From: Patescibacteria group bacterium
GTDB taxonomy: Bacteria; Patescibacteriota; Patescibacteriia; SBBC01; CAIJZX01
Assembly (NCBI GenBank): GCA_038065275.1
Contig: JBBTRH010000002.1
Coordinates: 34,756 to 98,755, forward strand
Reading direction: 5' to 3'
Length of the DNA stretch: 64,000 nucleotides
In this document: positions 1 to 64,000 of the stretch, in pieces
How the letters are laid out: the number at the start of each line of letters is the position of its first letter
Numbering within the stretch: the first letter of the stretch is position 1
Notes under the pieces: generated by a model
What the model saw: the letters and a program-made list of their open reading frames with translations, nothing else
The model's database searches: none
Told to the model about the DNA's origin: nothing
Program-made: the position numbers and the translations under genes

Positions 1-753
1 TGGGAAGAGGCCGTGGCCACCGCCCTGACCCAACACATCCCGTACAATCCGGACGAAGTGTACTGGGACTGGTATGGCGTCGACCAACCGAATTCGCTCG
101 GTCAACCCCAAGTGTTGGTCGGCGCCGCGCCGCGGACCACTGTCGACGAATACCTGCACTTGTTCAGCGACGCCGGACTGCGGGTCAACTGCGCCGAAAT
201 CGAATCGGTGGCCATCGCCCGAGCCGTGCTCGGACCGCAACCGCCGGACGACGCCCGCATCATCCTCGACCTGGGCCGGACGCGATCGACGCTCATCCTG
301 GTTGACCGCGGGGTGGTCCAGTTTAGTAGCACCCTGCGCTACGCCGGCCGAGAACTTAATCGTTACATCGCCGATGAATTGCACATCTCCGTTGACCAGG
401 CGGAACGAGCCAAGTCGCTGTTCGGGCTGGACCCGCAACGCGGCCAGGGGTTATTACGCCGCGTCCTGGCGCCACATATCGACGCGATCGCCGACGGCAT
501 CGCCGACGTAGAGGAGTTCTTCCAGGAACATTTCATCGACCATCGGCCGATCACCGCCATCCAGATCAGCGGCAGTGGGGCGTTGTTGCGGGGAATCGAC
601 AGCGAGCTCCGTCAACGCCTCGACCAACAGGTAGTGCTGTCGCCATCCTGGATTTTCCAGCAGTTGTTGAAAACTGATCCCGCCCTCCCGCCGGAACTGG
701 GATATACCTACACCACCGCCTTCGGACTGGCTCTTCAACCCTGGTTCACTTAA
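1..753 (+). CDS. pilM: Type IV pilus assembly protein PilM, C-terminal part (5' end outside window)
   Basis: Reading frame open from nt 1; actin-like fold C-terminal region; directly followed by PilN/PilO-like TM+coiled-coil genes. Confidence 0.5.
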   Translation, partial: WEEAVATALTQHIPYNPDEVYWDWYGVDQPNSLGQPQVLVGAAPRTTVDEYLHLFSDAGLRVNCAEIESVAIARAVLGPQPPDDARIILDLGRTRSTLILVDRGVVQFSSTLRYAGRELNRYIADELHISVDQAERAKSLFGLDPQRGQGLLRRVLAPHIDAIADGIADVEEFFQEHFIDHRPITAIQISGSGALLRGIDSELRQRLDQQVVLSPSWIFQQLLKTDPALPPELGYTYTTAFGLALQPWFT

Positions 754-758
754 AAGCC

Positions 759-1304
759 ATGCTATCCCTCAACTTGATCCCCCCCCAGCTGAAAACGGAT
801 ATTCAGACCACTGCCATGCTCCGGCATTGGCGACGAGGCCTGGTTATGCTGGCCGTCCTGACGGTCGTCGGTACGGGCGGGGTGATCACCGCCTGGCAAC
901 TGCTCGCCGGACATGCCCGCCAGGTTCAAGGTGAGCTGACCGCCTTACAACAGCGCCAATCGACCCGCGGCGAAACCGATATCACGGCCACGACCGGCAC
1001 TCTGAATACCACCATCAAAATACTCAGTACGACGCTCGGCCGTCCGCAATCATGGTCACGCAATGCGGCGATGGTGTTAGCCGCCTTACCGTCCGGAACG
1101 ACGGTGTCCGATTTGACGATCCAAGCTGGCGGTCGTTTCCGCCTGGTCGGCGTGGCCGACAGCCGGCAAACGTTCGTCGCCCTGGAACAGACCTTGAAGA
1201 CGCATCCCCAGTTACAGCAGGTCACCACCTCATCGACCGCTTCTAAGCGGACCGCCGTACCGTTCGACTTTACCGGCCTGGTGGTCGCCGGAGGTCCCCC
1301 ATGA
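759..1304 (+). CDS. pilN: Type IV pilus assembly protein PilN-like
   Basis: Single N-terminal TM helix then periplasmic region; 5 nt after pilM stop; size and order as in pilMNO. Confidence 0.5.
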   Translation: MLSLNLIPPQLKTDIQTTAMLRHWRRGLVMLAVLTVVGTGGVITAWQLLAGHARQVQGELTALQQRQSTRGETDITATTGTLNTTIKILSTTLGRPQSWSRNAAMVLAALPSGTTVSDLTIQAGGRFRLVGVADSRQTFVALEQTLKTHPQLQQVTTSSTASKRTAVPFDFTGLVVAGGPP

Positions 1305-1822
1305 CCTCCCGTTCACGCTTGATCATCGCGGTCACGGTCTTGGCCGGCCTGGCGGTGGCCACCGTCGTGGCCGCGGGGGCTTGGTTCGTCCCGCGCCTGC
1401 ACCGACTCCGGCAAACGATTGACAACGACCGGGCTTCAACAGTCGTCATTCTCCAGCAACAGTCGAACCTGGATAAGCTTGGCCGTGATCTTGAGGCCTT
1501 GAAGAAGAAACAGGTCGAACTCGACCAGGACGTTTGGACCTTCTTGAAAGAAGATGACTTCTTCACTACGCTGGGGACGGTAGCCGGCAAGCGGCGCGTG
1601 CAAATGGATACACCGGTGATCGCCGACGCCACGCCGACCGGGACTTTGCTGACGCGGGCCGTGACGGTCAAGTTGCATGGCAATCTTGACTCGGCCCTCA
1701 ACGCCGTGGCCGATTTCCAACGCCTGACCCCGCTGATCGCCATCCAACAACTTCAGATCACGGTCAACTCCAAGCCCGGAGAATGGACCGTCAGCGTCGA
1801 GGCGCTGACGATCTGGAAATAA
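1301..1822 (+). CDS. pilO: Type IV pilus assembly protein PilO-like
   Basis: 4-nt overlap with pilN; N-terminal TM plus coiled coil (LEALKKKQVELDQD). Confidence 0.45.
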   Translation: MTSRSRLIIAVTVLAGLAVATVVAAGAWFVPRLHRLRQTIDNDRASTVVILQQQSNLDKLGRDLEALKKKQVELDQDVWTFLKEDDFFTTLGTVAGKRRVQMDTPVIADATPTGTLLTRAVTVKLHGNLDSALNAVADFQRLTPLIAIQQLQITVNSKPGEWTVSVEALTIWK

Positions 1823-1835
1823 TCTCATCCCGCCG

Positions 1836-2114
1836 ATGCCCGCCATTCATTCCATCCGACGTCTCCTGCCCGCCCTGACCAAGCGTCTTCTGCCGATCGT
1901 CCTGATCGCCGGTTTAACTTGGGATGCTTGGCTGGGCTGGCAAAGCTGGACCCAGTGGGCCGATCAACCTTTGCCCCCCGAACGGGTAACCGCTAAACAG
2001 CTACGGGTCAACGAAAGTCAGTGGCAGGCCCTAGTCAATGATTTAACTGCCTACCGCCAACCGGTCAGCGGTCCGGCCATTCCGAGCAGTACGGCGGATA
2101 GTTCAAAAAATTAG
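1836..2114 (+). CDS. hypothetical protein, possibly PilP-like pilus accessory protein
   Basis: 92-aa ORF with N-terminal hydrophobic segment, 13 nt after pilO; no motif recognised. Confidence 0.25.
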   Translation: MPAIHSIRRLLPALTKRLLPIVLIAGLTWDAWLGWQSWTQWADQPLPPERVTAKQLRVNESQWQALVNDLTAYRQPVSGPAIPSSTADSSKN

Positions 2115-2265
2115 CCTGCCAAGTGCCACTCGTCGCGGAGTTTATCCCGCCGTATGGCGGGGCTTCCTTGGATGCTTAGCGGCGCCATCTTGTTGGAGGA
2201 GCAATGTGGGTAAGGTTTCGTTTGGCGACTTAACTCTTCCGGGGACAGGTTATGACCCGCCTTGC

Positions 2266-2294
2266 TTGACCTTTTTCGGCACCTAGCCTAGTAT
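2266..2294 (+). promoter_or_regulatory. sigma70-type promoter (TTGACC-17-TAGTAT)
   Basis: Hexamers with exact 17-nt spacer about 55 nt upstream of the 2350 ATG; GAGGGA Shine-Dalgarno 8 nt before the ATG. Confidence 0.5.
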
Positions 2295-2349
2295 CGGCGT
2301 ACTACCGAAGCGGACAGGACGTTGACAACAAAATAATGAGGGACTGGAA

Positions 2350-3024
2350 ATGGCTGATGGAATGGAAGACAGGGTGCATGATTCACTCCTCGCCTTTACT
2401 GACTTCTTGTATGCGGTGGTGTTTGGCATGATCGTCGGAAAAATCTTCGAAGACGTCATCAACGCCACTGGTCACTGGGGTGATAAGTTGGGGAAAATCG
2501 CCCTAGTCGGCGGAGTTTTCTACTTCTTGGCCTGGGATTGGTTACACGGTCGGTTGTTGACCCTGAAGAACCCATACCGGGGATATTGGCGATTTTTTCT
2601 TGAAATAATCATCGCGTGTTGCGGTTATGGGGCAGCACTTGGGGCCGTAGCAGCAAGCCCCTCTCTCCTGCTCTACATTGCCGTAATTCTATTGCTCGGT
2701 GTGTGGTGGTCCACGCTGACCATACGCGAATATCCTCAAAGCATCGATCTGCGGGAACTACGGTTTGTCATAAGATACCAATTAGTTGGCTTCACTTTTC
2801 TGCTCGTCTTCTCCGCGACCTACTTAGCCCAAGTCGGGACTCGGATACATCCGTGGGTATCGATACCATACGTACTCTGGGGATTCCTTTTTGTTTTCAT
2901 CTATGAGCTTTTCATCGAGCGCCCACCGGGGATGCTTGGCGGACCCGGAGTTCCATTCGTGAATAGAGAAATCATGACAGCGGCCAGAAGAAAAATCTTC
3001 CGTCCTAAGAAAGGAGAAGAATAA
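2350..3024 (+). CDS. hypothetical polytopic membrane protein
   Basis: 224 aa with about 6 hydrophobic helices; own promoter and RBS. Confidence 0.5.
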   Translation: MADGMEDRVHDSLLAFTDFLYAVVFGMIVGKIFEDVINATGHWGDKLGKIALVGGVFYFLAWDWLHGRLLTLKNPYRGYWRFFLEIIIACCGYGAALGAVAASPSLLLYIAVILLLGVWWSTLTIREYPQSIDLRELRFVIRYQLVGFTFLLVFSATYLAQVGTRIHPWVSIPYVLWGFLFVFIYELFIERPPGMLGGPGVPFVNREIMTAARRKIFRPKKGEE

Positions 3025-3026
3025 GA

Positions 3027-3128
3027 TGGTTGTCAAGATCATTATTCTTTTCGCCCTGGCTTACATCAGCACGATTCTGGCTGGCTTTCTGGCCGATCAC
3101 TACTCACGGCGAAAACCCAAGCGCTAGT
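3027..3128 (+). CDS. small single-TM peptide (33 aa), unannotated in ORF track
   Basis: ATG 2 nt after upstream stop, AGGAG 8 nt upstream; MVVKIIILFALAYISTILAGFLADHYSRRKPKR; lies between upstream gene and a canonical terminator. Confidence 0.3.
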
Positions 3129-3150
3129 CGCTACACGCACCTTCTCACCC

Positions 3151-3183
3151 AGGGGTTGGCCGTACAACCCCTGTTTTTATTTG
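3151..3183 (+). terminator. rho-independent terminator
   Basis: AGGGGTTG-gccgta-CAACCCCT hairpin followed by GTTTTTATTT. Confidence 0.7.
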
Positions 3184-3383
3184 AGTGCGGAGATATATCA
3201 GAACAAAACGGTTGTTTGGTCTCGACGATTTTCGGTTCGCGGCTGGAAAAAATATGCACCGTTCCGAAAACACCGCCATATCCCGGAACGATGTCCAATT
3301 CCCCCTGCTGAACCCGTAACATCCCAATCTTTCTTCCGCCGCCCATGATTTGTTTCGTCGAGTCTCTCAGCAGATGACGCCTG

Positions 3384-3495
3384 GTCAACCCCGTTAGAAG
3401 CGACTAAGCCGCAGTTTGTTGATGAAATGTTGTTATGTGGCCACAAACAAAGTATATTATTTTAGTGTAGGCTTTCCGCTTCTAACGGGGTTGAC
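3384..3495. repeat. Inverted-repeat element family A (19-bp arms GTCAACCCCGTTAGAAGCG, ~75-bp loop)
   Basis: Left arm 3384-3402 and right arm 3477-3495 are exact reverse complements; same core CCCCGTTAGA(A/G)GCG also at 15550-15657 and 63028-63103. Confidence 0.6.
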
Positions 3496-3519
3496 AAGGT
3501 TGCTCCCGCCAGGTACAAT
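3491..3519 (+). promoter_or_regulatory. sigma70 promoter of rpmA (TTGACA-17-TACAAT), -35 formed by the repeat arm
   Basis: Consensus -35, 17-nt spacer, TACAAT; 40 nt upstream of rpmA ATG. Confidence 0.6.
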
Positions 3520-3559
3520 GATGTTCGGTTCGCGGGAGGCTTAATCATTTTCCCAGTTT

Positions 3560-3853
3560 ATGGCCCACACTAAATCCGGCGGTTCGACCAGTCTCGGCCG
3601 CGATTCGCAAAGTAAACGGCTCGGCGTGAAGTTGTTTGCCGGCCAACGGGCGCGGGCCGGAGCGATCCTGGTTCGCCAGCGCGGGGCGCGTTTTTTACCG
3701 GGCGATAACGTCGGCCGGGGCGGAGACGATACTCTGTTCGCAATGCGGACCGGAACCGTCAGTTTCAAGAGCACCGGAAGAATCCGCTACGACGGACGGC
3801 GCGTCATGCGGCGGTATATTCACGTCCGGCCGGCGCAGTCGGCCGGTCGTTAG
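3560..3853 (+). CDS. rpmA: 50S ribosomal protein L27
   Basis: N-terminus [10 protein letters not shown]...RLGVK matches L27 signature MAHKKGGGS..RLGVK. Confidence 0.85.
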
Positions 3854-3878
3854 TCCCGGCTCACGACTGGGGATCGCC

Positions 3879-3926
3879 TCATTTTTTAGTTCCGGCCCGC
3901 AGGAGATCGACAAACAGCGGGTCTAG
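3879..3926. repeat. degenerate (~80% identical) duplicate of the pyrG 3'-proximal segment 4291-4335
   Basis: ttttttagttccggcccgcaggagatcgacaaacagcgggtctag versus gtttttagtccggcccgcaatagaccgacgaacagcggatgcggg; encodes ...PLFVDLLRAGTKK* on the minus strand versus pyrG ...PLFVGLLRAGLKTQKRST*. Confidence 0.55.
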
Positions 3927-3929
3927 GCG

Positions 3930-4199
3930 CTAGGAAACGAATATCTTTGACTCGTCGAGAATGATACCCTTGGCCTTCAGCTCGCGGATCAGGTTTTGCA
4001 TTTCCTGACGCATGGCCAGCATTTCCATAATCGCGTCAAGTTTAGCATCGACTTCGTCGAAGCGCTGGTCGGTATGTTCTCGTTCTTTACCCAGGCTTCC
4101 AGTAAAATGTCGAGCTAAGTCCGTAATCGAAGACCGGATCCGTTGCTCCGAGGCGTCGAGGTGGGTCTTAGTGATCGTTAATGATGTGCGTCGCACCAT
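3930..4199 (-). CDS. small hypothetical protein of the 'KLDAIM' family (paralog of 10355-10633)
   Basis: About 90 aa; shares ...DAKLDAIMEM... with ...INTKLDAIMSGEV... in the paralog; own TTGACA-17-TAGACT promoter at about 4205-4245. Confidence 0.5.
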   Translation of the reverse strand: MVRRTSLTITKTHLDASEQRIRSSITDLARHFTGSLGKEREHTDQRFDEVDAKLDAIMEMLAMRQEMQNLIRELKAKGIILDESKIFVS

Positions 4200-4271
4200 A
4201 ATAAAGGTATCTTTGTGGCCAGTCACCTGTTGGCCTGAGTCTAGGTTATTCTTCCTCAGTTGTCAATACGC

Positions 4272-5915
4272 TCAGGTGGATCGTTTTTGCGTTTTTAGTC
4301 CGGCCCGCAATAGACCGACGAACAGCGGATGCGGGCGAAGCGGCCGCGAGAGAAATTCAGGATGGAATTGGGTGCCGATGAACCAGGGATGATCGCGCAG
4401 TTCTAAAATTTCGACCAGCTGTCGTTTTGGTTCGAGACCGGCCACCACCATCCCCGCCCGCTCAAAGACCGACCGAAACCGGTTTTGGAATTCATAGCGG
4501 TGGCGGTGGCGTTCGTCAACCTGCCGGCGACCGTAGGCCAATGCAGTTTTCGTGTGCGACCGCAAACGGCAGGGGTACGACCCTAACCGCATCGACCCGC
4601 CGAGGTGGCGCTCTCGCACCAGCCGTTCCTGTTCGGGCATCAGGTCGATCACCGGTTTTTGCGTTTGCGGATTGACCTCGGTCGTGTTGGCGTCGCGCCA
4701 CCTAAGAACATGACGCGCGAACTCGACGGCCATCAACTGCATGCCGTAACAAAGCCCGAGGAAGGGAAGGCGGTGCGTTCGGGCGTACTTAATGACGTCG
4801 ATTTTTCCGGCCACGCCGCGCGGCCCGAATCCGCCTGGTACGATCAGCGCTTGAAAATTATCAAGTTCGCGCAATTTTTTGGGACGGCCGTCATAATCTT
4901 CGGCATTCAGCCAGGAAATCTCGACCGGCCGCCGCAATGACCAGGCGGCGTGTTTGACCGCCTCGATCACCGACAAATACGAATCGCTCAGGGTAAACGC
5001 CCCGCTGGAAAAATACTTGCCGACGATGCCAACGCGCAGTGATCTGGCTTTAGATTCAGCGCCGCGGACGAAATATTTCCAGTCGTGCAGATCGCGGCGC
5101 CGCACCGGCAGGTCAAACTTCGCTAGGATCTTTTCCGCCAAGTGTTCCCGCTCGAAGTTTAAGGGAATAGTGTAGATGTTCTTGACATCCGGAGCGGAAA
5201 TAATATCGCTCGGGTGCATGTTACAGTTGATCGACAGTTTCTCCTTGCGCGTTGTATCAAGCGATACTGCTCCGCGTCCGAGAATAAAATCGGGTTGGAT
5301 GCCGGCGGCGTTGAGCGTGCGCACGGCGTACTGCGTGGGTTTCGTCTTCATTTCCCCGAGTTGCCCGGGAATCGGCAAATAGCTTAGCAGGACGAACTGG
5401 ACCCGACCAGGCATCCGCAGGTGCATCATCCGGGCCGCTTCAAGGAATAACAGGTTCTGGTACTCACCGACCGTCCCGCCGATTTCCACCAGCTGAATGG
5501 CCGACCGATTGACCCGGGCGGCCGTGATCACCCGGCGGATGACTTCCTCGGGCACGTGCGGGACGACCTCGACGCACTTGCCGCCGTAGCCTAAGGCCCG
5601 CTCGCGCTCAATGACCGACAGGTAGACTTGGCCGGTGGTCATGTAGTCGTGACGGGTGAGCGTCACGTCCAGAAAGCGTTCATAGTTGCCGATATCCTGG
5701 TCGGTTTCCAGTCCGTCGGCGGTTACGAACACCTCGCCGTGCTCGGTCGGGTTCATGGTGCCGGCGTCAACGTTGATGTAGGGATCGATTTTCATGGCCC
5801 CCACCCGGTAGCCGCGGCTTTTGAGGAGCAGGCCCATGGACGAGACCGCGATCCCCTTCCCTAGACCCGACAGCACGCCGCCAACCACGAAGATGTAACG
5901 CGTTTTATTCGGCAT
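4272..5915 (-). CDS. pyrG: CTP synthase
   Basis: 547 aa; N-terminus MPNKTRYIFVVGGVLSGLGKGI and C-terminal glutamine amidotransferase domain. Confidence 0.95.
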   Translation of the reverse strand: MPNKTRYIFVVGGVLSGLGKGIAVSSMGLLLKSRGYRVGAMKIDPYINVDAGTMNPTEHGEVFVTADGLETDQDIGNYERFLDVTLTRHDYMTTGQVYLSVIERERALGYGGKCVEVVPHVPEEVIRRVITAARVNRSAIQLVEIGGTVGEYQNLLFLEAARMMHLRMPGRVQFVLLSYLPIPGQLGEMKTKPTQYAVRTLNAAGIQPDFILGRGAVSLDTTRKEKLSINCNMHPSDIISAPDVKNIYTIPLNFEREHLAEKILAKFDLPVRRRDLHDWKYFVRGAESKARSLRVGIVGKYFSSGAFTLSDSYLSVIEAVKHAAWSLRRPVEISWLNAEDYDGRPKKLRELDNFQALIVPGGFGPRGVAGKIDVIKYARTHRLPFLGLCYGMQLMAVEFARHVLRWRDANTTEVNPQTQKPVIDLMPEQERLVRERHLGGSMRLGSYPCRLRSHTKTALAYGRRQVDERHRHRYEFQNRFRSVFERAGMVVAGLEPKRQLVEILELRDHPWFIGTQFHPEFLSRPLRPHPLFVGLLRAGLKTQKRST

Positions 5916-6351
5916 GGTCGATGGTAACGGTCAAGGTGGCGCGGTGCTGGTCGGCGAGGATGACGGTCAGCTGATGGGTGCCGATTGTTTTTAGGTGGTC
6001 AGGTTCGCAACGCAAACCAGGCAGGTGCAGGCCGAACTGGCGAGCCAACTCTTGACGAATGGTCTCGGCCTTGACCGCGGCGAATAACGTCCCCTGGGCA
6101 CTGGCCCGGCCGTGAAGTCTGACCGTGACCCCAGTCAGCCGTTGAACAGCCGCCGTCATCTCGGCTGACTGCTGATGTTGTTGTCGTTGCTGACGGGTAG
6201 CGGCGGCGGCCTGAGCGGTGACGACCGCCCGGGTGGCCGGCACCGCCAATCGCTTCGGCAACAAAAAATTCCGGGCGTAGGCATCGCTCACCTCAACCAG
6301 GCTATTGGCCCGGCCCAGATCACGGACGTTTTTGAGGAGCTGGAGTTTCAT
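5905..6351 (-). CDS. rplI: 50S ribosomal protein L9
   Basis: MKLQLLKNVRDLGRANSLVEVSDAYARNFLLP is the L9 N-domain signature; start overlaps the ctpA stop (ATGA). Confidence 0.85.
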   Translation of the reverse strand: MKLQLLKNVRDLGRANSLVEVSDAYARNFLLPKRLAVPATRAVVTAQAAAATRQQRQQHQQSAEMTAAVQRLTGVTVRLHGRASAQGTLFAAVKAETIRQELARQFGLHLPGLRCEPDHLKTIGTHQLTVILADQHRATLTVTIDHAE

Positions 6352-7559
6352 CAGGACGAACTCAGGAGATCAAGCGCGCGATCGCGTTGCACGTCGGCGG
6401 CGGCGTCCTGGCCGGCGGCTTCTACCACCACGTCCGGAGTGATGCCGTTCTCGGCGATCGACCGGCCCTTGGGGGTCAACCACTTGGCGACGGTCAGTTT
6501 TAGGCTTGAACCGTCGCTCAGCGTCTGGTAATCCTGGACCGTGCCCTTGCCGAAGGTCAGGGTTCCGACGACCGTGCCGCGGCCGGTATCCTGCAACGCT
6601 CCGGCCACGATTTCCGAGGCGGAAGCGCTCCCGCCGTTGACCAGCACCACGACCGGCTGATCAGCCAAAAAGGCGTTGCCGACGGCGTCGAATGTTTGGC
6701 GCTGACCGTCGCGGTCCACTTCGGCCACGATCAAGCCGCGGGAAATAAAGACGCTGGCCACGTCGACCGCCTGATCAAGATAGCCGCCGGGGTTATTGCG
6801 CAGGTCAATCAATACGCCGTCGAGAGATTGGGCGGCGATGGCCTTAGTCTTGGCCCGTAGTTCGCGTCCGGTATCGCGGTTGAAGCTGGTAATGATGATG
6901 TCCGCCACCCGCCGGCCGCGATGCTCGGTCACCTTGGCGCTGACCGAATCGACGGTAATCTTGGCGCGGGTAACCGTGAATGTTTTCGGTTGCGGGTCGG
7001 CGCCGCGCTGGATGGTCAAGTTGACCGTCGTCCCTTGCTGACCGCGGATAGCGTCGATCACTTGGTCGAGATTCAGGCTACTGGCATCCTTGGTGTCGAT
7101 GGTCAGGATGGTGTCGCCGGCTTGCAAGCCGGCTTTTTCGGCCGGTGACTTTGGCAGCGGCGCGATGATCGTCACCTGTTTATTTTTGTAGCCGACTTGC
7201 ATCCCCACCCCCTCGAACGTGCCGCTGATTTCGTCTTCGAATTTCTTCGACTCGTCGGCGCTCAAGTAGGTTGAATAGGGGTCGCCCAGGCCGGATACCA
7301 GGCCGGCCACGGCCCCTTGCAACAGGTCGCGATCGTTGACGTTCCGGTTGACGTACTCGGTATGGAGCCGGTCCCAGACCTGGACCAGCTGGGAGTAGTC
7401 GACGTTTTGCGGCCACGGACGGAGCGCGGCGATGGCTTGCTGGAGCGTGGTCGGCCGGGTGGAGCGCTGGCTGGAGACGGTGACCGTCACCCCGACCGCA
7501 AAACCGACTACCAGCAAAACGGCGATACCGGCCAGACGGGTTAGGCGCGGGGACAACAT
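6351..7559 (-). CDS. ctpA: carboxyl-terminal processing protease (S41) with PDZ domain
   Basis: N-terminal TM, PDZ (GDTILTIDTKD), S41 catalytic region (NGGSASASEIVAGALQD). Confidence 0.85.
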   Translation of the reverse strand: MLSPRLTRLAGIAVLLVVGFAVGVTVTVSSQRSTRPTTLQQAIAALRPWPQNVDYSQLVQVWDRLHTEYVNRNVNDRDLLQGAVAGLVSGLGDPYSTYLSADESKKFEDEISGTFEGVGMQVGYKNKQVTIIAPLPKSPAEKAGLQAGDTILTIDTKDASSLNLDQVIDAIRGQQGTTVNLTIQRGADPQPKTFTVTRAKITVDSVSAKVTEHRGRRVADIIITSFNRDTGRELRAKTKAIAAQSLDGVLIDLRNNPGGYLDQAVDVASVFISRGLIVAEVDRDGQRQTFDAVGNAFLADQPVVVLVNGGSASASEIVAGALQDTGRGTVVGTLTFGKGTVQDYQTLSDGSSLKLTVAKWLTPKGRSIAENGITPDVVVEAAGQDAAADVQRDRALDLLSSS

Positions 7560-7562
7560 AGT

Positions 7563-8858
7563 TTACAAGCGTTTAATCGTCGCGCCCAAGGCCTGGAGCC
7601 GAACCACCAGGTCCTGATAGCCGCGGTCAAGATGTTCCACGCCGGTCAGGGTCGAGGTGCCGGTGGCGGTCAGCGCGGCCACGAGGTGGGCCATGCCCGC
7701 CCGGATATCGGGAATACTGATGTCGGCGGGGTGGAGCGGCGTTGGGCCGATGACCTGACAACTATGGACATATCCGTGCGCCCACCAGCGACAGGGCAGT
7801 TCACCCCAGCAGTCGCTGCTGGTGGTAATCTTCGCCCCCATGGCCACCAGGGTTTTGGTATAGCCGAAGCGATCTTCGTAGACCGTCTCGTGGACGGTCG
7901 AGCGGCCGTCGGCTTGGGTCATGACGGTGACCAGCGGTTGTTGCCAGTCGGTCATATACCCCGGATGGGTATCCGTTTCCACCGTTACCCCGCGCAACGG
8001 TCCGCGGCGGTAAAAACGGATGCCGGTCGGTAAGACTTCAAACTGGCCGCCCAGGCGGCGGACGGTAGTCAGGAACGTCACCAGGTCAGCCTGACGGGCC
8101 TCGGCCACGAAAATGTCGCCGCCAGTGGCCAGGGCCAGGCAGGCGAACGAGGCGGCTTCAATCCGATCGGGGATGACGCGGTAAGTCGTGCCCTGCAGCC
8201 GATCCACGCCATCAATGATCAGGGTGCGGTTCGTCCCGAACTCGATAATCGCCCCCATGGTTTGCAGCATCTGCAACAAGTCCACCACCTCCGGCTCGAC
8301 GGCGGCATTGCGGATCATCGTCCGGCCGGCGGCCAAGACGGCCGCCAGGGCGATCGTTTCCGTCGCGCCGACGCTCGGGTAGGGTAAAGTGATGGTGGCG
8401 CCATGCAGTCGCGCGGCACGGGCTTTGAAACTCGTCGGCGTCGTGGCGATCTCGGCGCCCATGGCTTTCAAGGCCGCCAGGTGATAATTAACCGGCCGCG
8501 GACCGATGGCGTCGCCGCCGACGACCGGCACCTCCGCCTGGCCGGTGCGGTTGATCAGAATGCCAAGCGTTAAAATGGGCAGGCGGTTCCGGCGGCTGAG
8601 TTGCGGGATCGTGCGGCTGGTGACGGCGGGAGTGGTGACTGTCCAGCGGTGATCGTCGCGGTCGACTCGACCGCCGATCGAAGCAATCAGTTCAGCCGCG
8701 ATATCCGTTTCGCCAAGCTGGGGAACATTGTCGATTGACGACGGTTCATCCGTCAACATCGTGGCCAACAGGATTTTCGAAGCCGCGTTTTTTGCGCCGG
8801 AGAGCGTGACCGTGCCGTGCAACGGCCGACCGCCGGTAACTGAGAATCGGGCAGACAT
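7563..8858 (-). CDS. murA: UDP-N-acetylglucosamine 1-carboxyvinyltransferase
   Basis: 431 aa, EPT fold; LSGAKNAASKILLATML motif near N-terminus. Confidence 0.9.
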   Translation of the reverse strand: MSARFSVTGGRPLHGTVTLSGAKNAASKILLATMLTDEPSSIDNVPQLGETDIAAELIASIGGRVDRDDHRWTVTTPAVTSRTIPQLSRRNRLPILTLGILINRTGQAEVPVVGGDAIGPRPVNYHLAALKAMGAEIATTPTSFKARAARLHGATITLPYPSVGATETIALAAVLAAGRTMIRNAAVEPEVVDLLQMLQTMGAIIEFGTNRTLIIDGVDRLQGTTYRVIPDRIEAASFACLALATGGDIFVAEARQADLVTFLTTVRRLGGQFEVLPTGIRFYRRGPLRGVTVETDTHPGYMTDWQQPLVTVMTQADGRSTVHETVYEDRFGYTKTLVAMGAKITTSSDCWGELPCRWWAHGYVHSCQVIGPTPLHPADISIPDIRAGMAHLVAALTATGTSTLTGVEHLDRGYQDLVVRLQALGATIKRL

Positions 8859-8957
8859 GAATGACGGGGAGAAGTGAACGTGGTAGACTTCGCGACGCGT
8901 TGGACGCGCGCGGCAAACTCATCGTACCAGCCCCGCCGTCGACCGTCAACGCAACTT

Positions 8958-10253
8958 ATGTCCCGCTCCGCTCGCCGCATCTATTACAGCTCCGCTTTCG
9001 CCGTCTTCCTGGTGGCGGGACCGCTGTTGGTGGCCTGGACCGGCGGCTACCGCTGGGTTAATTGGCGGGCCGGTTTCGTCCGCACCGGCGCGCTAGTTAT
9101 TTCCAGCGACCCGCGAGCCACGGTGTTCCTCAACGGCCAGCCGCGCGGCTTGACGCCGCAGCGCCTGACCCACCTCCGGCCAGGCACCTATACGGTCGAG
9201 TTGAAAAAAAACGGCTGGGCGACCTGGCGGCGGGACGTTCGCATTGTGCCGCGGACCGCCCAAGTCATCGGCCCGGTGTCATTGGTGCCGCCCCAGTTCA
9301 CGTCCGTCAAGATCGACCTTGGCCAGGCTCAGGACGTGATCGCCGCCGACGACCGGCAAACTATCTTCGGGGTGACTAAAAACGCCAACGACTGGTCGGT
9401 GCAGGCCGTCTGGCCCGATCCCTGGCCGACATCTACCAGGCTCCCCTGGCGGCCCACGGCGGTGAGCGTCAGTCCGAACCGCCAGACCGTCGTTTACCGT
9501 GATGACCGCGCCGCGGCGATCGTCAACAAAAACCGCGGCGATGCCGTATGGCTGACCGCCGCCCCGGACGCGATCACCTGGGACCCATCGTCCGCGAACA
9601 TTGTCTACGGCCGGCGCGACGGCACGCTGTACCGCTACGACGCCCTGACCCAGGGCGTGACCGCCCTCGGCTCGGCTGACTCATTCTCGCTGGTTGGTGA
9701 TTCCCTGTGGGTGACGCGAACCGCCGCCGCCGCGACGGTGATCACCAAACAACGGACTTTCGGCCAGAGCGTTCCCGACGTGGTGATACAATTGCCTGAC
9801 GAGTGGATCTTGGCCGACACCGGCGCGCTGACGCTGAACAATCCCAAAACACGAGAAATGACCGAACTCCGGTCCGACCCATTGACGAACCAGGTCACCA
9901 CCAGCTCCTTCGGCCTGGTCGATCGGATGTGGTGGACTGACCGCGCCCAGCCGCCGCTCTGGCTCAACGGGAGTGACCTGTTGACCTTCGACGATCGCCA
10001 GCGGACGATCCTAGTCGACCGTTACCCGCAACCGCCAACCGCGGCGTGGTGGCTGGTTCCCGGCCATATCCTTTTGACCTTCGACGGTCAAACACTCCGC
10101 ATCGCCAGCGTCAGCGACCGGCAAGGACGAGGCACCCTGCTGGAACGGCGATTGGCCGTTCCCGGCCAGTTGCTCGGTTTCGACCTTATCAAGCGTGAGG
10201 CGGTTTTCCAAACCGGTACGAATCCTCCGCAGTTATCGGCCTGGCGTTGGTAG
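8958..10253 (+). CDS. PEGA domain-containing membrane-anchored protein with repeat/beta-propeller-like C-terminal region
   Basis: Likely start at internal Met (ORF 8874-10253); TM helix then PEGA segment (ATVFLNGQPRGLTPQRL...GTYTVELKKNGWATWRRDVRI). Confidence 0.55.
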   Translation: MSRSARRIYYSSAFAVFLVAGPLLVAWTGGYRWVNWRAGFVRTGALVISSDPRATVFLNGQPRGLTPQRLTHLRPGTYTVELKKNGWATWRRDVRIVPRTAQVIGPVSLVPPQFTSVKIDLGQAQDVIAADDRQTIFGVTKNANDWSVQAVWPDPWPTSTRLPWRPTAVSVSPNRQTVVYRDDRAAAIVNKNRGDAVWLTAAPDAITWDPSSANIVYGRRDGTLYRYDALTQGVTALGSADSFSLVGDSLWVTRTAAAATVITKQRTFGQSVPDVVIQLPDEWILADTGALTLNNPKTREMTELRSDPLTNQVTTSSFGLVDRMWWTDRAQPPLWLNGSDLLTFDDRQRTILVDRYPQPPTAAWWLVPGHILLTFDGQTLRIASVSDRQGRGTLLERRLAVPGQLLGFDLIKREAVFQTGTNPPQLSAWRW

Positions 10254-10301
10254 TTGATTAGTTGATTAGCCGGTTAGCTCGTTAGCTGGTTAGTCAGTTA
10301 G
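10254..10301. repeat. tandem array of six 8-bp units ending in TTAG (ttgattag x2, ccggttag, ctcgttag, ctggttag, tcagttag)
   Basis: Directly visible; starts right after the PEGA gene stop and abuts the duplicated-fragment region. Confidence 0.6.
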
Positions 10302-10354
10302 TTTTCCTATTCCATTTTTCATCGACAACCCGACACTCATCAGCCCCACCGCTA

Positions 10355-10633
10355 TCAACCACACCGCGCCACCAGCGTCCGGAGCAGGCGTTGGAATTGC
10401 TTGCGCGTTACCAGCACCTCACCGCTCATGATTGCATCTAACTTGGTGTTGATGGTGCTGAATTCTTCTTTAATCAATTCGTCCTGTTTCCCCTGGCTGG
10501 CGTTGAAATGGCTGATGATTTCCCGTGTTGCTCCTTTCATTTCTTCCCGCACGCCATCGCGAAAGCCACCCAGTTCGGCCTTGAGATCGTCCCTGGTCAG
10601 GAGTTTGGCGGCAGTTCGTGAGGGTTTTGGCAT
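10355..10633 (-). CDS. small hypothetical protein of the 'KLDAIM' family (paralog of 3930-4199)
   Basis: Second Met of ORF 10355-10660; TTGACG-16-TATTCT promoter within the 40-nt gap to the upstream gene; last codons lie in a degenerate copy of the upstream gene's 3' segment. Confidence 0.5.
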   Translation of the reverse strand: MPKPSRTAAKLLTRDDLKAELGGFRDGVREEMKGATREIISHFNASQGKQDELIKEEFSTINTKLDAIMSGEVLVTRKQFQRLLRTLVARCG

Positions 10634-10674
10634 AACAATGTTGTATGAACAGAATACCATTCAGCCGGTTGACG

Positions 10675-10989
10675 TCAAGGGCTAGATTTTTTCTCTTTCC
10701 CTAACTCCGCCATCCCCCGCTTGACCACCAACCCGCCGCTGACCAATATCACCGCCGCCAACCACACCAGGCTGATATTCACCGCCCCCGACACATAGCC
10801 GGGCCGCCACGATTCGAGCCCTGACATAACCGCGAGCCCGGCGATGTTCATGGCGATGCTTATATCAAGCAAAAGAATGCTCATCTCGTGAGATGTTGAT
10901 TCGATGTTAGCTGAAGAAAAAGTCATCAGTTTTCGGGTTTTAACGGGACAATTCCATGGTAATTGTCTTAATTTCAACCGGCCGAACAT
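10675..10989 (-). CDS. small hypothetical membrane protein
   Basis: 104 aa with two hydrophobic helices; its 3'-proximal segment (about 10700-10790) is duplicated in degenerate form at about 10310-10380. Confidence 0.35.
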   Translation of the reverse strand: MFGRLKLRQLPWNCPVKTRKLMTFSSANIESTSHEMSILLLDISIAMNIAGLAVMSGLESWRPGYVSGAVNISLVWLAAVILVSGGLVVKRGMAELGKEKKSSP

Positions 10990-11401
10990 CTGACGTCACC
11001 TTAACGATAAACGTTCGTTCCTGCCACGCGATCGCATCCCATGCTAGCGGCAGGGTGACCACCCCACCAGTCGGCGTTGTGCCGGCGGTGCCGGTCTTCC
11101 CCGCCGGAGCATTAATGCTCACGGTCAGGACGCCCTGACCGGGGACGGTGGCCACGGACAACTCGCCGGACGAGAATTTACGCGGGACGGTAACCTTAAA
11201 TGCGCTGTTCGTGTTGGCCGGGATGATGGCATTATTGTCGGCTGACGGAACCGCCCAGCGCCACGCGGCATTCGGTTGGCTGGGATTCGGCCACCGGAAC
11301 GTCACTGGCCCGAACCACAGGCGATTAATCCGCAGAACTGATCCTCCAGCGACTAGCCAGAAAAGAATGGTAACGACGATAATCAGGCGAGCGCGTGTCA
11401 T
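10940..11401 (-). CDS. hypothetical secreted/membrane-anchored protein
   Basis: Probable start MTRARLIIVVTILFWLVAGG (signal anchor), 4-nt overlap with the upstream GT39 gene stop. Confidence 0.4.
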   Translation of the reverse strand: MTRARLIIVVTILFWLVAGGSVLRINRLWFGPVTFRWPNPSQPNAAWRWAVPSADNNAIIPANTNSAFKVTVPRKFSSGELSVATVPGQGVLTVSINAPAGKTGTAGTTPTGGVVTLPLAWDAIAWQERTFIVKVTSDVRPVEIKTITMELSR

Positions 11402-13083
11402 GATGACAAAGAAATTTTCCACAACGCATCGCGCCCGATGGTGAGCTTCCGTTCCATCCGCAGGCCGTAGTCAGCCATTGTCGTTTGCGCCTGGCCGGTG
11501 TTCACCGCGCCGACCGCCACATATAGATAAACCGGGCGAAGCGTCAATAGTTGGCGCAATGTTTTCCACTCCCCGTCATTTTGCGGCAATCGAAACGTCG
11601 ACAAACGCTGATCTTGAAAATACTTGTCGTCATGTCCGGCGATGATTACCGCGTTGTTTTCAGTCGCGGCCAGAACCGTCCCACGAAGACCGCGATTTTT
11701 ATCGTCGGCCGAAAACCTAGCGCTTATTCCTGATACTGGATGCGACCAGACGGCGACGATCTGCGAGGCACCGAGTATGACGGCTAAACTAATCACCAGC
11801 CAGCGGCGCGATAGTAAGCGCAAGGTGATGATCACCCCTGGCGCCATGGCCACGTACAGCGGCAACCAGTAGCGGGCGTATGACGACAAGGCCCCGACAT
11901 CGGCCGCCGGGGTTTGCGGATAAAGATTCCAGGTGCCGTAGTAAACGAGCGGAAACAGGCCGATCAAACTCAGCCCTGTTAATTTTAACGCTTTGCTCCG
12001 AGTCACATACTTGCGGCGGAAGTAGCGACCTAACGCCACCAGCGCCATCGCCGACCAGGCCGGCACTAATAGCACAAAATACCACCAGGCCGACGACAGC
12101 CAGTGCCACGACCACTGTCCGCCGGCAGGCGTAAACAGGCGTTGCGCCGGCGCGATGACTGTCGTCCCACCGACGGCATCGATGAACACTCCGCTCGGCG
12201 TATATCCCGACGACAGGAACGATCCGAATACGGCGCGGTTAGCGATCAACCACGGCGCCTGCACTGCCAACGTGATCAAACCGACAACTAACAACTCCCG
12301 CCAAAGTTTTCTGGCTAACAAAAGAATAATCACGGCCGGCGCCGTCCATAATGCTTCAATCGGACGAAAGAACAACGCCGCGCCGTAGGCCAAACCGAAA
12401 CCGGCGCTATATAAGTACGACGGCCGTTCGAGTAATCGCAACATGGCCCAAGCGGCAACCATCAAGACGGCTACGAACGCTCCGTTATGCAAGTACGGCA
12501 AGGTCGCGAATTCGAAGAAAGCCGGATGGAACGCGATCAGCGCCGCGCCGAGCAACGCCCACCACCGCCCCCAGAATCTCCGGAACACAAAATACATGGC
12601 TAACAAACCGCCCAGCGACAGCAACGGCGTCAAGAATCGTTCCGCACCTGCCCCAACTAACTTAATCACTAATCCGCCAGCCTGCACTAGCCCCAGGAAG
12701 CTCCCAGAGGCCAGAAATTGACCCTGGACGGCCATACTCCGCGGATGGAGAAAGGAGACCACCTCCGCCGGCAGGCCTGTATCAACGCGATACTGGCCGG
12801 TCTTAGCTAAAACCGACATGAAGTACGCGTTCGCCGCTTCGTCGGGTGAACCGACGGTGTTTGCGGTGATCACGATCCAGCCGGTCGCCAACAACCAACC
12901 GAGTATCGCCAAGCCCGCCGCTAGGCGAAAAAACAACGACGGCCGAGTACCGTCATGGTATGTCGATGCCTGCCACCGCTCAGTTATAGAAAATGACGGG
13001 CGGGGCCCCGCCATCGGCGGAGCTGATAAATCAGCCGACTTACGTTGATTGTTCGGGATCGTCGTCTCGGTCATAGTACACAA
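11398..13083 (-). CDS. glycosyltransferase family 39-like (PMT/ArnT-type, polyprenyl-phosphate-sugar dependent) polytopic membrane protein
   Basis: 561 aa, more than 10 TM helices, N-terminal periplasmic loop; architecture of GT-C transferases; weak primary-sequence support only. Confidence 0.55.
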   Translation of the reverse strand: MCTMTETTIPNNQRKSADLSAPPMAGPRPSFSITERWQASTYHDGTRPSLFFRLAAGLAILGWLLATGWIVITANTVGSPDEAANAYFMSVLAKTGQYRVDTGLPAEVVSFLHPRSMAVQGQFLASGSFLGLVQAGGLVIKLVGAGAERFLTPLLSLGGLLAMYFVFRRFWGRWWALLGAALIAFHPAFFEFATLPYLHNGAFVAVLMVAAWAMLRLLERPSYLYSAGFGLAYGAALFFRPIEALWTAPAVIILLLARKLWRELLVVGLITLAVQAPWLIANRAVFGSFLSSGYTPSGVFIDAVGGTTVIAPAQRLFTPAGGQWSWHWLSSAWWYFVLLVPAWSAMALVALGRYFRRKYVTRSKALKLTGLSLIGLFPLVYYGTWNLYPQTPAADVGALSSYARYWLPLYVAMAPGVIITLRLLSRRWLVISLAVILGASQIVAVWSHPVSGISARFSADDKNRGLRGTVLAATENNAVIIAGHDDKYFQDQRLSTFRLPQNDGEWKTLRQLLTLRPVYLYVAVGAVNTGQAQTTMADYGLRMERKLTIGRDALWKISLSS

Positions 13084-13471
13084 GCAACGCCAGGCCGAGG
13101 ACGATCAAGCCCGACAGTGGAGCGATGACTTTTACTAACCAGCCGATCGATGAGGTTTTGTACCACACGACCGCCACCGTACCCAGGGCCAGCAACACCA
13201 TCCAGATGAAATCCTTCCACGTCGGTTTCGCCGGTTCGCGCTTCGCTTCCGGTACGACGACTGGCCAGATCGTGGATAACACGCCGGTGACGATCGCCGC
13301 CCACAGGAAATTATTTAAGTTGTAGAAGGCGGTGACGAATCCTGGGCGAAGGTTCTCAATCAGGTAGAATCCCAGGTAGGACACCAACGACACCTGGAAA
13401 GCGAAGGACAGGATTTCCCTCGTCTCGACGGCTGTCAGCGGCCAGGGGATGGAAAAGGTGATGCGACGCAT
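13040..13471 (-). CDS. hypothetical membrane protein
   Basis: Probable start MRRITFSIPWPL; 4 hydrophobic helices. Confidence 0.35.
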   Translation of the reverse strand: MRRITFSIPWPLTAVETREILSFAFQVSLVSYLGFYLIENLRPGFVTAFYNLNNFLWAAIVTGVLSTIWPVVVPEAKREPAKPTWKDFIWMVLLALGTVAVVWYKTSSIGWLVKVIAPLSGLIVLGLALLVYYDRDDDPEQST

Positions 13472-13545
13472 GAGAGGGTTTGTTGATTGGGGACTTGGTT
13501 GATTGGTTAATTTGGGGAAATTGACGAGTATTGCTGTTGAGATTA

Positions 13546-15117
13546 TTACTTTAATCCAAGTTTCTGCCAAATTTTATTCCAGGGGAACGGACCGCGAATT
13601 AGCGTCACGCGGATGTCCCGCAACCCCAGTTGGGCGTCGCTCGCCTTCAAGCCCGGCGAGGCGATGGAAAAAGTCAGCGTCTTGGTGGCCAGTCCGAGAT
13701 CGCTGAGGTTATATGTCCGGTCGACGACGATATCTTTATTATCTCCGGCCGGCCGCGGCTGATACTTGGCAATAATGTAATCGTACGGCGTCAAATCGGG
13801 CGCACCGGCGACGTCAACGGGGTGGACGCCGTCGGGAATGAGCTCCGCCGGAGCGATTGCGATTAGGCCGTCGCTTAAGACCGTGGCATCGCCTTTGGCG
13901 ATCTCAAAGGCCGTCGGGCCGGATAACCCGCTGGCCGTTTGATTGACTTTCAACTCCTTCAGGTTGAACTTCTTGCCGGCCACCGTCAGGGTTTGCTTGC
14001 CCTGATCATGGTTGGCGGCGAAGGACAAAGACGATCCGCTGGTGACCAGCTGAACCGGCTGGAATGACGGTTCACCGTAGGCCGGACCTTCGGCTAAAAA
14101 AACCCGGCCGTTGAAAGCTAAATTATGTTGCGCGCTGGTTAAGTTGTTGAATACGACATCTTCAGTGGCGGTGATATCAACCAGATATGTGCCGGCCGGT
14201 ACGTTCTTGATCGCCAGATCAACGCGCTGGGCGGCGCCGCGCGGACCTTTCGGGCCGGCGTTACCGTCGTCGGCGACGGTTATTGTTTTCAGCCACGTCC
14301 GCGAATCGTTTGTCAGTTGATCGGCGCGGGCGACTTGAACAGTCATCGTATCGGCGCCCGCTTGCCGATTAAGATCTATTTTATCAAAGGCCAGGCGTAA
14401 ATCCTCGTTCGCCGCGTAAACGTAAAGTTGGTGGTTGCCGCGGAAGGTGCGATTGAGCGTGATCGGCGATGAGCGGGGTTGGTAGTTCGGGATGGAAGCG
14501 AGGGCCAGGCGGTCATAACCGGCAGTGGCGACGGTGTTCAAGTCGGGCGGAGCGGAGCGGAAATCGTTGATCGACGCGTATTGTTTAAGCGTCCGCTCCG
14601 TCGTGACGGTTTTTGTCTTGGCTTTCTTGCCGGTTCCAGTGACGATTTTTTCTTCGCTCACGCGCTTGTCGCGCATCCACAGCGTCATCGTTCCGTCGCT
14701 GACGTGTTTCCAGTCGAGGTTGTCGAGCGCCGCAGAAGAAACAATAGTCGAATAATCGCCGTCGGTTTTCGCCTTAGCGTTCAAGGCGATGTACGATTGC
14801 GTTCCGGGTTGAAGCCGGACGCGAACGCGAACGGCCTCGATTAAACGCGGGATGATGACCTTAAAAGGAAAGTTGTCAGTTGTGACGCGCCAACGAAGCT
14901 TGGCATCAGCGGTGCGGATAAGAGTGGTCGGCGCGGTCGGGCTGACCGCGCGAGTCGCGCGGCCGGGACGGTACATATAGGACAGCGTCGGCGTGATAAA
15001 TATCGATTGGTTGATCAAGTCCGCCAGCAGGGCCAGCGGCACGATCACCATGATAACTTTCACCGCGCTAACGACAGTCTTATAAACCGAGTGGTGGTGG
15101 AGTAAATCGTTGAACAT
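13546..15117 (-). CDS. large membrane-anchored surface protein, paralog A (tandem with 15657-16649)
   Basis: Probable start MFNDLL... (ORF 13546-15192); shares NRTFRGNHQLYVYAA, TWLKTITV and FNGRVFLAEGPAYG...LIAIAPAELIP with paralog B. Confidence 0.45.
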   Translation of the reverse strand: MFNDLLHHHSVYKTVVSAVKVIMVIVPLALLADLINQSIFITPTLSYMYRPGRATRAVSPTAPTTLIRTADAKLRWRVTTDNFPFKVIIPRLIEAVRVRVRLQPGTQSYIALNAKAKTDGDYSTIVSSAALDNLDWKHVSDGTMTLWMRDKRVSEEKIVTGTGKKAKTKTVTTERTLKQYASINDFRSAPPDLNTVATAGYDRLALASIPNYQPRSSPITLNRTFRGNHQLYVYAANEDLRLAFDKIDLNRQAGADTMTVQVARADQLTNDSRTWLKTITVADDGNAGPKGPRGAAQRVDLAIKNVPAGTYLVDITATEDVVFNNLTSAQHNLAFNGRVFLAEGPAYGEPSFQPVQLVTSGSSLSFAANHDQGKQTLTVAGKKFNLKELKVNQTASGLSGPTAFEIAKGDATVLSDGLIAIAPAELIPDGVHPVDVAGAPDLTPYDYIIAKYQPRPAGDNKDIVVDRTYNLSDLGLATKTLTFSIASPGLKASDAQLGLRDIRVTLIRGPFPWNKIWQKLGLK

Positions 15118-15180
15118 GGTAATAACTGGGCGGAATATTACCTTATTTGGGGGAAAAAACAAAGTCAGCCGGAGTGGAAT

Positions 15181-15335
15181 CCCCACCCCCAACGCCCCCT
15201 CCCGACCTCCTCTTCCCCGTGCGCGGGGTTGCCCTCCTTAGGCCGAAGGATGGCACTTCGGGAGGGGGATCTTGAGCAAAGCGAAAGAGGGTGCCGGGGG
15301 TGGGGGTATGCACCCCGGTCACAGCCACCGTTCAT
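15181..15335. repeat. GC-rich G-run/C-run palindromic region (CCCCACCCCCAACGCCCCCTCCCG ... CGGGAGGGGG ... CCGGGGGTGGGGG)
   Basis: Imperfect long inverted repeat; related motifs at 42700-42790, 50324-50398, 60481-60575. Confidence 0.4.
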
Positions 15336-15345
15336 GACACTGAAT

Positions 15346-15519
15346 TTACAACTGTCGCTCAGTCTCTTCAAAAAAAAGTTCGGCCGCTTCCGCAAATCGC
15401 TGCTTCGCCTGATCGAATGTTTTTCCGGAGGTCGACAAATCAAGCGCGGGTGTATAGGCGATAAAACGCTTACCCTCGCGGAGAATGGAAACGGGTAGAA
15501 TAATGTTGCGAACGGCCAT
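15346..15519 (-). CDS. HicB-like/UPF0150 family small protein (57 aa), below ORF-track cutoff
   Basis: MAVRNIILPVSILREGKRFIAYTPALDLSTSGKTFDQAKQRFAEAAELFFEETERQL fits the UPF0150 pattern; -10 ends 6 nt before ATG (leaderless). Confidence 0.4.
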   Translation of the reverse strand: MAVRNIILPVSILREGKRFIAYTPALDLSTSGKTFDQAKQRFAEAAELFFEETERQL

Positions 15520-15525
15520 AAGGCG

Positions 15526-15554
15526 ATACTATCAAATCAACGTCGTTTTGTCCA
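15526..15554 (-). promoter_or_regulatory. sigma70-type promoter (TGGACA-17-TAGTAT) for the HicB-like ORF; -35 provided by repeat arm
   Basis: Hexamers and spacer read directly on the minus strand. Confidence 0.4.
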
Positions 15555-15657
15555 CCCCGTTAGAGGCGAACGCTGACACCAGAAGAACGGTTGATTTTCC
15601 CGGCGTCCTGAATTGTACTATATGACCGAGGCAAACCACCCTCGCCTCTAACGGGGT
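15550..15657. repeat. Inverted-repeat element family A (arms GTCCACCCCGTTAGAGGCGA / TCGCCTCTAACGGGGT, ~72-bp loop)
   Basis: Same core as 3384-3495; right arm abuts stop codon of 15657-16649. Confidence 0.55.
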
Positions 15658-16649
15658 TAATATTTCGCCAAGGCCGCGTCCGACGGCGCAGTATTCGGGG
15701 CCGGGATTTTCGGTTCTTGTTGCTTTACCGCGGGCGGAATGAGTTCGGCCGGCGCGACCGCGATCAAGCCGTCACTGGTGAAAATGGCGTCCCCTTTTGA
15801 CACTCTGACCATCGTCGTGCCGTTCAGTCCGTCAGCCACTTGATCAGCTCGGACGTTAGTTAAGGCATACGTAGCGCCGTTGACTTCGATATTTTGCCGG
15901 CCGGGATAATGATTGGCGGAAAACGCCAGTCTGGTGCCGTCAGTGCTCAGGGAGATCGGAGTAAAGGGGGTCTTGGCGTAAGCCGGCCCCTCGGCCAGGA
16001 ATACCCGCCCGTTAAAGGCTAATAAGCGTTGCCGGCTGGTTACATTGGAAATCAACACGTCTTCGCTGGCGACGATGTCGATCAAGTAGACACCGGGACG
16101 GTCGGCCGGCAGTGACAACGCGACGCGCTGGGGTCTCCCGCGCCGCCCCTTGGCGACCGTCACGCCGTCGTCCCCGACCGTGACGGTTTTTAGCCAGGTT
16201 GGTCGTTCGGCGGCGATGGTGTCGACCCTGGCTATACGGGCAGTTAAAGTCTCGGGGCCGAGATACCGATTGAGATCGACTTTGTCGAAGCTGAACTGAA
16301 TGGTTTCGAGAGCGGCATAAATATAAATCTGGTGACTCCCGCGAAACGTATTGTTGATGGTGATCGGCGCGGCGCTCGGCCGGTATCCTTTGACGACCAC
16401 TGACGCTAATCGATTGACCACCTTGTTCCGGCGGGGAGATGTTTTTGCGACGCGAATATTAACCTTTTTCGTGACGGCGTAAACTTGGGTGATATTGACT
16501 GGATTCCAGCGGAAGATATTATCAAAATCGATAAAAGAAAAATGGCTGTTTACAAGCAATGCGAAAAAGAAGATTGGGACGGTAACTATGATGCCCTTGA
16601 GCGCCTGTAAGCGCGTACAAAAATGTAGTTTTGGGAGTGACTGGTTCAT
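15657..16649 (-). CDS. membrane-anchored surface protein, paralog B
   Basis: 330 aa; N-terminal signal anchor; conserved blocks shared with paralog A. Confidence 0.5.
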   Translation of the reverse strand: MNQSLPKLHFCTRLQALKGIIVTVPIFFFALLVNSHFSFIDFDNIFRWNPVNITQVYAVTKKVNIRVAKTSPRRNKVVNRLASVVVKGYRPSAAPITINNTFRGSHQIYIYAALETIQFSFDKVDLNRYLGPETLTARIARVDTIAAERPTWLKTVTVGDDGVTVAKGRRGRPQRVALSLPADRPGVYLIDIVASEDVLISNVTSRQRLLAFNGRVFLAEGPAYAKTPFTPISLSTDGTRLAFSANHYPGRQNIEVNGATYALTNVRADQVADGLNGTTMVRVSKGDAIFTSDGLIAVAPAELIPPAVKQQEPKIPAPNTAPSDAALAKY

Positions 16650-16723
16650 GAAAAATGTGTCTATGTCTCAGAGTAGCTTAAATGCGGGGGGAAGGCAATG
16701 AAATCGGCAAACGAATCGAAGTT

Positions 16724-16752
16724 TTGACAAAGAAACGAAAAAACAGCATAAT
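16724..16752 (+). promoter_or_regulatory. consensus sigma70 promoter (TTGACA-17-CATAAT) of gmd copy 1
   Basis: Exact -35, 17-nt spacer; nearly identical promoter plus leader repeated at 17868-17896. Confidence 0.65.
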
Positions 16753-16790
16753 GCCTGGGCTGTTTTTGTTTATACTTGTTTGGGAAATCT

Positions 16791-17810
16791 ATGAAAAAGG
16801 CGCTAATAACGGGAATCACCGGCCAGGACGGATCGTACCTGGCAGATTTGCTGTTACAAAAGGACTATGAAGTGCATGGTTTTGTTAGGCGTTCAAGTTC
16901 TTTGCAACGAGAACGGATTGACCATCTCTTGACTGAAAAAGGTAAAAAACGATTGCATTTACATTACGGCGATTTGAATGACAGCGAATCCATCCGACAG
17001 GTACTAAAAGCAGTTAAATTGGATGAGCTTTACCATCTCGGCGGGCAAAGCCATGTGAAGATCAGTTATGAAATGCCCGAATACACGACGGACGTTTCTG
17101 GTGTTAGTACATTAAGATTTCTAGAAGCCATTAGGGAAATCGGTCTACCGACAAAATTCTACCATTCGGCTTCCAGTGAAATGTTTGGTCGCGCAACGAC
17201 TGTGCCGCAAACCGAAACTACTCCGTTTCATCCGCAGAGCCCGTACGCCATTTCCAAAGTTTTTGGTTATTGGACTACGGTAAGTTACCGTGAAAATTAC
17301 CAGATGTTTTGCAGTAATGGCATTATGTACAACCATGAATCGCCGCGCCGCGGGGAAAATTTCGTGACCAGAAAAATTACGCTGTCGTTGAACAAAATCG
17401 TCCAGGGTAAACAAGAAAAACTATCGCTGGGGAATTTGGATGCGACGCGTGATTGGGGCTATGCGCCCGATTACGTCGAAGCCATGTGGCTTATATTGCA
17501 AGCAAACAAACCCGACGATTTTATAGTAGCCAGCGGTGAATCTCATTCAATTCGTGAATTCGTGGAAACGGCTACCGAATACATTAATATCGACATACAA
17601 TGGATTGGAAAGGGCGTAAACGAGCACGGGATTGACCGCCGCACGAGAAAAACCATTATCGATATTGATCCAGTGTTTTTTCGTCCAACCGAAATCGGTC
17701 AATTACAAGGAAATCCGGAGAAAATAAAGAAGGCGCTCGGTTGGAAACCGACAGTCGGTTTCAAAAAGCTTGTTCAGGTCATGATGGAAGCAGATCGCCA
17801 GCAAAAGTAA
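16791..17810 (+). CDS. gmd: GDP-mannose 4,6-dehydratase (copy 1)
   Basis: [22 protein letters not shown]...; SDR Rossmann; GMD motifs ([13 protein letters not shown]). Confidence 0.9.
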   Translation: MKKALITGITGQDGSYLADLLLQKDYEVHGFVRRSSSLQRERIDHLLTEKGKKRLHLHYGDLNDSESIRQVLKAVKLDELYHLGGQSHVKISYEMPEYTTDVSGVSTLRFLEAIREIGLPTKFYHSASSEMFGRATTVPQTETTPFHPQSPYAISKVFGYWTTVSYRENYQMFCSNGIMYNHESPRRGENFVTRKITLSLNKIVQGKQEKLSLGNLDATRDWGYAPDYVEAMWLILQANKPDDFIVASGESHSIREFVETATEYINIDIQWIGKGVNEHGIDRRTRKTIIDIDPVFFRPTEIGQLQGNPEKIKKALGWKPTVGFKKLVQVMMEADRQQK

Positions 17811-17867
17811 TGTTATTTAAATCCTACACCGGCAACAAAAGTCTGAACCATACAAAAAATCGACGTT

Positions 17868-17896
17868 TTGACAAAGCATCGAAAAAATAGCATAAT
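17868..17896 (+). promoter_or_regulatory. consensus sigma70 promoter (TTGACA-17-CATAAT) of gmd copy 2
   Basis: Duplicate of 16724-16752 including about 12 nt upstream and the 5' leader. Confidence 0.65.
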
Positions 17897-17934
17897 GCCG
17901 AGGCTATTTTTGTTTATTCTCGTTTTAGAAATTT

Positions 17935-18969
17935 ATGAAAAAAGCACTGATTACAGGAATTACGGGCCAGGATGGATCATATTTAGCCGAACTTCTTTTG
18001 GAAAAGGGCTACGAAGTCCATGGTATTGTTCGCCGATCATCGACGTTTAACACCGGTCGGCTTGATAACATATACCAGGACCCGCACGCACCTGATCGCC
18101 ACTTAATCCTCCATTACGGCGATTTGACGGACTCTTCAAACCTATTCCGAATTATTGAAAAAGCCAATCCCGATGAAATTTATAACCTCGGGGCGCAGAG
18201 CCACGTCCGAGTTAGTTTTGATATGCCGGAGTACACTGGCGATGCGGATGGCCTCGGCGTAACACGCTTGCTTGAAGCGATCCGCGAAACTCGCGTCAAG
18301 ACAAAGTTTTACCAGGCATCCTCCAGTGAAATGTTCGGAAAGGTTCGTGAAACTCCGCAAACAGAATTGACACCCTTTTACCCGCGCAGTCCGTATGGTG
18401 TAGCAAAGGTCTATGCCTATTGGATGACCGTCAACTTCCGCGAAAGTTACAATCTTTTTGCTTGCAACGGTATTTTGTTCAATCACGAATCTCCCCGCCG
18501 GGGCGAAACATTCGTGACCAGAAAAATTACCCAGGGCTTGTCGCGGATTAAAACTGGAAAACAAGATGTGCTCTACCTGGGTAACCTTGATGCCAAACGC
18601 GACTGGGGTTACGCCAAGGATTACGTGGAAGCGATGTGGCTGATGCTGCAACAACCTAAACCGGACGATTATGTTATCGCTACCGGCGAAACGCATTCAG
18701 TTCGCGAGTTTGTTGAAGAGGCTGGTCGGCATCTCGGTATGGATATCTTATGGCGAGGCGAAGGCATTAACGAAGAAGGTTTTGATAAAAAAACTGGAAA
18801 AACGATCATCAAAATTGATCCTAAATACTTCCGTCCGGCTGAGGTTGATCTGCTGATCGGCGATCCGGCGAAAGCAAAAAAGAAACTTGGCTGGACGCCG
18901 AAGATGACCTTTCAAGATTTGGTAAAATTGATGGTCGAGTCTGATTACCAAACTGAATTAAAAAAGTAG
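17935..18969 (+). CDS. gmd: GDP-mannose 4,6-dehydratase (copy 2, about 60% identical to copy 1)
   Basis: [22 protein letters not shown]...; same motifs ([13 protein letters not shown]). Confidence 0.9.
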
Positions 18970-18973
18970 CTGC

Positions 18974-19921
18974 ATGGAAAAGAATGCGAAAATTTATGTG
19001 GCCGGGCATCGTGGACTTGTCGGTTCGGCGTTAATTCGATACTTACAGGCGCAGGGTTATAGTAATTTGATCTGTCAGACAAGAGCAGAATTAGATTTGA
19101 TGGACTACTCAGCGGTTCAAAGATTTTTTAAAAAAGAAAAACCTGAATTCGTTTTTTTGGCCGCGGCTAAAGTCGGTGGGATTCATGCTAACAACACTCT
19201 CGGCGCGGATTTTATTTACGAAAACCTGACGATTCAAAATAACGTCATTAAATCTGCTCATGATTTTAAAACTAAGAAATTATTATTTTTGGGGAGCAGT
19301 TGCATTTATCCACGCGATTGTCCGCAACCAATAAAAGAAGAGTATTTTCTTGATGGTAAACCTGAACCCACGAACATTCCGTATGCGGCTGCGAAAATTG
19401 CTGGGATACTTATGTGCCAGGCATTCCACAAACAATACGGCGATAATTTCATCTCGGTCATGCCGACTAACCTTTATGGACCGAACGATAACTTTGATCT
19501 CGAAACATCGCATGTTTTTCCGGCTCTCATTCGTAAGTTCCACGAAGCGAAAGTTTCTCATTCACCCACGGTTACTGTTTGGGGTACGGGATCACCAAGA
19601 CGTGAATTTTTACATGTGGATGATTTAGCCGATGCCTGTATCCATTTGATGAAAACATACGACGACCCGTCAATCGTAAACATCGGAACTGGGGAGGATG
19701 TCAGCATCAAAGAATTTGCTGAAATAGTGAAAGAGGTTGTTGGTTACGTCGGTGAAATTGTATGGGATACGACCAAACCAGATGGAACGCCGAGAAAATT
19801 ACTTGATGTTTCGAAAATAAACTCTTTGGGATGGAGGGCGGAGATTCAACTTCGGAATGGCATAAACGAAACATATCAATGGTATCTCAACAACATTCAA
19901 CATGGCCGAGTATCAGGGTAA
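18974..19921 (+). CDS. fcl: GDP-L-fucose synthase (GDP-4-keto-6-deoxymannose 3,5-epimerase/4-reductase)
   Basis: Collinear with E. coli Fcl: [49 protein letters not shown]. Confidence 0.9.
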
Positions 19922-20738
19922 TACAATCGTAATCAAGCCAACAAAAGGATGGGTTTCCATTAACCTCCGTGAGTTATGGCGCTTTCGAGAATTGTTCTAT
20001 ATCTTTTCCTGGCGCGATTTTAAGGTTCGATATAAACAAACAATCATCGGGGTACTCTGGGCAATACTCCAGCCCTTCCTGATGATGGTGGTTTTTTCCA
20101 TTTTTTTTGGTCGTTTGGCCGGCATTTCAAGTAACGGGGTGCCCTATCCGATTTTTGTCTACTCAGGATTAATTTTTTGGAACTATTTTTCAACCGCGCT
20201 GATGGGTGCAAGCAATACACTAACGGACAACGAGAATATCGTAAAGAAAATCTACTTCCCTAGACTTTTACTTCCCTTTTCGGCGACCATTACCCCCCTG
20301 ATCGATTTCTTTTTTGCATTGTTGGTATTGGTGGGGATGATGGTGTACTACCATTCCGCTCCATCACTACTCACTGTTGTTCTATTGCCTCTGCTCCTGC
20401 TGTTGAGTTTTTTAGCAGCATCGGGGCTTGGATCGTTACTTTCGGCCATCAATGTTAGATTTCGGGACGTACGATATGCACTGCCTTTTCTAACACAGTT
20501 GTTATTCTTTGTAACACCAGTCATCTACCCTATTAGTATAGTACCCATTCAATACCATTGGGTGCTCAGTCTGAATCCGATGACAGGTATTATTAATACT
20601 GCTCGGGCGGTATTCTTACACCAAAGCACCATACCGTACACTGAACTTATCTACTCAACGCTGGTCATTATTGTACTCTTTATACATGGCCTATTCTACT
20701 TCCGCCGCACGGAAAAGATATTCGCGGATGTCGCCTGA
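19902..20738 (+). CDS. wzm: ABC-2 type polysaccharide export permease (Wzm-like)
   Basis: 278 aa, 6 TM helices; overlaps fcl stop; followed by ATPase. Confidence 0.8.
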
Positions 20739-20740
20739 TT

Positions 20741-21991
20741 ATGGAGCAAGCCATAATCTCAGCCCAAAATCTGTCGAAAGCGTACCGAATATCGCATCGC
20801 GCGTCATACGGAACATTACGTGATTCAATCTCTCAACTAGCAAAGAGACTACTCACCAAGACAGATCAACACGACACCGTTGAAGAGTACTGGGCATTAC
20901 GCGACATCAACTTTGATGTCCAGACCGGAGAATGCATCGGCATTATCGGGAAAAATGGGGCCGGCAAGAGCACACTACTCAAGATACTGTCACAAATCAC
21001 CTCGCCAACATCTGGCCAAGTGACCATCAACGGTCGGGTCGCGAGCTTGTTAGAGGTGGGAACTGGTTTTCACTCGGAACTCACAGGACGAGAAAATATT
21101 TTTTTGAACGGAGCGATTCTAGGTATGAAGCAGTCGGAGATTCGCAAGAAATTCGATGAAATTGTCGCCTTCGCAGAAGTTGAAAAGTTTCTTGATACGC
21201 CCGTCAAGCGCTATTCCAGTGGTATGTATGTACGTTTGGCTTTCGCCGTCGCTGCCCACCTCGAGCCGGAGATCCTTATTGTCGACGAGGTTTTGGCTGT
21301 TGGTGATGCGGAATTTCAAAAGAAGAGTTTGGGGAAAATGCGTGAGGTTAGTGAGCGGTCCGGTCGAACTGTCATTTTTGTTAGTCACAATATGGCCGCC
21401 ATACGGAAATTGTGCCAACGTGTATTGCTCCTAGATAAAGGACGAATCATCGCTTCAGGAAAAACCGATGCTATCATCACCCAGTATCTGCGACCTCAGC
21501 AAGAGTATCAATCTGAATCCTTATTTAATGACGACGCGCATGACGTTCAATTTCGCAGAGTTGCCACATTAAACATACATAATCAACCCGTTAGAGAATT
21601 CTCCTTCGGTGACAAGATTCTATTGCAAATAAATTTTGATGTAAAAAAGAAAATATTCTCGACTCTCATTATCGGTTTTGAAATATATAATGACGAAGGA
21701 TTGTGTATTTTTACCTCCACCAACGCTGATCAAAGTGGTGTACCAAAAAAAATTGGGGTTGGCAAGTTCCAGGCCAATATTTACATAGACACGCAACAGT
21801 TGCTCCGACCAGGAAATTTCACCCTAAACTTCCATGCGATCGTCCCAAATATCTGTATTATTGAAAATATTGAAGGAGAAATCGGCTTTTCAGTAATGGA
21901 TAGCAACGAGAACATTACCTCCAAACTTGGGTATATCAGACGAGGTGTTCTTGAACCAGTACTGCCCTGGAATATTCAGAAACTCTCCTAA
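20741..21991 (+). CDS. wzt: polysaccharide ABC transporter ATP-binding protein (Wzt-like) with C-terminal extension
   Basis: Walker A GKNGAGKST, ABC signature; about 170-aa C-terminal domain as in O-antigen-cap-binding Wzt. Confidence 0.85.
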   Translation: MEQAIISAQNLSKAYRISHRASYGTLRDSISQLAKRLLTKTDQHDTVEEYWALRDINFDVQTGECIGIIGKNGAGKSTLLKILSQITSPTSGQVTINGRVASLLEVGTGFHSELTGRENIFLNGAILGMKQSEIRKKFDEIVAFAEVEKFLDTPVKRYSSGMYVRLAFAVAAHLEPEILIVDEVLAVGDAEFQKKSLGKMREVSERSGRTVIFVSHNMAAIRKLCQRVLLLDKGRIIASGKTDAIITQYLRPQQEYQSESLFNDDAHDVQFRRVATLNIHNQPVREFSFGDKILLQINFDVKKKIFSTLIIGFEIYNDEGLCIFTSTNADQSGVPKKIGVGKFQANIYIDTQQLLRPGNFTLNFHAIVPNICIIENIEGEIGFSVMDSNENITSKLGYIRRGVLEPVLPWNIQKLS

Positions 21992-21994
21992 ACC

Positions 21995-23152
21995 ATGTTG
22001 GGCCTTCATTGGAAAACGCAACAGTCGTCAACAGCTACGACGATATCTCCCTCAAAAGACACAAGAATTGTGGGTCGAGTACTTGTTAGTTACCTTACCG
22101 AACCAGTTGAATGGCAGGATGCGGACCCACGTTTTCTCGGACACAGTAACCTATGGGAATCACGATCAATCATCCAGCAATTTCTTTCCTTGGGCTATGT
22201 GGTCGATACTATCAACTATACCGATACCGCCTTCCTACCGACTGAGCACTATGACACTGTCTTTGACATCTACACCAACCTCCAGCGGCTTGCTCCACAT
22301 CTGCCAACAACGACCATCAAGTTATTACACCTCACCGGAAGTTACGCGCCGTTTCAGAATCAGGCTGAACTCGGACGTGTACGTGAACTTGAGGAACGCC
22401 GAAAGTCCCACTATTCACCGAAACGTCTGGTTCGAGATGTTGAACTATTTGAGCGTTCACTCCAATTGGCTGACGCTTGTAGTTTGATTGGTAATGAGGT
22501 CACTCTTCGTACTTTCCCCGAAAACTACCGCCAGAAAATATCGCTGGTTACCGTCTCGGCAACAGCCCTCCCAACGACCAAGAACGATACAATGTTCGTT
22601 CCGAATCCGCGGGAATTCTTATGGTTTTTTGGTGGCGGGATGGTTCATAAGGGATTAGACTTGGTGCTCGAATCCTTCGCCCAGTACCCGAACGCGACAC
22701 TGCATATCATCGGCAACGTTGAAGTGGAAAAAGATTTTATCTCGATCTACCGCCATGAGTTGTTTGATACACCCAACATCCACTACCATGGATATATCCT
22801 ACCGCATACGGCTCAGTTCCGTGAAATTGCGAATCGGTGTGTAGCATTTTTGGCACCGAGTTGTAGTGAGTCGATCTCAACCGCCGCCGCGACGGTCATG
22901 CAATATGGTCTCTACCCATTGGTCAGCCGGGCCACCGGCATCACCTTACCGCCAAACAGCGGCATCTACCTCGAACACTGTTCCATCCCTGAAATCCGAC
23001 GTTGTATCCAGCAGGTTCAAGAGATGGAAGTTGAAGTTTTACGACAGCAAATACGTCGCACCCAACGGTTCGCCCTGGACCATTACTCACGGGACAACTT
23101 TACAATCAACATGCATACATATTTATCGACCCTTTTACCAAAACCCGCATGA
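21995..23152 (+). CDS. glycosyltransferase, GT1/GT4-like
   Basis: C-terminal region with GT4-like block (FFGGGMVHKGLDLVLESF...IIGN). Confidence 0.45.
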   Translation: MLGLHWKTQQSSTATTISPSKDTRIVGRVLVSYLTEPVEWQDADPRFLGHSNLWESRSIIQQFLSLGYVVDTINYTDTAFLPTEHYDTVFDIYTNLQRLAPHLPTTTIKLLHLTGSYAPFQNQAELGRVRELEERRKSHYSPKRLVRDVELFERSLQLADACSLIGNEVTLRTFPENYRQKISLVTVSATALPTTKNDTMFVPNPREFLWFFGGGMVHKGLDLVLESFAQYPNATLHIIGNVEVEKDFISIYRHELFDTPNIHYHGYILPHTAQFREIANRCVAFLAPSCSESISTAAATVMQYGLYPLVSRATGITLPPNSGIYLEHCSIPEIRRCIQQVQEMEVEVLRQQIRRTQRFALDHYSRDNFTINMHTYLSTLLPKPA

Positions 23153-24000
23153 GCAAGCCCAGTACCGAGTTTGGCTGGAAAGAAGAGGATTTCCAACTGT
23201 TGTTGGATACGTGCAAGTATGATGAAGAGGTCCAGATTGCGAAACGACACATCGAACTGCACGGCGGACAGGAGCAAAACATTCTTGAATTAGGTGCTGG
23301 TCTTGGTCGGATTGTGAAATATTTCAAGGATGAAGGGTATCAGAATATTCATGGTATTGAATTAAACGGAACGGCCGTGAAATATCTGAATGAAAAATAT
23401 CCCGAATTGGATGTTATCCAGGGAGATGTTCTTTCACTGCCCTATCCACCAGCCAGCTTTGATGTCGTACTCAGCTACGGGCTAGTCGAACACTTCATCC
23501 CTGGACTAGCCACACCGCTGAAAGCACATTTCGATGCTTTGAAACCAGGCAGCATCGCCGTCATCACCGTACCAAGTATGAATTTCATGCGAAGATTTGT
23601 TAATCGTTGCGGTAAAATATCGACAATTATTGACCCCCGAAAGAACGTTCTCGTTCGTAAGCTACTCAAGAAACCTGATTTCGCAAAAAGAAATGCGGGT
23701 GGTAAATTTCAGTACTATGTCCACCCACCATACGGAGATTTCTTTGAGTATCGACTCACTCCGAGAGAATATGAAACCGCCTGCAAAACCGCCGGGTTTA
23801 CTATTCTCGAGAGCACCCCGATCATGCATCCTGATGGTCTCTATCACTTGATTGGCTCAAGGTTGGGTATTATTCGTCACGAGAATCACCGATTCGTTGT
23901 CTCCTTACTCGGTAAAATCATAATCGCCACCTCAAAAAGAATAAGGTTTTTCAACAACCACATGCACCTCGTCGTCGTTCAAAAACCATTCACGTCATGA
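23149..24000 (+). CDS. class I SAM-dependent methyltransferase
   Basis: Motif I ILELGAGLGRI; motif post-I/II (DVIQGDVLSLPY, FDVVLSYGLVEHF); 4-nt overlap with upstream GT. Confidence 0.65.
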   Translation: MSKPSTEFGWKEEDFQLLLDTCKYDEEVQIAKRHIELHGGQEQNILELGAGLGRIVKYFKDEGYQNIHGIELNGTAVKYLNEKYPELDVIQGDVLSLPYPPASFDVVLSYGLVEHFIPGLATPLKAHFDALKPGSIAVITVPSMNFMRRFVNRCGKISTIIDPRKNVLVRKLLKKPDFAKRNAGGKFQYYVHPPYGDFFEYRLTPREYETACKTAGFTILESTPIMHPDGLYHLIGSRLGIIRHENHRFVVSLLGKIIIATSKRIRFFNNHMHLVVVQKPFTS

Positions 24001-25001
24001 ACCGAACCATGCGCAAAAGCATCGTCATCACATCTATCTTCCCGCCGTCACAGGCGGTTAAGGCGTTTGCAAGACAGGATGGTTGGAATCTGATCGTTGT
24101 CGGTGATAGGAAGAGTCCACACGATTGGCAGTGGAAGAATGTTACTTACCTTTCCCCAACTCGACAGACACAACTTGGCTATCGCCTGACCAAGCGGTTG
24201 CCCTGGAACCATTATGGCCGAAAGATGATTGGTTACCTCTACGCCATGGAGCACGGAGCTGAGATCATCGCCGACAGCGATGATGACAATGTGCCGAATT
24301 CGAACTGGGCATTACCGAAGTTCGCCGGACCATTCCCCACCATCAAACATGAAGGTTTTACGAACGTGTATTCATATTTCGGCGGCCAACATATCTGGCC
24401 ACGTGGATACCCACTGAATCAAATTCTTGAGCGCCGTGTACCTCATAGCATTGGGACTCGCCACCATAAAGTCGGTATTTGGCAGTATTTGGCTGATGGT
24501 GATCCCGATGTTGATGCTATCTATCGCCTGACCAGTAACCGACCATTCTTCTTCCGTTCGAAGAAACCGATTGTTTTAACCCCCGGAACGATCTGTCCGA
24601 TTAACTCCCAGAATACCTTCTTCACGGCTGCTACTTTCCCCTTATTGTACTTGCCCGCCTTTGTCACCTTCAGGTTTACCGACATCCTCCGCGGGCTTGT
24701 TGCCCAACCACTGTTGTGGTCACAGGGTTTGCGGGCCGGTTTCGGGCCAGCCAGTGTGACCCAGGAACGAAATCCGCATGACTACCTGAAGGATTTTATT
24801 TCTGAGATTCCGATATACCAGCATACCGAGGAAGTTATTGAGCTGACGAAACAGGCAACGACGCGAAAAGGCACGTTACACCAGAATCTCCTGCGAGTGT
24901 ACCAATTATTGAACGCTAACGGGATTGTCAGTACCGACGAACTGGTGCTACTCAAACTCTGGCTGGCAGACGTGGCTCATTTGCAACGATCGGTACGATG
25001 A
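23997..25001 (+). CDS. hypothetical protein (glycan-cluster associated)
   Basis: 334 aa, no motif recognised; translationally coupled to both neighbours. Confidence 0.3.
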   Translation: MNRTMRKSIVITSIFPPSQAVKAFARQDGWNLIVVGDRKSPHDWQWKNVTYLSPTRQTQLGYRLTKRLPWNHYGRKMIGYLYAMEHGAEIIADSDDDNVPNSNWALPKFAGPFPTIKHEGFTNVYSYFGGQHIWPRGYPLNQILERRVPHSIGTRHHKVGIWQYLADGDPDVDAIYRLTSNRPFFFRSKKPIVLTPGTICPINSQNTFFTAATFPLLYLPAFVTFRFTDILRGLVAQPLLWSQGLRAGFGPASVTQERNPHDYLKDFISEIPIYQHTEEVIELTKQATTRKGTLHQNLLRVYQLLNANGIVSTDELVLLKLWLADVAHLQRSVR

Positions 25002-26236
25002 ATATTGGGATGATGGTCAATAATCTCGCCACCAGCGGCGGATACCAGAAACTGGTCATCCGCTTGACTCAGGAACTCCAGCGTCGCGGTCATCTGGTGA
25101 CAATCTATACTCCCCTATTTGACCCAGTTGCTTGTTTCCCAGAAATGATTGGGGATTGTACCGTCGTTACTATGTCTGTTGAATCCACTCAACTAAATAA
25201 TCATCTGGGCCTGCTAGCACGGATATCGAGGATGCTAGCCGAACCGTTATCTGAAGCCCGACGGTATTCCCAATTGGCCAAACTCGTCTCGCCTGAGACT
25301 GACCACCTGATCATCCACGATGATTATTCTTTGTATGCGTTACCCTGGGTCCCACAATTGCGTCATCAAGGGAAAGTGCTGTGGATGCTGAACAACCAGC
25401 TACCAGACGAGTATCAATCGCTCTCCCACTATTTGCGCGCCAGGTTTGCGGGAACCGGTTTCCACCTCCTGCCCATGATGTTTAAACTGCTGCAGCTACC
25501 AAACTTTATTCGAGCATACCGCCTGATCATGAAAGGAGTAGCACGTGTTTCTGTTTTCGCCACCTACGACAACTTCAATAAGGGTCTGGTTCGTACGATT
25601 CTCCATCGCGATGCCACGAATGTGAGTGCCGGGGCTGACACCATCGAGTTTGAACGATTGTACACTTCACGACACGCACCGCGTGCCGATGCTTTCCGAT
25701 TGCTATCGGTCGGGGTCATCTTCCCACATCGCCGGTATGAGGATATCCTCCGGGCTACAGCGCTATTGAATGATTCCGGATTTTCCATCCAGACCACCAT
25801 TGTCGGTTCGGCAAAACATGCGCCCGAACACGTCCGTCACCTCAAGCTCTTAACGCAAGAATTGGGTATCGAGCAGCGAGTCCGGTTTCTCCAATACATC
25901 CCCACGAACGAACTCCATGAACTCTACCGCCAAGCAGATGCATTCGTATTCGTCAACGATGGTTTTACCTGGGGCATTTCTGTGTTCGAAGCCATTGCTG
26001 CCGGTGTCCCCGTGATTATCACCAACAACATCGGTGCTGCCGATTTGGTACAGAACAGGAAACACGGTTGGGTCGTACGCCCACGATCACCGGTCGAGAT
26101 TGCTGAAGCCATCCGCGATATCCACTCGGGTCAGCATTTGTCTGCTATCATCGAAGCAGGCCGAAGGGAAATACTGTCATCCGTCTCTTGGTCGGCATAT
26201 ACTGACCGACTACTGGTTTGTCTCAATCCAGCATGA
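24998..26236 (+). CDS. glycosyltransferase family 1 (GT4-type)
   Basis: C-terminal EAIAAGVPVIITNNIGAADLV block typical of GT4. Confidence 0.7.
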   Translation: MNIGMMVNNLATSGGYQKLVIRLTQELQRRGHLVTIYTPLFDPVACFPEMIGDCTVVTMSVESTQLNNHLGLLARISRMLAEPLSEARRYSQLAKLVSPETDHLIIHDDYSLYALPWVPQLRHQGKVLWMLNNQLPDEYQSLSHYLRARFAGTGFHLLPMMFKLLQLPNFIRAYRLIMKGVARVSVFATYDNFNKGLVRTILHRDATNVSAGADTIEFERLYTSRHAPRADAFRLLSVGVIFPHRRYEDILRATALLNDSGFSIQTTIVGSAKHAPEHVRHLKLLTQELGIEQRVRFLQYIPTNELHELYRQADAFVFVNDGFTWGISVFEAIAAGVPVIITNNIGAADLVQNRKHGWVVRPRSPVEIAEAIRDIHSGQHLSAIIEAGRREILSSVSWSAYTDRLLVCLNPA

Positions 26237-27126
26237 ACCAGTCATCGCTCAACACACCATCAGCCGGTCAACCGAAGGTATCGGTCGTTATCGGTTCGTA
26301 CAACCGTTTGAACTTCCTCCGTTTGACGATCGACAGTGTCCGACGTGAATTGTCCGGTCATCCTCACGAGATTATTGTCGTCGACGGCGGATCGACCGAC
26401 CGAACTCTACCGTGGTTGATGAAGCAAAAAGACATCATCACGATTGTGCAACATAACCGCGGAACCTGGAACAAACATCCTATCCGTCGCCGATCGTGGG
26501 GATATTTTATGAACTTAGGTTTTAAGGCCGCCGAGGGAAAATATACATGCATGCTAAGTGATGATTGTCTTGTTGTTCCTGGTGCTATCATCAACGGGGT
26601 CAAGCATTTCGAACAACTCTTGGTCGCTGGACAACCGATCGGCGCGCTAGCGTTCTACTGGCGAAACTGGCCTGAGCAACAAAAATACTGGGTTGGATAC
26701 ACGCTCGGAGGTAAAATGTTCGTCAACCACGGGCTGTACCTACGCGATGCCATTCAACGAGTCGGGTTTATTGATGAACAGTATACGTTCTATCATGCTG
26801 ATGGCGATCTGTGCTTAAAACTTTGGCAAGCCGGATATGTTTGTGTTGATTCCCCAAGATCCTTCATCGAGCATTACTCCCACGCCAATAGTCAGGTTCG
26901 TGCCAGCAACAATGAAAAGCAACGTCAAGATTGGTCGGACTACATTACAAAATGGTCCGGTGTCTATTGGGTCCCGTCATCCCCCAACGAGGGTGGTTGG
27001 ATTGAGAAAGACTTCACCGATGTAACGCACACGGCTGATCGGCTACGAAGTCTTCATATGAAGAACACTTTCCACCAGCGATTAATAACTTTATCACTTC
27101 GACTATTTCATAACCGTAATTCATAA
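26218..27126 (+). CDS. glycosyltransferase family 2
   Basis: VSVVIGSYNRLNFLRLTIDSV...VVDGGSTD (GT2 N-terminal DxD region). Confidence 0.65.
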   Translation: MSQSSMNQSSLNTPSAGQPKVSVVIGSYNRLNFLRLTIDSVRRELSGHPHEIIVVDGGSTDRTLPWLMKQKDIITIVQHNRGTWNKHPIRRRSWGYFMNLGFKAAEGKYTCMLSDDCLVVPGAIINGVKHFEQLLVAGQPIGALAFYWRNWPEQQKYWVGYTLGGKMFVNHGLYLRDAIQRVGFIDEQYTFYHADGDLCLKLWQAGYVCVDSPRSFIEHYSHANSQVRASNNEKQRQDWSDYITKWSGVYWVPSSPNEGGWIEKDFTDVTHTADRLRSLHMKNTFHQRLITLSLRLFHNRNS

Positions 27127-27154
27127 TCTTAATTCATCACGTCTCGCGATCCTT

Positions 27155-28003
27155 ATGCCGAAAGTATCTATTATCACCCCGACATACAACGCCGCCGAAT
27201 TCATTGGAGCAACCATCGAGAGTGTTATTTCGCAAACGTTCACTGACTGGGAGCTTATTATCGTCGATGATGGCTCAACTGATGCCACCGTTACCGTCGC
27301 CCAACAGTATGCCCGCCAACACCAAGACCGTATCCAGGTCCATTCACACACCCATACCGGCTTGCCATCAGTCACCCGTAATGCGGCCATCTACGTAGCT
27401 CAGGGCGAATTGTTAGCTTTCCTCGATGGTGACGATGTCTGGGAAAAGAACAAGTTATCACATGCGGTGCAACTTTTTTCGCAAGATTCTGGTCTGGCGA
27501 TGATAGCAACTGGGGCGACAATCATCGGCATCGGATCGCATTACCCCATGCCTCGACCAGCCGGCCGTGTCCAATTCCGATCGTTGACTCACAATAACTG
27601 CATCATCACCTCGACCGTCGTGGTACGACGTTCGGTCATCAATCGGGTAGGGATTCAGAACACCGATCCAAAACTTTTCGGATACGAAGATTACGAATTA
27701 TGGCTCCGTCTCTCCAGTCGGGCGAACGTGCAATTAGTCGATCAGACTTTAACCCGTTACCGTCAGAACCCCCAGGGCATCTCACTAACTATTGGAAAAG
27801 GTGCTACTGATTTACAGGCAAAAAAATACATGTTCCAGCAGCTCCTCAAGACTAACTTAAACGTCTTCCAAAACCTGTATATACGTCTCGTAATTAACCG
27901 AATCAATCGGCAGATCGCAACAATGAGTTCAGGCGAAGCTCCAACCTCCAATGAACGTCCCGCGCCCCCCCCACTACCGAAATACCACCTTGGCTGCGGT
28001 TAA
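27155..28003 (+). CDS. glycosyltransferase family 2
   Basis: VSIITPTYNAAEFIGATIESVISQTFTDWELIIVDDGSTD. Confidence 0.8.
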   Translation: MPKVSIITPTYNAAEFIGATIESVISQTFTDWELIIVDDGSTDATVTVAQQYARQHQDRIQVHSHTHTGLPSVTRNAAIYVAQGELLAFLDGDDVWEKNKLSHAVQLFSQDSGLAMIATGATIIGIGSHYPMPRPAGRVQFRSLTHNNCIITSTVVVRRSVINRVGIQNTDPKLFGYEDYELWLRLSSRANVQLVDQTLTRYRQNPQGISLTIGKGATDLQAKKYMFQQLLKTNLNVFQNLYIRLVINRINRQIATMSSGEAPTSNERPAPPPLPKYHLGCG

Positions 28004-28627
28004 GTGTACCTTCCTGGATATATCAACGTCGATTATCCAAATGACAGCCATACGTTACAAATGGACTCAAAAAAAGTCGATCTCTACCAGGACATTACGA
28101 CGATCGACTATCCGGCCGGCGAGGTTGACGAAATACGACTCCACCATGTCTTTGAACACTTTACTTATTCGGGCACATTGAACCTCCTCCAACAGTGGCA
28201 TCGGGCCCTACGCCTCGGTGGCAAACTGACTATCGAAACACCGGACATTAAAGCATGCAGTCAGACCATATTCAACTCGTCGGCCCCCTTTGACGTCCGG
28301 CAACGGGTGATGCGTCATGTGTATGGATCACACGAAGTATATTGGGCTAATCACTATGATGGGTGGTACGAAGATAAATACCGCCGAATTCTGCCCCGTT
28401 TTGGATTCCGCGTCACCTCGATCGATAAAACGGAGTATCGTCGTTTGAGCAACATCATCGTTCATGCGGTGCGAGTAAAATTGTTGACCAAAGTTGAATT
28501 GTTAGCAGCAATAACGCAAACACTTCAGGACTATATGGTTGACCATTCTGCAACTGAGGAGAAGCTATTCGGTATCTGGATGAAAGAGATCGACCTGAAA
28601 CCTGTCGTACCAACGCGGCAAAGTTGA
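28004..28627 (+). CDS. SAM-dependent methyltransferase (type 11/12-like)
   Basis: GTG start immediately after upstream stop; LHHVFEHF...LRLGGKLTIETPD. Confidence 0.55.
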   Translation: MYLPGYINVDYPNDSHTLQMDSKKVDLYQDITTIDYPAGEVDEIRLHHVFEHFTYSGTLNLLQQWHRALRLGGKLTIETPDIKACSQTIFNSSAPFDVRQRVMRHVYGSHEVYWANHYDGWYEDKYRRILPRFGFRVTSIDKTEYRRLSNIIVHAVRVKLLTKVELLAAITQTLQDYMVDHSATEEKLFGIWMKEIDLKPVVPTRQS

Positions 28628-28645
28628 TAATTTGACCAAGAGTCA

Positions 28646-29344
28646 ATGAACTTATTTTCACTGAATAGATTTCGTTCCGGCGTCAAATCACCAGCGATAT
28701 ATTATCCTGGTGGAAATTTCGAGGTAAATAACTGGACGTTGTCAACCTTCGTCGTCAAGAAACTTGTACCTATTGTTGGTACGCACCCATTCCCGGTGTC
28801 TGAACTCCTCTTGTTGGCCGGTGCGTTCTGTTGGACTGCCCCGACACACGTTTTTGATTGGGGGACACATATTGGTAAATCGGCTAGGATCTTTTATGAA
28901 ACCGGTCGTTATTTCCGAATACGATCTGAATTCCACTCAATTGATTTACCGAACCAGTCTGACCACCAAGAACATCCTGGTAAGCAGCGAGGTAGCTTAG
29001 TACGACACCTACCCTCGGTACACCTCCACACAGGTGATGGTGTGACGACAGCGCTATCTATTCTCAAACAATCGAAATTAGTATCCACCAGGCCATTATT
29101 CTTCCTTGATGGCGATCATAATTATGAAACCGTATATCGAGAGTTAACAAACATTTTATCCACCTACCCTCAGGCGCATTTGCTCGTCCACGATACTTTT
29201 GATCAAGCCAGTTCATCGGGCTACAATACTGGCCCACATAGAGCTGTCGTTGAACTCCTCCGACAACAACCCGAAGGCCATACGACGTTATCGGTCTCAA
29301 CGGGGCTACCCGGCATGACATTTCTTTACCCACGCCGACAATGA
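28646..29344 (+). CDS. putative O-methyltransferase (CmcI/TylF-like class I MTase)
   Basis: FFLDGDHNYETVYRELT block resembles macrocin/rhamnosyl O-MTase family; weak. Confidence 0.4.
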   Translation: MNLFSLNRFRSGVKSPAIYYPGGNFEVNNWTLSTFVVKKLVPIVGTHPFPVSELLLLAGAFCWTAPTHVFDWGTHIGKSARIFYETGRYFRIRSEFHSIDLPNQSDHQEHPGKQRGSLVRHLPSVHLHTGDGVTTALSILKQSKLVSTRPLFFLDGDHNYETVYRELTNILSTYPQAHLLVHDTFDQASSSGYNTGPHRAVVELLRQQPEGHTTLSVSTGLPGMTFLYPRRQ

Positions 29345-29357
29345 CAGTAGCGGGCAC

Positions 29358-30236
29358 ATGATTATCTCCCACATCATCGGCGGCACTGGAAACCAAATGT
29401 TTCAGTACGCCGTCGGTCGAGCACTAGCTTTACGTCTGGGCACTGAAGTCAAGGTTGATGTTACTGAATTCGCTCGCTATCCACTGCGAACGTACGACCT
29501 TCATAAATTCAATGTGCACACAGCCAAGGCGTCCGCACAAGAATTCCTCACATTACGCGGTCAGATAAATCAAGGACCTAGTAGTCGTCTACTTCAACGA
29601 CTCTTGCCGAGAATCTACCGGACCAAAACTGGGTACTACAAGGAACGCGGATTTACATTTGATACAAACGTACTGAACCTGCCCGATAATACTCTTTTAG
29701 AGGGATTCTGGCAGTCCGAAAAATACTTTACCGATGTAGCCGACACCATCCGTCAGGATTTCATGACTACCGAACCGCTTGATCCAGTAAACCAGCACCT
29801 GTACGACCAAATCAAAGGAACTATGGCCATTGCGGTCCATGTCCGTCGTGGGGATTATGTGACGAATTCAGTGACTAACGCCTTTCACGGTACCACACCG
29901 CTTGAATATTACCGCGCCGCCGTGCAGAAGATGACCGCCTACGTTCCGCAAGCGACGTTCTTCGTCTTTTCTGATGACCACCCATGGGTCCAGCAAAACC
30001 TGAAGTTCAATGCTCCTACCGTCTTCGTCACCGCCAACGACGCATCACGATCACACTTTGACCTTCACCTGATGCGTGCTTGCCAACACCACGTCCTGGC
30101 TAATAGCTCGTTCAGTTGGTGGGGAGCTTGGTTGGCCGAACATCCCACACAACACGTCATCGCCCCAGCACGTTGGTTTGCCAACATCTCGCTGGATACC
30201 AAGGACCTTATCCCTGACCGATGGGAGAAAATGTAA
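29358..30236 (+). CDS. alpha-1,2-fucosyltransferase (glycosyltransferase family 11)
   Basis: GT11 motifs: IIGGTGNQMFQYA, HVRRGDY, ANSSFSWWGAWL; collinear with H. pylori FutC. Confidence 0.9.
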   Translation: MIISHIIGGTGNQMFQYAVGRALALRLGTEVKVDVTEFARYPLRTYDLHKFNVHTAKASAQEFLTLRGQINQGPSSRLLQRLLPRIYRTKTGYYKERGFTFDTNVLNLPDNTLLEGFWQSEKYFTDVADTIRQDFMTTEPLDPVNQHLYDQIKGTMAIAVHVRRGDYVTNSVTNAFHGTTPLEYYRAAVQKMTAYVPQATFFVFSDDHPWVQQNLKFNAPTVFVTANDASRSHFDLHLMRACQHHVLANSSFSWWGAWLAEHPTQHVIAPARWFANISLDTKDLIPDRWEKM

Positions 30237-30395
30237 AGGTATTAGCGTTTACACCAGTGCGTACTGTTGGAGATTGTCCGACGTTGTGAAAATACTGACC
30301 ACGCTGTAGTATTCACCCCGCTACGGATAGACCGGGTACTATTTCGCAACGATGTCCGCGGACGCCCAACAGCTTCTCTCAATTGATCCCTCTCC

Positions 30396-31388
30396 ATGCA
30401 GTCATTCAACAATAAACGCGTACTCATCTTCGGTGGCCTCGGCTTGATCGGTAGTGGTGTAGCCCGGATGTGCATTGCCCAGGGGGCCAGTGTTACTATC
30501 GCAGACAACCGCGCGCCCATTTTTGGGGCCAACGATTTCAATCTTTCTGACCTTGATGGAAAATTCGAGTTACTGACCGGCGACGTCCGTGAACTCAATT
30601 TTGTCCAGCAAGCTGTACGCGATAAAGACTACGTTCTGAACTTCGCCGCACAAGTTGACCACGTTCGGAGTATCGAAGATCCGATACTTGATAACCAATT
30701 AAACTGTGTCGGCCACCTCAACGTACTACTAGCGTGTCGGGACATCAATCCAGATGCCATTCTATTCTACCCCGGTTCTCGCCTGCAGTATGGAAGTACG
30801 CCGACCCTGCCGGTAGCGGAATCACATCCCCGGCGACCGATCAGTCTCTACGCCATTCATAAAAACACCGCCGAACAATACTACCAAGTATTCTCTACGT
30901 ATCATGGCATTCGTTTAGTGTGTATACGAATTACAAACCCATATGGCCCACGTGCCCAGATGAAGAATCCACGCTACGGCTTAGTCAATTGGTTCGTCCG
31001 CCAAGCGTTGGATGGAAAGACAATCACGGTCTATGGCAATGGCCGCCAACAACGCGATTACATTTACATCGACGATTTGGTCGATGGCATACTTCAAGTT
31101 ATTGCCACCCCAAAATGTTTCGGTCACGTCTACAACCTGGGATCGGGACAAGGTACGAGATTCATTGATATGGCCAAGACGGTTGTGCAGGCGGTAGGGC
31201 AAGGTGAGGTCGTTTCAGTCCCTTGGCCAAAACAATTCGATACATCAGAGTCTGGCGATTTCTATGCCGATATCGCCGCCATCACTTCTGATACGACATG
31301 GACGCCCGTAACGAATCTATCGAGCGGTATTCAACAAACCGTCGAGTACTACCGTGTACACCGCGATAAGTACTGGACACGCGAGTAG
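30396..31388 (+). CDS. NAD-dependent epimerase/dehydratase (extended SDR)
   Basis: VLIFGGLGLIGS Rossmann motif; YAIHK catalytic YxxxK. Confidence 0.7.
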   Translation: MQSFNNKRVLIFGGLGLIGSGVARMCIAQGASVTIADNRAPIFGANDFNLSDLDGKFELLTGDVRELNFVQQAVRDKDYVLNFAAQVDHVRSIEDPILDNQLNCVGHLNVLLACRDINPDAILFYPGSRLQYGSTPTLPVAESHPRRPISLYAIHKNTAEQYYQVFSTYHGIRLVCIRITNPYGPRAQMKNPRYGLVNWFVRQALDGKTITVYGNGRQQRDYIYIDDLVDGILQVIATPKCFGHVYNLGSGQGTRFIDMAKTVVQAVGQGEVVSVPWPKQFDTSESGDFYADIAAITSDTTWTPVTNLSSGIQQTVEYYRVHRDKYWTRE

Positions 31389-31389
31389 T

Positions 31390-32559
31390 ATGAGAATCTT
31401 GCATTGTGTAGAATTTTATTACCCGTCCGTTGGTGGTGCACAAGAGGTGGTCCGTCAGATATCCGAACGTTTAGTTCAGCAAGGACACCAGGTGACTGTT
31501 GCTACCTCAACGAACGCCAACCGGACAGACTATGTACATCACGGTGTTTCGATCGTAGAATTTTCTGTCTCCGGAAATCAAGCCAATGGCTTACATGGAG
31601 AAGTCGAGCGGTACCAAGAGTTCGTTCGTAACGGATCGTTCGACGTCATCATGATCTACGCCGCTCAGCAATGGACTCTTGATTCACTCATTCCTGTATT
31701 GCCGTCGATCAGCACCCCACTTGTACTCGTCCCCTGCGGATTCTCTGGCCTGAACAATCCAGCATATCAAAAGTATTTCCTGTCCATGCCGTCATGGTTG
31801 ATATATTTTCGTAAACTGGTTTTCTTATCTGAGAGTTACCAGGATATAAAGTTTGTTCGTGAACACGGATACATGAATACAGTGTTAATCCCGAACGGCG
31901 CTGACGAGCATGAGTTTAATGATCCGCCACAAGACTTCCGGAAGAAATATGGTTTGAACGATGAATTCCTGCTCTTGACCGTCGGCGGACACACCGGTAT
32001 CAAAGGACATGCGTTTGCCATGCGAGCATTCACCAAAGCACGGATCAAAGATGCGACATTGCTCATCATTGGTAACACGCCGGTCGGTGGGGGCTGTAAA
32101 CGAAATTGTACCATCCTGGCGAACGTCTACAATTTCCACCCACGTAACATGTTGAAACACAAACGCATCGTCATTTTGGATCCGCCGCGGCATGATGTCG
32201 TTTCTGCTTTTTCAATGTCTAACCTCTTTATTTTACCGTCAAATATCGAAGCATCACCTCTAGTATTGTATGAATCAATGGCCGCAAAGCTTCCATTCAT
32301 CTCATTTGATGTCGGAAATACCCGAGAGATTGTCGATTGGTCGAATGGTGGTATCATTGCCAAGACCCGCAAACGCGCTGATGGGTTTGCCTTCGGTGAT
32401 CTCGCTGATTGTACACGACTGATCGAACTACTCTACCGCGACCCGGATGGTCGCCGTCAACTCGGCTTAAGTGGTCATGCGGCCTGGGAACGTTCCTTCA
32501 CGTTCGAGCGCCTGGCCAGCAAGTACGAGCAGTTGTATCATGAGATATTGGCCACTTAG
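31390..32559 (+). CDS. glycosyltransferase family 1
   Basis: Probable start MRILHCVEFYYPSVGGAQE (GT4 N-terminal signature); ORF 31354-32559. Confidence 0.6.
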   Translation: MRILHCVEFYYPSVGGAQEVVRQISERLVQQGHQVTVATSTNANRTDYVHHGVSIVEFSVSGNQANGLHGEVERYQEFVRNGSFDVIMIYAAQQWTLDSLIPVLPSISTPLVLVPCGFSGLNNPAYQKYFLSMPSWLIYFRKLVFLSESYQDIKFVREHGYMNTVLIPNGADEHEFNDPPQDFRKKYGLNDEFLLLTVGGHTGIKGHAFAMRAFTKARIKDATLLIIGNTPVGGGCKRNCTILANVYNFHPRNMLKHKRIVILDPPRHDVVSAFSMSNLFILPSNIEASPLVLYESMAAKLPFISFDVGNTREIVDWSNGGIIAKTRKRADGFAFGDLADCTRLIELLYRDPDGRRQLGLSGHAAWERSFTFERLASKYEQLYHEILAT

Positions 32560-33659
32560 GATTTCTTCAGTAAATTCAAGTAGGCCTTTCCCATCCGCAT
32601 CGCTCCGCCATCCCGTTGCATGTAGGTCAACGCCGCTTCTTTCATTACCGAAACATCCTGTCCGTTCTCAAGAACATGTTGCAGGGCATTTCGATACCGC
32701 TCAGGGGTATTCGGCTCGATCATTATCCCGCGCCCTTGTAGTAGCTCTGGTAATCCGCCAGCGGTACTTCCAATCACCAAAACGTTGTTCTGAAAAGCTT
32801 CGAGTACCGCGTAGGGCTGCCCCTCAGATCGAGAAGGTATGATGAGCACGTCGAGCCGTGAATAAATCTCGCCGGCATCGTTCAATGTGGGCTCGATCTG
32901 ACAATTGCTCATGTCTCGAACTTGTTCCCTGATCTGTTCTCCCAACGGACCGGTACCAAACAGGGTAAACGTGACGGGGAGATCTAAACACAATGCTGCT
33001 GTTTTTAGGAATATGTCAGGCCCCTTCTCATGGGAGAACCGGCCGACATATCCGACCGAGAGGTTATTCCGTCCACTTCGTAAGACTCGTTCGACTTGGA
33101 CCGGCGGTAGTCCGTTTGGTACCACGACTATTCTCGCATGTTGAATTCCGGCAGAGATAAGATTCTCCGCACAATACGAAGAAACGGAAATGTACATGGC
33201 CACCAGTGATTGGAGTAGACGGTGGAGTGTATAGATTATCGCAACAGTGAACTTCCGACTACCAGGCATATCACGTAAAGTCGAATGTACCACTACATAC
33301 AGTGCTGTTTTCCGGTACAAAGATGCGTAGCTGAAAAAGAACAAACTTTCATAAAGGTCATTTACTAGAATGTACCGTGTGTGAGCTGATTGGAGTAACC
33401 GGAAGAGACAAGGTTGCAGGTAGGCGTTATGAAAACTCGGCTCGTCGACAAAACGAACTTGAATCGACGGCAGTAAACCTTGAATGGCGGGCCGCAAATT
33501 CTTCGTGGTAATGACGACTAGTAGCACGTCGTGACCACCTCTCTGGAGTTCTGGCAACAGCGCCCGGAGGTACGCGAAATATCCGCCCTGAATACTTAAT
33601 AATCGAACGACGACGACCGTCTGATGTGGAGCACGATTGTTCATGGTCGTCGAGTCCAT
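32556..33659 (-). CDS. glycosyltransferase family 1 (GT4-type)
   Basis: LVIGSTAGGLPELL block; start uncertain (ORF extends to 33740). Confidence 0.65.
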   Translation of the reverse strand: MDSTTMNNRAPHQTVVVVRLLSIQGGYFAYLRALLPELQRGGHDVLLVVITTKNLRPAIQGLLPSIQVRFVDEPSFHNAYLQPCLFRLLQSAHTRYILVNDLYESLFFFSYASLYRKTALYVVVHSTLRDMPGSRKFTVAIIYTLHRLLQSLVAMYISVSSYCAENLISAGIQHARIVVVPNGLPPVQVERVLRSGRNNLSVGYVGRFSHEKGPDIFLKTAALCLDLPVTFTLFGTGPLGEQIREQVRDMSNCQIEPTLNDAGEIYSRLDVLIIPSRSEGQPYAVLEAFQNNVLVIGSTAGGLPELLQGRGIMIEPNTPERYRNALQHVLENGQDVSVMKEAALTYMQRDGGAMRMGKAYLNLLKKS

Positions 33660-34606
33660 AATCTTCCCCACATTCGGGTCAGGTATGTTTGCGGACCGAG
33701 GCACAGACTCCGGAGGAAGAGTCGACTGGCTGGCAAACAACGGCCCTGATGCACGAGGATCCAGGCCAAGCGATAGAGATGGTATTGATACTCTGCACGC
33801 CGTAGGGCCGGCAGTCGCGTACCGTAATTAGACCAGTTCTCACGGGTTGGGTACCGTGTCTGTAAAAGGTGTCGCATGTTTTTTTCAATCAACTCCACCT
33901 TTTCGTTCTCCGTGAACACCCTGCTGATAACAGCGGACGTTTCCTTTGACATTACCTCTTGGTGCTGACCGCTCACGCTCGATGGATGATCCATCCAGAC
34001 ATACAAAGGTTCGGCTAAATTGGCTATTTCAGTCACTCGAGAACACCGCAACCACAGATCGAAATCCTCGTAATGTGTTGCTTGGGCTCGGTAGGTTAAA
34101 CCATTCTCCCGCAGAACAGAGCCCCGGATCATTACCGTGCCATGTCCCAACGGGTTTCGATACAAGAGTTGCAAATGTACATCGGCCGGATCGAGCAGCG
34201 ACGGGTAGATCGAAGTGTAGTGTCCCGTTGCATTCATAACATAATATGTCGTCCCGACTATACCGCAACGAGGATGATTCTCCAAATAGTTGATTTGCTT
34301 CTCCAAGCGCTGCGGTAAGGAAATATCATCTACGTCCATACGGGCAATGAATTGCCCTCGGCTCGCTCGTAGTCCTTCGTTCAGTGCTGCCACGATCCCC
34401 TGGTGAGGTAATCGCTTCAGCACTATCCTGGGATCGGGAAATTCCTGGCTGACTATTTCTTTGGTCCGATCTGTCGAACCATCATCAAGAATTATTAACT
34501 CGAAGTCCTGGAATGTTTGGGACAGTGCGCTCTGGATCGATGTCCGAATGTACTGTTCCCCATTCCAGACCGGAAGGAGAACTGAGATTACTGGTTCACG
34601 TCTCAT
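33641..34606 (-). CDS. glycosyltransferase family 2
   Basis: ISVLLPVWNGEQYIRTSIQSALSQTFQDFELIILDDGSTD. Confidence 0.75.
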   Translation of the reverse strand: MRREPVISVLLPVWNGEQYIRTSIQSALSQTFQDFELIILDDGSTDRTKEIVSQEFPDPRIVLKRLPHQGIVAALNEGLRASRGQFIARMDVDDISLPQRLEKQINYLENHPRCGIVGTTYYVMNATGHYTSIYPSLLDPADVHLQLLYRNPLGHGTVMIRGSVLRENGLTYRAQATHYEDFDLWLRCSRVTEIANLAEPLYVWMDHPSSVSGQHQEVMSKETSAVISRVFTENEKVELIEKNMRHLLQTRYPTRENWSNYGTRLPALRRAEYQYHLYRLAWILVHQGRCLPASRLFLRSLCLGPQTYLTRMWGRLWTRRP

Positions 34607-35402
34607 AGTGTTTACGAACCATTTCAATCCGGTGGTTAATGTCAAGTTTAGCGTACGTTACCGCCAACCCGCGAAGGAAATAAAACGTCTGGAGCAGGCG
34701 TAAGCCAAGACCGCTGGAATATCTCCGTTGCAATCGAAATGCTTCATGAATGTGTTCGATCCCTCGAGTAGAACTCTTTGTGTCCATGTAATATCGGGCG
34801 TCGGAAATAATCCACGGCAGAATCGTAGGTCCACAGTTTTCGGCCATGCGTAACCAAAGATCATAATCCATGGCCAAGTGTAAATCTTTGTTGAGAATCC
34901 CGACTCGAAAGAGGAAGTCGCGCCGATAGATACAGCTAGGTTGCATGATGTTACATATGACCTGCAACCGCCGATGGGAATAGGCGGTTGGTTGAATCGT
35001 CTTGTAGATTCGTCGGTCAATATCAACGTACCGCCAGCCCCCATATCCCCAGTTTGGATGATCCGGTGCGGCAAATCGTTCGATGACTTTTTTCACTACC
35101 CCCGGCTCGAGATAATCATCGGAATTGAGATAGGTGAGAATGTCACCGGTAGCTAATGTGAAACCTTTATTGATCGCGTCCGACTGACCCTCATCTGGTT
35201 CGGAAATATTGATGATCCGATACCCTTGATGCTTAAGTTTCGGAGTGTATTCCTGTATGACGGACGGGGTTTTGTCGGTAGACCCGCCATCCATGATGAG
35301 TATTTCAAGATCGATGCCCCCATCTTGCTGCAAGAGTGATTCCAGGGTCTGGCTGATGAATTTGCCTTGATTCAAGGTGGGAACAACGATGGAAAGGCGC
35401 AT
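34596..35402 (-). CDS. glycosyltransferase family 2
   Basis: LSIVVPTLNQGKFISQTLESLLQQ...LIMDGGSTD. Confidence 0.75.
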   Translation of the reverse strand: MRLSIVVPTLNQGKFISQTLESLLQQDGGIDLEILIMDGGSTDKTPSVIQEYTPKLKHQGYRIINISEPDEGQSDAINKGFTLATGDILTYLNSDDYLEPGVVKKVIERFAAPDHPNWGYGGWRYVDIDRRIYKTIQPTAYSHRRLQVICNIMQPSCIYRRDFLFRVGILNKDLHLAMDYDLWLRMAENCGPTILPWIISDARYYMDTKSSTRGIEHIHEAFRLQRRYSSGLGLRLLQTFYFLRGLAVTYAKLDINHRIEMVRKHYET

Positions 35403-35476
35403 ACGTTACAGAGCTCTACGTTTGAATAAGGTGATTGCGACGGCAGACCAATCATGGTAGCACGGAATACAGTATC

Positions 35477-36985
35477 TCATGGCGAACGCGGTCGAGAAAG
35501 GGGTCGGTACACTTCGGCTGACTGATTAGCGTATTCCAAAGTAAATCTGTTCGTCGCTTTGACGAGCCGACTGAGTTCGCTGAATTTTTTTCCGTCGATA
35601 TCACCGATCGTAATAAATAACATAGAGATATCGTTGTCTGCCAGCCAGTTCGCGTCGGTCAGTACACCACGACTTATGTCTTGGTGTATAAAAAGGCGGT
35701 TAGAAATAGAAACATCAAACGGCGCGATTTCTGAAATATTTCCCAGCACAATACTGCCTACCGTCGAGTTATCTTTTATGAATTTGAGGGCAGCAACTTG
35801 GTCGGGCCCTACGAAATTCGTATGAGCGGCAACGTACGAATTCGTCTGCACCGCATAGATAACAGCTTGGGATAATATGATACATACGATTAACGGCCTA
35901 AGGAACTTGCTCATCCTAGTTGTACACAGAATATAATGCAGCCCGATTACTACAACAATGATCAATCCGGGCCAGACCATATACAAGAAACGACCGTAGT
36001 AGAAATAGATTCCTAGATATGCGAGTAAGGTCAGTGATATCCCGACCAGGGTCCAGACTACTGCCGGACTGAGGATCCGCGTTGAACTCCTCTTCTTCAT
36101 GGTTCTCAGGAGATAGACGAATGCAAACAAGAACAAGACAATATTGATTTCGCGGAGGTTGGTAATATATTGCTCAAAGACAATTTTTTGTGCAAACCTA
36201 TCACCCGAAATGGCATCGCTGTTGTGATAATTGTAGATGATCATCGATCGTACTATCGGAACCAGCTTCATCAGCGCACCCGCAACGAGAACCCCGATCA
36301 GCAACATGATTTTTTTATTTATTGGTTTGAGTAGCGACCACCATGAGCTGGCGCGAAGACCGACAATGATCATCATGGCGACCACGAAATAGATGAACGA
36401 CAATGATCGGTGAGTGAAGTAGAGACTGACTAAAACAATAACCAGCACCGACCATGATCGAGGTCGTATCGGGAGGCAATAGAATGTTAGAGCGACCAGC
36501 AGGATGTTGATGAACCCCAGAAAATTTGCGATGGTAGAGCTGTTAAATAAGAAAAACAATCCATAAAAATTTAATCCAAGAACCGTCCCTACTACTTGAA
36601 TTGCCTGACTACCAGTACTTCGACCAATGACGATACCAAGCAACACGAGCATTTCCATGACCAGGATCATTTGGAGGGTAGAAAAGAGGGGGTACTCGAT
36701 GTCCAAACCGGTCAGACGGTTCAACACAACCAATAACAAGCTGTTGACCGGACTTTCATACATCGGTCTTCGAACATAGGCGTTGTTGTTGTCCGTCGGC
36801 AACCGTCCGCCGTGGTTAAGAATGAACCGAGCATCGAGTATGTACACACTTGAATCACCTCCGGGTGGTGTACCGGCCTTGAGACTCAAACCAAAGATAG
36901 TCGCAATGAGCGCGATGCTGCACACCAACACCGCCCCGAAAAGCCAATTGGATGGTGTTTGTCGATGGTTATGAATACTGTTCAT
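35477..36985 (-). CDS. polytopic membrane protein with C-terminal soluble domain (candidate GT-C-like transferase or polymerase)
   Basis: 502 aa, at least 10 hydrophobic helices followed by about 120-aa hydrophilic tail; no catalytic motif recognised. Confidence 0.4.
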   Translation of the reverse strand: MNSIHNHRQTPSNWLFGAVLVCSIALIATIFGLSLKAGTPPGGDSSVYILDARFILNHGGRLPTDNNNAYVRRPMYESPVNSLLLVVLNRLTGLDIEYPLFSTLQMILVMEMLVLLGIVIGRSTGSQAIQVVGTVLGLNFYGLFFLFNSSTIANFLGFINILLVALTFYCLPIRPRSWSVLVIVLVSLYFTHRSLSFIYFVVAMMIIVGLRASSWWSLLKPINKKIMLLIGVLVAGALMKLVPIVRSMIIYNYHNSDAISGDRFAQKIVFEQYITNLREINIVLFLFAFVYLLRTMKKRSSTRILSPAVVWTLVGISLTLLAYLGIYFYYGRFLYMVWPGLIIVVVIGLHYILCTTRMSKFLRPLIVCIILSQAVIYAVQTNSYVAAHTNFVGPDQVAALKFIKDNSTVGSIVLGNISEIAPFDVSISNRLFIHQDISRGVLTDANWLADNDISMLFITIGDIDGKKFSELSRLVKATNRFTLEYANQSAEVYRPLSRPRSP

Positions 36986-38087
36986 AGACCTTCAATGTCT
37001 GCCGAGCACATCGTTCCCAAGAGTATTTTTGTATTTCAATATCACGGGCCGCGATAAGATCACCCCTTTTCACTTCGGTATTGACCGTCCGCATCGCTTC
37101 GGTACAGAGCTCATGACGATGAGGATCGAAATACAGGGCTGCTGGCCCGGCAATTTCCCGGATTACTGGAATGTCTGAACAAATAATCGGGCACCGACAG
37201 GCCATCGCCTCGACAACTGGCAAGCCAAATCCTTCGTGCCACGATGGGAAGATCAGGGCCCGTGCATTCGCATAGAAAAAGGGTAAGTCAATGTCTTCGA
37301 CTTTTGCCAGCCACCGAATATCGTCCGCAAATGGAGACGTTTTCATCGCTTGTTCGATGGCCTGATATTTCCATCCTAAACGTCCGATGATGAAGAGTTG
37401 GGCCATCGATCCGCCGTGACGATAATCGTTGAAGGCGGCGATCAATGTGGTTAAGTTTTTTCGCGGTTCGATGGTACCCACGAAAAGAAAATATGGGGTA
37501 TCGATGTGATACCGTTTGAGAAAATCCTGGTTATTCTGTGAATCGAGTTCCAGCGGATGGAAACGTTCGGGGTCGTGCGCCAATGTCGTCACATGAATCT
37601 TACGAGCATCGACGTGATACTGCTCGACGATCTCGCGTTTACTCGTTTCACTGATAGTGATGATTGCGTCGAGGTTATTGAGGATCAGACGAACACCGAT
37701 GGTGTTGCGCCACCGGTTGGCAGTGGTCACGAACTGCGGATAGCGCATGGGTGATAGATCGTAGATTGTTTCTATCGCCACATACGGCTGTGCGGAAAAG
37801 AACGGTCCAACTTGAGCTAAGTCATGGACCACATCGAAATTGTATTGCCGAAGCGCCCGACCAAGGGTGATTTTTCGTAGCTCGCGACCGAGCGGAACGT
37901 GCGGTGACGGAATAACAATATGTTGGATGTGACCACGGTAGAGTTCATCGTCAATCTCCTTCTCGTGGATGAGGACATACTCATTCTTCCTATCAACCTT
38001 GGTCAAATTTGTAACCAGGTTCCGGATATACCGTCCGATCCCGGCGGCCTGATAATCCAGTGAATCTGTGATTAATCCAATTTTCAT
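36969..38087 (-). CDS. glycosyltransferase family 1
   Basis: GT4 C-terminal block PSWHEGFGLPVVEAMACRCPIICSDIPVIREI. Confidence 0.7.
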   Translation of the reverse strand: MKIGLITDSLDYQAAGIGRYIRNLVTNLTKVDRKNEYVLIHEKEIDDELYRGHIQHIVIPSPHVPLGRELRKITLGRALRQYNFDVVHDLAQVGPFFSAQPYVAIETIYDLSPMRYPQFVTTANRWRNTIGVRLILNNLDAIITISETSKREIVEQYHVDARKIHVTTLAHDPERFHPLELDSQNNQDFLKRYHIDTPYFLFVGTIEPRKNLTTLIAAFNDYRHGGSMAQLFIIGRLGWKYQAIEQAMKTSPFADDIRWLAKVEDIDLPFFYANARALIFPSWHEGFGLPVVEAMACRCPIICSDIPVIREIAGPAALYFDPHRHELCTEAMRTVNTEVKRGDLIAARDIEIQKYSWERCARQTLKVYEQYS

Positions 38088-38115
38088 GTGGGGATGGTCA
38101 AGCTGGTCACGAATA

Positions 38116-38472
38116 TCATTTCTTTCGGTTCCGGTGCATCACACGTCCAGTGACAATACCAAGCGCCGCCATCACCACGACCGTGACAACGGCCGATTCG
38201 ACTGAGATACCGATACCCAATTTATTTTCGAATAAGATGGTCAACGGCATCACCACGACTGACAGTGCGATCGATATGACACAGCGTTCAAACAAGGTGA
38301 CGCTCCGATTCTCCCAAAGCACAAAACTCCAGACGTACCCTGGCAGGAATAGGATGGCGGTAAAGCCACCGACGATTCGCAGGGACTCGAATGGTGGATA
38401 CCAGCGTAATAGAACCAGAACTGCACAGAGTAGAACGGATGTGAGCACGATGAGTTGTTTGGGGAGCGTCAT
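38116..38472 (-). CDS. small hypothetical membrane protein
   Basis: 118 aa, 3-4 hydrophobic helices. Confidence 0.3.
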   Translation of the reverse strand: MTLPKQLIVLTSVLLCAVLVLLRWYPPFESLRIVGGFTAILFLPGYVWSFVLWENRSVTLFERCVISIALSVVVMPLTILFENKLGIGISVESAVVTVVVMAALGIVTGRVMHRNRKK

Positions 38473-38476
38473 ACAA

Positions 38477-39652
38477 TTACTTCAACCGGTGGGTAGTGCC
38501 CGTGTTCGCTTCCATGGTTGTCACCGGCCGACGGTCGATTACCTCGGAATAGATACGGACAAAATTTGCAATCGTGTTCTCCCAAGGAAATGTTTTTCTC
38601 GGCAGGTGAAGCCACTGACCTTGTGACGCCGCGATGATGGCTTGGGCACATGCTCGGATATCACCTGGCGAAAAGAATACTACCCGTCCCGAAACAACTT
38701 CCGGCAATGAAGCGGCCTGACTCACCACGACCGACTGCCCAAGCAAACAGGCCTCGGCGGCACTAAAACCAAACCCTTCGGAAAGGGATGGGACGATGAC
38801 GGTATCGGCCGCGAGAATATGGCTCGCCAACTGGTCCCTAGGACACGACGGTACTATCGTCACCTGCTCCTGCAGGTGGAGCTCCTGGAGCAGATGAATG
38901 ATCTGCTGATAACGATCGAGCGGATTCTTCGAGAGCTGCAGGACGAATTTCAGGTTTGGACGTTCACGAATAGCCAGGGCGAAACCTTGCACCGCAATCT
39001 CGATCCCTTTCGCCCATCCTGGGCGGCCAAAATACAGCAGCACGAAGTCCGTCGTTTCCGTCCGCCACTCGCGCCTGATCGTTTCTCGAGTGATGGTTGG
39101 ATCGGCGGCCGGAATTGCTACTCCGTGGTAAACGACTTCTGGATGGTACTTTGGATTAGCCCGCTTGACCGCCTCAGCGGTGTGCTGCGACCCGACGACC
39201 ACTCTGGCATACGGCAAGCTGTAGATGAACCGTTCATACAGCCCATGGAGCCACGCGGACCACCATGGCATGCTGGGTAACATTCGCCACAGATCAATCC
39301 AAACCTCCTGGATGGAAAGTACTACGGGACGGCGAAATACGGTGGCCACCAGCCAGCCAGGCCAAGCCGCATTATACGTCGTCGTATGAACTACGTCTGC
39401 TTTCCGAATAGCCGGCCAGATGAACAGCGGAGCGAAGAAAGTGAAGAAATATCGCTGACCAATAGGCGGAACCGACAAACGGATGATCCTAACGCCGCTG
39501 CGCGTTTCGTTTCGTAGGGTATTTGGTAGGCGCGATGTATAGACCACAACCGAGTGGCCGAGCTTGACCATCGCTTCGGCGACGGTCTGGAACAGTGTTT
39601 CTACGCCACCAACGTGCGGGTAGTAGTACTCGAGGACGTAGACTATCTTCAC
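38477..39652 (-). CDS. glycosyltransferase family 1
   Basis: MKIVYVLEYYYPHVGGVE; C-terminal PSLSEGFGFSAAEACLLGQSVVVS. Confidence 0.7.
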   Translation of the reverse strand: MKIVYVLEYYYPHVGGVETLFQTVAEAMVKLGHSVVVYTSRLPNTLRNETRSGVRIIRLSVPPIGQRYFFTFFAPLFIWPAIRKADVVHTTTYNAAWPGWLVATVFRRPVVLSIQEVWIDLWRMLPSMPWWSAWLHGLYERFIYSLPYARVVVGSQHTAEAVKRANPKYHPEVVYHGVAIPAADPTITRETIRREWRTETTDFVLLYFGRPGWAKGIEIAVQGFALAIRERPNLKFVLQLSKNPLDRYQQIIHLLQELHLQEQVTIVPSCPRDQLASHILAADTVIVPSLSEGFGFSAAEACLLGQSVVVSQAASLPEVVSGRVVFFSPGDIRACAQAIIAASQGQWLHLPRKTFPWENTIANFVRIYSEVIDRRPVTTMEANTGTTHRLK

Positions 39653-39656
39653 TGCC

Positions 39657-39980
39657 TCAATCCTTTGATAACGCTATTTTTCGTACCAGCTCCTCGAGTC
39701 GTTTATCAGTTCGACGAACGACGACGTAATTCCGAAACGTCGCGCCGAAGAGTAATAAGATACCGCCAGCCGTGAGCAAATCAAAAGCACGGGTGAAATG
39801 TAACTTTTCGATAACGAATTTTGTCGGCCCGGGGAACAGTACGACAACCGCTAGACCTAGCCAGATCACCTGCCAAAAAGCGAATTCCCACAAGGAGAAT
39901 TCGCGTCGTCGGTAATGCAGAAAGGAAAAATAGGTCATCCATAACACGAACAGGAGAGCAATAATCTGAATGATGTTCAT
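39657..39980 (-). CDS. small membrane protein (DUF2304-like companion of polyprenyl-phosphate GT2)
   Basis: 107 aa, 3 TM helices, 4-nt overlap with upstream GT2. Confidence 0.45.
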   Translation of the reverse strand: MNIIQIIALLFVLWMTYFSFLHYRRREFSLWEFAFWQVIWLGLAVVVLFPGPTKFVIEKLHFTRAFDLLTAGGILLLFGATFRNYVVVRRTDKRLEELVRKIALSKD

Positions 39981-40660
39981 AGGATCTTCCAGGCCAGGAT
40001 ATTAATCATGATGCGAATCCCATCAATGACCGTCGTGCCCTTATACCGATCATGGTAGATGGTCGTGATCGGGACTTGAACGAAGGGTACATGATGTTTT
40101 CCGGTGTTGACGATCATCTCCGTTTCGACTGCGTACCGGGGTGACTGCCAAGCAATTTTCTCAAAGGCAGAAATCTTCAAAGCACGGAAACCGGATTGCG
40201 AGTCATCGACCTGGATTCGGTAGAGAACTTGCATGGCCTTCGTCAGGAGATGGTTCCCAGCCCGAGCGATCAACGGCATACGACCATGGAATTCTCTCAC
40301 CCCAAAAACTATTTCGGCCCGCTGTTCGAGTATCGGCCGAAGTAAACTGGGAATTTCCTTCGGGTCATGTTGACCATCAGCATCAATGAACACCACGGCC
40401 TCATAGCCATGGTCGATCGCCCACATCACTCCGGTTTTCAATGCTGCCCCCTTTCCCAGATTGATGGTGTGACGAAGAATTGTTATTGCGGGGTTACTGT
40501 CGAGCTGCTCCCGAAGTGGTTCGCGCGATCCATCATCAACGACCACGATGTGATCAACGAAGGGAAGTACTTCACGGTTGACACCCTGCAGCCGATCAAA
40601 TTCATTAAACGCCGGAATGATGGCGATGGTCTTCATAACGCGGTTTTCGCCCAGGCCCAC
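39977..40660 (-). CDS. glycosyltransferase family 2, polyprenyl-phosphate sugar synthase (DPM1/GtrB-like)
   Basis: IAIIPAFNEFDRL...VVDDGS; about 230 aa size typical of Dpm1-like enzymes. Confidence 0.75.
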   Translation of the reverse strand: MGLGENRVMKTIAIIPAFNEFDRLQGVNREVLPFVDHIVVVDDGSREPLREQLDSNPAITILRHTINLGKGAALKTGVMWAIDHGYEAVVFIDADGQHDPKEIPSLLRPILEQRAEIVFGVREFHGRMPLIARAGNHLLTKAMQVLYRIQVDDSQSGFRALKISAFEKIAWQSPRYAVETEMIVNTGKHHVPFVQVPITTIYHDRYKGTTVIDGIRIMINILAWKIL

Positions 40661-41553
40661 GTTGTTCGTAAACCGTGATCAATGTGTACTTTCGGTTTCC
40701 ACGTTAGTTGTTTCCTTGCCAATGCCCACGATAACGAGCTCTTGGATACTTCGCCCGCTGGCGCCAAACGATGCTTGACCGGTAAGGTAATACCCGAAAC
40801 CTTCATCATGGTCCGGACCAGGTCGTTCACCGACGTCTGGACGGCCGTTCCGATATTGATCTGCCCACCGATCTGCGGATACTTCATGGCTAACAAATTT
40901 ACTTGCACGACGTCAGATACATGCACATAATCTCTCGTTTGCCGACCATGGCCAAAGATGATCGGCGGTTTCCCATGGAGTAGACGTTCGGCAAAAACAG
41001 CCACCACCCCTGCCTCGCCCTTCGGATCCTGACGCGGTCCATAGACATTAGCATACCTAAGCGAGACACTGTTTAGTCCCCGATTGAGGAGATAAAAATT
41101 CAAATATTGTTCGACGGTAAACTTGGCGATGCCGTACGGTGATTCCGGCCGCGGGGGTACTGTTTCGGGAGTCGGCCTGGGGACATTGTCACCGTACAAT
41201 GCGCCGCCGGTTGAAGAAAAAATGAATCTCTTCACGCCAAAGCGTCGGCTCTGTTCAATGACGTTGAGCGACCCGGCAATATTCACGTCCGCGTCGAACA
41301 ACGGATCATCGACCGACATCCGAACATTCTTTTGGGCGGCCAGGTGAAAGACGAATTGCGGACGGACGCGGCGGAAAACGTCCTTTATCCGCGGTGAGCG
41401 GATGTCTTTGCGGAAGAACTCAACACCGGCTGGCACATTCTGCCGTTTACCAGTGGACAGGTTGTCAACAACGGCCACCTTATGCCGCTTAGCAACTAGG
41501 GCATCGACCAGATGACTTCCTATGAAGCCGGCACCGCCGGTAACAAGAATGCG
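40633..41553 (-). CDS. NAD-dependent epimerase/dehydratase (UDP-sugar 4-epimerase-like)
   Basis: Probable start MARILVTGGAGFIGSHL; YGIAK catalytic motif. Confidence 0.7.
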   Translation of the reverse strand, partial: RILVTGGAGFIGSHLVDALVAKRHKVAVVDNLSTGKRQNVPAGVEFFRKDIRSPRIKDVFRRVRPQFVFHLAAQKNVRMSVDDPLFDADVNIAGSLNVIEQSRRFGVKRFIFSSTGGALYGDNVPRPTPETVPPRPESPYGIAKFTVEQYLNFYLLNRGLNSVSLRYANVYGPRQDPKGEAGVVAVFAERLLHGKPPIIFGHGRQTRDYVHVSDVVQVNLLAMKYPQIGGQINIGTAVQTSVNDLVRTMMKVSGITLPVKHRLAPAGEVSKSSLSWALARKQLTWKPKVHIDHGLRTTWAWAKTAL

Positions 41554-41560
41554 GGCCATG

Positions 41561-42595
41561 CTATCCTTGGTCTCCAAACCCGAGCGACGCGAGGCCGACC
41601 TGACGCAACCCCCGCATATAATCAATCGTCCGCCGCAGTCCTTCTTCCAGCGGCACCACCGGAAACCAACCCAGCAATTCGCGGGCCTGGCGGACGCTGG
41701 GGGTGGCTTGCTTGGCGTCGTACGGCAGGGGCGGCTCCATCCGGAAATCAGGCCGCGAACCGGTCAGGGCGACTACCTGTTCAGCGATTTGTCCGACGGT
41801 GTGCTCTTCCGGATGTCCGATATTGATCGGTCCGGGTTCTTTCGACGACATCATCCGCGTCAATCCTTCCAGCGCGTCGGAGACGAAACAGTAGGTCGCC
41901 ACGTCCTCTTTACTGCCATGAATGGCGATCGGCAGGTTCTTGATGGCCATGCCGATGAACTCCGGAATCATCCGCCCGTCGTTGAGCCGCATCCGCGGGC
42001 CGTAGGTGTTGAACAGGCGGACAATCTTCGCTTCCAATTTAAATCGCGTCCGATACGCGACGGTCAGGGCTTCGGCAAAACGTTTGCCTTCCTGGTACGG
42101 ACTGCGGACCCCGATCGGGTTAACGTAGCCGAAATAGTTTTCCGGGAACGGCGTTTTCTCGACCGGTTCGCCGTAGGTCGAGCCGCTCGAGACGAGTAAA
42201 AATTTCGCGCTGAACTGCTTCGTCAGGTCGAGGGCGTTTTTGGTGCCGAGGGCGTTCGCCAGGAGCGTTTCGACGGTCAGCCTGGTGTAATCCTTCGGCG
42301 ACGATGGCGAGGCCAGGTGGTAAATCTCCTGGACGCCCTGGAACGGCACCTGGAAGGCCTTCAGTTCGCGTAGGGCGGCCAGATCGATCGGTTCGGCCAT
42401 ATCGTGCCGGACAAACTCAAAGTTGGGATTGGACAGCAAATGGTGGATATTCTGTTCATCGCCGGTGCTGAAGTTGTCGATGCAAATGACCTTATGGCGC
42501 TGGACCAGGATGTCGCACAGGTGCGAGCCTAAAAACCCCGCCCCACCGGTAATTACTATATTCTTTTTTTCAAATGCGGCCGAGCGTGTAGCCAT
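41561..42595 (-). CDS. UDP-glucuronate decarboxylase (UDP-xylose synthase)-like SDR
   Basis: ITGGAGFLGSHLCD...VICIDNFSTG block characteristic of UXS family; YQEGKR. Confidence 0.7.
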   Translation of the reverse strand: MATRSAAFEKKNIVITGGAGFLGSHLCDILVQRHKVICIDNFSTGDEQNIHHLLSNPNFEFVRHDMAEPIDLAALRELKAFQVPFQGVQEIYHLASPSSPKDYTRLTVETLLANALGTKNALDLTKQFSAKFLLVSSGSTYGEPVEKTPFPENYFGYVNPIGVRSPYQEGKRFAEALTVAYRTRFKLEAKIVRLFNTYGPRMRLNDGRMIPEFIGMAIKNLPIAIHGSKEDVATYCFVSDALEGLTRMMSSKEPGPINIGHPEEHTVGQIAEQVVALTGSRPDFRMEPPLPYDAKQATPSVRQARELLGWFPVVPLEEGLRRTIDYMRGLRQVGLASLGFGDQG

Positions 42596-42699
42596 AGTTT
42601 ATAGTGCTTTCTTGCTTGCTCCGTAGAACCGCGACCTGTGGTGAGCACAGCCGAACCAAGCGGTTTGTACGGGGTCGAACGCGGCTGATCGTTTTGCCA

Positions 42700-42790
42700 T
42701 AGTTATTGCTGCTTCCCCCACCCCGGCTCCGCTCCGCTTCGCCACCCCTCCCTAATTAGGGAGGGGTCTCGCAGGGGGTGGGGGTTAGCG
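42700..42790. repeat. GC-rich palindromic repeat (CCCCCACCCC ... CCCCTCCCTAATTAGGGAGGGG ... GGGGGTGGGGG)
   Basis: Nested inverted repeats between two minus-strand genes; same family as 50324-50398. Confidence 0.4.
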
Positions 42791-42791
42791 G

Positions 42792-43496
42792 TCAAAATTT
42801 ATAATACCCCCGCAGTCTAAAGTAATGAATCTTTACCAGGTCGCCGAGCGTCGTCAGATAATCGGTCAAGCGCACCCGACTGCGCGGATCGTTCACCCAC
42901 CGCACCGGCACTTCCAGCATGCGGAATCCGGCCAGTCGGGCCAGAAACAGAATTTCGAAGTCGTATCCCCAGCGGTCCAGCCGTTGCTGTTGGAACAGGA
43001 CGCCGGTCCGGCGGTGGAACAATTTGAAGCCGCACTGCGTATCCTTAATGCCCGGCGCGGCCAGCAACTGGATTAATCCGTTGCCGAGCTGACCGAGCGT
43101 TTCCTTCCACCATGATTGGTGCTTTTCAACCTGCGCTCCGGCCGCGCGCCGCGACCCTAGAATAATTTCCGCTTCGTGGCGCCGGGACCACATTTTCTCG
43201 AGATCATCGATTGGCGTGGACAAATCGGCGTCGCACAGGTAGCGCCATTCCCCTTCGGCCGTGGCCATCCCCGTCCGCACCGCCGCGCCTTTGCCCATAT
43301 TCTTCGGCTGGCGGATGACCCGCACCGTCAACGGCGCCTGCTCGGCTACCCGATAGGTGGCATCGCTTGAGCCGTCATCGACGACCAGAACCTCGACCGA
43401 TCGCCCATCATGCTGCAGATACGCGGCGATTCGGCGGAGCGTGGCCGGCAACCGCTCGGCTTCGTTATAGGCCGGGATGACGATGGACAAGTCCAT
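42792..43496 (-). CDS. glycosyltransferase family 2, GtrB-like polyprenyl-phosphate glycosyltransferase
   Basis: MDLSIVIPAYNEAERLPATL...VVDDGSSD. Confidence 0.7.
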   Translation of the reverse strand: MDLSIVIPAYNEAERLPATLRRIAAYLQHDGRSVEVLVVDDGSSDATYRVAEQAPLTVRVIRQPKNMGKGAAVRTGMATAEGEWRYLCDADLSTPIDDLEKMWSRRHEAEIILGSRRAAGAQVEKHQSWWKETLGQLGNGLIQLLAAPGIKDTQCGFKLFHRRTGVLFQQQRLDRWGYDFEILFLARLAGFRMLEVPVRWVNDPRSRVRLTDYLTTLGDLVKIHYFRLRGYYKF

Positions 43497-43549
43497 GGGG
43501 AACTACACAAAATCAGACGATAGGGCAAGTCTACTATACTGAAAAAGAG

Positions 43550-44152
43550 CTATCCTGGCAAGCCGGCGGGCGGGTGTCGGAAGGTCCAGAATCTGGTTCC
43601 GCCGTAGTTCCAGCCGATCACGATCGCGATCGCCAGGGCTTTAGCTACAAGCTGGTGGAGTTGGAAACGGTCCACAAAAACGTACAGGATCAGCTCGCTC
43701 AGCCCCAAGCCGATGACGTAGACCGTCAGGTACTTGGCCGCCTCGCCGGCCCAGCCGTGGTGGCGGCTTTGGAAGGTCCAGCGCCGGTTGAGGATGAAAC
43801 TGCTCGTGACGGCGATGCTGAAGGAGAGGATGTTGGCCAGCAGATAATGGATGCCCAGCAACGAGGTGAAGATGCTGAAGAGCGCGTAATCGATAAAGGT
43901 GTTCAAGGCGCCGACCAGGCCGAATTTGAGGAACTGTTTGACCAGCGGACGCTCGGCAATCAGCGGATGGTGGCCGACGGCGGAGATGAAGCTCCGCGGG
44001 CTTCGACCTACGGTAGGTTCTTGGGGCGGAGCCGCGTAGAAGCGAAGCGCTTTACGCGGCGGAGCGCCCGACAGAGACGGGTCAGGCTTTGCCTGAGAAT
44101 CCGCCGAAGCCCCGAGCAAAGTCGAGGGGCGAAGGTGGATAATGCGGCGCAT
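43550..44152 (-). CDS. GtrA family membrane protein (polyprenyl-phosphate-sugar flippase-like)
   Basis: FLKFGLVGALNTFIDYALFSIF GtrA signature; N-terminal about 70-aa extension may not be translated. Confidence 0.55.
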   Translation of the reverse strand: MRRIIHLRPSTLLGASADSQAKPDPSLSGAPPRKALRFYAAPPQEPTVGRSPRSFISAVGHHPLIAERPLVKQFLKFGLVGALNTFIDYALFSIFTSLLGIHYLLANILSFSIAVTSSFILNRRWTFQSRHHGWAGEAAKYLTVYVIGLGLSELILYVFVDRFQLHQLVAKALAIAIVIGWNYGGTRFWTFRHPPAGLPG

Positions 44153-44154
44153 GG

Positions 44155-46581
44155 TTAGAGCCGGCTTAACGAGTTGGCGGCGGTCGAGGGCACGGTCAGG
44201 CGCTGGAGCAGTTTCCCGGCGGCCGTCCAGCGCTGAATGGTCATCGGGCCGCTCCGCGGCGCGGTCAGGAGTTCAACCAATCCGTCGCCGTCCAGGTCGA
44301 TGGCTTGGAGGTCAAGACTTCCGGCCCCGGTCAGGCCCTTGATTTTCCACGACCGGAGTTCAACGCCGGTGGCGGACAGCACTAGGATCTTGGCTAATTT
44401 AATCGCCACGTTCGGCGTGGCCATGATTTCCGCCCGGCCGTCACCGTCGGTATCGCCGGCCGTCACCGACCAGCCTTGCTTGAAGGTCGGTCCGCGCGGC
44501 GTGAAGGTGGCGGTTCGTTGCCGCCGCGCGTCGTAGACGCGGATGTCCGCCCCGGCCGTTTGAGCCGCGATCAGCTCATCGTTTCCGTCGCCGTCCAGGT
44601 CGCCGGCGGCGATATCCAGGCCGCGACGGTAGGCGCCGTAGACGAGATTGCGCCCGGTCAGCTTGCCGGCGGTAGTGTACCAGGCCAGGCTGGCGCCGTT
44701 GGTGGCCGTGGCGGCTACGAACCGCGACGTCCCGTCGGCCAGTTGCAGGACGGCGGTATTGATGGTGCCGTTGAACTTAGCTCCGAACGGCTGGACTGAA
44801 CCCAACCGCCGGCCGCTGGTGTCGGTGATGGTGACGGTCGGGCCTTGCGGTTGCGCCGTCACCAGCAACCGATTGCTCTGGTCGGTCGCCAGCACGCCGC
44901 CAGCCACCGTAAACGACGGCGCGGCAATGCGCGGTTGCAAGACGCGCACCGGTTTCGCGGCCGACCCGTAGAGGGTGATGGTGGTGCCGGTGCTGGCCAC
45001 GATCAGCGGCGGACGATAGCGGTAGGTAAAGGTCGATGGCGCGGACGTCCGGCTGACTGCGTCGACCGTCGCGACCACCAGGTTATAGACGCCGGCCGAT
45101 GACAGCTTCGGCTGGTAGGTGGTGGCTGTTTGTCGGCTTTGTTTGACCACGGTTGAGCCGCGGCGCCAGGTGACGTTGTAGACCGCGCCGACCGGACCCG
45201 ACCAGGTGAAGACCGGGTTGATGTACGGCGCCGGCCGCTGGGATACTAATGGCAATCGCGCGGTGGCGCTGGCCGTGCCGCTGATGGCGCTCGGCGGAGA
45301 CGGGACGGTATTTTGGCAACCGGCGGCGTTCAGGGCGGCGGCGGCATCGATCAGGCCGTAGCCGGACTGATCATCGCGACCGGCGGGGCTGAGATCTTGG
45401 GCGGTGGATGTCAGGATGGTCCGCACACTGCCCGCCACCGCCCCGCACGACTCCAGCAGGGCCGCCACGCCGCTGACGTGAGCCGCGGCCTGAGACGTCC
45501 CGACATAGAACATCGTGTTGAACGATGCACAGGCGGCATCAACGCAGGTTTGGGACGGAATTCCGTCCGGCTGTCCGTCGGCGTTTTGATCGAGGGAAAT
45601 ATTGCCGCCCGGCGCGACCAGGTCGAGCGTCGAGCCGTAATTGCTGTACGGGGCGCGGGTCAGGTCAACTTGCACGGCGCCGACGCCAATGACCTCGGAG
45701 TAACGGGCCGGGTAGGTCACCGCGCCGGCCCCGCTGTTACCCGCCGCTCCGACCACCACCACGCCTTGCTGGACCGCCGTTTGAATGGCTTGGTGAAAAA
45801 TCGGGTCGTCCTGGTCGCCGCCGAGACTGAGGTTGATGATATTGGCTCCGTGTTTGACCGCGTAGTTGACGGCGGCCGTCAAGGTCGCGGTGGAGCCGTC
45901 GCCGTTGTCATCAAGCACCTTGAGGGGCATGATCGTCACGTTGGCGGCGATGCCGGCCGTGGCCACCGCGTTATTCGTGGTCGCGGTGATGATGCTGGAA
46001 ATGTGCGTCCCGTGGCCGTTATCGTCGGCCGGCGCAGCGTCATTGCTAACAAAGTTCCAGCCGTGGACATCATCGACGTATCCATTGCCGTCGTTATCAA
46101 TTCCGTCGCCGGCAATTTCTCCCGGATTTGTCCAGACGGCGCCGGAGGCGATGTCCGGAACGGATTTGGCGCCGCCGACGAGAGTCGAGGCCAAACCGGT
46201 ATCAAGCACCGCCACCACAATGTGCGGGTCCCCGCCGTAGAGCGGCGGGGTTTGGTCGGCGTCCCAGGCGGCGGGAACATGGATGACGTTCAGATTCCAT
46301 TGCAACGGAAACTGGGGATCATTCGGCGTGAACAAGGCCCGATAGATGACGTTCGGCTGGAGGGTCCGTCGTTCCGGGATAGTGAGCGTCCCGCCTTCGG
46401 CCGGCGACGTCAGGCGGCGTAACTGCGACAGGCCGGCGATCGCCGTACCCGGCGGCGGCGTCAGATTCGACCCGGGGGAACGCTGAACGCGATAGAGGAG
46501 ATCAATCTCTTGCGCCCCTGCCGGTTGACCGGCGAGTCCCAGGCCGATGACCGCCACCGCGATCAGCCACCCCCGCGTCAT
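44155..46581 (-). CDS. secreted subtilisin-like serine protease (S8) with C-terminal FG-GAP/VCBS repeats
   Basis: Signal peptide; triad blocks VAVLDTGL, HGTHISS, GTSQAAAHVSG; DLDGDGNDEL / DTDGDGRAEI / DLDGDGLVEL repeats. Confidence 0.8.
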   Translation of the reverse strand: MTRGWLIAVAVIGLGLAGQPAGAQEIDLLYRVQRSPGSNLTPPPGTAIAGLSQLRRLTSPAEGGTLTIPERRTLQPNVIYRALFTPNDPQFPLQWNLNVIHVPAAWDADQTPPLYGGDPHIVVAVLDTGLASTLVGGAKSVPDIASGAVWTNPGEIAGDGIDNDGNGYVDDVHGWNFVSNDAAPADDNGHGTHISSIITATTNNAVATAGIAANVTIMPLKVLDDNGDGSTATLTAAVNYAVKHGANIINLSLGGDQDDPIFHQAIQTAVQQGVVVVGAAGNSGAGAVTYPARYSEVIGVGAVQVDLTRAPYSNYGSTLDLVAPGGNISLDQNADGQPDGIPSQTCVDAACASFNTMFYVGTSQAAAHVSGVAALLESCGAVAGSVRTILTSTAQDLSPAGRDDQSGYGLIDAAAALNAAGCQNTVPSPPSAISGTASATARLPLVSQRPAPYINPVFTWSGPVGAVYNVTWRRGSTVVKQSRQTATTYQPKLSSAGVYNLVVATVDAVSRTSAPSTFTYRYRPPLIVASTGTTITLYGSAAKPVRVLQPRIAAPSFTVAGGVLATDQSNRLLVTAQPQGPTVTITDTSGRRLGSVQPFGAKFNGTINTAVLQLADGTSRFVAATATNGASLAWYTTAGKLTGRNLVYGAYRRGLDIAAGDLDGDGNDELIAAQTAGADIRVYDARRQRTATFTPRGPTFKQGWSVTAGDTDGDGRAEIMATPNVAIKLAKILVLSATGVELRSWKIKGLTGAGSLDLQAIDLDGDGLVELLTAPRSGPMTIQRWTAAGKLLQRLTVPSTAANSLSRL

Positions 46582-47732
46582 GTCCCCGACGATCCAAGTT
46601 TCACGCGGACGGTTTTTTCCTGGTCTTGACGACGATACGTCACCTTAACTTCATCACCGGGACGGTGGGTGGCCAGGGTTTTGAAGAGCGTCTCGGCGGG
46701 CGGTTGGCCGTCGATGGTCAGCAGGATGTCGCCGGACTGCATTCCGGCCCGATCGGCCGGACCTTTGGGGGTGACGGCCGTTTGACCCTCATCCGCGCCG
46801 ACTAAAAAACCGGCCGCGGTCGGATCTCCGGAGACCGTGGCCATCGATCGGTTGATGGCCCGCACGCCGAACACCGGCCGGGTCGCGGCGCCGGTTTGGA
46901 CGATCTGCTTCAAGACGCTCTCCAGGGCCTCGACCGACCAGACCCGACTGTCGCTCCCCAGCAGTCCGACCATCCGTCCGTCGCCGTCGACGATGGCCGA
47001 GCCGATGGGCAGGGCCACGGGCGCGTCCAGCGACCAGGTCGTTTCTTGGCGATCGCTTGACAACCAGCGCGGGGCGGTCGCCCGACCGAGTTGGCGCGGG
47101 AAGGCCGCCTCCGCCGTGACCGCCCAGACGCGGACGCCGGGTTTCAGACTGCCGGCCGGGGCCAGCGCCAGCGGCTGATTGCTCAAATCGGTTGACCTCA
47201 AAAAAATGAACGGCGTGGCCGGGTCGTTGACGGTCGCGGTCACCGCTTGCGACTGGCCGACGCGAGGGACGATGACCAGGCTTTTGACGTCCGCCGGCCA
47301 GGCGCCGCTGATTGTCAACAGCCAGCCGCTACTGCTTAGCGGCCAGGCGTATCCCGCGGCGTCGCCGGGCAGATAGACGCCGCGCTCGCCAAGATTACGG
47401 CTGACAGCGTAGGCCGAATCGGTGACGGTCTGCACCGCCACTGGCACCGTGGCCAGGTCTTTGTCCCGCGCCGATTGGACCACGGTGGTCGTGGTGGTCG
47501 AGGTAAACGGCACGAAGCGGGCGACCCGGGCGGTCGGGAAGCGATGGACGTACCAGCCCAGGGCAACAATGACGACGACGTTAACCACCAGCCCGACCAG
47601 AACCATGACCGCGATGATTCTGGCCCATGGCGTACGCGGCGGCTGTTGAAGTTGGCCGCTCTGCCAGACCGTCGCCACGGTATCATGGGGCGCGTTGGCG
47701 GCCGGTGAGGTTGGCGCGATTCGTGCTTTCAT
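46578..47732 (-). CDS. membrane-anchored trypsin-like/PDZ domain protein (HtrA-like, catalytic status uncertain)
   Basis: N-terminal TM; PDZ (GDILLTIDGQP); catalytic Ser motif degenerate. Confidence 0.45.
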   Translation of the reverse strand: MKARIAPTSPAANAPHDTVATVWQSGQLQQPPRTPWARIIAVMVLVGLVVNVVVIVALGWYVHRFPTARVARFVPFTSTTTTTVVQSARDKDLATVPVAVQTVTDSAYAVSRNLGERGVYLPGDAAGYAWPLSSSGWLLTISGAWPADVKSLVIVPRVGQSQAVTATVNDPATPFIFLRSTDLSNQPLALAPAGSLKPGVRVWAVTAEAAFPRQLGRATAPRWLSSDRQETTWSLDAPVALPIGSAIVDGDGRMVGLLGSDSRVWSVEALESVLKQIVQTGAATRPVFGVRAINRSMATVSGDPTAAGFLVGADEGQTAVTPKGPADRAGMQSGDILLTIDGQPPAETLFKTLATHRPGDEVKVTYRRQDQEKTVRVKLGSSGT

Positions 47733-47737
47733 CACCT

Positions 47738-48508
47738 TTAGATCCAACGAGCGGTGGCCAGGGTGAGCAGGATGACCACCGAACCAACTAGCAGGTATCG
47801 CCGCGACCGTCCGGCTTCCCAGTGCCCGGCCCACAAGTGACGACTGGCTTGAATGACTAAGGCGTTGACGGTGGCGGCCAGGACGCTACCGACGATGATG
47901 CTCGTCGGCAACCACCAGGTGACCAGCCAAAGTTCCGCCCCGAACCAGACCATGGCCAGCAAGCCCCAGCGGCAAGGTCGCAGGTTGAGCCCTGATTCAA
48001 GCCAGACCAGCAGGGCCGCGGCTCCGGTCATCGCCCCGGCGCCCATGACCAGCCAGGTCAGCTGAATATTCAAGTAGATGCTGGCACTCAGCAGGCTGTA
48101 CCAGCCGAACCAAATCAAGACCGCGGTGGTCAAGGCCATGGTGCGGCCGCGTCGACTGTCATGCGGACGCTGGCGCTGGCGGCCGGTCAGCCATAGTAAC
48201 CCGACGCTGACCAGGGCAACGGTATGTTGCGGCCAAGGACCGGAGACGAAACTAAATACGGCGATCGTCGTCACCACGATCAAGCCGGTGGCCAGGCTGG
48301 CCACGTTCGTCGAGCTTCGGCGCCGCCACCGCCAGGCCGACTGCCCGATCAGCCACAAGGCCAGGACACCGACGATCATCAGTCCGATCCGATGATAACG
48401 AATGGCCATCTCCAACCCGGCCAACCACGCCGCGACCTCAAAGTACAGCGTCCCGGGGATGCCTGAGGGTCGATGAGCTGGCGATGCGGGGACCACTTCC
48501 ATGCTCAT
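47738..48508 (-). CDS. hypothetical polytopic membrane protein
   Basis: 256 aa, about 7 hydrophobic helices. Confidence 0.35.
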   Translation of the reverse strand: MSMEVVPASPAHRPSGIPGTLYFEVAAWLAGLEMAIRYHRIGLMIVGVLALWLIGQSAWRWRRRSSTNVASLATGLIVVTTIAVFSFVSGPWPQHTVALVSVGLLWLTGRQRQRPHDSRRGRTMALTTAVLIWFGWYSLLSASIYLNIQLTWLVMGAGAMTGAAALLVWLESGLNLRPCRWGLLAMVWFGAELWLVTWWLPTSIIVGSVLAATVNALVIQASRHLWAGHWEAGRSRRYLLVGSVVILLTLATARWI

Positions 48509-48968
48509 TTGATGCTACCAAAAAACTGCCGTCCTGACAACCGTCATGGCGTCAATTGATCGGGGGACCAGTCGAGCCGCGAGCGTTGAGCTCCCGTAGC
48601 AGTGAACACCTGGTGAGGATGTTGTCGTCACTGCTAGTGAGTTCCGGCCTTCGAGGTTTCTGGCCCGGGCCCTGATCCTCCGGTCAATGAACGCGCGGTC
48701 GGGTATACACGAAACGGCCTGGCCCGCAAATGCGGCAGGCAAGTGTCGAAAGTGAACTATGTCTTCACCGTACGTCCAGGTTACACGACTGTCAAGTCTC
48801 CAGTTGTGCACAGGCGATGTTTTTTTACGACGTCAACTCGTTGATCGAAAATCGGTTGCTGTGCCTATGCTATCATAGTTATCATATTTGCGTCGCACAA
48901 TACTTTTGTTATCCACATTCCTAATTTTTTCTTTAGATGGCAATAATTACAATGTCGAGCCCGCCGTA

Positions 48969-49074
48969 GACCAGCCCCACTTTGGTCGGTTTAATTTTTT
49001 TGGCAAAGTAAATGTCCAGTCGCAGTAACGTCATAAAGAAGATTAACTGCTTTATTGCCAAAGTGGCGCTGGTC
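48969..49074. repeat. Inverted-repeat element family B (arms GACCAGCCCCACTTTGG / CCAAAGTGGCGCTGGTC, 72-bp loop)
   Basis: 16/17 complementary; same arm core as the 21-bp perfect IR at 61133-61245. Confidence 0.55.
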
Positions 49075-49110
49075 GCAAGTGGAATATGTCGGTTCAAAAT
49101 AATTTCCGGA

Positions 49111-49139
49111 TACCAAAACCAGCCCGATTAAGAGCTGGT
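49111..49139 (-). terminator. rho-independent terminator of the zinc-ribbon gene
   Basis: Minus strand: ACCAGC-tcttaatcgg-GCTGGT followed by TTTTGGTAT. Confidence 0.55.
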
Positions 49140-49153
49140 CGTGGTTTAAATCC

Positions 49154-49354
49154 TTAGTAGCGGCGCGGGGCGTCGCCGAACGCTTTGCGTTGCGGCTTGT
49201 GCTCGCGGCAGTACACCGGACGCTGGGGGGTCCCGTCGGGATTCATGGCCGGTTGGAACGGGAGCTCGGTGATGGCCGTGCCGCAGGTGGCACAGGTCAA
49301 ATTCAGCGAGGTCACGTCGATCATCGGCCGGGGACCGCCTTGGTTGTAATCCAT
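49154..49354 (-). CDS. small zinc-ribbon protein (CxxC ... C-x3-H)
   Basis: 66 aa; LTCATCG ... YCREH resembles CxxC-x17-CxxC zinc-ribbon family. Confidence 0.4.
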   Translation of the reverse strand: MDYNQGGPRPMIDVTSLNLTCATCGTAITELPFQPAMNPDGTPQRPVYCREHKPQRKAFGDAPRRY

Positions 49355-49652
49355 GGTGGGCTTGTCGTGATTGTTAGTGAGCGTGGGTCGACTTCGAAAG
49401 CCCGTTCAGCGTCTGCGCCGGCGATGCCGGCGATCTGCGTGCGTAGCTTCTTTTCCCATCTTGGGCAAGGGTAGCAGAGGATGAGATATTTGTCAACCCC
49501 AATCCCCCCAGACTGCCGATACTAAATACAGCCTATGCTTTTTAGCAACGCTGATCCCGCATCACTCCCCTTCGACTCACTCCGTTCGCTCAGGGTCGGA
49601 TGCGGGATGGCCCTACAACGACTCAAATGAGTCAATATTGTAACCGTTTCTA

Positions 49653-49681
49653 TTGTTTTTACCTTAACAGTATTCTACAAT
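49653..49681 (+). promoter_or_regulatory. promoter TTGTTT-17-TACAAT abutting the dNK start codon (leaderless transcript likely)
   Basis: -10 ends 1 nt before first ATG; second in-frame ATG 6 nt downstream is the probable leaderless start. Confidence 0.5.
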
Positions 49682-50323
49682 ATGGTCATGTTCATCGGCG
49701 TTGTCGGGTGCATGGGGGTGGGGAAGTCGCGTTTAACGGAGGCGTTGGCCGGCCATTTGGGCTATCGGGCCTATTTTGAGCCGGTTAAGGAGAACCCCTA
49801 CCTCGACGACTTTTACGCCGATGCCAAACGCTGGTCATTCGAAATGCAGATCTACATGCTGACCAGCCGTTTCCGGCAACACCTCGAAGTCCAAGCACTG
49901 ACCACCAAAGACATCGGCGTGGTGCAAGACCAGATCATCTACGGCGACGTTTTATACGCCGAGCTGACCCACCAGTTCGGCTTCATGGACGATCGTGACT
50001 TCGCCAACTACAAAAACCATTTCGCCACGCTCCGACCCCTGCTCCAACTCCCCGATGTGATCATCAACCTCGAAACGTCAATCGACACCGTCTACGACCG
50101 GATTCATAACCGCGGCCGAGTGAGCGAGAAAAAAATCAGCCGCGAGTATCTGGCGGGGCTGACCAAGCTCTTCGCCGACTGGACCGCCTCGGTGGGAGAC
50201 AAAACCAAAGTCATCCACCTCGATTGGACGACCTTCCAGCCGGTCGAGCAGGTGGTGAAAGAGATTGAACAGCAGTTGGAAGTTCAGTTGCCGTTGCCGG
50301 TAGCGGTACCGGCGAACGCTTGA
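49682..50323 (+). CDS. deoxynucleoside kinase
   Basis: P-loop IGVVGCMGVGKSRLTEALA and dNK-family core (YFEPV, ...RGR...E). Confidence 0.75.
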   Translation: MVMFIGVVGCMGVGKSRLTEALAGHLGYRAYFEPVKENPYLDDFYADAKRWSFEMQIYMLTSRFRQHLEVQALTTKDIGVVQDQIIYGDVLYAELTHQFGFMDDRDFANYKNHFATLRPLLQLPDVIINLETSIDTVYDRIHNRGRVSEKKISREYLAGLTKLFADWTASVGDKTKVIHLDWTTFQPVEQVVKEIEQQLEVQLPLPVAVPANA

Positions 50324-50398
50324 CCCCCCTTCGTCCCCTCCTTATCTAAGGAGGGGTGCCGAGCGGATGAGCGAGGCGGGGTGGTCAGAGATACCGGG
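50324..50398. repeat. GC-rich palindromic repeat (CCCCTCCTTATCTAAGGAGGGG) between convergent genes
   Basis: 22-bp near-perfect palindrome; may act as bidirectional terminator hairpin. Confidence 0.4.
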
Positions 50399-51471
50399 TC
50401 AAGCCTTCGCCAGCTGTGCCTTCAGGTAATTTATAGTCGGAATGTCGGCTGGATTTACTTTCCGCGCCGCCGCCAAGTACCAACTGACGTATCCGCCGAA
50501 AGCCAGGAGGTCAACGGCTTTTTCCAGTGACGTTGTGCCGCGCGGTTTGTAGGTCGAAACTTTCGCCCCGAATTGTTTCAGAATTTTTGTTGTCAGTACG
50601 AATCGTTTTTGCGTTCGCACATTGTAGGTCGTGTCAAGAATCATCAAGGCGTGAATCTGCTTGGTGACCGCGCGATGGCGCAACCCTTCAAGCAAATGGT
50701 GGTTCAAGTCGGGCAAAAGTTTCCAATCGGCGTAGGTTTTAGCGTTTTCATGGAGCTGGTTGGCAAAGGTGTGGAGATTACCGCTGGTCCATTCGGCGCC
50801 GATCAGTAATGGGATGCTGTTCGGCCAGGAAGCGGCTAGCTGTTTGGCCGGATTATTTATTATCGGTTTCTTTGCGCCGTACTGTTTGGTTGCTTCCCAG
50901 GCGACGGTCGACAGGCGCTGAATATCCGCTTCGCTTATTTTCAATAACCCCAGCTTGCGCCAGCACGCCAGCATGGCCATCATCCCGTAGGCCACCCCGA
51001 GCCGGGGTTGGCCGGAGGGATTTTCAGTAGCCCGGTACAGGTACAATGGTAACCGCCGGCGTTTGGCCTGGGCGGCTAATCGGCCGCCGCTGGTGACTGC
51101 TACGATTTTTGCCTGGCGCCGCACCGCGGCCGGTAGCGTAGCCAGCGTTTCTTCCGTTGTTCCCGAGTAACTCGAACAAACGACCAATGTGCGGCGATCA
51201 ACCCAGGCTGGTAATCGGTAGTCGGCAACGATCGTGACCGGTAATTTAAGTTGGTCGGCTAAAGCGGCGCGGAGGATGTCCGCCCCGAGATGCGATCCGC
51301 CCATGCCGCAGACGGCGACGTTATCGATTCGACGATATGATTCGGGTATCTGCACCCGCCGCGCTTGGCGCCAGCCATCTCGGAGCTGATCGGCCAGCCG
51401 GTCGAGTGAAGCCCCGACCTGTCCGCGGTCGCGAGTGAGAATCGACGATTGATCGATAGTCCGCAACGTCA
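50399..51471 (-). CDS. bifunctional phosphoglucose/phosphomannose isomerase (SIS domain, archaeal-type)
   Basis: Probable start MTLRTID (ORF to 51667); VAVCGMGGSHLGADIL SIS motif. Confidence 0.6.
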
Positions 51472-52218
51472 TCGGGTTATGGCCTGGTTTTTGGCCTTCC
51501 GCGGCGGGTACTTCTTGTGCGGGTGCAGTTGGTGATGGTCGAGGCGAAGCCACACCAGCCACAAGCCAAGCGCGATAAGCGCGGGCGTGATGAACGTCAG
51601 CCAGCTGAAACCGGCGAAGGCCTGATCGCGCCACCAGCGAATCGGCAACTGCCAGGCGTCCGGCCACTGGGCCACCGCCGATCCGCGGTCAAGCAAGAAG
51701 CGGTATTGACCGCCGGCGCTACCGGCGTTATAAACGGCAAAGATGTAAGTCCCGGCGGTCGGCCAGACCGGTTGGGCTTCCAGGCGGACCGTATACAGCG
51801 TTTGGGTAAAGACGTCAAAGACGACCCGCGGCGCGGTCATCGGGTAGACCAAGGCGATAGTTTCGGGGGGTTGTTCGACGGGCAGGATCGGCCCGACAGT
51901 TGTGTCGTGCGGTCGGAAAAGAACGACTTGCGGCGCGAATTTGGCCGCGGCCGAGCGGGAAATGCTGATTTGGATCCGCACCCGGCGCGGTTGATCGACG
52001 GTCAGCCGATAGTAGACAGCATCGCCGGTGGCCCGGAGCGTGCGGTAGTCGGTAAACTGCCGGGCGTTGACATTGATCGTGACCGGCTGTTGCCAGGAAT
52101 CGCCGGTGCCGGCCGCAGTTGTCGGACGAGATCCGATCACCGTCAGGCCGACGATCGCGATGGCTAGGAGGATTCTCCCGATCAAGCGCAAGCGCATCAT
52201 GACCGTATTGTATACCAA
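51469..52218 (-). CDS. hypothetical secreted protein with C-terminal TM anchor
   Basis: TTG start; signal peptide; C-terminal hydrophobic helix then KKYPPRKAK. Confidence 0.35.
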   Translation of the reverse strand: MVYNTVMMRLRLIGRILLAIAIVGLTVIGSRPTTAAGTGDSWQQPVTINVNARQFTDYRTLRATGDAVYYRLTVDQPRRVRIQISISRSAAAKFAPQVVLFRPHDTTVGPILPVEQPPETIALVYPMTAPRVVFDVFTQTLYTVRLEAQPVWPTAGTYIFAVYNAGSAGGQYRFLLDRGSAVAQWPDAWQLPIRWWRDQAFAGFSWLTFITPALIALGLWLVWLRLDHHQLHPHKKYPPRKAKNQAITR

Positions 52219-52233
52219 CTGACCCCAGCCCGT

Positions 52234-52746
52234 CTACGTCGCGGTCGGGCGGGTCAGTAACCGCTGTTCTGCCTCGTTGAGCCCCGGCCCCAGCCACCGA
52301 CTTCCCTCGCACCGCCGGGTCAGGTACGTGCCGTCGCTTTGCCGGCGGAGGTAGAGGAGATAGGGCGGCTGGTCACTGGCGAAATGAAAATCGCTCGGCC
52401 GCATCATCGGGCCGGACCGGATGACCCGGTCGTCAAGCGCATGGATGGTCACTGTCGGCATCGAGATCGCGCCTTGGTACACCTCAATCGGATTGATGAT
52501 CACCTCCGCCCCGCCCGGCCCGCCGGGGATAACCATCGCCACCCGGCCGGAGAGAATAACATCCGCCTGATTGATCCGCTCGGCGACGGTAGTTGGGCAT
52601 GGTCGGACAGTATCGGTCGCCACTGGTTCAACTTGACCGCGCGGCCACCGCCCAGCCGCCACCCAGACCACAACCGCGCCGTAAAGAAGCAACGGCATGA
52701 CCCAACGGCGGTAGTATCGGCTATCAGCGGCCATATCGTTTGGCAA
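52234..52746 (-). CDS. hypothetical secreted protein
   Basis: 170 aa ORF with N-terminal hydrophobic segment; overlaps malQ end. Confidence 0.3.
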   Translation of the reverse strand: MPNDMAADSRYYRRWVMPLLLYGAVVVWVAAGRWPRGQVEPVATDTVRPCPTTVAERINQADVILSGRVAMVIPGGPGGAEVIINPIEVYQGAISMPTVTIHALDDRVIRSGPMMRPSDFHFASDQPPYLLYLRRQSDGTYLTRRCEGSRWLGPGLNEAEQRLLTRPTAT

Positions 52747-54220
52747 GTCTGGCCAGTCGATCAGCCGACCGAGCGGTCAGTTGCCGTTCACTAAGACGCC
52801 AGGACCAGTTGCCTCGCTGACGGCCGGGCCGGTTGAGGCGCGCGCTCGAGCCGAGCCGAAGAATGTCTTGAATGGGCATTACCACCAGCCGAGCGGAAGT
52901 TTTGGCGGCCGCCTCGAGGCATTGCCAAGCCACGTCCCGAATTGGCCCGAGGTATAACCGGAGGTTTCGCCGTTCGTACTTTTTGGCCTCCTCGCGCCAC
53001 CCGCCGACGGTGGTGTTGGTATCATGGTTGGCCGTGTAGTAGACGACGTCTTCGGTCACCGCCTGCGGATGGTGCGGATTGTCCGGCAAGCCGTTCCAGC
53101 CGAAGAGCATGACCCGAATGGTCGGCAGATGGAAAGCCCGCCGCAGGGCATCCGCCCCGGTTTCTTCCGACCCCAGGTCCTCGGCAATTAGGTTGAGTTG
53201 CGGACGGCGGCGCTTGACCGCCCGCAGTAACGCCTGGCCGGGACTTGGCACCCAGCGGCCCCGCCGAGCGGTGGCGGCGCGGGCCGGAATCTGCCAGGTA
53301 TGGACCAGGCCGCGGAAGTGATCGACCCGAATGACGTCGCAACGATCATCGAGCAGTCGGAAGCGTTCGACCCACCAGCGGAATCCGGTCCGGCGATGGG
53401 CGGGCCAATTGTAGAGCGGATTTCCCCAGCGCTGGCCGTGGCGGGCGAAAGAGTCGGGTGGCACCCCGGCCACTACCGACGGCTGACCATGGCGGTCGAG
53501 GCGGAACAGTTCCGGATGCGCCCAGACATCAACGCTATCGGCGCGAACAAAGAACGGCAGATCGCCGATGATGATAATCTGTCGCTGATGCACGTACCGC
53601 CGGAGCGCCTGCCATTGTTCCGCCCATAGCCACTGAGCGTAAGCATGGAAGTCAATCTGCCGGCGCAGGTGCCGGTCGAGGTACAGCCGGGCGGTACGCG
53701 GGTGGCGCCACTTCGACTCCCATGTCCACCACGACTGTTGGTCATGGCGGTCCTTCAAGGCTTGAAAAAGGGTAAAGTTCTCCAGCCATCGCCCCTGGGC
53801 TCGTCGGAAACGGGCGAATGCCGTTTGTTGCGCCAATGAACCGCGGCGGAGAAAAAAACGGTATGAGGCGCGGACCAGCGTCCACTTGGTCCGGAATACG
53901 CGCCGATATGAAACCGAGCGTTTGGCCATGTGCCGCTCCGGCCGCTGGACCGGCAATAACTTTTGGCGACGCAGTAGCTCCGGACTGATGAATAGCCAGT
54001 TTCCGGCCTCGCTGGACGGCGAGGCGTACGGCGAGCCGGTGCTATCGGGAATACCGAAGGGTAGAATCTGCCAGGCCCGTTGTCCCGCGCGGTGCAACCA
54101 ATCGACAAAATGATAGGCGGCCGGCCCGAGATCGCCGATGCCGTCGGGCCCGGGTAGAGCGGAAATCGGCAACAGCACGCCGCTCCGGCGTTGTAATCCT
54201 GGCCTCCGACGATTCGACAT
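52724..54220 (-). CDS. malQ: 4-alpha-glucanotransferase (amylomaltase, GH77)
   Basis: Start MSNRRRPG...; GVLLPISALPGPDGIGDLG N-terminal signature and GH77 catalytic blocks. Confidence 0.85.
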   Translation of the reverse strand: MSNRRRPGLQRRSGVLLPISALPGPDGIGDLGPAAYHFVDWLHRAGQRAWQILPFGIPDSTGSPYASPSSEAGNWLFISPELLRRQKLLPVQRPERHMAKRSVSYRRVFRTKWTLVRASYRFFLRRGSLAQQTAFARFRRAQGRWLENFTLFQALKDRHDQQSWWTWESKWRHPRTARLYLDRHLRRQIDFHAYAQWLWAEQWQALRRYVHQRQIIIIGDLPFFVRADSVDVWAHPELFRLDRHGQPSVVAGVPPDSFARHGQRWGNPLYNWPAHRRTGFRWWVERFRLLDDRCDVIRVDHFRGLVHTWQIPARAATARRGRWVPSPGQALLRAVKRRRPQLNLIAEDLGSEETGADALRRAFHLPTIRVMLFGWNGLPDNPHHPQAVTEDVVYYTANHDTNTTVGGWREEAKKYERRNLRLYLGPIRDVAWQCLEAAAKTSARLVVMPIQDILRLGSSARLNRPGRQRGNWSWRLSERQLTARSADRLARLAKRYGR

Positions 54221-54224
54221 GCGT

Positions 54225-55019
54225 TTAGAACTGCTTGACCGTCTCGACGTACAGGCAAAATGGACACTCTGGCGCCGGCGCCGGCAATGACCCGTCAAGA
54301 ATATCAATCGCTTTCAGCACGTCCGGTTTGACCCGGGCGGGGTTCGTGTGGAGCGTTTTGACGGTGATTTGCATCGGAAACCCTTCGTGTAACTTCTGCC
54401 CTTCGGACGGATAAAAATATATCAAATAGCCGATGCCGCTGGGCGGTTTACGGTTCTGCTCAAGCAGGAAAGCGTAGCTGTCCAGTTGGAATTGGTAGGC
54501 CGGAATCAGTTCCCGCGTGGTCGGGTCGGAGGAAGCGGTTTTATGGTCGACCGGGGTGTACCTCCCGTCACTCTGCACCACGCATTCATCAAGTTTCCCC
54601 AGATAGCCGTACTGATCATTGATGGCGGCGAAATATTTTTCTTGAAACGGCGACTCCAGCCGACCGTCAATCTGACCGGCCACCAACGGCGGCAGGTCGG
54701 GCGTGCCGCGATAGAGATCGAAGTAGCGCTTGATGACGCTGTCGAAACGATTGGCCAATCGCGAAACGATGCCTTCCGGCCGGTAGATTTTCCGATTGAT
54801 TTGCATCCAAAAACACCGCGGACAGCGCCGCGACGTTTCAATCGCTGTGGCTGAGAGCCAGCGCTTTTTTCCTGGTGCGGGTGGGATCGGCTGAGGAACG
54901 ATATGCTTCGTACCAGTACTGACTTTAGTCCGTCGCACGGACATTTTTTTTCCAACCTTGCCCCGCGTCGAAAACAAACTTCCCTGCTCACTGACTGACG
55001 ATCGTGATCGCGGTGTCAT
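54225..55019 (-). CDS. PD-(D/E)XK nuclease family protein (Cas4/RecB-like) with two Cys-x2-Cys pairs
   Basis: CPRCFW near N-terminus, CPFCLY at C-terminus, acidic/Lys motif (KLDE ... VDHK); no CRISPR array in window. Confidence 0.55.
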   Translation of the reverse strand: MTPRSRSSVSEQGSLFSTRGKVGKKMSVRRTKVSTGTKHIVPQPIPPAPGKKRWLSATAIETSRRCPRCFWMQINRKIYRPEGIVSRLANRFDSVIKRYFDLYRGTPDLPPLVAGQIDGRLESPFQEKYFAAINDQYGYLGKLDECVVQSDGRYTPVDHKTASSDPTTRELIPAYQFQLDSYAFLLEQNRKPPSGIGYLIYFYPSEGQKLHEGFPMQITVKTLHTNPARVKPDVLKAIDILDGSLPAPAPECPFCLYVETVKQF

Positions 55020-55078
55020 AGCGAGCAGTATACCACGAACGTCAGGACTCTAGGAAGCGCACCGCCGGCCCTTAGTTC

Positions 55079-55245
55079 AGTGCCGATTCCACCGGCAAGT
55101 CGTGATGACTATGGACAGGATTCGGTTCATCAAAGGTCGGTCGGTAGTATTGGAGGTCGACATTGTGCTGGCCGAGGATCTCCTTGATGCCGTCCCGCAG
55201 TTGGCGCAGTGCGGCGTGGCGGCATATGGCTGGCAGTATACCACG
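55079..55245 (-). pseudogene. C-terminal fragment (about 50 codons) paralogous to gene 56266-56571
   Basis: Translates to ...RHAALRQLRDGIKEILGQHNVDLQYYRPTFDEPNPVHSHHDLPVESALN* versus ...RHLRDGIHEILGQHNIDIQYYRPVFDEPNPLDHNHVHKS* of the intact gene; about 70% DNA identity. Confidence 0.5.
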
Positions 55246-55323
55246 TCACCGCCCTGATAAAAAATCCACCTTCGCTCCTCGACTTTGCTCGGGGTTTCGG
55301 TGGATGAGTTCACTGACGCCTGA

Positions 55324-56178
55324 TCAGCGGATTGAACCGGAGCTGGCCCGCCGGTACAGCACCAGGCCGTCGCGAATGACTTGGGCGTAGCGACGGAGTG
55401 CGCCGGATGTTTGGAGCCGTCGCCAATCGGCGTTGTTCGGCAGGTTGGCCAGTTCAATCAACAGCGACCGCGGCACCGGATTATACACCAGCCGGGTGCG
55501 GCCGCGGAGGCGGTCGCGGTACCGCCGCAGATCGTGCGGTTGACGGAGGATAAACAGGTGCCGTCCTAAGCCGGATCGGCCATTGGCGACCGTCGGTCCG
55601 TCTTCGTCAGCGCGGAGCAAACCGGCCTGACTGAAGGCGCTGACCATGCTCACCACTAGGAGCGTATCGTACGGACCGGCCGGATAGATGATCCGCGCCC
55701 CGGCCGGACAGCCGCGACCAAGGACGTGGTCGAAGTGCAGCGACAGATACAGCACCGTGGCCGTCGAGTCGCTGGCCAATACCTGTCGGGCCCGGGCGAA
55801 ACGTTGTTCGAGCCCGGCCCGGCCACCGCGAATCGACGGCTGTCCCCAGGTCATAAAGACGTCGGCTCCGCGGGCCGGAATCGTGTCGCGACCGAAGACG
55901 GCCAGCGGCGGCCATTCCGACGGAAGCCGGTGCTGCATGGTCGTCAGTCTAACGGTGGCACCGTCAGCCGTTAACAGCGGCCGCAGTTCGCTGGCCACGC
56001 CCCAGGTGAGTTGGGCTTCGGTGATGAGTTGCTGGCCGTACCGCCGTCGCGTTCCATGGTCGTCGTTGCCGTGCCCGGGATCGATGACGACCGTCAAGCC
56101 ATCAAGACTTCCGGCCTTAGCCGGAGCACAAATAGCCAGAAACAACGCCACAACGAACAACGTCCGCATGCTCATCAC
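55324..56178 (-). CDS. putative N-acetylmuramoyl-L-alanine amidase-like secreted protein
   Basis: Signal peptide; LTVVIDPGHGNDDHGTRR resembles amidase_3 N-terminal metal-binding block; weak. Confidence 0.45.
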   Translation of the reverse strand: MMSMRTLFVVALFLAICAPAKAGSLDGLTVVIDPGHGNDDHGTRRRYGQQLITEAQLTWGVASELRPLLTADGATVRLTTMQHRLPSEWPPLAVFGRDTIPARGADVFMTWGQPSIRGGRAGLEQRFARARQVLASDSTATVLYLSLHFDHVLGRGCPAGARIIYPAGPYDTLLVVSMVSAFSQAGLLRADEDGPTVANGRSGLGRHLFILRQPHDLRRYRDRLRGRTRLVYNPVPRSLLIELANLPNNADWRRLQTSGALRRYAQVIRDGLVLYRRASSGSIR

Positions 56179-56265
56179 CCCTTTTCAGGATGTTGGGAAA
56201 GAGCGTTACATCAGATACGCTGACACTACCAGAAGATCACTACGACTGCCAGTGGAGAGTTCGCT

Positions 56266-56571
56266 TCAGGATTTGTGGACGTGATTGTGGTCGAGCGGAT
56301 TCGGTTCGTCGAAGACCGGCCGGTAGTACTGGATGTCAATGTTGTGCTGACCGAGAATTTCATGGATGCCGTCGCGAAGATGTCGGGGTATGGTCGTGAT
56401 GTACCCGCGGATCATGGCGTCCTCGTCGACCTCCGATTTTCCTTGACGGTGCGCATGAAGTTCAGCGCACTCCCGAACATCAGGATCGAGGTACTTGCGA
56501 TAGGCCGGCGGAGTGTCGGCCAATAATTCCCGTAGCTTGTCTTCCACCTCAGACGCCCAGATGATATGCAT
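56266..56571 (-). CDS. hypothetical protein (101 aa) whose 3' half is duplicated at 55079-55245
   Basis: Intact ORF; His-rich C-terminus; paralogous fragment downstream of the amidase-like gene. Confidence 0.5.
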   Translation of the reverse strand: MHIIWASEVEDKLRELLADTPPAYRKYLDPDVRECAELHAHRQGKSEVDEDAMIRGYITTIPRHLRDGIHEILGQHNIDIQYYRPVFDEPNPLDHNHVHKS

Positions 56572-56573
56572 GG

Positions 56574-57236
56574 CTAGCTGGTTAGTTCAATGGTAACGGA
56601 TTGCACCGTATCACCTACCACAAGCGCTTGGACCACGTCCATGCCGGTCGTAACTTTTCCCATAATTTGATATCGTTGTTCAAGTCCGGCGACGGATTTC
56701 ATGATAAATATTTGTGAACCGGCAGAATTTGATGCGGCCGTTTTAGCCATCGCCACTACTCCCGGATCATAGGTGCCGGTCACGGTCTCGTCAGGAATGG
56801 TATATCCTGGCCCGCCGGTACCCCACAGGTTTTGGCTGACGGTCTCGTCTTTGGTCTGCGGATCGCCCATTTGTACCACCCAGGTTTCAATCCGATGCCA
56901 ACGGATACCGTTATAAAAACCCTGCTCCGCTAAGTAAACGAAATTGCTGACCGCCAGCGGCGCCTGCGAGGCATCAAGCGTAAAAACAATGGTGCCTTTA
57001 TTGGTCACCAGGCGGGCTTGCTTATTGAGTATGCGGTCGTCCGGCAGGCGGCCAGGGAAAGAATAGGTAGGCACGGCGGTGGAGGGTTTAGTTGATAAAT
57101 TAACGTTCGCGTTTTGGTTACTATTCGACGCCGTTGGTTTAAGCTTGAAACCGGTCAGGCCAAGAATAATGGCTGTCACCACGACTAAGACGGCGATACC
57201 ACCGATGACTGTCGGACTGTTGATGGGGTTGGCCAT
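56574..57236 (-). CDS. membrane-anchored peptidyl-prolyl cis-trans isomerase (cyclophilin type)
   Basis: N-terminal TM; cyclophilin blocks (FYNGIRWHRI, QMGDPQTKD, GTGGPGYTIPDE, AGSQIFIM). Confidence 0.8.
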   Translation of the reverse strand: MANPINSPTVIGGIAVLVVVTAIILGLTGFKLKPTASNSNQNANVNLSTKPSTAVPTYSFPGRLPDDRILNKQARLVTNKGTIVFTLDASQAPLAVSNFVYLAEQGFYNGIRWHRIETWVVQMGDPQTKDETVSQNLWGTGGPGYTIPDETVTGTYDPGVVAMAKTAASNSAGSQIFIMKSVAGLEQRYQIMGKVTTGMDVVQALVVGDTVQSVTIELTS

Positions 57237-57248
57237 CTGACTGAACGA

Positions 57249-57861
57249 TTAGTTAGTAGTGAATGACGATATTATCTCCGAGACTAATTCCTCCGCGACC
57301 GCGGGCGCAATCGCCAGGACGTAGTAGGTGAATGGCGTGACGGCGCCGTTTTGGATTTCATAGACGTGACGTTCCTGATTCCACCAGGTCGGAAGGGCGA
57401 CATCCGGTTTCGCCTCGGAAACAGGTACGATGTAGGTTTGGGCCGGTTCATTGTTGAAGGTGATCGTGCGGTCGACTTCGCCGCTCACCCGGTCGGGGCG
57501 ACGGAAGGCCGCGCCGGTGTAATACTGAACGAATATTTTCGATCTTGCCAGGGTTGAACCGTCACTTGAGTTAGCCGCGTCGTAGATATTAATCGCGGTC
57601 GGTCCGGCCAGGTATTCCACTCTCCATTTGGCGGGGATCTTCATGGTGAACTCAAAGGCCGGATCCCGTTCGGGTAAATCGACGGTCGAAAAAGTCGTCA
57701 TCGGCACCGTCGTGTTTGTATTTAAATTTGCCGCTGTGTTCGATGTTGTTGTGTTCGCGGGAACAGTCGGAGCGACTGTTTTTTTCGTCGGCCAGGCGAT
57801 CCAGATTATCAGACCAGCCATGACCACGCCAACTAAGATATATGGATACTTCTGCTTCATG
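57249..57861 (-). CDS. hypothetical membrane-anchored secreted protein
   Basis: Probable start MKQKYPYILVGVVMAGLIIW (the longer ORF to 58259 would overlap the divergent gene). Confidence 0.4.
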
Positions 57862-58023
57862 GGTAGAGTATAGCGAATATCGCCGGAAAAGAGAACGGCC
57901 CCGGCCATCGACTTGACATACTCTGGCAATAAGGAGAAGATGCGCCCGTCTGTTGCGTTGTCCTCGCTCCTTTCCCACCTTTCTGCTGTTAATAGCATCA
58001 TCTCTCGTACTACAGGAGGCACG

Positions 58024-58611
58024 ATGGATCTCCGTACCCTCAACGAACCGGAACGTTTCAGCGTCATCAACGGCATGGTCAACCGCCAGAAAGCCCTCTG
58101 GACCCTGTGCCTGATCTGTCTGATCCTGTTCCTCGGCCTGGGGCTGTGGAACTGGAACATCGAGCGGAGGGCCTCCCGGGACCGCTTGGCCGCTACCGCT
58201 GTCACCGCCAACCACCAGGCGTCCATCGTCGGTCTGCGCCTCGCGGTGCGGAACACCATCGACAGGACGGACCGTCAACAGCGGACTATCGATTCGCTGA
58301 ACACTGATCTCCGCACCGCGCGTTCCTTCGCCGCCGTACAGGTGCGGGCGATCCAAACGCTAGCCACGCGACTGGACCGGACCAATCGCGATCTTGATGA
58401 GGTCATTGCCTCCGACCAGGACAACGTCGAGTGGCTGAACGAGCAGGACCTGGAGCTGACCGTCTTTCGACCGTTGCCCGCTCAGTTCGATTCGCTTCGT
58501 CGGGCGACCGTCGTGGCCGACAGCACCCTGAACGCCCGGCAGAGAATCCTCGAGACGCGGCTGAAGGTTCTGCTCGAACCGAAGCACCGCCATCGCTGGT
58601 GGCTGTGGTAA
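58024..58611 (+). CDS. hypothetical membrane protein with coiled-coil region
   Basis: GGAGG 5 nt before ATG at 58024; TM helix then Arg/Leu-rich coiled coil. Confidence 0.45.
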   Translation: MDLRTLNEPERFSVINGMVNRQKALWTLCLICLILFLGLGLWNWNIERRASRDRLAATAVTANHQASIVGLRLAVRNTIDRTDRQQRTIDSLNTDLRTARSFAAVQVRAIQTLATRLDRTNRDLDEVIASDQDNVEWLNEQDLELTVFRPLPAQFDSLRRATVVADSTLNARQRILETRLKVLLEPKHRHRWWLW

Positions 58612-58646
58612 ACACCTCCACCGCTCATCCCAAGCGGTGGTTTTTT

Positions 58647-60474
58647 CTATTCGGCCGCTTTCTTCTCGCGTTTGCGTGCTAAGGCATCGAGAACGCGCTT
58701 GCGGATACGAATAGATTTCGGCGTCACTTCGACATATTCATCCGGTCCGATGTATTCGAGGGCCAGTTCCAGCGACATCTCTTTCGGCGGCGTGAGCAGG
58801 ATCGCCGCATCGGATGCCTTCGAACGCATGTTCGACAGCTTCTTCTCCTTGCAGACGTTGATTTCCATGTCCTCATCGCGGGAACATTGGCCGACCACCA
58901 TCCCGGCATAAACCTCGACGCCCGGACCGATGAATAACGTACCGCGTTCCTGGGCGGTATCGAGCGCGTAGCCGGTGCTCATCCCCTGTTCGAAGGCGAT
59001 CAGCGATCCGTGACTGTTCGCGTTGAGCAGGTCCGGCTGAAACGGCTCGTATTTATTGAACAGGTGGTTGACGACGGCTTGGCCGCGGCACTTGGTCATC
59101 AGCGCCGACTTCAATCCAATCACGCCGCGGGTGGGCATATCATACTCGATCTGTATTTCGCCGTGGCGGCCGGTGTCGAGTGACAACATGGCTCCCTTTC
59201 GCGCGCCGCACACTTCAATCACGACGCCTTGGTACTCGGCCGGAACATCGATGGTCACCAGTTCATACGGTTCCATTTTATGGCCGTCTTTGGCATGCAT
59301 GATGACCTGCGGTTGCGACACTTGTAACTCGAATCCTTCGCGGCGCATCTGCTCGATCAGGACCGCCAAGTGAAGTTCACCGCGGCCGGACACCAGGAAA
59401 CTGTTGGCGTTGTCGGTCGGCTCGACGCGGAGCGCGACATTGGTTTCCAGCTCTTTCATCAGCCGCGCTTGAATCTGCCGCGAAGTGACCAATTTTCCTT
59501 CGCGCCCGGCGAACGGCGAGGTGCTGACGCCGAAGGTCATCTGGACGGTCGGCTGGTCGACTTCGATCGGAGGCAGGGCGACGGGGCGGTCCGCGTCCGC
59601 AATCGTCTCGCCGATAGCGATCGTCGGAATACCGGCCACGGCCACGATTTCACCGGCGTCGGCCGATTCGACCGCGACCTGTTTCAAGCCCTGATAGACC
59701 ATGATGTCCGTGACTTTACTTTTGACCACCGCGCCGTCAACTTTGATTTCGGCCACCGCTTGGTTCTTCGTAATTTTCCCGGCCGAGATTTTGCCGATGC
59801 CCATTTTACCTTTGTAGTCGTCGTTCATCAGCGCCAGCACCAGCAGTTGTAGCGGCTGGGCAGTGTTGACGGCTGGGGCTGGAACTTTAGCGATGATGGT
59901 GGCGAACAGCGGTTGCAAATCGGTGCCCGGTCGGGCCAGGTTAAGGGTGGCGGTGCCGGCCACGGCGTTAGTGTAGACGATCGTGAAGTCGTGCTGGGCG
60001 TGAGTAGCGTTCAGGTGCGAAAAAAGGTCGAAGGTTTTGTTGACGGTTTCATCCGGGTCAGCGTCGGGTTTATCGATTTTGTTGACTACCACGATCGCAT
60101 TCAGGCCGAGCTCCAGCGCTTTGCGCAACACGAATTTCGTTTGCGGCATCGGTCCCTCTTTCGCGTCGACCAGCAACAACACGCCGTCGGCCATCCGCAA
60201 AGTTCGTTCTACTTCGCCGCCGAAATCAGCGTGGCCAGGCGTATCAACGATATTAATCTTCACGCCGTTATAAAGCACGCTGGCGTTTTTCGCCTTGATG
60301 GTAATCCCCCGCTCCCGTTCCTGGTCCATCGAATCTAAAATCCGCTCGCCCATTTGATCTAAATTTCGAGCGGAATGTGTTTGCTTCAACATCGCGTCGA
60401 CCAAAGTGGTCTTACCGTGATCGACGTGAGCAATGATGGCGATATTTCTGATGTCAGTTCGTCTATCAATCATA
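58647..60474 (-). CDS. typA: translational GTPase TypA/BipA
   Basis: Start [26 protein letters not shown]; G-domain and EF-G-like domains. Confidence 0.9.
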
Positions 60475-60480
60475 GCGACA

Positions 60481-60575
60481 GGAAATGCTTGCCCCCTCCT
60501 GCCCGAGGTCGCCGACGCGCCAAAGCCGCTTTGGCGACGGCGCGAGGGGTTAGGGGGTGGTGGGAGGCGATGTTT
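60481..60575. repeat. GC-rich palindromic region upstream of typA (CGCCGACGCGCCAAAGC/GCTTTGGCGACGGCG plus GGGGTTAGGGGGTGGTGGGAGG)
   Basis: Directly visible nested inverted repeats and G-runs. Confidence 0.35.
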
Positions 60576-60685
60576 CGAATATCTGTTCGGCGGTCCATAG
60601 CAGTTGAAAAAAGCGCCACGGGCGCGAGACAACACTATAATGATTGCGCGCCGGCGTCAAGTGTTCGCATAAAAATCCCCTGGTC

Positions 60686-61063
60686 CTAGACCAGGGGTGA
60701 TTCGACGCTCAGGCTGTCGACTTCGTCACTGAAAACTTCCTCCCAACTGTCCATGGCCTTCTCCACCAAGCGGTACCCGCGGCGGTTGTGGCGACGGAGC
60801 GTATCGTGCTCCAGCTCGAAGAAGATGGTCGCCGCTTCGTCGCGCATCCACTTCACCATGTCGTCCGTCACCGGCAGGTTACGATAGCGGGAACCGTGGA
60901 GGCGCTTGAGGCGCATCAGCAGGGCCGCGACCGCGGTCCACAGCACCTCTTGCTCCGGCGTCAAATCTGGGCGTTTCCTTAAGCGGCTACCTGCTGACTC
61001 CTGGTTGACGCGACCGACCCCGAACTGCCGGACGAGACTGATAAAGAACTGTCGCACCAGCAT
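60686..61063 (-). CDS. hypothetical protein
   Basis: 125 aa; strong RBS (AGGGAGG) 8 nt upstream and TTGACA-16-TACGAT promoter. Confidence 0.4.
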   Translation of the reverse strand: MLVRQFFISLVRQFGVGRVNQESAGSRLRKRPDLTPEQEVLWTAVAALLMRLKRLHGSRYRNLPVTDDMVKWMRDEAATIFFELEHDTLRRHNRRGYRLVEKAMDSWEEVFSDEVDSLSVESPLV

Positions 61064-61109
61064 GGTCTACCTCCCTGTCTCCAGGCCATGGGGTTTGAGG
61101 AACAGCCGT

Positions 61110-61137
61110 ATCGTACTCCACCGCGAAAAAATGTCAA
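61110..61137 (-). promoter_or_regulatory. sigma70 promoter (TTGACA-16-TACGAT); -35 supplied by terminal GTCAAC of IR element
   Basis: Read on minus strand upstream of 61063 start. Confidence 0.5.
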
Positions 61138-61245
61138 CCCAGCACCACTTTGGCTTATCCGTAGGTTTTTTTACCCGAGTTCATCTGCCATGAAAATCAA
61201 TTGGGCGGAAAACATGCATTTTATCCAAAGTGGTGCTGGGTCAAC
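61133..61245. repeat. Inverted-repeat element family B: perfect 21-bp arms GTCAACCCAGCACCACTTTGG / CCAAAGTGGTGCTGGGTCAAC with 71-bp loop
   Basis: Exact reverse complements; located between tRNA-Gln and the next gene. Confidence 0.6.
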
Positions 61246-61327
61246 ATCTTATTGTCGAGCAAGGCCGGCCGCGCTTGACGAGAACAAAAAAGTTGCCTGG
61301 TCGGTATTTTCAAGTCGAAACATTTTT

Positions 61328-61401
61328 TGGCTCCGGGACCTGGACTCGAACCAAGATTACCAGGTTCAGAGCCTGGCGTCCTACCATTAGACGATCCCGG
61401 A
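61328..61401 (-). tRNA. tRNA-Gln (anticodon CUG)
   Basis: 7-bp acceptor stem TCCGGGA/TCCCGGA, anticodon loop CTCTGAA, T-arm TTCGAGTC, encoded 3' CCA. Confidence 0.75.
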
Positions 61402-61444
61402 ATGCAGACCGAGTATAAACAATCCGAGTCTTAGCGTCAACGCG

Positions 61445-63025
61445 CTAGGCCTCTCCGAAACTCGACACCACCTGCTCCCATAAATCCCCTGGTGGCGGTG
61501 CCGGCGCGGTGGCCGTCGGGTTCGGTGTGGCTTTGATCGCGGTCGGAATTGGCGCCGGCGTAGCGGTGGTCATGACGCTCAGCCGGACCGGTCGGCCGAG
61601 GGCACGCTGAAGCGCCGCAATCAACGGTTGGCTGTACTTCGGATCGCTCAAGCGATCGGCATGGAGTTTGAACGGCACGTGTAAAATCACTTCTTCGTCA
61701 TTCAGGTCGCCGATCGAAGCGTGCTGGACGCTCAGGCCCAGACTGGGGTGGGTGTGACCAATAGTCCGTTGAATTGCCTGCCAGGCCTGGCGGACGGCTT
61801 GGAGCGTTAATTGCGAGCCGGCAGATTTTCTTTTGACGGTCGGCGATGACGGCGTCGGCGGTGATGGGGGGCGGCCAGGCGCGATGGGCGGCGGCGTCGG
61901 AGGCGGCGAGGCCTCGCGTCCGGCCGTCGCCATGGAGGCGGTGATGGTGATGATCGCCAATTCGACCGGCAACTCGGCCATGACCGACCGGCTGAGCCGC
62001 CGCTCGGCGGTTAACCATACTTCGATCATCTGGTTGAGCTCGGCCACGGTGGCTGTTTGCGCTAAGTCGATCAGCCGCTGGACGTCGGTCCGGTCGAAAT
62101 CGGCGGCCACCTGCTGGATCAGGCTTGGATCGACCGCACTGAGCAACAGGGCGCGGGTGGTCATCACCAGCTCATGAACGAGATTCGGGATATCGCCGCC
62201 CTCGTCGCAGAACTGGTGGAAGCGGTTAAGCGCGTCAACCGTTCGACGCTGAAGGCACTCCTCGAGCAGATTGAGAATCAGTTGTTGATCGGATCGCGGC
62301 AGAACGAGATCGGCGATGTCATTGGTAATCCGCTGATCGGCGAAAGAAAATAGTTGGCCTAACATAGTCTCGGCGTCGCGCACTGATCCTCCGGCCCGGC
62401 GTGCAATCCGCCGCGCCACATCGTCGTCAAGCCGGCGGTGTTCGGCGGCGGTCAGTTTCTGCAGGCGGGCGATGATGTCTTCGACGACGATTTTCTTGAA
62501 GTCAAACCGCTGGGTCCGCGAGACGATCGTTTCCGGGATGCGGTGGACTTCAGTGGTGGCCAGAATAAACATGGCGTGAGCCGGCGGTTCTTCCAGGAGC
62601 TTTAACAGGGCGTTGAACGCCGAGGTCGACAGCATGTGGACCTCGTCAATGATAAAGACCTTCCGCTTGGCCATGGCCGGGATACTGTGAGCGCTGTGAA
62701 TGATGTTTTCACGGACATGGTCGACGCCGGTGTGCGAAGCGGCGTCGATTTCAACGATGTCGAGGCTACTGTTGGTAAGAATGGCTCGGCAACTGGCGCA
62801 GGCGTTGCACGGTTCGCCATTCGCCCGGCGGTCAGTGCAGTTGACGGCCCGGGCCAGGATTCGGGCCAGGGTGGTCTTACCGACGCCGCGCGGGCCGGCG
62901 AACAGATAGGCGTGGGCCACCCGATCCTGCTCCAAGGCGTGTTGCAGGGTGATCCGAACGTGTTGCTGGTCAACGACGTCAGCAAAGGTCAGCGGTCGAT
63001 AGGTGCGGTAGAGCGCCTCGGCCAT
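61445..63025 (-). CDS. dnaX: DNA polymerase III subunits gamma/tau
   Basis: MAEALYRTYRPLTFADVVDQQHV, Walker A GPRGVGKTT, zinc module CTDRRANGEPCNACASC. Confidence 0.9.
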   Translation of the reverse strand: MAEALYRTYRPLTFADVVDQQHVRITLQHALEQDRVAHAYLFAGPRGVGKTTLARILARAVNCTDRRANGEPCNACASCRAILTNSSLDIVEIDAASHTGVDHVRENIIHSAHSIPAMAKRKVFIIDEVHMLSTSAFNALLKLLEEPPAHAMFILATTEVHRIPETIVSRTQRFDFKKIVVEDIIARLQKLTAAEHRRLDDDVARRIARRAGGSVRDAETMLGQLFSFADQRITNDIADLVLPRSDQQLILNLLEECLQRRTVDALNRFHQFCDEGGDIPNLVHELVMTTRALLLSAVDPSLIQQVAADFDRTDVQRLIDLAQTATVAELNQMIEVWLTAERRLSRSVMAELPVELAIITITASMATAGREASPPPTPPPIAPGRPPSPPTPSSPTVKRKSAGSQLTLQAVRQAWQAIQRTIGHTHPSLGLSVQHASIGDLNDEEVILHVPFKLHADRLSDPKYSQPLIAALQRALGRPVRLSVMTTATPAPIPTAIKATPNPTATAPAPPPGDLWEQVVSSFGEA

Positions 63026-63027
63026 AT

Positions 63028-63103
63028 CTCGTTAGAAACTTCTTTTAATCAGCGTGGCGGGCATGGGGAAAAGATGTTGTGTCCCACCCAAGTTTCTAAC
63101 GGG
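63028..63103. repeat. Inverted repeat (CTCGTTAGAAACTT / AAGTTTCTAACGGG) of family A core, 3 nt upstream of dnaX start codon
   Basis: 14-bp arms with about 48-bp loop; shares CGTTAGA(A/G) core with elements at 3384 and 15550. Confidence 0.45.
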
Positions 63104-63180
63104 ACATAGACTAGTAGTGTACCCGAAGCAAGCGACCGGCCGCAAGATGGCCGGCGCTGTGGAGAACTCGGCTCGCCCCA

Positions 63181-63873
63181 TTAAACCAGTCCTTTGTCCG
63201 TTTCGCTCTGCTTGATGATGTTCTCGACCGCGGCCCAGCGCGATTCGCCGCTGGCCGGGACGAGGACCACCACCTCATCCCCCGGTTCGCCTTTGAAATA
63301 GGTGATCGACGCCAGCAAGACCTTGAAGTTCCGCCCGTCCGCCACCACGCGGTACTCGCCGGTGATATCGTCGCGGATCAGTTGGCCAATCAGGCGCTGG
63401 CGTTCGATCGGTCCGATCTGCTTGTAAATGAACGAACCGTCTCGGGTGATGGTCAGTTTCAACACGTCACCTTCCACCAGTTTCGACTTGGATGCGTAGT
63501 TAGCCGGAACGGAGTACTGCTTGCCATCCGGACCGAGCATGTTTTGCCCGTCGAACGCCCCCTCTATGATTTTGGCTCCTTCTTGGTCAATCCCCGTCGG
63601 CATGGTCGGCGGTCGCAGCCGGGCCGCCAGCGGCGTGATCTGGATCCCCCGGGTGACGAGCATTTGGCGGATGGTATCTAAAGCACGCTGGGCTGTTTCA
63701 AGCAACGGCAACACCTCGGCCGCATCAATGGCCTGGGGTTTCGGCTGATCGGCCGAATCATCGGCGGTCGTTATTGGAAGTTGATCTTGTTCATCCATAT
63801 GTTTTGGTGTCGCGGCTAGGAATTCGGTTTCTGTTTGTGTAGTCAGCTTAGCACTAGGCCGGTTAACGGTCAA
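63181..63873 (-). CDS. hypothetical protein
   Basis: 230-aa ORF upstream of dnaX; acidic N-terminal region; no motif recognised. Confidence 0.35.
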   Translation of the reverse strand: MTVNRPSAKLTTQTETEFLAATPKHMDEQDQLPITTADDSADQPKPQAIDAAEVLPLLETAQRALDTIRQMLVTRGIQITPLAARLRPPTMPTGIDQEGAKIIEGAFDGQNMLGPDGKQYSVPANYASKSKLVEGDVLKLTITRDGSFIYKQIGPIERQRLIGQLIRDDITGEYRVVADGRNFKVLLASITYFKGEPGDEVVVLVPASGESRWAAVENIIKQSETDKGLV

Positions 63874-64000
63874 GACCGGCCGTAACCACGCGCGCCAACG
63901 GCCATTGTTAAGTGAACACTAAAAGTGTTCAATGACCCACGCGGTACAGATACACGGCCATGGTTTGCGGATCCGGTTTGTCTTTCAACACCGGCGTCCA

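Follow-up and report, generated by a model that had tools for sequence, protein, structure and literature searches.

The Correia elements (NEMIS) of Neisseria are non-coding MITEs of ~100 to 155 bp that are bounded by terminal inverted repeats and present in many intergenic copies. Their 26-bp repeats hold promoter parts, their insertion duplicates TA, their ends and flanks often combine into promoters, and they yield a long hairpin when transcribed; they are not known outside Neisseria. The RUP elements of Streptococcus pneumoniae (~107 bp) have ends that match those of IS630-Spn1, also duplicate TA, and are believed to rely for their mobility on a transposase supplied in trans from another locus. 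Patescibacteria (CPR) genomes are generally regarded as small, with little mobile DNA. We analyzed a stretch of 64,000 nucleotides (hereafter the window) from a Patescibacteria MAG recovered from groundwater, close to Candidatus Kerfeldbacteria, and found at least five inverted-repeat elements within these 64 kb, beside essential genes (rpmA and dnaX). They are comparable to the Correia elements in their ~100-bp MITE format, inverted repeats, promoter-side placement, and transcribed hairpin, but differ from them in the repeat sequence, a 4-bp TNNA duplication, a −35 hexamer lying outside the repeat, and a distribution over many phyla. Membership in Correia/NEMIS was rejected on the 4-bp duplication, the differing repeat, and the Patescibacteria MAG as host. 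RUP and other IS-derived bacterial MITEs are similar in size, but no matching IS was found here. The 110-bp element upstream of rpmA is probably one copy of a non-autonomous, non-coding, MITE-like transposable element. A description of the family was not found in the literature searched.

The perfect 19-bp inverted repeat that a preliminary description had placed at 3384-3402 and 3477-3495 is seen in the sequence (GTCAACCCCGTTAGAAGCG and CGCTTCTAACGGGGTTGAC, with 74 nt between them), and can be extended to 23 bp with one mismatch (3380-3402/3477-3499). The conserved repeat core stops at CCCC/GGGG (3389-3490), with GTCAA/TTGAC and the −35 hexamer belonging to the flanking DNA. The palindrome reaches past this core because the left flank equals the inverted right flank, and the 4-nt flanks are TCAA (3385-3388) and TTGA (3491-3494), without a direct 4-bp duplication. 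This inverted flank presumably arose by palindrome extension through template switching, or by recombination between copies. The inner 4 nt of the arm (AGCG) vary between copies, with complementarity to the opposite arm being kept. A weak promoter-like match directed at rpmA, TTGTTA-17-TATATT (3430-3458), lies within the interior. Upstream of this copy are a 224-aa ORF and a terminator-like hairpin at 3150-3183, and downstream is rpmA. Two other assemblies (L001 and L002) stop in its AT-rich interior, at window positions 3438-3443 near the small palindrome TGTGGCCACA; coverage was low, at 4x. A search for population variants of this copy with the exact promoter string matched nothing in metagenome contigs.

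Table 1. Coordinates of the inverted-repeat elements in the window and of the features adjoining them
Feature	Position	Strand	Description
Element copy 1 proper	3389..3490	.	102 bp, repeat core to repeat core; CCCCGTTAGA 3389-3398, TCTAACGGGG 3481-3490
Copy 1 left terminal inverted repeat	3389..3402	+	CCCCGTTAGAAGCG
Copy 1 right terminal inverted repeat	3477..3490	+	CGCTTCTAACGGGG
Copy 1 interior	3403..3476	.	74 nt, 35% G+C; unlike interiors of other copies
Copy 1 left flank	3380..3388	+	CCTGGTCAA; right flank TTGACAAGG in inverted form
rpmA promoter TTGACA-17-TACAAT	3491..3519	+	11/12 matches (promoter scan); flanking (target) DNA, outside the element
rpmA (ribosomal protein L27)	3560..3853	+	PF01016; ATG at 3560
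Element copy 2	15555..15656	.	102 bp; arms ACCCCGTTAGAGGCGA/TCGCCTCTAACGGGGT; flanks TCCA/TTAA
Promoter-like TGGACA-17-TAGTAT	15526..15554	-	−35 is the first 6 nt of the copy 2 flank
Second-family element	48969..49074	.	Arms GACCAGCCCCACTTTGG/CCAAAGTGGCGCTGGTC (48969-48985/49058-49074), gap 72
Promoter-like TTGACA-16-TACGAT	61110..61137	-	For 125-aa ORF (ATG at 61063); TTGA is the duplicated target
Second-family element	61138..61240	.	103 bp; arms CCCAGCACCACTTTGG; TCAA flanks at 61134-61137 and 61241-61244
Copy 3 target-site duplication, left	63023..63026	+	CATA, i.e., TATG on the dnaX strand, start codon included
Element copy 3	63027..63104	.	78 bp; arms TCTCGTTAGAAACTT/AAGTTTCTAACGGGA; between −10 (TACACT) and ATG of dnaX
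Copy 3 target-site duplication, right	63105..63108	+	CATA

The arm core had been said to recur near 15550-15657 and 63028-63103, and copies 2 and 3 do lie there, all three window copies having the core CCCCGTTAGA/TCTAACGGGG in common. The arms of copy 2 (15554-15569/15642-15657) match perfectly over 16 bp with a gap of 72 nt, and those of copy 3 (63027-63041/63090-63104) over 15 bp with one mismatch and a gap of 48 nt. By searching the whole window for all inverted repeats, we found a second arm family (CCCAGCnCCAC; CCCAGCACCACTTTGG-like) with two elements in the window, one of which has its arms at 61137-61153/61225-61241, 71 nt apart. Exact inverted repeats of at least 16 nt with a gap of 20 to 150 nt are expected ~0.002 times in 64 kb (64000 × 131/4^16), and the inverted repeats of the window far exceed chance. 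The window elements are 78 to 103 bp long and have no ORF inside, and the interiors of all five are mutually unrelated (alignment z-scores below 1.4), in line with the dissimilar loops noted in the preliminary description. The arm positions that differ between the copies stay complementary within each of them (AGAAGCG, AGAGGCGA, and AGAAACTT).

The surroundings of these elements are varied. The right end of copy 2 is abutted by the TAA stop codon (15657-15659) of a 330-aa minus-strand ORF, and the promoter-like sequence on its other side precedes by 6 nt the ATG (15519) that starts a 57-aa ORF without a Pfam family; a direct 4-bp duplication is not visible at this copy. The element at 61138-61240 has a tRNA gene on one side and the promoter-like sequence of the 125-aa ORF on the other. 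No target duplication is visible at 48969-49074. There is one perfect DnaA box near 48.9 kb, and an origin of replication at that position was rejected, with neither a DnaA-box cluster nor a skew switch being found. A further 16-bp inverted repeat with one mismatch and a gap of 69 nt (50311-50326/50396-50411) lies over the final codons and TGA stop codons of two genes in convergent orientation, a deoxynucleoside kinase gene (plus strand) and a PGI-like gene (minus strand), with a GC-rich hairpin, CCCCTCCTTATCTAAGGAGGGG, between its arms; this palindrome looks like one built from the flanking coding sequence, similar to the flank-derived extension of copy 1.

The preliminary description had also pointed to a consensus promoter for rpmA at the right end of copy 1 and to TTGACC at the left end read on the opposite strand. 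Both are present, the former with TTGACA at 3491-3496, a 17-nt spacer, and TACAAT at 3514-3519. Its −35 hexamer is made up of the 4-bp target (TTGA) plus CA and lies outside the conserved terminal repeat. Four syntenic relatives without the element have TTGACA-17-TAnnnT at an unchanged distance to rpmA. Since the −35 hexamer is outside the core and the same promoter occurs in four element-free relatives, donation of the rpmA promoter by the element is not supported. The promoter is native, already in place before the insertion, with its own −35 and −10 kept beside copy 1. In ~70 kb from these four relatives, we failed to find any element of either arm family. They also lack the whole block 2115-3500, which is extra in the window genome, and for this reason there is no exact empty site for copy 1 among the relatives but only absence of the element. 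As for the left end, TTGACC on the minus strand has no usable −10, and the sole ORF that it could serve, a 71-aa minus-strand ORF (3134-3346), has no family support and overlaps the terminator-like hairpin. Compared with the four syntenic genomes, rpmA is surrounded by two extra blocks, 2115-3500 with the 224-aa membrane-like ORF and 3854-4271 with a 98-aa coiled-coil-like ORF; neither ORF matched a Pfam family above the curated cut-off.

To see the elements across genomes, we scanned species-representative genomes for CCCCGTTAGA-N66-90-TCTAACGGGG and obtained at least 119 loci, for which ~11 to 14 chance matches were calculated. Among the matches listed, the hosts included Patescibacteria, Saccharibacteria, Omnitrophota, Planctomycetota, Brocadia, Desulfobacterota, Stahlbacteria, Spirochaetia, and others. 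The copies are dispersed singly, and their interiors differ between most loci, being shared within some genomes or clades (e.g., DX4.bin27, L057, and L169). In this selected class, the spacing of the 10-nt cores shows a sharp rise at 74 and clusters at 74 to 86, and shorter forms with loops of 6 to 60 nt were found among neighboring copies unselected by the scan. The second arm family was found at 120 or more metagenome-contig loci and shows a length peak at 103 to 105 bp (cleaned set, n = 79). Both arm families had zero matches in 2.9 million viral contigs, and a phage origin was rejected on this result. A tRNA-derived interior was likewise rejected, a tRNA being enclosed in just 4 of 125 elements. 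At one locus (L010), both copies fall within an inverted duplication of 330 bp that surrounds a lipoprotein gene.

The flanks carry evidence for transposition. The 4-nt flanks outside CCCC/GGGG are direct repeats in 68 of 131 elements, whereas permuting the right flanks gave 11 on average and 21 at most, and no enrichment was seen in the same 131 elements for 3- or 5-nt repeats or for inverted flanks. The duplicated 4-mers are diverse (TAAA/TTTA, 33; TGAA/TTCA, 11; TTGA/TCAA, 9; and others), and the reconstructed empty sites yield G|TNNA|C, a palindromic consensus in which T and A reach 90% and G/C 46%. In the second family, duplications flank 27 of 79 copies against a permutation mean of 3.5, with the same 4-mer spectrum and target logo as in the first family. 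Within the window, a 4-bp duplication is seen at copy 3 (CATA) and at 61138-61240 (TCAA). One locus (L121) has two tandem elements with one CTCA duplication in common, and a 29-bp element bounded by TTAA on both sides is nested in one of the two. Taken together, this is a large, cross-phylum family whose terminal repeats start with CCC and whose members favor a size of ~100 to 105 bp, with a 4-bp duplication at G|TNNA|C. The proposal of a MITE-like family that donates promoters is supported in its first half, given the duplications, the empty site, the tandem and nested copies, the hundreds of copies across phyla, and the absence of coding sequence, but not in its second, given the −35 outside the core and the promoters of the relatives.

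From these features, a mechanism may be outlined. The functional ends consist of the 10-nt conserved outer core CCCCGTTAGA and ~3 to 5 variable, mutually complementary inner bases, enclosing a non-coding interior in which no sequence is conserved, with the total length clustering at ~100 to 105 bp. An enzyme acting in trans would make staggered cuts, 4 bp apart, in the target G|TNNA|C, thereby duplicating TNNA. As GTTGAC fits this target, the insertion may hit the first four bases of a −35 hexamer and leave an intact TTGACA on one side. Both the DDE-type chemistry and a transposase acting in trans are inferred, as is any influence on the expression of rpmA.

The promoter-side placement was also found across phyla. 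In the cross-phylum set, the TTGA duplications are followed by C in six of six cases and by CA in four of six. A −10-like hexamer is enriched 16 to 18 bp past the first flanking hexamer (mean score of −0.91 versus a background of −1.72, sd 0.21), and full promoters occur at 6.7% of the arms versus 0.4% at control offsets. In the window, a −35-like hexamer that has a −10 at 16 to 17 bp directly adjoins three of the five elements. The simplest reading is that G|TNNA|C covers GTTGAC and that insertions sparing a promoter are tolerated; because the target includes GTTGAC, the elements sit on promoters and do not supply them. A mobile promoter inside the element was rejected, as the interiors score no better than shuffles.

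The most direct evidence comes from dnaX, where the insertion can be compared with sites of relatives. The window reads TACACT-actagtc-TATG[TCCCGTTAGAAACTT...AAGTTTCTAACGAGA]TATG-gcc, and L133, whose DnaX is 66% identical, reads TACACT-agtgacc-TATG-gcc, with a single TATG and without an element. The dnaX site presents the classical filled/empty pattern with a 4-bp duplication. The site in L130 is also empty, that in L131 has a decaying copy, and in L132 (1945-2048) the TATG occupied in the window is taken by an element with arms of the second family. Different arm families on the identical TATG mean that the site was reused or the element was replaced. At the site orthologous to 61138-61240, L131 has a counterpart whose arms are identical at 31 of 32 positions, with the interior and the rest of the promoter being unalignable and the length being kept (71 versus 74 nt). 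Elements with the same arms and unrelated interiors at one site need either reuse of the site or selection on the arms.

Several other observations were made in this region. In L131 at ~4530-4960, a tRNA gene downstream of dnaX is apparently interrupted, and the insert between the halves includes another copy of that tRNA. A DnaA-box-like 9-mer, TTCTCCACA, lies upstream of the dnaX promoter in the window (63158-63166, minus strand), and is kept in L130 and L131 though the surrounding intergenic DNA is not. The −10 is just 6 to 8 nt before the ATG at dnaX in L130 (~9985-10003) and L133 (~2985-3003) and at the 57-aa ORF in the window (15519-15531), which suggests leaderless mRNAs.

The counterparts at 61138-61240, with their nearly identical arms, unalignable interior, and kept length, would also suit a structural module selected by the host, in which the hairpin, as RNA or as a DNA cruciform, serves as a promoter-side insulator, processing site, or stabilizer and is kept whatever its mobile origin. 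The excess of promoters next to the arms, both in the window and across phyla, points the same way, as does copy 3, which would be transcribed in the dnaX leader and whose one arm mismatch is a G-U pair on the dnaX strand. However, the four close relatives have the same rpmA promoter without the element, the L131 copy at the dnaX site is decaying, in other copies the arm mismatches do not regularly form wobble pairs on the strand that is transcribed, and the promoter association is equally explained by the GTTGAC target preference. We therefore regard such a module as unlikely to be the main account of the elements, and keep to that of a transposable element.

The palindromic regulatory module put forward in the preliminary description is not supported, since the element is missing from orthologous promoters, its neighbors are unrelated genes, and the same arms are found in distant phyla. 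A pair of operators bound by a regulator protein, or a promoter switch that inverts between two recombinase sites, could draw on the two identical half-sites adjoining −35 hexamers, on the promoter-like TTGTTA-17-TATATT in the copy 1 interior, and on the break of two assemblies within that interior. Nevertheless, no regulator or recombinase recurs near the elements, whose neighbor genes are unrelated; the interiors are not enriched in promoters; only one orientation is seen in the two other same-population assemblies that cover part of copy 1; and 72 to 74 bp is, in our judgment, very short for inversion. Target duplications, nesting, and empty sites would not be expected of either arrangement, and we consider both very improbable. 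Membership among the invertons was rejected on the single orientation, the lack of promoter enrichment in the interiors, and the lack of a recurring recombinase. Integron attC sites are also imperfect palindromes of ~60 to 140 bp with GTTAGA/TCTAAC-like boxes at the ends and a variable center, but they read 5′-RYYYAAC...GTTRRRY-3′, while the window elements read 5′-GTTAGA...TCTAAC-3′, the opposite polarity. With the polarity reversed, no cassette arrays, and no integrase recurring nearby, attC was excluded.

A gene for a small structured RNA with a long closing stem is more improbable still. Its attraction is the strong predicted fold of the whole copy 1 element (−54 kcal/mol, z = −8.2), together with the tRNA gene found enclosed in the 4 of 125 elements elsewhere. 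The fold energy, however, derives from the arms, the interiors share no sequence, and the 4-bp flanking duplications mean insertion of mobile DNA, unlike a resident RNA gene. No Rfam match to the element reached the gathering threshold, the sub-threshold hits being to a generic hairpin (miRNA precursor). The candidate was rejected after Rfam scans, run at the gathering threshold and by E-value, returned only a tRNA at another place in the window and generic hairpins.

A search for a cognate transposase, as suggested in the preliminary description, failed to find an autonomous element or transposase with these ends in the window, in ~1.6 Mb of fetched loci, or in the relatives. Pfam searches of the window ORFs gave no transposase, pairing arms 300 to 6,000 bp apart gave no convincing full-length IS bounded by them, and no transposase adjoined the orphan arms. 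An all-against-all clustering of the ORFs of 239 loci showed no linked family, only housekeeping families and Y1_Tnp (PF01797), which was the sole transposase-like family recurring near the elements (5 of 239 loci). The IS1380 family of the ISfinder table, with ends beginning with CC and direct repeats of 4 to 5 bp, would fit the window elements in both respects. In the sequences searched, neither a transposase of the IS1380 type nor a full-length element bounded by these ends came up, and this kinship is a tentative lead.

The recurrence of Y1_Tnp bears on a further possibility, in which the elements are REPIN-like hairpins mobilized as single-stranded DNA by a Y1 (HUH) transposase of the RAYT/IS200-like type, with the flanking 4-mers being a cleavage/target tetranucleotide recognized twice. 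REPINs (REP doublets) are ~100-nt intergenic hairpins in many copies with two inverted arms ~70 nt apart, much like the long hairpin of ~100 to 105 bp seen here, and the retained complementarity of the variable arm positions would suit a hairpin substrate. But REP arms are themselves palindromic and carry a conserved tetranucleotide, and a target duplication is not expected of them, whereas the arms here are neither self-palindromic nor provided with a GTAG-type motif, and the flanking 4-mers vary freely within a palindromic target logo typical of symmetric staggered cuts. No Y1 gene was found in the window or the relatives, and five in ~1.6 Mb is, in our judgment, near the expectation for a common gene. 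The Y1_Tnp gene of L023, a Kaiserbacteria MAG, is bracketed by its own, different hairpins with GTAAGTCGGACTTAC (6168-6216 and 6927-6974); this IS200/RAYT-like gene and its hairpins form a separate REP-like system. Membership in REP/REPIN with RAYT was rejected on the arms not being self-complementary, the other hairpins of the L023 Y1_Tnp, and the lack of a Y1 gene in the window. We give this possibility little weight and prefer mobilization in trans with a staggered cut, as outlined above.

Some features nonetheless fit a plain MITE poorly. The copies in the window genome have no common interior sequence, which is unusual for a recently amplified MITE. The complementarity of the arms extends by at least 3 bp in 58% of the elements across phyla versus ~5% expected, and such within-copy complementarity of variable positions points to hairpin formation or to arm-to-arm correction, since transposase binding alone needs none. 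These misfits leave room for hairpin-dependent mobilization, or for selection on some of the copies.

A broader reading, which we offer tentatively as the less probable one, is that both arm families (CCCCGTTAGA and CCCAGCnCCAC) are non-autonomous representatives of a very widespread transposon superfamily that has yet to be described, some of whose copies are retained by selection in Patescibacteria. Such a superfamily would be characterized by CCC ends, a 4-bp TNNA duplication, a size optimum of ~104 bp, and an unrecognized transposase, and its preference for G|TNNA|C would steer insertions to −35 hexamers and transcription start regions. The streamlined Patescibacteria genomes would then retain some copies by selection as promoter-side hairpin modules, and such selection would result in the conserved arms and free interiors at orthologous sites and in the reuse of a site by different arm families.

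If active, the family would be a cross-phylum agent of promoter-proximal insertion. The CCCCGTTAGA family is, in addition, a marker of horizontal exchange within the communities of groundwater and sediment. In annotating genomes, it should be borne in mind that a perfect palindrome in contact with a −35 hexamer may be an insertion at a promoter rather than a regulatory site.

Other features were noticed in the window and in related genomes. In a 99%-identical strain, 343 nt of an intergenic/5′ region (window 54851-55193) are swapped for an unrelated 131 nt (L128 12261-12391). A cluster of sugar dehydratase/epimerase and glycosyltransferase genes at ~16000-40000 has a G+C content of 45 to 50%, compared with 57 to 65% in the rest of the window, and is possibly an island of surface-polysaccharide genes that was acquired. 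Arms 72 to 74 nt apart form a GC-rich inverted repeat, GCGGCGCCGGTCGC, at L128 1816-1917 and L130 7272-7379; in L130 it is inside a gene for a TraG/VirD4-like coupling protein, and in L128 it is just upstream of a called TraG fragment, beyond a run of Ns.

Follow-up and report, generated by a model that had tools for sequence, protein, structure and literature searches.

Work on population genomics and on phage predation has described hypervariable glycosyltransferase clusters, the 'metagenomic islands', in free-living bacteria and archaea, and chain capping by methyltransferases is known from WbdD/Wzt. The O-antigen clusters of Salmonella have the GC pattern that we describe here and have been interpreted in the same way, as the result of transfer and recombination in their flanks (PMC3715488). 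In the Group A carbohydrate the GT2 enzyme GacI, activated by the DUF2304 protein GacJ, makes a polyprenyl-phosphate sugar that a GT-C enzyme transfers, and the same source gives the roles of the GacI/GacJ and PpgS/Rv3632 pairs (10.1101/180810). Here we looked at a 64-kb stretch of DNA (the window) from an organism that, judging by the source names of close homologues (Candidatus Kerfeldbacteria and Patescibacteria), is a Kerfeldbacteria-like member of the CPR/Patescibacteria from Hainich groundwater. Our analysis indicates, with a probability of roughly 0.6, that the low-GC block within it is the variable core of a position-fixed surface-glycan locus, likely replaced from lower-GC relatives by homologous recombination in the flanks. 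Such a locus is nothing out of the ordinary; what is unusual is its host, an ultra-small groundwater CPR bacterium (Table 1).

A maximum-likelihood fit of two change points to G+C placed the block at 16,260-41,124, with 48.0% GC inside vs 59.3% outside (log-likelihood gain 384), and by gene borders GC is 58.3% (1-16,650), 48.2% (16,651-41,560) and 59.8% (41,561-64,000), giving bounds of ~16.3-16.65 kb on the left and 41.1-41.56 kb on the right. The GC drop in the original prediction is therefore real and was located correctly to within ~0.4 kb, although its contrast of 45 vs 60% was slightly overstated (48% vs 58-60%). Sliding GC and tetranucleotide profiles both shift at the block, the GC-normalised tetranucleotide correlation with the backbone being 0.65-0.76 within it vs 0.85-0.93 elsewhere. 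Neither GC nor codon usage is uniform, as mean GC3 is 0.52 (0.40-0.62) in the 26 inside genes vs 0.73 (0.57-0.80) in 27 backbone genes (Mann-Whitney p = 7e-10) and synonymous codon usage differs between the two sets (summed chi-square 1026, 41 df). Measured against backbone genes all 26 inside genes deviate, each with a negative leave-one-out codon likelihood ratio, and this ratio switches at the right border between the abutting genes 40633-41559 (-0.04) and 41561-42595 (+0.15). Recursive segmentation divides the block into 16,276-22,225 (44.1% GC) and 22,226-41,525 (49.4% GC), the right edge is graded (GC3 0.53-0.62 across 38.5-41.56 kb) and the stretch at 10.9-16.6 kb is intermediate (GC3 0.64-0.68). 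At least three compositional segments make up the core, and its deviant composition points to a history different from that of its flanks. Its GC-normalised tetranucleotide signature correlates at r = 0.83 with its own backbone and 0.85 with the glycan genes of relative A, and at only 0.40-0.56 with CPR contigs of 33-36% GC. The signature is nearest to Kerfeldbacteria, which leaves closely related donors or a long residence of the block.

Table 1 Features of the glycan locus and its flanks (positions in the window)
Feature	Position	Strand	Evidence
Left flank: 160-aa protein, GT-C (PMT_2) 11398-13083, 4-TM protein 13040-13570, single-pass 548-aa surface protein 13546-15192	10940..15192	-	intermediate GC
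Truncated single-pass paralogue of left-flank surface protein, 330 aa	15657..16649	-	one N-terminal TM segment
Left compositional boundary	16260..16650	.	change point 16,260; within 5' part of ORF 15657-16649
Promoter-leader cassette copy 1, TTGACA-17-CATAAT, upstream of gmd1	16713..16793	+	promoter match 11/12
gmd1, GDP-mannose 4,6-dehydratase	16791..17810	+	TIGR01472 488 bits (cut-off 415)
Promoter-leader cassette copy 2, upstream of gmd2	17857..17937	+	similarity to copy 1
gmd2, GDP-mannose 4,6-dehydratase	17935..18969	+	TIGR01472 590 bits
fcl, GDP-L-fucose synthase	18974..19921	+	NF047922 488.8 bits, marginally below cut-off 500
wzm, ABC-2 permease	19902..20738	+	PF01061
wzt, ABC ATPase with C-terminal carbohydrate-binding domain	20741..21991	+	PF00005; PF14524 Wzt_C 35.1 bits (cut-off 30.4)
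GT-B glycosyltransferase, weak GT1 match	21995..23152	+	PF13692/PF00534 at cut-off
SAM-dependent methyltransferase	23149..24000	+	PF08241 54 bits
STELLO-like glycosyltransferase	23997..25001	+	PF03385 45 bits
GT4 glycosyltransferase	24998..26236	+	PF00534 100 bits
GT2 glycosyltransferase	26233..27126	+	PF00535; start from independent gene call
GT2-methyltransferase fusion gene	27155..28627	+	PF00535 107 bits; PF13489 23 bits (below cut-off)
Methyltransferase-like ORF, weak	28646..29344	+	PF13578 25.5 bits, marginally under cut-off 26.3
GT11 family (alpha-1,2-fucosyltransferase family)	29358..30236	+	PF01531 111.8 bits
SDR sugar-nucleotide epimerase/dehydratase	30396..31388	+	PF01370
GT4 glycosyltransferase, final gene of plus-strand operon	31390..32559	+	family match
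Three glycosyltransferases: GT4 32556-33644, GT2 33641-34606, GT2 34596-35402	32556..35402	-	family matches, gene calls
GT-C fold membrane glycosyltransferase, 502 aa, polytopic, rare family	35477..36985	-	GT-C fold
GT4 glycosyltransferase	36969..38087	-	family match
DUF1616-like 118-aa protein, four TM-like segments	38116..38472	-	PF07760 39 bits
GT4 glycosyltransferase	38477..39652	-	family match
DUF2304 small membrane protein (GacJ/Rv3632 family)	39657..39980	-	PF10066 78.6 bits
GT2, polyprenyl-phosphate-sugar synthase type (PpgS/GacI/AglJ-like)	39977..40636	-	PF00535
GalE-like UDP-hexose 4-epimerase, last low-GC gene	40633..41559	-	TIGR01179 190.8 bits (cut-off 262); GC3 0.60; synteny
Right flank: UXS/ArnA-like SDR 41561-42595, GT2 42792-43496, GtrA-family 43550-44152	41561..44152	-	host-like GC, GC3 0.74-0.78

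Profile matches bore out the gene list first read from the sequence (two gmd, fcl, wzm, wzt, GT11, two SDR epimerases, GT2+DUF2304 and the 502-aa polytopic protein), and against the ~13 GT1/GT2 genes of that list we count 13 cytoplasmic glycosyltransferases, the GT11 and STELLO-like ones included. Three methyltransferase-like ORFs are present as predicted but two of the three score under the Pfam gathering cut-off. The genes are as tightly coupled as proposed, with 4-nt overlaps at eight junctions; the final plus-strand gene overlaps the convergent gene at its stop by 4 nt, the GT2 and DUF2304 genes overlap by 4 nt and the GT-C gene lies 2.7 kb from them in the same operon. Both gmd genes exceed the NCBIfam equivalog cut-off and are 58% identical to each other, gmd1 being 66% identical to the gmd at the equivalent position in relative A. 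The locus of the low-GC relative B also opens with gmd-fcl-wzm-wzt, at 86% (to gmd2), 83%, 65% and 59% amino acid identity to the window, and its glycan locus holds a gene 65% identical to the SDR gene 30396-31388, which reached no equivalog in the NCBIfam profile comparison. The fusion gene is split in the window copy by an in-frame TAA at 28001-28003, a codon that reads GAA in an independent contig, where the product is 490 aa long. The best solved relatives of Wzt are 'ABC transporter' chains of 404 residues (8dku/7k2t, aligned to query residues 48-363 at E 5e-66), which we take to be the Aquifex aeolicus O-antigen exporter Wzt, and the alignment to chains of this type continues beyond the nucleotide-binding domain.

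These family assignments suggest a pathway in which GDP-L-fucose would be made by Gmd and Fcl and ~13 cytoplasmic GT-A/GT-B enzymes, including the GT11-family enzyme, would assemble a polyprenyl-borne polymer on the cytoplasmic side of the membrane, with the priming enzyme presumably encoded elsewhere. The polymer may be modified or capped by the methyltransferases and would be exported by Wzm/Wzt, the C-terminal carbohydrate-binding domain of Wzt probably recognising the finished capped chain. Extracytoplasmic glycosylation of the glycan or of an acceptor could be fed by polyprenyl-phosphate sugars, with a donor that the GalE-like epimerase would make together with the GT2+DUF2304 pair (of GacI/GacJ and PpgS/Rv3632 type) and that the rare GT-C enzyme would transfer. 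The small 4-TM protein, homologues of which lie just upstream of wzm in three CPR contigs (L096, L101 and L102), is a candidate flippase for this lipid-linked sugar, and the conserved flanks may hold a second such module (GT2, GtrA and a PMT_2-type GT-C). The 64-kb window contains no priming phosphoglycosyltransferase, ligase (WaaL/Wzy_C type included) or LCP-type attachment enzyme, and to our knowledge CPR cells are without outer membrane or LPS. Of the two products originally proposed, a strict LPS O-antigen is unlikely given the CPR host and the lack of such a ligase, while an S-layer glycan is possible; more likely, the glycan is linked to the wall, to lipid or to protein (possibly the S-layer) and leaves the cell through the ABC transporter.

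The position of the locus is fixed. Four relatives with 50-83% backbone identity hold a glycan locus at the identical position between the same flanks, with murA, a PEGA protein, a GT-C and a 5xx-aa surface protein on the left and the UXS-like SDR, GT2, GtrA and an S8 peptidase on the right. The left-flank gene order is identical in the relatives, the right-flank SDR is 74-87% identical and glycan genes of host-like GC stand on either side of the block (the left GT-C, and the UXS-like epimerase, GT2 and GtrA on the right). The middle is variable and the three right-most block genes (epimerase, GT2 and DUF2304) keep their position in all relatives. As a glycan locus occupies this site in the relatives the block is no mobile island inserted at a previously empty place, and the original picture of an island embedded in a backbone finds no support in that form; in the 64-kb window the block edges have no integrase, tRNA (the sole tRNA is at 61.3 kb) or flanking repeat. 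The block is no mobile element.

The left edge is sharp, with GC in the 200-nt profile at 0.55-0.64 before position ~16,400 and at 0.40-0.43 after it, and the truncated paralogue is itself divided into parts of 58.4% (15657-16399) and 43.6% GC (16400-16649). Its product matches residues 227-477 of the 548-aa protein at 50% identity across 252 aa, and the gene is missing at that position in the relatives, where the 5xx-aa gene directly abuts the first glycan gene. The two promoter-leader copies are identical at 68 of 81 positions (84%) and the pattern occurs twice in the whole window vs 0 expected. The truncated paralogue with its GC break, the two dissimilar gmd genes and the duplicated leader are possible scars of recombination at this edge.

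In a search for the nearest source the closest relatives of the locus genes came from further CPR-like genomes, most with a lower GC content, and not from a distant phylum. The closest Wzm/Wzt in JGI metagenomes are 61-75% identical (the nearest Wzm 73-75%, on contigs of 36-37% GC); their contigs have 30-37% GC, or 50% in one case, and several carry remote homologues of the left-flank genes alongside wzm/wzt. No recent donor was found among matches that reach 59-91% at the amino acid and about 70% at the nucleotide level, so transfer is deduced and not directly caught. The GT2 and DUF2304 proteins fall into two deep allele classes, one joining the window with B (69% and 90%; 90-91% for DUF2304) and the other A with C (63% and 58%), with cross-class identities of 27-35% (27% between the DUF2304 proteins of the window and A). 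Backbone proteins, unlike this grouping, set C furthest apart, and backbone quartets do not settle the order of the window, A and B; strong incongruence is limited to GT2/DUF2304. Relative A, also of high GC, shows the GC3 fall at this very gene boundary, from 0.73 to 0.55 between the two SDR genes, while the drop is weak in C and absent in B, whose whole genome is ~45% GC. The allele classes and the GC3 pattern would fit cassette exchange between lineages, as at enterobacterial O-antigen loci, and the core was most likely imported or swapped from relatives of lower genomic GC, through homologous recombination within the conserved flanking genes. What stands of the horizontal acquisition first suggested is a glycan locus deviant in composition and codon usage with a gene history discordant with the backbone.

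We regard as unlikely a vertical inheritance without horizontal transfer, in which the locus stayed AT-richer under a locus-specific bias while the genome drifted to high GC; possible causes would be weaker GC-biased conversion or a selection acting on how membrane and glycan genes are expressed or translated. Low GC in polysaccharide genes is common and its cause incompletely explained (PMC3715488), which speaks for such a bias, as do the synteny in all relatives, the GC3 fall in several lineages alike, the Kerfeldbacteria-like tetranucleotide signature and the missing close donor. It is however difficult to reconcile with a core gene content almost wholly unlike between relatives, with GT2/DUF2304 alleles that pair against the backbone, with sub-segments of different GC, with the two divergent gmd, their duplicated leaders and the truncated flank-gene copy, and with rim genes nearer host GC than core genes, as expected under flank recombination.

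It is highly improbable that assembly or binning joined a contig of a lower-GC population to a high-GC Kerfeldbacteria contig. In an independent assembly of run ERR3858126 a 25,685-nt contig begins at window position 16,597, exactly the left edge, and the backbone sits on a separate 6.7-kb contig, which leaves the left junction without independent support, but the former contig passes the right compositional boundary by 720 nt into the host-like SDR gene without mismatch, the gene order over both junctions is that of four relatives and the flanks of the relatives share only ~70-77% DNA identity, not enough for k-mers to cause a mis-join. Hardly credible, and largely refuted, is the insertion into an empty site of a classical mobile genomic island or of an O-antigen cluster with a distant diderm phylum as its source, since for all the strong composition and codon-usage contrast, the Wzm/Wzt, GT11 and gmd/fcl typical of Gram-negative O-antigen clusters and the solved relatives of Wzt, the site is filled in every relative, the closest Wzm/Wzt and gmd/fcl are in CPR-like contigs with the same neighbours, the tetranucleotide signature is Kerfeldbacteria-like and no integrase, transposase, edge tRNA or flanking direct repeat was found, nor a mobility domain in any ORF scanned.

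Among monoderm systems the locus resembles the streptococcal and lactococcal rhamnose-rich polysaccharide loci (gacA-L), in which a polymer is built inside, exported by an ABC transporter and decorated outside, and has a GT2+DUF2304 pair and a GT-C enzyme in one operon. It differs in having fucose in place of the rmlABCD rhamnose pathway, no Wzx-type flippase (GacK), no LCP ligase seen, a GT-C from an unrelated rare family and a GT2 that is no GacI or PpgS equivalog, its best NCBIfam matches (AglJ 90 bits, PpgS 87.5 bits vs a cut-off of 370) each falling under their cut-offs. The mycobacterial PpgS (Rv3631)/Rv3632 pair, which with a GT-C transferase decorates arabinogalactan with galactosamine, has in addition an entirely different acceptor polymer and organism. 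Metagenomic islands share the strain- or lineage-variable envelope-glycan cassette, conserved site and deviant GC, and the break of the independent assembly at the cassette edge is typical where populations differ, although the lineages that we compared have proteins only 50-83% identical. From O-antigen loci it is set apart by a CPR host presumably without outer membrane or LPS, by flanks of T4-pilus genes, murA, GT-C and S8 peptidase in place of the galF/gnd type, and by the lack in the window of a WaaL ligase, WecA/WbaP primer or WbdD-like kinase/coiled-coil terminator. Like these loci it combines nucleotide-sugar genes, a large set of glycosyltransferases, and methyltransferases with a possible role in chain capping, with a Wzm/Wzt whose C-terminal carbohydrate-binding domain recalls ABC-transporter-dependent E. 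coli O8/O9a. Like the rfb clusters of Salmonella enterica it has a fixed chromosomal site, conserved neighbours and highly variable content, with GC well under that of the genome, segments of differing GC and rim genes closer to host GC (PMC3715488).

The sharp fall in GC content between about 16.7 and about 41.6 kb described in the original prediction is borne out in a 1-kb profile, with values of 42-53% from about 16.5 to 41 kb and of 54-67% elsewhere in the window, and a two-change-point likelihood fit places the low-GC block at 16,260-41,124 (log-likelihood gain 384), close to the limits read by eye. The contrast of 45% versus 60% GC estimated at the time was close, though slightly overstated, the fitted values being 48.0% inside and 59.3% outside. 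Recursive segmentation divides the block further into 16,276-22,225 at 44.1% GC and 22,226-41,525 at 49.4% GC. Mean GC3 is 0.52 (0.40-0.62) across the 26 genes inside as against 0.73 across 27 backbone genes (Mann-Whitney p = 7e-10), synonymous codon usage of the two sets is strongly different (chi-square 1026, 41 df) and the leave-one-out codon likelihood ratio is below zero in all 26 inside genes, changing sign between two abutting genes, the GalE-like SDR that is the last low-GC gene and the UXS-like SDR of the right flank. Tetranucleotide correlation with the backbone, calculated in 4-kb windows with base composition normalised, goes from 0.85-0.93 outside to 0.65-0.76 in the block. GC content and tetranucleotide composition both deviate inside the block, and neither GC content nor codon usage is uniform along the window. 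Composition changes abruptly at the left edge (about 16,400) and by degrees at the right, where the last four genes have GC3 0.53-0.62, and the stretch from 10.9 to 16.6 kb is of intermediate composition (GC3 0.64-0.68).

Hainich groundwater assemblies (ERR3858126 and ERZ1292631 'Hain_H32_02um') contain proteins identical to those of the window, and the source name Candidatus Kerfeldbacteria is attached to homologs of two window proteins, MurA and the S8 peptidase. As an alignment of the generic GalE-like epimerase returned from species-representative genomes matches of 45-52% identity in unrelated phyla, with no Kerfeldbacteria among the matches listed, the host taxonomy was taken from the source names of homologs and not from a genome tree. 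We compared the locus with that of four relatives, namely relative A (a 68-kb Logan contig), relative B (a Kerfeldbacteria-like genome, on a 979-kb contig of JGI 3300050184 that recurs as a Logan contig of 97 kb), relative C (an 857-kb contig of GCA_016193315.1, covering one side of the locus only) and a fourth relative (a 140-kb contig, compared by its gene table only). All four share on one side the order pilM/N, pyrG, L9, ctpA, murA, PEGA protein, GT-C (PMT_2), small protein and a surface protein of 5xx aa, after which the variable glycan genes follow. On the other side the order in the relatives is DUF2304, GT2, GalE-like SDR, UXS-like SDR, GT2, GtrA, S8 peptidase, PDZ protein and onward, and the last three genes of the block are themselves conserved in position. 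Given these shared flanks around a variable middle, and a glycan locus at the same site in 4/4 relatives with the three edge genes retained, what was originally called an island embedded in a backbone is instead the variable core of a fixed-position locus. In relative A (backbone GC3 0.64-0.73) GC3 drops at the same gene boundary as in the window, from 0.73 in the UXS-like SDR to 0.55 in the GalE-like SDR, and on the other side of the locus from 0.64 to 0.47-0.53; the drop in relative C is small and relative B, a low-GC genome (GC3 0.30-0.47), has none at the locus. Relative B stands at about 45% GC versus 59% in the window, with backbone proteins 42-86% identical, a large GC divergence in one conserved gene order.

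The locus of relative B opens gmd-fcl-wzm-wzt as does that of the window, with amino acid identities of 86, 83, 65 and 59%. Its DNA identity is only about 70%, which rules it out as a recent donor. The closest Wzm/Wzt in JGI metagenomes are 61-75% identical and come from contigs with 30-37% GC, apart from one at 50%. Several of these contigs are large and CPR-like; some have gmd-fcl upstream and some have remote homologs of left-flank genes adjoining the transporter. As the GC-normalised tetranucleotide signature of the block is Kerfeldbacteria-like (r = 0.83-0.85, versus 0.40-0.56 with contigs of 33-36% GC), the cassette likely stems from related lineages whose GC is moderately lower, or it is a resident of long standing. 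In a quartet analysis of 10 backbone proteins C came out as the most distant, and the order among the window, A and B was not resolved. The GT2 and DUF2304 genes at the right end of the block fall into two deep allele classes, with GT2 and DUF2304 identities of 69% and 90% between the window and B, of 63% and 58% between A and C, and of 27-35% across classes. This conflict with the backbone, which covers two genes in four genomes, suggests that alleles have been exchanged at the locus or that polymorphism there is long-lived. Horizontal acquisition as originally proposed is favoured by the discordant history of this pair; no donor or near-identical cassette was found, the best matches to locus genes being at 59-91% amino acid and about 70% nucleotide identity. 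The most serious alternative is that the locus was inherited vertically under an AT bias of its own, which would fit the sharing of the GC drop with relatives and the kin-like oligonucleotide signature of the block; it leaves the GT2/DUF2304 allele classes, the mosaic GC and the rim-to-core GC gradient unexplained, however, and we regard it as rather improbable.

In the relatives the 5xx-aa gene directly abuts the first glycan gene, and the window has about 1.5-1.6 kb of extra sequence there. This extra sequence holds a 330-aa truncated paralogue of the 5xx-aa gene (50% identity over 252 aa) and the GC break falls inside this ORF, with 58.4% GC followed by 43.6%; a scan of species-representative genomes with it gave no relatives. 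The first gmd gene is closest to the gmd of relative A (66%) and the second to that of relative B (86%). The promoter-leader copies ahead of them are 84% identical, the gmd coding sequences being 64% identical, and this leader was not found in any relative fetched. We infer that the truncated paralogue, the gmd pair and the duplicated leaders are traces of cassette joining. Also within the interval 15193-16649 are a non-coding stretch (15.19-15.35 kb) that is rich in G+C and repeat-like and a 57-aa ORF that appears HicB-like or antitoxin-like by eye only; Pfam gave no support at E <= 0.1 and we make no HicB claim.

An independent 25,685-nt Logan contig (ERR3858126) corresponds to window positions 16,597-42,281 with one mismatch. 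Its start coincides with the left edge of the low-GC block, and the backbone is a separate contig in that assembly. Differences between strains in the cassette may be the cause of this break at its edge. As the contig ends exactly there the left junction is without independent support, and the truncated paralogue, looked up in other assemblies for this junction, returned no record. An assembly chimera could account for such a break, yet the independent contig runs across the right boundary by 720 nt and gene order over both junctions is as in the relatives, making a chimera very unlikely. A mobile island from a distant phylum, as the atypical composition and codon usage might suggest, is essentially excluded by the lack of an integrase, transposase or mobility domain in any ORF scanned, of a tRNA or direct repeats at the ends (the only tRNA of the window is at 61.3 kb) and of any empty site among the four relatives examined.

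The glycan-biosynthesis genes originally listed for the block were confirmed by Pfam and NCBIfam, and the tight coupling of genes by 4-nt overlaps was found at 8 junctions. The block contains a GDP-L-fucose route together with a fucosyltransferase-family enzyme (Gmd, Fcl with its marginal score, and GT11); no manB or manC is found in the window. It also bears the marks of the ABC-transporter-dependent (Wzm/Wzt) pathway, with paired Wzm and Wzt, a Wzt_C domain and no Polysacc_synt/Wzx or Wzy/Wzy_C Pfam match in any ORF from 16.7 to 41.6 kb, the sole large polytopic protein having a GT-C fold. The best solved relatives are O-antigen, teichoic-acid and galactan exporters, those of Wzt being the 404-residue ABC-transporter chains 8dku/7k2t, which we take to be the Aquifex aeolicus O-antigen exporter and to which it aligned as far as residue 363. 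Of the three methyltransferase-like ORFs two score under the Pfam cut-off and one forms a fusion with a GT2, and neither a kinase nor a coiled-coil domain as in a WbdD-like terminator was seen. No PF00953 or PF02397 match to a priming phosphoglycosyltransferase was present in the 60 window ORFs scanned, and the gene for this enzyme may be elsewhere in the genome; E. coli wecA lies outside the polysaccharide cluster. Neither a ligase nor an LCP protein is found in the window. The GT2-methyltransferase fusion gene is split by an in-frame TAA at 28001-28003, where the independent assembly of the same run reads GAA and encodes an intact 490-aa product, this being the sole difference in 25.7 kb. 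This TAA represents either an error in the consensus or a polymorphism in the population by which the enzyme is inactivated or uncoupled.

Features of the glycan locus and of other sites in the window
Feature	Position	Strand	Evidence or remark
Plus-strand operon	16791-32559	+	Convergent with minus-strand operon
Minus-strand operon	41559-32556	-	Convergent with plus-strand operon
Promoter-leader cassettes, 81 nt	16713-16793 and 17857-17937		One ahead of each gmd; near-consensus promoter TTGACA-17-CATAAT, then GCCnnGGCT-T-rich
Two gmd (GDP-mannose dehydratases)			488 and 590 bits, equivalog cut-off 415; mutual identity only 58%
fcl (GDP-fucose synthase)			488.8 bits, marginally under cut-off 500
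GT11-family enzyme			111.8 bits, cut-off 23.9
GT-A/GT-B glycosyltransferases			Total of 13 in block
Two SDR epimerases/dehydratases in block			Pfam/NCBIfam
wzm, ABC-2 permease	19902-20738		PF01061
wzt, ATPase	20741-21991		PF00005; 2 nt from wzm
Wzt_C carbohydrate-binding domain	Wzt residues 267-366		PF14524, 35.1 bits, cut-off 30.4
GT2-methyltransferase fusion gene	27155-28627
GT-C enzyme, 502 aa	35477-36985	-
DUF2304	39657-39980
GT2 paired with DUF2304	39977-40636
GalE-like SDR	40633-41559
UXS-like SDR	41561-42595
Truncated paralogue of 5xx-aa gene	15657-16649
57-aa ORF	15346-15519
Low-GC patch	1823-3556		About 52% GC
224-aa orphan ORF	2350-3024		No Pfam match
Variable site	10300-11000
Small ORFs of variable site	10355-10660 and 10675-10989		51-52% GC; no family
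Most DNA-conserved stretch	49110-49502
66-aa treble-clef zinc-finger ORF	49154-49354	-	Within the conserved stretch
Amidase_3 gene	55324-56178
336-aa ORF	57249-58259		No family

The GT2 and DUF2304 genes at the right end of the block are co-oriented and adjacent with a 4-nt overlap. As a PpgS or AglJ equivalog the GT2 stays below the NCBIfam cut-offs (87.5 bits vs 370 and 90 vs 325, respectively), and it is predicted to work like the PpgS/GacI-type polyprenyl-phosphate-sugar synthases. GacI/GacJ of streptococci and PpgS/Rv3632 of mycobacteria make GlcNAc-P- or GalNAc-P-polyprenol, with the small DUF2304 partner (GacJ/Rv3632) stimulating its GT2 (10.1101/180810). The 502-aa polytopic protein has no Pfam or NCBIfam family match, sequence-only searches of the protein and its family profile against the PDB, and against Pfam at relaxed thresholds, gave nothing significant for the window protein, and a metagenome scan gave no relatives. 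An exhaustive search among 1.84 billion proteins recovered only 24 cluster representatives of its family at E <= 1e-3, 5 of which weakly match DUF6541. AlphaFold on the single sequence gave an unusable model (pLDDT 45), which was replaced by a confident one built from the 24-sequence alignment (pLDDT 86.5), and according to this model the protein is a multi-pass GT-C membrane fold. D44 of a PPGxD motif, invariant in 24/24 family members and lying directly after helix 14-32 in the first extracytoplasmic loop, is probably catalytic. The WWDxG motif of true oligosaccharyltransferases (PglB/AglB/STT3) is absent from the protein, and its structural match to WaaL (7tpg) fell short of significance (E 0.67). 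The C-terminal domain of the enzyme resembles that of archaeal AglB. Both this rare GT-C family and the GT2+DUF2304 module offer testable enzymes.

With roles assigned from families throughout, GDP-fucose would be supplied by Gmd and Fcl, and cytoplasmic glycosyltransferases including GT11 would build on a polyprenyl carrier a polymer that is then methylated and exported by Wzm/Wzt, the C-terminal domain of this Wzt being of the type that recognises capped chains. Extracytoplasmic glycosylation from a polyprenyl-phosphate sugar would follow, with the donor made by the GalE-like epimerase and the GT2+DUF2304 pair, a 118-aa 4-TM protein as candidate flippase and the 502-aa GT-C enzyme as the likely transferase. 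What would be a second module of the same logic lies in the conserved flanks (GT2, GtrA and the PMT_2-type GT-C). As CPR bacteria are considered to have neither an outer membrane nor LPS, the O-antigen of the original prediction is unlikely in the strict sense for a host named Kerfeldbacteria/Patescibacteria, and no Wzy_C/WaaL match was present in the window ORFs. More plausible is a glycan linked to the wall, to a lipid or to a protein, and the S-layer glycan that the original prediction named beside the O-antigen may apply. More specifically, and as a decidedly doubtful proposal, the locus could serve a CPR-specific surface glycosylation in which the rare GT-C enzyme, with its oligosaccharyltransferase-like fold and AglB-like C-terminal domain, couples or decorates a methyl-capped fucose polymer, exported by the ABC transporter, onto an acceptor that is a protein or part of the wall (the PEGA, S8/FG-GAP and 548-aa surface proteins encoded nearby are candidates), and in which the cassette is a 'serotype' module traded among Kerfeldbacteria lineages about 15% apart in GC. 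If true, such a cassette could set the host-attachment or phage specificity of episymbiont-like cells.

A number of other sites in the window also differ from their surroundings or from the relatives. The most DNA-conserved stretch is 89% identical to A and 84% to B, with neighbouring genes at 65-77%; Rfam gave no match at 49.1-49.5 kb, and the HhH-GPD glycosylase gene that adjoins the stretch in relatives is missing from the window. Another low-GC patch, a small one, separates the pilus genes from rpmA, and the 224-aa orphan ORF within it has island-like codon usage and no counterpart in A or B. The genes for the PEGA protein and the GT-C are interrupted by another variable site, its counterpart being a 664-aa NHL-repeat protein in relative A and small ORFs in relative B. 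The Amidase_3 gene and the 336-aa ORF lack counterparts where A and B are syntenic with the window, and GC3 is lower (0.57-0.68) at 56.5-58.3 kb.

The cell surface of CPR/Patescibacteria, which meets host cells and phages, is little known. Kerfeldbacteria have, at a constant position in the chromosome, a slot for a large glycan cassette that can be swapped, with a compositional signature and a likely exchange mechanism as in the O-antigen and capsule loci of cultured bacteria, extending a familiar principle, and the genes for the UXS-like SDR and the 5xx-aa surface protein provide flanking markers for cataloguing glycan types in metagenomes. The noteworthy particulars are the conservation of the slot across Kerfeldbacteria, the two GT2/DUF2304 allele classes and the rare GT-C family; otherwise this is an expected kind of feature with no new mechanism. 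Enterobacterial O-antigen clusters occupy a fixed site, have low and segmented GC and recombine through their flanks (PMC3715488), and the window locus is like them in its fixed site, its low and segmented GC and its likely flank recombination. Like the wall polysaccharide loci of Gram-positive cocci, to which side-chain addition by GacI/GacJ/GT-C belongs, it is ABC-transporter-dependent. The locus is of a known kind, the O-antigen/wall polysaccharide type, now in an uncultured radiation.

Follow-up and report, generated by a model that had tools for sequence, protein, structure and literature searches.

In a groundwater Patescibacteria genome, two tandem genes coding for strongly diverged GDP-mannose 4,6-dehydratases, gmd1 and gmd2, lie behind two copies (P1 and P2, respectively) of a same 77-nt block, made of a predicted promoter and its short 5' leader. 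We consider it probable that, in this lineage, a copy of the promoter and leader of gmd2 took the place of those that gmd1 itself possessed. The DNA that we analysed, called here the window, is a stretch of 64 kb read on the forward strand (JBBTRH010000002.1, assembly GCA_038065275.1, positions 34,756-98,755). The gmd1-gmd2 tandem is known from four genomes only, two of these contigs being short; the comparison contigs displaying the order gmd1-gmd2-fcl-wzm-wzt are the metagenome contigs L064, L065, and L067 (for the last two, as far as the contigs reach).

Table 1. Features of the gmd1-gmd2 region and of the genes downstream (positions in the window)
Feature	Position	Strand	Basis
Block P1, putative copy of the gmd2-type promoter and 5' leader, directly upstream of gmd1	16714..16790	+	65/77 identical to 17858-17934
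P1 -35 hexamer TTGACA	16724..16729	+	Promoter scan, 17-nt spacer
P1 -10 hexamer CATAAT	16747..16752	+	Promoter scan
gmd1, GDP-mannose 4,6-dehydratase, divergent 'Gmd1-type' clade	16791..17810	+	TIGR01472, PF16363, orthologues, NJ tree
gmd1-gmd2 spacer, non-conserved part	17811..17857	+	No similarity to the sequence upstream of P1
Block P2, putative resident gmd2 promoter and 5' leader, internal promoter heading gmd2-fcl-wzm-wzt-...	17858..17934	+	Same block before gmd2 in L064, L065, L067
P2 -35 hexamer TTGACA	17868..17873	+	Promoter scan
P2 -10 hexamer CATAAT	17891..17896	+	Promoter scan
gmd2, GDP-mannose 4,6-dehydratase, mainstream Patescibacteria type	17935..18969	+	TIGR01472, PF16363, homologues
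fcl-like gene (GDP-L-fucose synthase)	18974..19921	+	NF047922, PF01370
wzm, glycan ABC exporter	19902-20738	+	ABC2_membrane
wzt, glycan ABC exporter	20741-21991	+	ABC_tran + Wzt_C
GT11 fucosyltransferase-family protein	29358-30236		Pfam scan

The two copies of the block differ at 12 positions, i.e., they are 84% identical; the block begins 10 nt ahead of TTGACA and runs up to the base preceding the ATG, the likeness ending abruptly at -78. This agrees with the earlier note on this DNA, which had described near-identical consensus promoters in front of both genes and about 75 nt of upstream sequence at 80-85% identity. The local alignment of the two intergenic regions scores 54, as against 10.6 +/- 1.8 (maximum 21) for 2000 dinucleotide shuffles and 18 for the runner-up pair among 31 upstream regions of the window. 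Both blocks carry TTGACA-17-CATAAT, which matches the consensus at 11 of 12 positions with a spacer falling within 16-18 nt; these are the sole matches to this motif in the 64 kb, and the top two promoter-like sites returned by the promoter scan between 13 and 26 kb. Beyond the hexamers, the spacer and the leader are also alike. From these consensus matches, both blocks are predicted to be active as sigma-70-type promoters and, assuming the standard sigma-70 geometry, transcription from P1 would start at about 16758-16760, leaving a 5'UTR of about 31-33 nt.

Behind these blocks, the coding sequences are strongly diverged. The products of gmd1 (339 aa, the true start being the ATG at 16791 and not the TTG at 16776 given in the ORF list) and of gmd2 (344 aa) are identical at 199 of 339 residues (58.7% by pairwise alignment), very close to the 60% estimated earlier. 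Both score above the 415-bit cut-off of the TIGR01472 equivalog (488.4 bits for Gmd1 and 590 bits for Gmd2), match PF16363 (E = 2.7e-136 and 2.1e-158), and possess the SDR motifs GxxGxxG, S/T-x-E, YxxxK, and NHESPRRG, which, from general knowledge of GMD structures, we take to be the catalytic and cofactor motifs; the last one reads NHESPRRGE in both sequences of the pairwise alignment. Both proteins are predicted enzymes of the conversion of GDP-mannose to GDP-4-keto-6-deoxymannose. Gmd1 shares 71-85% identity with its orthologues (P0002-P0006) and Gmd2 shares 80-86% with many Patescibacteria Gmds. A search of genome contigs with Gmd1 returned only matches of at most 58% identity in unrelated phyla, i.e., no useful relative. 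A Gmd phylogeny had been called for; in the NJ tree that we built, the two proteins fall in separate clades and, at four-fold sites, the identity between the genes is 0.28 for a random expectation of 0.25. These two results support an ancient divergence of gmd1 and gmd2 and different evolutionary origins, one of the possibilities raised at the outset. The divergence is not uniform along the two copies: the promoter region (84%) is more conserved than the coding sequence (at chance level at four-fold sites).

The relatives give the probable direction of the copying. In L064, L065, and L067, the block precedes gmd2 only, and TTTTGACAA, AGCATAATG, and TTTTGT are invariant among these P2-type blocks. 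In L067 (85% amino acid identity), L068 (80%), L066, and L065, gmd1 is preceded by a promoter of the form TTGACT-17-TAnAAT, unlike the block; in L064, gmd1 lies 15 nt after wecB, without promoter. The native gmd1 promoter and leader of L067 and L068 can be aligned with each other (score 21, 41/57) and, in the tree, L067 and L068 bracket the window (topology ((WIN, P0002 = L067), P0005 = L068)); this common promoter thus represents the ancestral state, and the window, which lacks it, the derived one. P1 is 61-69% identical to the blocks located upstream of gmd2 in L067, L064, and L065, it matches the native gmd1 promoters of the relatives at background level, and its closest known relative is P2 of its own genome (84%). 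An ancestral native promoter at gmd1, together with a block found only at gmd2 in the relatives, points to a duplicate of the promoter and leader of gmd2 having taken over at gmd1 in the window lineage. Copying, which the earlier note had evoked for the shared upstream region, is in this way retained and made lineage-specific. The copy would come from the same genome, although P1 is slightly closer to the P2 of L067 (69% identity) than is the P2 of the window (61%). Outside the tandem clade, gmd2 orthologues that are 83-86% identical (L152, L154, and L210, devoid of gmd1) have upstream regions unrelated to the block. Among the matches listed in metagenome contigs searched with Gmd2, the best reach at most 75%, and none of those listed carries the block. 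In viral contigs, the pattern TTGACAA-N14-AGCATAATG occurs in 55 stretches, and the 53 compared over 77 nt share only the fixed bases with the block (maximum 40/77, median 33/77).

A recombination with a related strain could also have brought P1, together with part of the low-GC glycan island, through a crossover near the conserved gmd start and from a donor in which a gmd2-type promoter adjoined the divergent neighbour gene. Indeed, a drop in GC content from ~58% to ~43% lies close to P1 on its left side, around 16.35-16.5 kb, several assemblies break at these borders, and in L152 and L154 gmd2 directly adjoins the same divergent neighbour family. Moreover, the four-fold identity between the window and L067 is 0.46 for gmd1 and 0.25 for gmd2 (saturated, n = 32), which suggests a mosaic history and hints at a cassette exchange downstream of gmd1. 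However, the gmd2 side of this comparison rests on 32 four-fold sites, gmd1 is clearly orthologous to that of L067 from codon 19 at the latest, the known genomes with gmd2 beside this neighbour gene do not have the block, and the closest sequence to P1 is found in the same genome. We therefore regard such an origin as unlikely. An idea of another kind, i.e., a 1.4-kb insertion upstream of gmd1 destroying its native promoter, had rested on a GC-rich marker common to the window and L067; it was dropped because the best homologue of the 330-aa neighbour adjoins gmd1 in L068, so that this neighbour was not inserted recently. Also discarded, for lack of Pfam support, was a small HicB-like ORF (15346-15519, minus strand).

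Alternatively, the block could be more than a promoter and act in cis as a dedicated regulatory module, through a repressor or activator site that overlaps the promoter or through a leader RNA controlling translation; selection would then preserve its full-length similarity at both genes, keeping both Gmds on one signal. The five known copies are conserved past the hexamers, at TTTTGACAA, AGCATAATG, and C..G...TTTTGT in the leader, and the consensus fold sets the 5' end of the leader, GCUNUUUUUGU, against a complementary stretch at the start codon, AUGAAAAARGC. The spacer and leader similarity between P1 and P2 goes in the same direction, but it is expected from a recent copying without selection. 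With about 32 nt, the leader could not accommodate a riboswitch. No Rfam match was obtained at the gathering threshold and, at E <= 10, the single hit, to snoZ5, is spurious and lies on the opposite strand (22 bits for a threshold of 60). Folded singly, the leaders are no more stable than shuffled sequence (z-scores of +1.3, +0.2, -1.4, +1.7, and +0.1); the consensus fold shows no significant structure either, and its sole compensatory pair is located in the coding part. In addition, the unrelated upstream regions of gmd2 in L152, L154, and L210 indicate that the block is not a general gmd regulator. A module of this kind seems improbable to us, and the selection for a shared, structured leader proposed in the earlier note is not required by the data, since inspection of the leader revealed no significant conserved structure.

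The JUMPstart/ops leader of enterobacterial polysaccharide operons, which acts in RfaH-dependent antitermination, resembles the block in that a long polysaccharide operon opens with a non-coding leader that is conserved. Nevertheless, an RfaH/ops-type leader was rejected here: the ops 8-mer GGCGGTAG has eight sites in the window, none of them within 16714-16790 or 17858-17934, and no NusG-type domain was matched among the window ORFs scanned with Pfam (the scan covered part of the ORFs). The block also differs in that its conservation is restricted to four genomes.

The likeness had also been extended to the first ~100 coding nucleotides, said to be 80-85% identical and possibly homogenised. 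This part does not stand. We find an identity of about 73-76% there, due to the conservation of the N-terminal protein sequence, the Rossmann N-terminus of Gmd1 and Gmd2 being identical at 27 of 30 residues. Synonymous sites are as diverged in this segment as elsewhere, and their identity stays below that of the adjoining non-coding DNA. Indeed, the same codon is used at 9 of 26 identical amino acids in codons 1-30 and at 71 of 163 elsewhere (Fisher p = 0.52), 12 of the 17 third positions of codons 2-18 differ (P = 8e-7 if the divergence were of 16%, as in the block), and, over its initial 96 nt, gmd1 is no nearer to the gmd2 of the window than to any other homologue. Thus, the extra similarity is confined to the 77 non-coding nucleotides and the block stops at the start codon. 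A gene conversion between the gmd copies that included ~100 coding nucleotides would find an argument in the 76% nucleotide identity of codons 1-30, compared with ~60% gene-wide, but the amino acids of this segment are identical at 27 of 30 positions in all Gmds and, with the synonymous sites as they are, we hold it to be very improbable. Random recombination would not be expected to place a boundary precisely at the ATG, and selection, rather than the copying event, may set this visible limit. Least credible is an assembly artefact: a Logan contig does begin at position 16597, close to P1, but the same arrangement with both blocks is found in Logan contig L001/L002 and P2 also in an ENA contig of another assembly (L003), with 0-1 mismatches, the relatives show the same gmd1-block-gmd2 layout, and with 12 differences between the copies a collapse or a mis-join is not expected.

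In the replacement that we favor, the 77-nt block, i.e., a sigma-70-type promoter followed by a ~32-nt 5'UTR, would be native to the head of gmd2-fcl-wzm-wzt in the small Patescibacteria clade carrying the gmd1-gmd2 tandem. In the window lineage, and in none of the other genomes sampled, this block would have been copied into the place of the promoter and leader of gmd1, the copied tract stopping at the gmd1 start codon. The copy could have arisen through ectopic conversion or through the duplication of a small segment; this mechanism and the direction of the transfer are what we infer, from the sequence relationships, phylogenetic distribution, and block boundaries observed. No terminator-like site or hairpin was found in 17811-17934, so that read-through from P1 would reach gmd2 and the downstream genes. 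Both promoters would presumably fire and, with such near-identical promoters and leaders, gmd1 and gmd2 are probably expressed together, at similar strength.

The genes downstream correspond to the gmd-fcl (GDP-L-fucose) module of ABC-transporter-dependent (wzm/wzt) polysaccharide clusters, with which the window shares gmd2-fcl-wzm-wzt, a GT11-family protein, and a Wzt with a C-terminal carbohydrate-binding domain; the window differs from the standard module in that a second, anciently diverged gmd, behind a copy of the operon promoter, stands directly in front of it. The fcl-like protein matches NF047922 over its full length with 488.8 bits, slightly below the cut-off of 500, and glycosyltransferase and methyltransferase genes follow wzt up to ~32.5 kb. 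As noted earlier, only one fcl is present; it is accompanied by three other SDR genes of unknown specificity. In two loci with a distant Gmd1-type gene (L069 and L071), a gap of 7 nt separates this gene from the next one, which codes for an SDR of 302 aa matching GDP-6-deoxy-D-lyxo-4-hexulose reductase (E = 1e-70), i.e., a homologue of Rmd (GDP-rhamnose), forming a pair similar to the gmd-rmd (GDP-D-rhamnose) pair known, for instance, with the Rmd of Aneurinibacillus thermoaerophilus (PDB 2pk3). The window differs by having gmd1 followed by gmd2-fcl: tblastn with the L069 Rmd over the 64 kb reached nothing beyond the two gmd genes, at 28% and 25%, and a pair of unrelated SDR genes, and no rmd homologue was found in the tandem-clade loci fetched. 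The SDR at 30396-31388 was rejected as the missing Rmd, with 22% identity to that of L069 and UDP-sugar epimerases as best PDB matches. This context, a Gmd1-type gene followed by Rmd elsewhere and gmd2 followed by fcl, but no rmd in the 64 kb, lends only contextual support to the idea, raised in the earlier note, that Gmd1 and Gmd2 may serve different GDP-6-deoxyhexose branches.

A bolder reading, to which we give little credence, is that the copied block is a dedicated control module and not a plain promoter, and that the role of Gmd1 has changed, this enzyme now providing the same glycan with a second 6-deoxyhexose. The control could take the form of a pairing between the U-rich 5' end of the leader and the AUGAAAAA start region, or of an operator overlapping the promoter. 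The Gmd1 clade could have been ancestrally paired with Rmd (GDP-D-rhamnose) and, in the tandem clade, have lost this partner and evolved faster; Gmd1 could be, for example, a bifunctional dehydratase/4-reductase. The GMD of chlorovirus PBCV-1 is such an enzyme, producing GDP-D-rhamnose by its dehydratase and 4-reductase activities (PMC5408694). It sets a precedent for the supply of a second 6-deoxyhexose by a GMD that has no distinct Rmd beside it and, as in the window, a divergent GMD occurs there alongside the GDP-fucose pathway; nevertheless, the reductase activity belongs to the PBCV-1 enzyme and, for Gmd1, the likeness is a lead, not a result. If this reading were true, the control module would have been recruited to bring Gmd1 under the control that governs the fucose/export operon.

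Strongly diverged coding sequences behind a conserved promoter/leader block, spread by recombination or duplication, have a parallel, by analogy only, in the upstream homology box (UHB) gene family of Borrelia burgdorferi (ospE/ospF/erp; Marconi et al. 1996, J Bacteriol 178:5615, as cited in PMC10016077). The UHB genes exist in many copies on cp32 prophage plasmids, are linked to antigenic variation, and present no sequence relationship to the window block, whereas the window holds two chromosomal copies, 1.1 kb apart, before housekeeping-type sugar-nucleotide enzymes.

The gmd1/gmd2 case is a clean but ordinary duplicated regulatory region: it involves no new kind of element or mechanism, and its gmd-fcl-wzm-wzt context is standard. 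To our knowledge, promoters and regulation have hardly been studied by experiment in Patescibacteria/CPR, and P1 and P2 are, judging from their sequence, candidate strong CPR promoters for heterologous use. The case would represent a well-resolved natural promoter replacement through a copy of the promoter and leader of a neighbouring gene, with relatives that preserve the ancestral state. It also brings to light a clade that retains two anciently diverged Gmds under purifying selection, and connects the Gmd1-type clade with Rmd as a partner.

The two gmd genes studied here lie on a metagenome-assembled contig of Patescibacteria (CPR) from Hainich groundwater, and the exact Gmd proteins are also present in an NCBI MAG record, in the Logan assembly of ERR3858126, and in ENA ERZ1292631. 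The gene content is that of a standard gmd-fcl-wzm-wzt cluster, i.e., an ABC-transporter-dependent glycan cluster. Each gmd gene is preceded by a 77-nt block (P1 before gmd1, P2 before gmd2), and the two blocks are identical at 65/77 positions (84%), all 12 differences falling outside both hexamers. Both values of the earlier note hold, i.e., Gmd proteins about 60% identical (58.7% measured) and some 75 upstream nt 80-85% identical (the 84% over the non-coding 77 nt). In a global alignment of the genes with 150 nt of upstream DNA, identity jumps from 22% at -150 to -90 up to 77-82% from about -80 to -1, instead of showing uniform divergence. The local alignment of the two intergenic regions scores 54, while 2000 dinucleotide shuffles give 10.6 +/- 1.8 (maximum 21) and the next-best pair among 31 window upstream regions reaches 18. 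Both blocks carry TTGACA-17-CATAAT, a motif found nowhere else in the 64 kb, and these are the top two sigma-70-like sites in a scan of 13-26 kb. The block sequence is common to three assemblies with 0-1 mismatches and is therefore no assembly artefact.

Coordinates of the features (within the window, unless a contig of a relative is named)
Feature	Position	Strand	Remark
Paralogue pair	13546-15192; 15657-16649	-	
GC-rich element TTGCCCTCCTTAGGCCGAAGGATGGCAC...	15229-15268		single in window
Low-GC island	16350-38000		44-50% GC
P1; P2	16714-16790; 17858-17934		77 nt each
Predicted transcription starts	near 16758-16760; 17902-17904		
Leader/start pairing regions	16759-16803; 17903-17947		
CATAATG-ORF starts	16751; 17895; L064 6107; L065 6102; L067 1204		MPGLFLFILVW..., MPRLFLFILVL..., MSGSFLYILI*, MSKLFLCMFIFRSL*, MSGLILFVIF*
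gmd1	16791-17810	+	
gmd2	17935-18969	+	
fcl-like gene	18974-19921	+	
wzm + wzt	19902-21991	+	
Glycosyltransferase + methyltransferase run	after wzt to ~32.5 kb	+	includes GT11 fucosyltransferase-family protein
Octamer GGCGGTAG	2051, 22525, 22747, 25924, 31190, 33103, 44668, 52707		
gmd-rmd pair	L069 5001-6945; L071 281-2076		syntenic position (PEGA ... PMT_2 ... gmd) same as window gmd1

The earlier note had the high similarity extend into the first ~100 coding nt (80-85%), homogenised 5' ends being one of its explanations. This coding part does not stand: codons 1-30 share only 76% DNA identity, which protein conservation explains (27/30 residues identical, in the Rossmann N-terminus). Identical residues use the same codon in 9/26 cases there vs 71/163 in the remaining gene (p = 0.52), and within codons 2-18 the two genes disagree at 12 of 17 third positions, which is incompatible with the block's 16% divergence (P = 8e-7). 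Over its first 96 nt, gmd1 is at least as near to every other examined Gmd gene as to the window's gmd2. Since synonymous sites in the 5' codons are not more alike, the excess similarity stops at the start codon.

The different origin suggested for the two genes is borne out. A neighbor-joining tree places the Gmd1-type proteins in a separate clade, in which a long stem leads to the window's subclade, and Gmd2 within the mainstream CPR clade. In protein searches, Gmd1 orthologues show 85% (P0002), 80% (P0005), 74% (P0003 and P0004), and 71% (P0006) identity, followed by matches at 63-67%, among them a Kerfeldbacteria MAG; for Gmd2, many Patescibacteria Gmds match at 80-86% identity. Four-fold-site identity between gmd1 and gmd2 is 0.28, for a random expectation of 0.25. 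On these comparisons, they are ancient paralogues or xenologues and not a recent tandem duplication. Gmd1 evolves faster (74% identity between the window and the relative's contig L064, vs 84% for Gmd2) and is intact in six genomes. Both proteins score above the TIGR01472 equivalog cut-off and retain the catalytic motifs known from GMD structures.

The loci of relatives indicate which promoter is native. Contig L064 has the window's gene order (gmd1-gmd2-fcl-wzm-wzt), and L065 and L067 present gmd1, the block, and gmd2 within the reach of the contigs. Their gmd2-upstream blocks read TTTTGACAA-N14-AGCATAATG-YC..G...TTTTGT and are 59-69% identical to the window blocks. The gmd1 genes of L065, L066, L067, and L068 have their own predicted TTGACT-17-TAnAAT promoters, whose similarity to the block is at background; that of L064 starts 15 nt after wecB. 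In L067 and L068, the native gmd1 promoters with their leaders are alignable (41/57), and these two bracket the window in the Gmd tree. This makes the native promoter the ancestral state and the gmd2-type block before gmd1 a derived one of the window lineage. The block is absent upstream of gmd2 orthologues (83-86%) in the gmd1-less genomes L152/L153, L154, and L210, which have unrelated regions there; this restricts it to the tandem clade, so that it is no general gmd leader.

We consider it fairly probable that a lineage-specific duplication of promoter and leader replaced the native gmd1 promoter. The 77-nt gmd2 segment would have been copied before gmd1, displacing the native promoter, with a tract stopping at the gmd1 ATG. 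Both blocks would act as sigma-70 promoters giving 5'UTRs of ~32 nt, and, given the near-identical predicted promoters and leaders, gmd1 expression would resemble that of the gmd2 operon. As no terminator-like hairpin was found between the genes, P1 transcripts probably continue into gmd2.

The copy may have arisen within the genome or have come by recombination with a related strain. Mosaicism is hinted at by the GC break at ~16.4 kb, by the P2 of L067 being closer to window P1 than to window P2, and by the different synonymous divergence of gmd1 and gmd2 between the window and L067; the nearest relative of P1 is its own genome's P2 (84%). Four-fold-site identity to L067 is 0.46 for gmd1 (n = 78) and 0.25 for gmd2 (n = 32; 129 codons available), despite Gmd2 being the more conserved protein (88% vs 85%); this points to a possible recombination event downstream of gmd1 that swapped the gmd2-fcl cassette. 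The low-GC island (genome about 56-65% GC) has a sharp left edge at ~16.35-16.5 kb, which falls within the 5' end of a 330-aa minus-strand gene and lies just left of P1. Independent short-read assemblies break at or near the gmd1 borders (window 16597, where L001 starts; inside gmd2 of L065; 68 nt after gmd1 of L066), compatible with strain-level variation at the glycan locus.

That the block is a regulatory module beyond a promoter is, on the following results, a minority rival. Leader structure, raised by the earlier note, did not emerge: Rfam had no match to the leaders and the predicted folds of five leaders were not more stable than shuffled sequence. The one recurring feature of the consensus fold, the leader 5' end GCUNUUUUUGU pairing with the start-codon region AUGAAAAARGC, is a low-complexity U:A pairing, weak and without covariation, that could mask the AUG. 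JUMPstart leaders carry the ops 8-mer, unlike both gmd leaders, and no NusG-type match occurs among the ORFs scanned with Pfam. The octamer GGCGGTAG, identical to the enterobacterial ops element, has 8 window sites vs 1.6 expected (0/100 shuffles reach 8), 0/8 in gmd leaders; codon-level or compositional causes may account for this excess. In 5/5 block copies, the ATG within CATAATG opens a short hydrophobic ORF. Since this ORF begins before the predicted transcription start, transcripts from these promoters are probably not a source of its translation; at P2, read-through transcripts could be.

To the left of gmd1, two adjacent paralogues (50% identical over 252 aa) have products with no Pfam match. 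Their homologues adjoin gmd1 or gmd2 divergently in L065, L066, L068, L069, and L154, where a PMT_2 glycosyltransferase and a PEGA-domain gene precede them, and form an uncharacterised family of neighbours conserved at the glycan locus. The GC-rich element at 15229-15268, which is in part hairpin-forming and has no Rfam match, also occurs at L067 positions 1-39, ~95 nt upstream of gmd1 there vs ~1.5 kb in the window.

In the distant Gmd1-type loci L069 and L071, a 302-aa SDR starts 7 nt after gmd and matches GDP-6-deoxy-D-lyxo-4-hexulose reductase (Rmd, PDB 2pk3; E = 1e-70); a contig of ERZ1426827 shows the same arrangement, judged by architecture. With this Rmd homologue directly after gmd, the ancestral role of the Gmd1-type clade looks to have been that of the dehydratase in a GDP-D-rhamnose pair, and Gmd2 looks like its counterpart in a GDP-L-fucose pair; this lends contextual support to the earlier note's idea that the two GMDs may feed different GDP-6-deoxyhexose branches. 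No rmd was found in the 64-kb window, where three further SDR genes are UDP/dTDP-sugar-enzyme-like. The divergent GMD of PBCV-1 reduces the 4-keto intermediate itself, yielding GDP-D-rhamnose (PMC5408694).

The closest analogy to gmd1/gmd2 is the Borrelia upstream homology box (UHB) family, in which, as far as the account of Marconi et al. (1996, cited in PMC10016077) goes, diverged coding sequences lie behind a common upstream block. The duplicated block is a fresh instance of an already known kind of event, and its value lies mainly in providing a well-documented example from an uncultivated phylum and in pointing to Gmd1 as a possibly specialised second Gmd.

Follow-up and report, generated by a model that had tools for sequence, protein, structure and literature searches.

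A diverged gene fragment downstream of an amidase-like gene in a groundwater patescibacterium as a probable scar of recombination between alleles

Gene content and layout of the locus

In the window (the whole 64-kb stretch of DNA that was analysed), genes A, X and B are all intact and lie, like every gene of the region, on the minus strand between a cyclophilin-type PPIase and a GH77 4-alpha-glucanotransferase (Table 1). The PPIase, whose stop is 2 nt ahead of the gene A ATG, keeps its place next to A in all relatives. Gene A passes the curated gathering threshold of DUF2621 (PF11084) only marginally, at 29 bits against a cut-off of 27.7, and an A-family search yielded 32 homologues of 95-117 aa, which were aligned. 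A protein identical to that of gene A is on record from a Patescibacteria MAG. Annotations of its relatives name Candidatus Kerfeldbacteria, and the contigs that bear gene A come from Hainich groundwater metagenomes. No terminator-like site was found on the minus strand of the region searched.

Gene X scores 50.6 bits against Amidase_3 (PF01520; gathering threshold 27) and covers positions 1-172 of the 174 in the profile, a match from which amidase-like catalysis is predicted for its product. Its start may be GTG 56178 or ATG 56169, the latter being the likely one, and only 8 homologues were found. The initial annotation had proposed that the composition of the amidase gene be compared with its surroundings for signs of deviation. 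Its GC content is high (0.65, third of 55 genes, z = 1.5; GC3 0.74, z = 1.0) but still in the range of core genes nearby (0.63 in GH77), and composition is no guide to whether gene X is foreign. A phage origin was rejected, as the viral matches amount to a 31%-identity partial match on one viral contig and a weak endolysin PHROG match (E = 7e-4).

Table 1. Positions of genes and sequence features at the locus, in window coordinates and in gene order.
Feature	Coordinates	Strand	Remarks
PPIase, cyclophilin-type	56574..57236	-	Pfam Pro_isomerase, E = 1.7e-29; conserved neighbour upstream of gene A
Gene A, intact, DUF2621, 101 aa	56266..56571	-	Pfam PF11084
Repeat copy 1, gene A codons 65-97	56281..56379	-	homologous to the remnant; 74/99 nt and 25/33 aa identical
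Gene X, Amidase_3, N-acetylmuramoyl-L-alanine amidase-like	55324..56178	-	Pfam PF01520; signal-peptide-like N-terminal segment
P1, truncated copy of the gene B promoter-like extended -10 box and start	55201..55245	-	TGGTATACT box at 55243-55235
P1 ATG	55225-55223	-	followed by the first ~11 codons of S2-type B (MPPRRTAPTAG)
Remnant, diverged DUF2621 codons 65 to end	55072..55200	-	own TAA at 55074-55072
Junction, CTGCGGG (at least GCGGG)	55194..55200	-	common to the B-start parent and the A-middle parent
Spacer, 52 nt, carrying P2	55020..55071	-	length and box position match amidase-less relatives
P2, working copy of the gene B promoter-like box TGGTATACT	55035-55027	-	7 nt ahead of the gene B ATG
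Gene B, intact, PD-(D/E)XK nuclease-family, 264 aa	54225..55019	-	Pfam PDDEXK_1
GH77 4-alpha-glucanotransferase	52724-54307	-	downstream of gene B

A diverged 3′ half of gene A behind a truncated start of gene B

A repeat search identified an ungapped direct repeat of 106 nt with 75% identity (55101-55206 and 56280-56385), which places a second copy of the 3′ part of gene A downstream of the amidase gene. The 106-mer matches gene A at 79/106 positions, whereas its best ungapped match anywhere else in the 64 kb, over both strands, is 49/106. This is far more than chance would give, and the duplicate that the initial annotation had described at this position is real. Translated in the frame of A, the remnant reads LRDGIKEILGQHNVDLQYYRPTFDEPNPVHSHHDLPVESALN and ends in a stop, for comparison with LRDGIHEILGQHNIDIQYYRPVFDEPNPLDHNHVHKS and stop at the C-terminus of gene A itself. 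That annotation had drawn the remnant as 50 codons at 55245-55079 with a stop of its own, of which the stop is retained while the extent is corrected to 55200-55072, or 42 codons plus TAA, with the A-derived part beginning at 55200 (codon 65, LRDG).

The 5′ 45 nt of the segment as originally drawn (55245-55201) do not come from gene A and instead consist of a promoter-like box and start codons of gene B, here called P1. A second repeat, of 20 nt and 85% identity, connects 55226-55245 with 55018-55037 (on the gene strand, CGTGGTATACTGCCAGCCAT and CGTGGTATACTGCTCGCTAT). Within the 64 kb, TGGTATACT occurs only twice, at P1 and P2, where 0.11 occurrences are expected, and in 8/9 lineages examined the B ATG is preceded, at a distance of 6-9 nt, by an equivalent TGnTATAMT box. 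This position fits a B-specific extended -10 box that would give rise to a leaderless mRNA.

The sequence found at P1 is, in contigs L001/L002 and L020, the genuine start of an intact B gene: GACGTGGTATACTGTCACCATATGCCGTCACGCCGCACTGCGCCAACCGC forms the promoter and start of intact B both in L001/L002, which represent a strain type termed S2 below, and in L020, a separate lineage whose amidase is 87% identical to that of the window at the amino acid level. Where S2 carries GACGTGGTATACTGTCACCATATGCCGTCACGCCGCACTGCGCCAACCGCGGGTCAAAGC as the start of its intact B gene (encoding MPSRRTAPTAGQSRLF and onward), the window retains only ATGCCGCCACGCCGCACTGCGCCAACTGCGGG, followed by ACGGCATCAAGGAG, which is gene A from codon 65 onward and out of frame. 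The join thus leads from B codon ~11 to A codon 65 across 5-7 nt of microhomology, and it sits within ~16 nt of fortuitous similarity between the two parents (GCGCCAnCnnCGGGnC), B codons 7-12 being matched with A codons 61-67. Given that the remnant is bounded on its 5′ side by a truncated B promoter and start, the duplicated unit is A 3′ half, spacer and B start, and the duplicate is not a target duplication around the amidase gene.

Between the upstream TGA and the onset of remnant homology there is no ATG, GTG or TTG in the frame of A, and the listing of open reading frames shows none in that frame. The ATG at 55225, within P1, opens a 31-codon ORF that is out of frame and ends at 55130, so that the spare B promoter would drive this short ORF at most. 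The remnant is a dead fragment of A, and the scar is probably neutral.

Strains with and without the remnant

Contigs whose A protein is identical to that of the window are of two kinds, termed S1 (the window itself with L003 and L012) and S2 (L001/L002). Both L003 and L012 match the window throughout, L003 with 3 mismatches in 3955 nt, and the remnant is present in these three independent assemblies. S2 has A-X-B with no remnant and is ~99% identical to the window over the flanks, L002 being identical to it from 57712 to 55234, a stretch that takes in the PPIase, A and X. S2 is collinear with the window to 55194, after which ~92 nt replace 304 nt of the window before the alignment resumes at 54890. 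From 57712 to 54573, every difference between the window and L002 falls within 55233-54846, with L001 adding single differences at 55891 and 55885; the other S1-S2 mismatches form small clusters at 57713-58395, 54572-54555 and 54428-54345, and the two types are identical from 54295 to 51053.

The first ~58 codons of gene B (55019-54846) belong to the tract that differs from S2, and the mismatch map ends at 54846: the B N-terminal region agrees at 79/167 nt between the two types and the sequence that follows at 273/274. In S1, ~355 nt take the place of ~143 nt in S2 (B codons ~12-58), which lengthens the locus by ~212 nt. Since S2 has A-X-B without the remnant, as do the more distant L020, L029, L022 and L015, the remnant is neither coeval with the amidase gene nor needed for it.

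Just left of the junction, three positions (55233, 55230 and 55219) differ from S2 and L020 in 2.5 kb that are otherwise identical. These differences would not be expected from one recent event in an S2-like genome and suggest that the scar allele is older, or arose against a somewhat different background, and later passed from strain to strain by homologous recombination. In the mismatch patches within the body of B, the S1 and S2 versions are equally far from relatives, so that these patches favour neither polarity of the exchange discussed below.

All of these sequences are metagenome assemblies from one aquifer system in which both alleles are present, and an assembler might in principle have fused two co-occurring strains into a chimera. 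We regard this as barely credible, as the junction is found in the window, in ENA ERZ1292631 and in Logan ERR3858126, which come from different samples and different assemblers, and the 5-7 nt shared by the parents at the join are too short for a k-mer mis-join.

A variable slot between conserved anchors

In seven lineages (L006, L010/L013, L014, L016, L018, L019 and L024), A is followed directly by B in the order PPIase-A-B-GH77, with no amidase gene. An Amidase_3 gene lies between A and B, or after A at a contig end, in L020, L021, L025, L022, L029 and L015, with amino acid identities to gene X of 87%, 57%, 53%, 51%, 34% and 30%, respectively; in L022 the amidase gene is present and gene A itself is absent. 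In L017 the A-B slot holds a VIT1-family gene. Across lineages, the slot thus contains Amidase_3 in ~7, VIT1 in one and nothing in seven, and gene X is, as first proposed, an extra gene 3′ of A, here understood as an accessory gene in a variable slot. Given that the amidases have diverged to between 87% and 30% identity, the slot has long been occupied, while the remnant is polymorphic between strains. No A remnant was seen in any relative where the X-to-B interval was available (L020, L022, L029, L015 and S2).

Identities of A and X to the window are discordant, at 88% for A and 34% for X in L029 and at 83% and 87% in L020. In a sliding comparison, L021 is the nearer relative of the window across the A 3′ end, the spacer and the opening bases of X, and L020 (87-98% per 60 nt) is the nearer one from ~56040 through the body of X and P1. 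The locus is demonstrably recombinogenic, and the A-B slot is a long-standing variable site that has recombined repeatedly. Remnant, 52-nt spacer, TGGTATACT box and B are collinear with the amidase-less L006, L010 and L014, in which the box stands 6-9 nt before the B ATG.

That the amidase gene is patchy among relatives and physically flanked by direct repeats in the window might be taken to mean that it is a small mobile cassette targeting the 3′ half of the DUF2621 gene, with the repeats as a target duplication or as att sites. This is very unlikely. The repeats, 106-129 nt in length, are 75% identical, share no exact run longer than 11 nt and have no identical core beyond that; the downstream repeat is parted from X by a fragment of gene B; and five amidase-bearing versions of the locus lack any repeat. 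Only Amidase_3 lies between the repeats, and Pfam assigns the surrounding genes to PPIase, DUF2621, PD-(D/E)XK nuclease and GH77 families, with no transposase or integrase among them. The repeat search returned no terminal inverted repeats bracketing X, there is no viral link apart from the weak endolysin-domain match, and in none of the 8 homologues does this amidase, with conserved ends, occupy one and the same site in A. A transposon, IS element or MITE was rejected on similar grounds, there being no short identical target-site duplication, no inverted repeats and no transposase.

Divergence and source of the remnant

Over 33 aligned codons, the remnant and gene A differ by 11 synonymous and 8 non-synonymous codon differences, and 15/25 base differences are at third codon positions (dN 0.155, dS ~1.75, dN/dS 0.09). 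The low dN/dS, the high dS and the third-position bias indicate that the two copies of A diverged as working genes in separate lineages, and since the differences are mostly synonymous, the remnant derives from the working gene of another lineage with no local duplication. The remnant itself appears to have had little time to decay. The 27 mismatches of the 106-nt repeat are spread rather evenly over the four bases (C8, G7, A6 and T6 in the remnant). A diversity-generating retroelement with a VR/TR pair was considered and rejected, as the mismatches are not adenine-specific and fall mainly at third positions, and no reverse transcriptase is adjacent.

The same figures bear on the possibility that the segment from the A 3′ half to the B start was duplicated in tandem within one genome, after which the copies diverged and a second amidase gene was lost. 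The join of a B start to the middle of A does have the topology of a tandem-duplication junction, but an old dead copy, as implied by a dS of ~1.75, should not look purified (dN/dS 0.09) or keep an open frame and a stop. The arrangement is also found in no relative, and the polymorphism parts strains that are otherwise ~99-100% identical, all of which makes this origin highly improbable. Nor is the remnant the relic of an intact second paralog, the alternative that the initial annotation had itself named: relatives were checked, and none has two copies of A.

None of the sampled homologues is close to the remnant, with 18-26/33 aa identical overall and 25-26 in the nearest, and 69-75/99 nt identical within the inner group of relatives. 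A donor allele, that is, a full-length A ending in VHSHHDLPVESALN beside a window-type B start, is absent from the 32 cluster representatives and 14 further members. An exact 20-mer scan of JGI metagenomes for the donor gave 0 matches, and a profile scan of metagenome and genome contigs gave 3 and 7 loci, with the remnant tail in none. The source lineage of the remnant is outside the sampled set.

Recombination between two alleles as the proposed origin of the remnant

We propose, with a probability of roughly 60%, that the remnant is the scar of recombination between two diverged alleles of the locus PPIase-A-variable slot-B-GH77 within a Kerfeldbacteria-like groundwater Patescibacteria population, by homology-facilitated illegitimate recombination (HFIR), a process with homology on one side. 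The two parents would be an amidase-bearing allele (A-X-B, with B starting MPSRRTAPTAG) and an allele in which a diverged A is directly followed by a different B 5′ end. One end would have been an ordinary homologous exchange and the other an illegitimate join at 5-7 nt of microhomology, which put codon 65 of A from the other allele, out of frame, behind codon ~11 of the amidase-type B. In line with two such parents, the B N-terminus of the window is nearer amidase-less L010/L011 (92/161 nt) than that of S2 is (78/161 nt), before identity to S2 rises to 273/274. Under this proposal, the description of the remnant as a by-product of recombination and of the amidase gene as accessory is upheld, while its description as the footprint of an amidase insertion is not.

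Three features of the locus correspond to those of HFIR events. At the homologous border, the differences from S2 stop at 54846 in the core of B, and 273 of the next 274 nt are identical; at the other border, GCGGG/CTGCGGG provides microhomology at an out-of-frame join; and insertion is coupled to deletion, with ~355 nt in exchange for ~143 nt. A fourth feature, an identifiable donor, is lacking in the sampled sequences, the best DUF2621 gene matching the remnant at 26/33 aa and 75/99 nt and the exact-match metagenome scan being empty.

As to polarity, the remnant and the B 5′ end are more likely to have been the incoming DNA, with the amidase gene already resident. An S2-like, amidase-bearing genome would have taken up, presumably by natural transformation, ~355 nt from an amidase-less relative, comprising the A 3′ half, the 52-nt spacer, the B promoter and B codons 1-58. 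This DNA would have been anchored in the conserved B core near 54846 and would have replaced ~143 nt of resident B 5′ sequence. In the donor, the 52-nt spacer and ATGACACCGCGATCACG would be expected to come directly after a full-length DUF2621 gene whose end reads PNPVHSHHDLPVESALN. This direction is favoured because one event suffices and because L020 shows X, P1 and S2-type B as a vertically inherited block.

The mirror event yields the same structure. In it, a genome with a diverged A directly followed by B would have received A, X and the B start, by homologous exchange upstream (in the PPIase or the 5′ half of A) and an illegitimate join inside the resident A; the amidase gene would then be the cargo, the intact A would have come along with it, and the remnant would be the 3′ half of the recipient's own A. 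This direction is possible, if unlikely. It agrees with A directly followed by B being the commonest arrangement among relatives, with which the remnant, spacer and B of the window are collinear, and the B N-terminus of the window is more like that of amidase-less L010/L011 than S2 is (92/161 versus 78/161 nt). The succession of gene, extra gene and diverged 3′ remnant is also seen at both of the KLDAIM loci of the window discussed below. However, S2 has identical PPIase-A-X and downstream DNA and no remnant, so that a second event would be needed to account for S2. Moreover, the separate lineage L020 carries X, P1 and S2-type B as one orthologous block, so that the X-P1-B block is probably original to the sub-clade in which the window falls.

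Discussion

HFIR has been shown in natural transformation of Acinetobacter baylyi, Streptococcus pneumoniae and Pseudomonas stutzeri, where it leaves one end made by homology and the other by illegitimate joining, and where DNA is deleted as DNA is inserted (review PMC3240628). The event proposed here is alike in having a homologous end and a short-microhomology end, in its coupled deletion and in a tract of a few hundred nucleotides. It is unlike these cases in that we infer it from natural strain variation in an uncultivated CPR bacterium, with a donor outside the sampled set, and in that the "foreign" DNA, far from being unrelated, is a diverged allele of this very locus.

Displacement of an HFIR-like kind has been put forward to explain orphaned 3′ gene fragments and immunity-gene arrays at T6SS/Rhs/CDI loci (Kirchberger et al. 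2017, PMC5361080). As at those loci, a constant 5′ anchor is combined with an exchanged downstream module, and displaced 3′ ends are left as diverged direct repeats. Unlike them, the present locus has no toxin-immunity pair, no array and a single scar; what is exchanged is a secreted-type amidase, VIT1 or nothing, and the piece left over stems from a DUF2621 gene. Integrative elements at the 3′ ends of genes (attL/attR) likewise present an intact gene, cargo and a displaced copy of the 3′ end; the present locus, by contrast, lacks an integrase and an identical core, has one gene as its cargo, and has part of the gene downstream standing between that cargo and the displaced copy.

One-sided-homology (HFIR-type) recombination is seldom seen clearly in nature. 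Here alleles of both kinds, with the scar and free of it, come from a single aquifer population, and the junction is resolved at the level of single bases. On the proposed reading, an uncultivated CPR bacterium swaps short tracts with relatives that are only ~75% identical, and accessory genes such as a cell-wall amidase occupy slots between conserved anchors. For annotation, a gene 3′ half that is duplicated after an extra gene would signal a recombination scar and would be no evidence that the intervening gene is mobile. The mechanism is already known and the example is new; our understanding of the mechanism is unchanged, and the case, though clearly documented and well resolved, is an ordinary one.

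Beyond this single scar, the slot may be a dedicated exchange site, with the 3′ half of A and the B core as anchors, at which Kerfeldbacteria-like CPR bacteria swap secreted amidase variants and VIT1. Given three successions of gene, extra gene and diverged 3′ remnant within 64 kb, recombination of transformed DNA by one-sided homology might even be one of the chief ways in which these organisms gain genes and turn over alleles, although we consider this broader proposal speculative and rather doubtful. If it were true, the fast-evolving amidase would be a candidate determinant of host interaction in reduced, probably episymbiotic genomes.

The two further cases are the KLDAIM loci, at which the same gross pattern that the initial annotation had pointed out is indeed seen, a diverged 3′ end of the upstream gene following a ~100-aa gene. 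A search for strain variants free of the KLDAIM insertions, by way of the neighbouring L27 gene, returned only contigs of the same type. The remnants at these loci measure 46 nt at 76% identity (the end of pyrG) and 40 nt at 73%, and the two KLDAIM proteins, which belong to no Pfam family, are paralogs with 34% identity.

Possible recombination signatures at the amidase and KLDAIM loci

Comparison of the window with the contigs of the near-identical strain S2 (L001 and L002) places the mismatches in tight clusters at 57713-58395, 54572-54555 and 54428-54345, with long stretches of complete identity between them. Approximately 60 mismatches fall within 680 nt of the hypothetical 336-aa gene and 21 within 84 nt inside gene B, the PD-(D/E)XK nuclease-family gene. 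From the alignment, these clusters look like mosaic recombination tracts exchanged between co-occurring strains.

The site between the DUF2621 gene (gene A) and gene B also varies among related lineages. In L017 (about 4300-4850), the slot is occupied not by an amidase gene but by a gene for a VIT1-family membrane protein (Pfam E = 5e-26). L022 (936-1138) lacks the DUF2621 gene entirely, leaving the upstream cyclophilin-type PPIase gene and the amidase gene approximately 200 nt apart.

The two KLDAIM genes, paralogs with 34% identity, are each followed at their 3' side by a diverged copy of the upstream gene's 3' end. At one locus, the copied segment is the end of pyrG (46 nt, 76%; remnant ...DPLFVDLLRAGTKK*), and at the other it matches the 3' terminus of a gene encoding a membrane protein of 104 aa (40 nt, 73%). 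Given that this gross pattern resembles that of the amidase locus, both KLDAIM loci may be additional one-sided recombination scars.

Coordinates of the KLDAIM genes and the gene B upstream box
Feature	Position	Strand	Remarks
KLDAIM gene, ~100 aa	3930-4226 (locus 3884-4337)	minus	no Pfam family
KLDAIM gene, ~100 aa	10355-10660 (locus 10326-10768)	minus	no Pfam family
TGnTATAMT box of gene B	55027-55035		equivalent positions in L002, L006, L010, L014, L020, L021, L022

Gene boundaries and base composition

A TGnTATAMT box is conserved 6-9 nt before the ATG of gene B in 8 of 9 lineages, and no ribosome-binding site is visible upstream of this gene, a combination that suggests a leaderless mRNA. 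Downstream, the longest open reading frame of the 4-alpha-glucanotransferase (GH77) gene begins with a TTG at 54307 and shares approximately 80 nt with the 3' end of gene B (54225-54307). Database gene calls start further downstream and give a 498-aa product, so the shared stretch probably results only from taking the longest frame as the gene.

Elsewhere in the window, genes within a block of approximately 21 kb (16776-38087) have a GC content of 0.42-0.51 and a GC3 of 0.40-0.56, compared with 0.55-0.66 for the remainder, and the block may be an island that is either horizontally acquired or functionally distinct.
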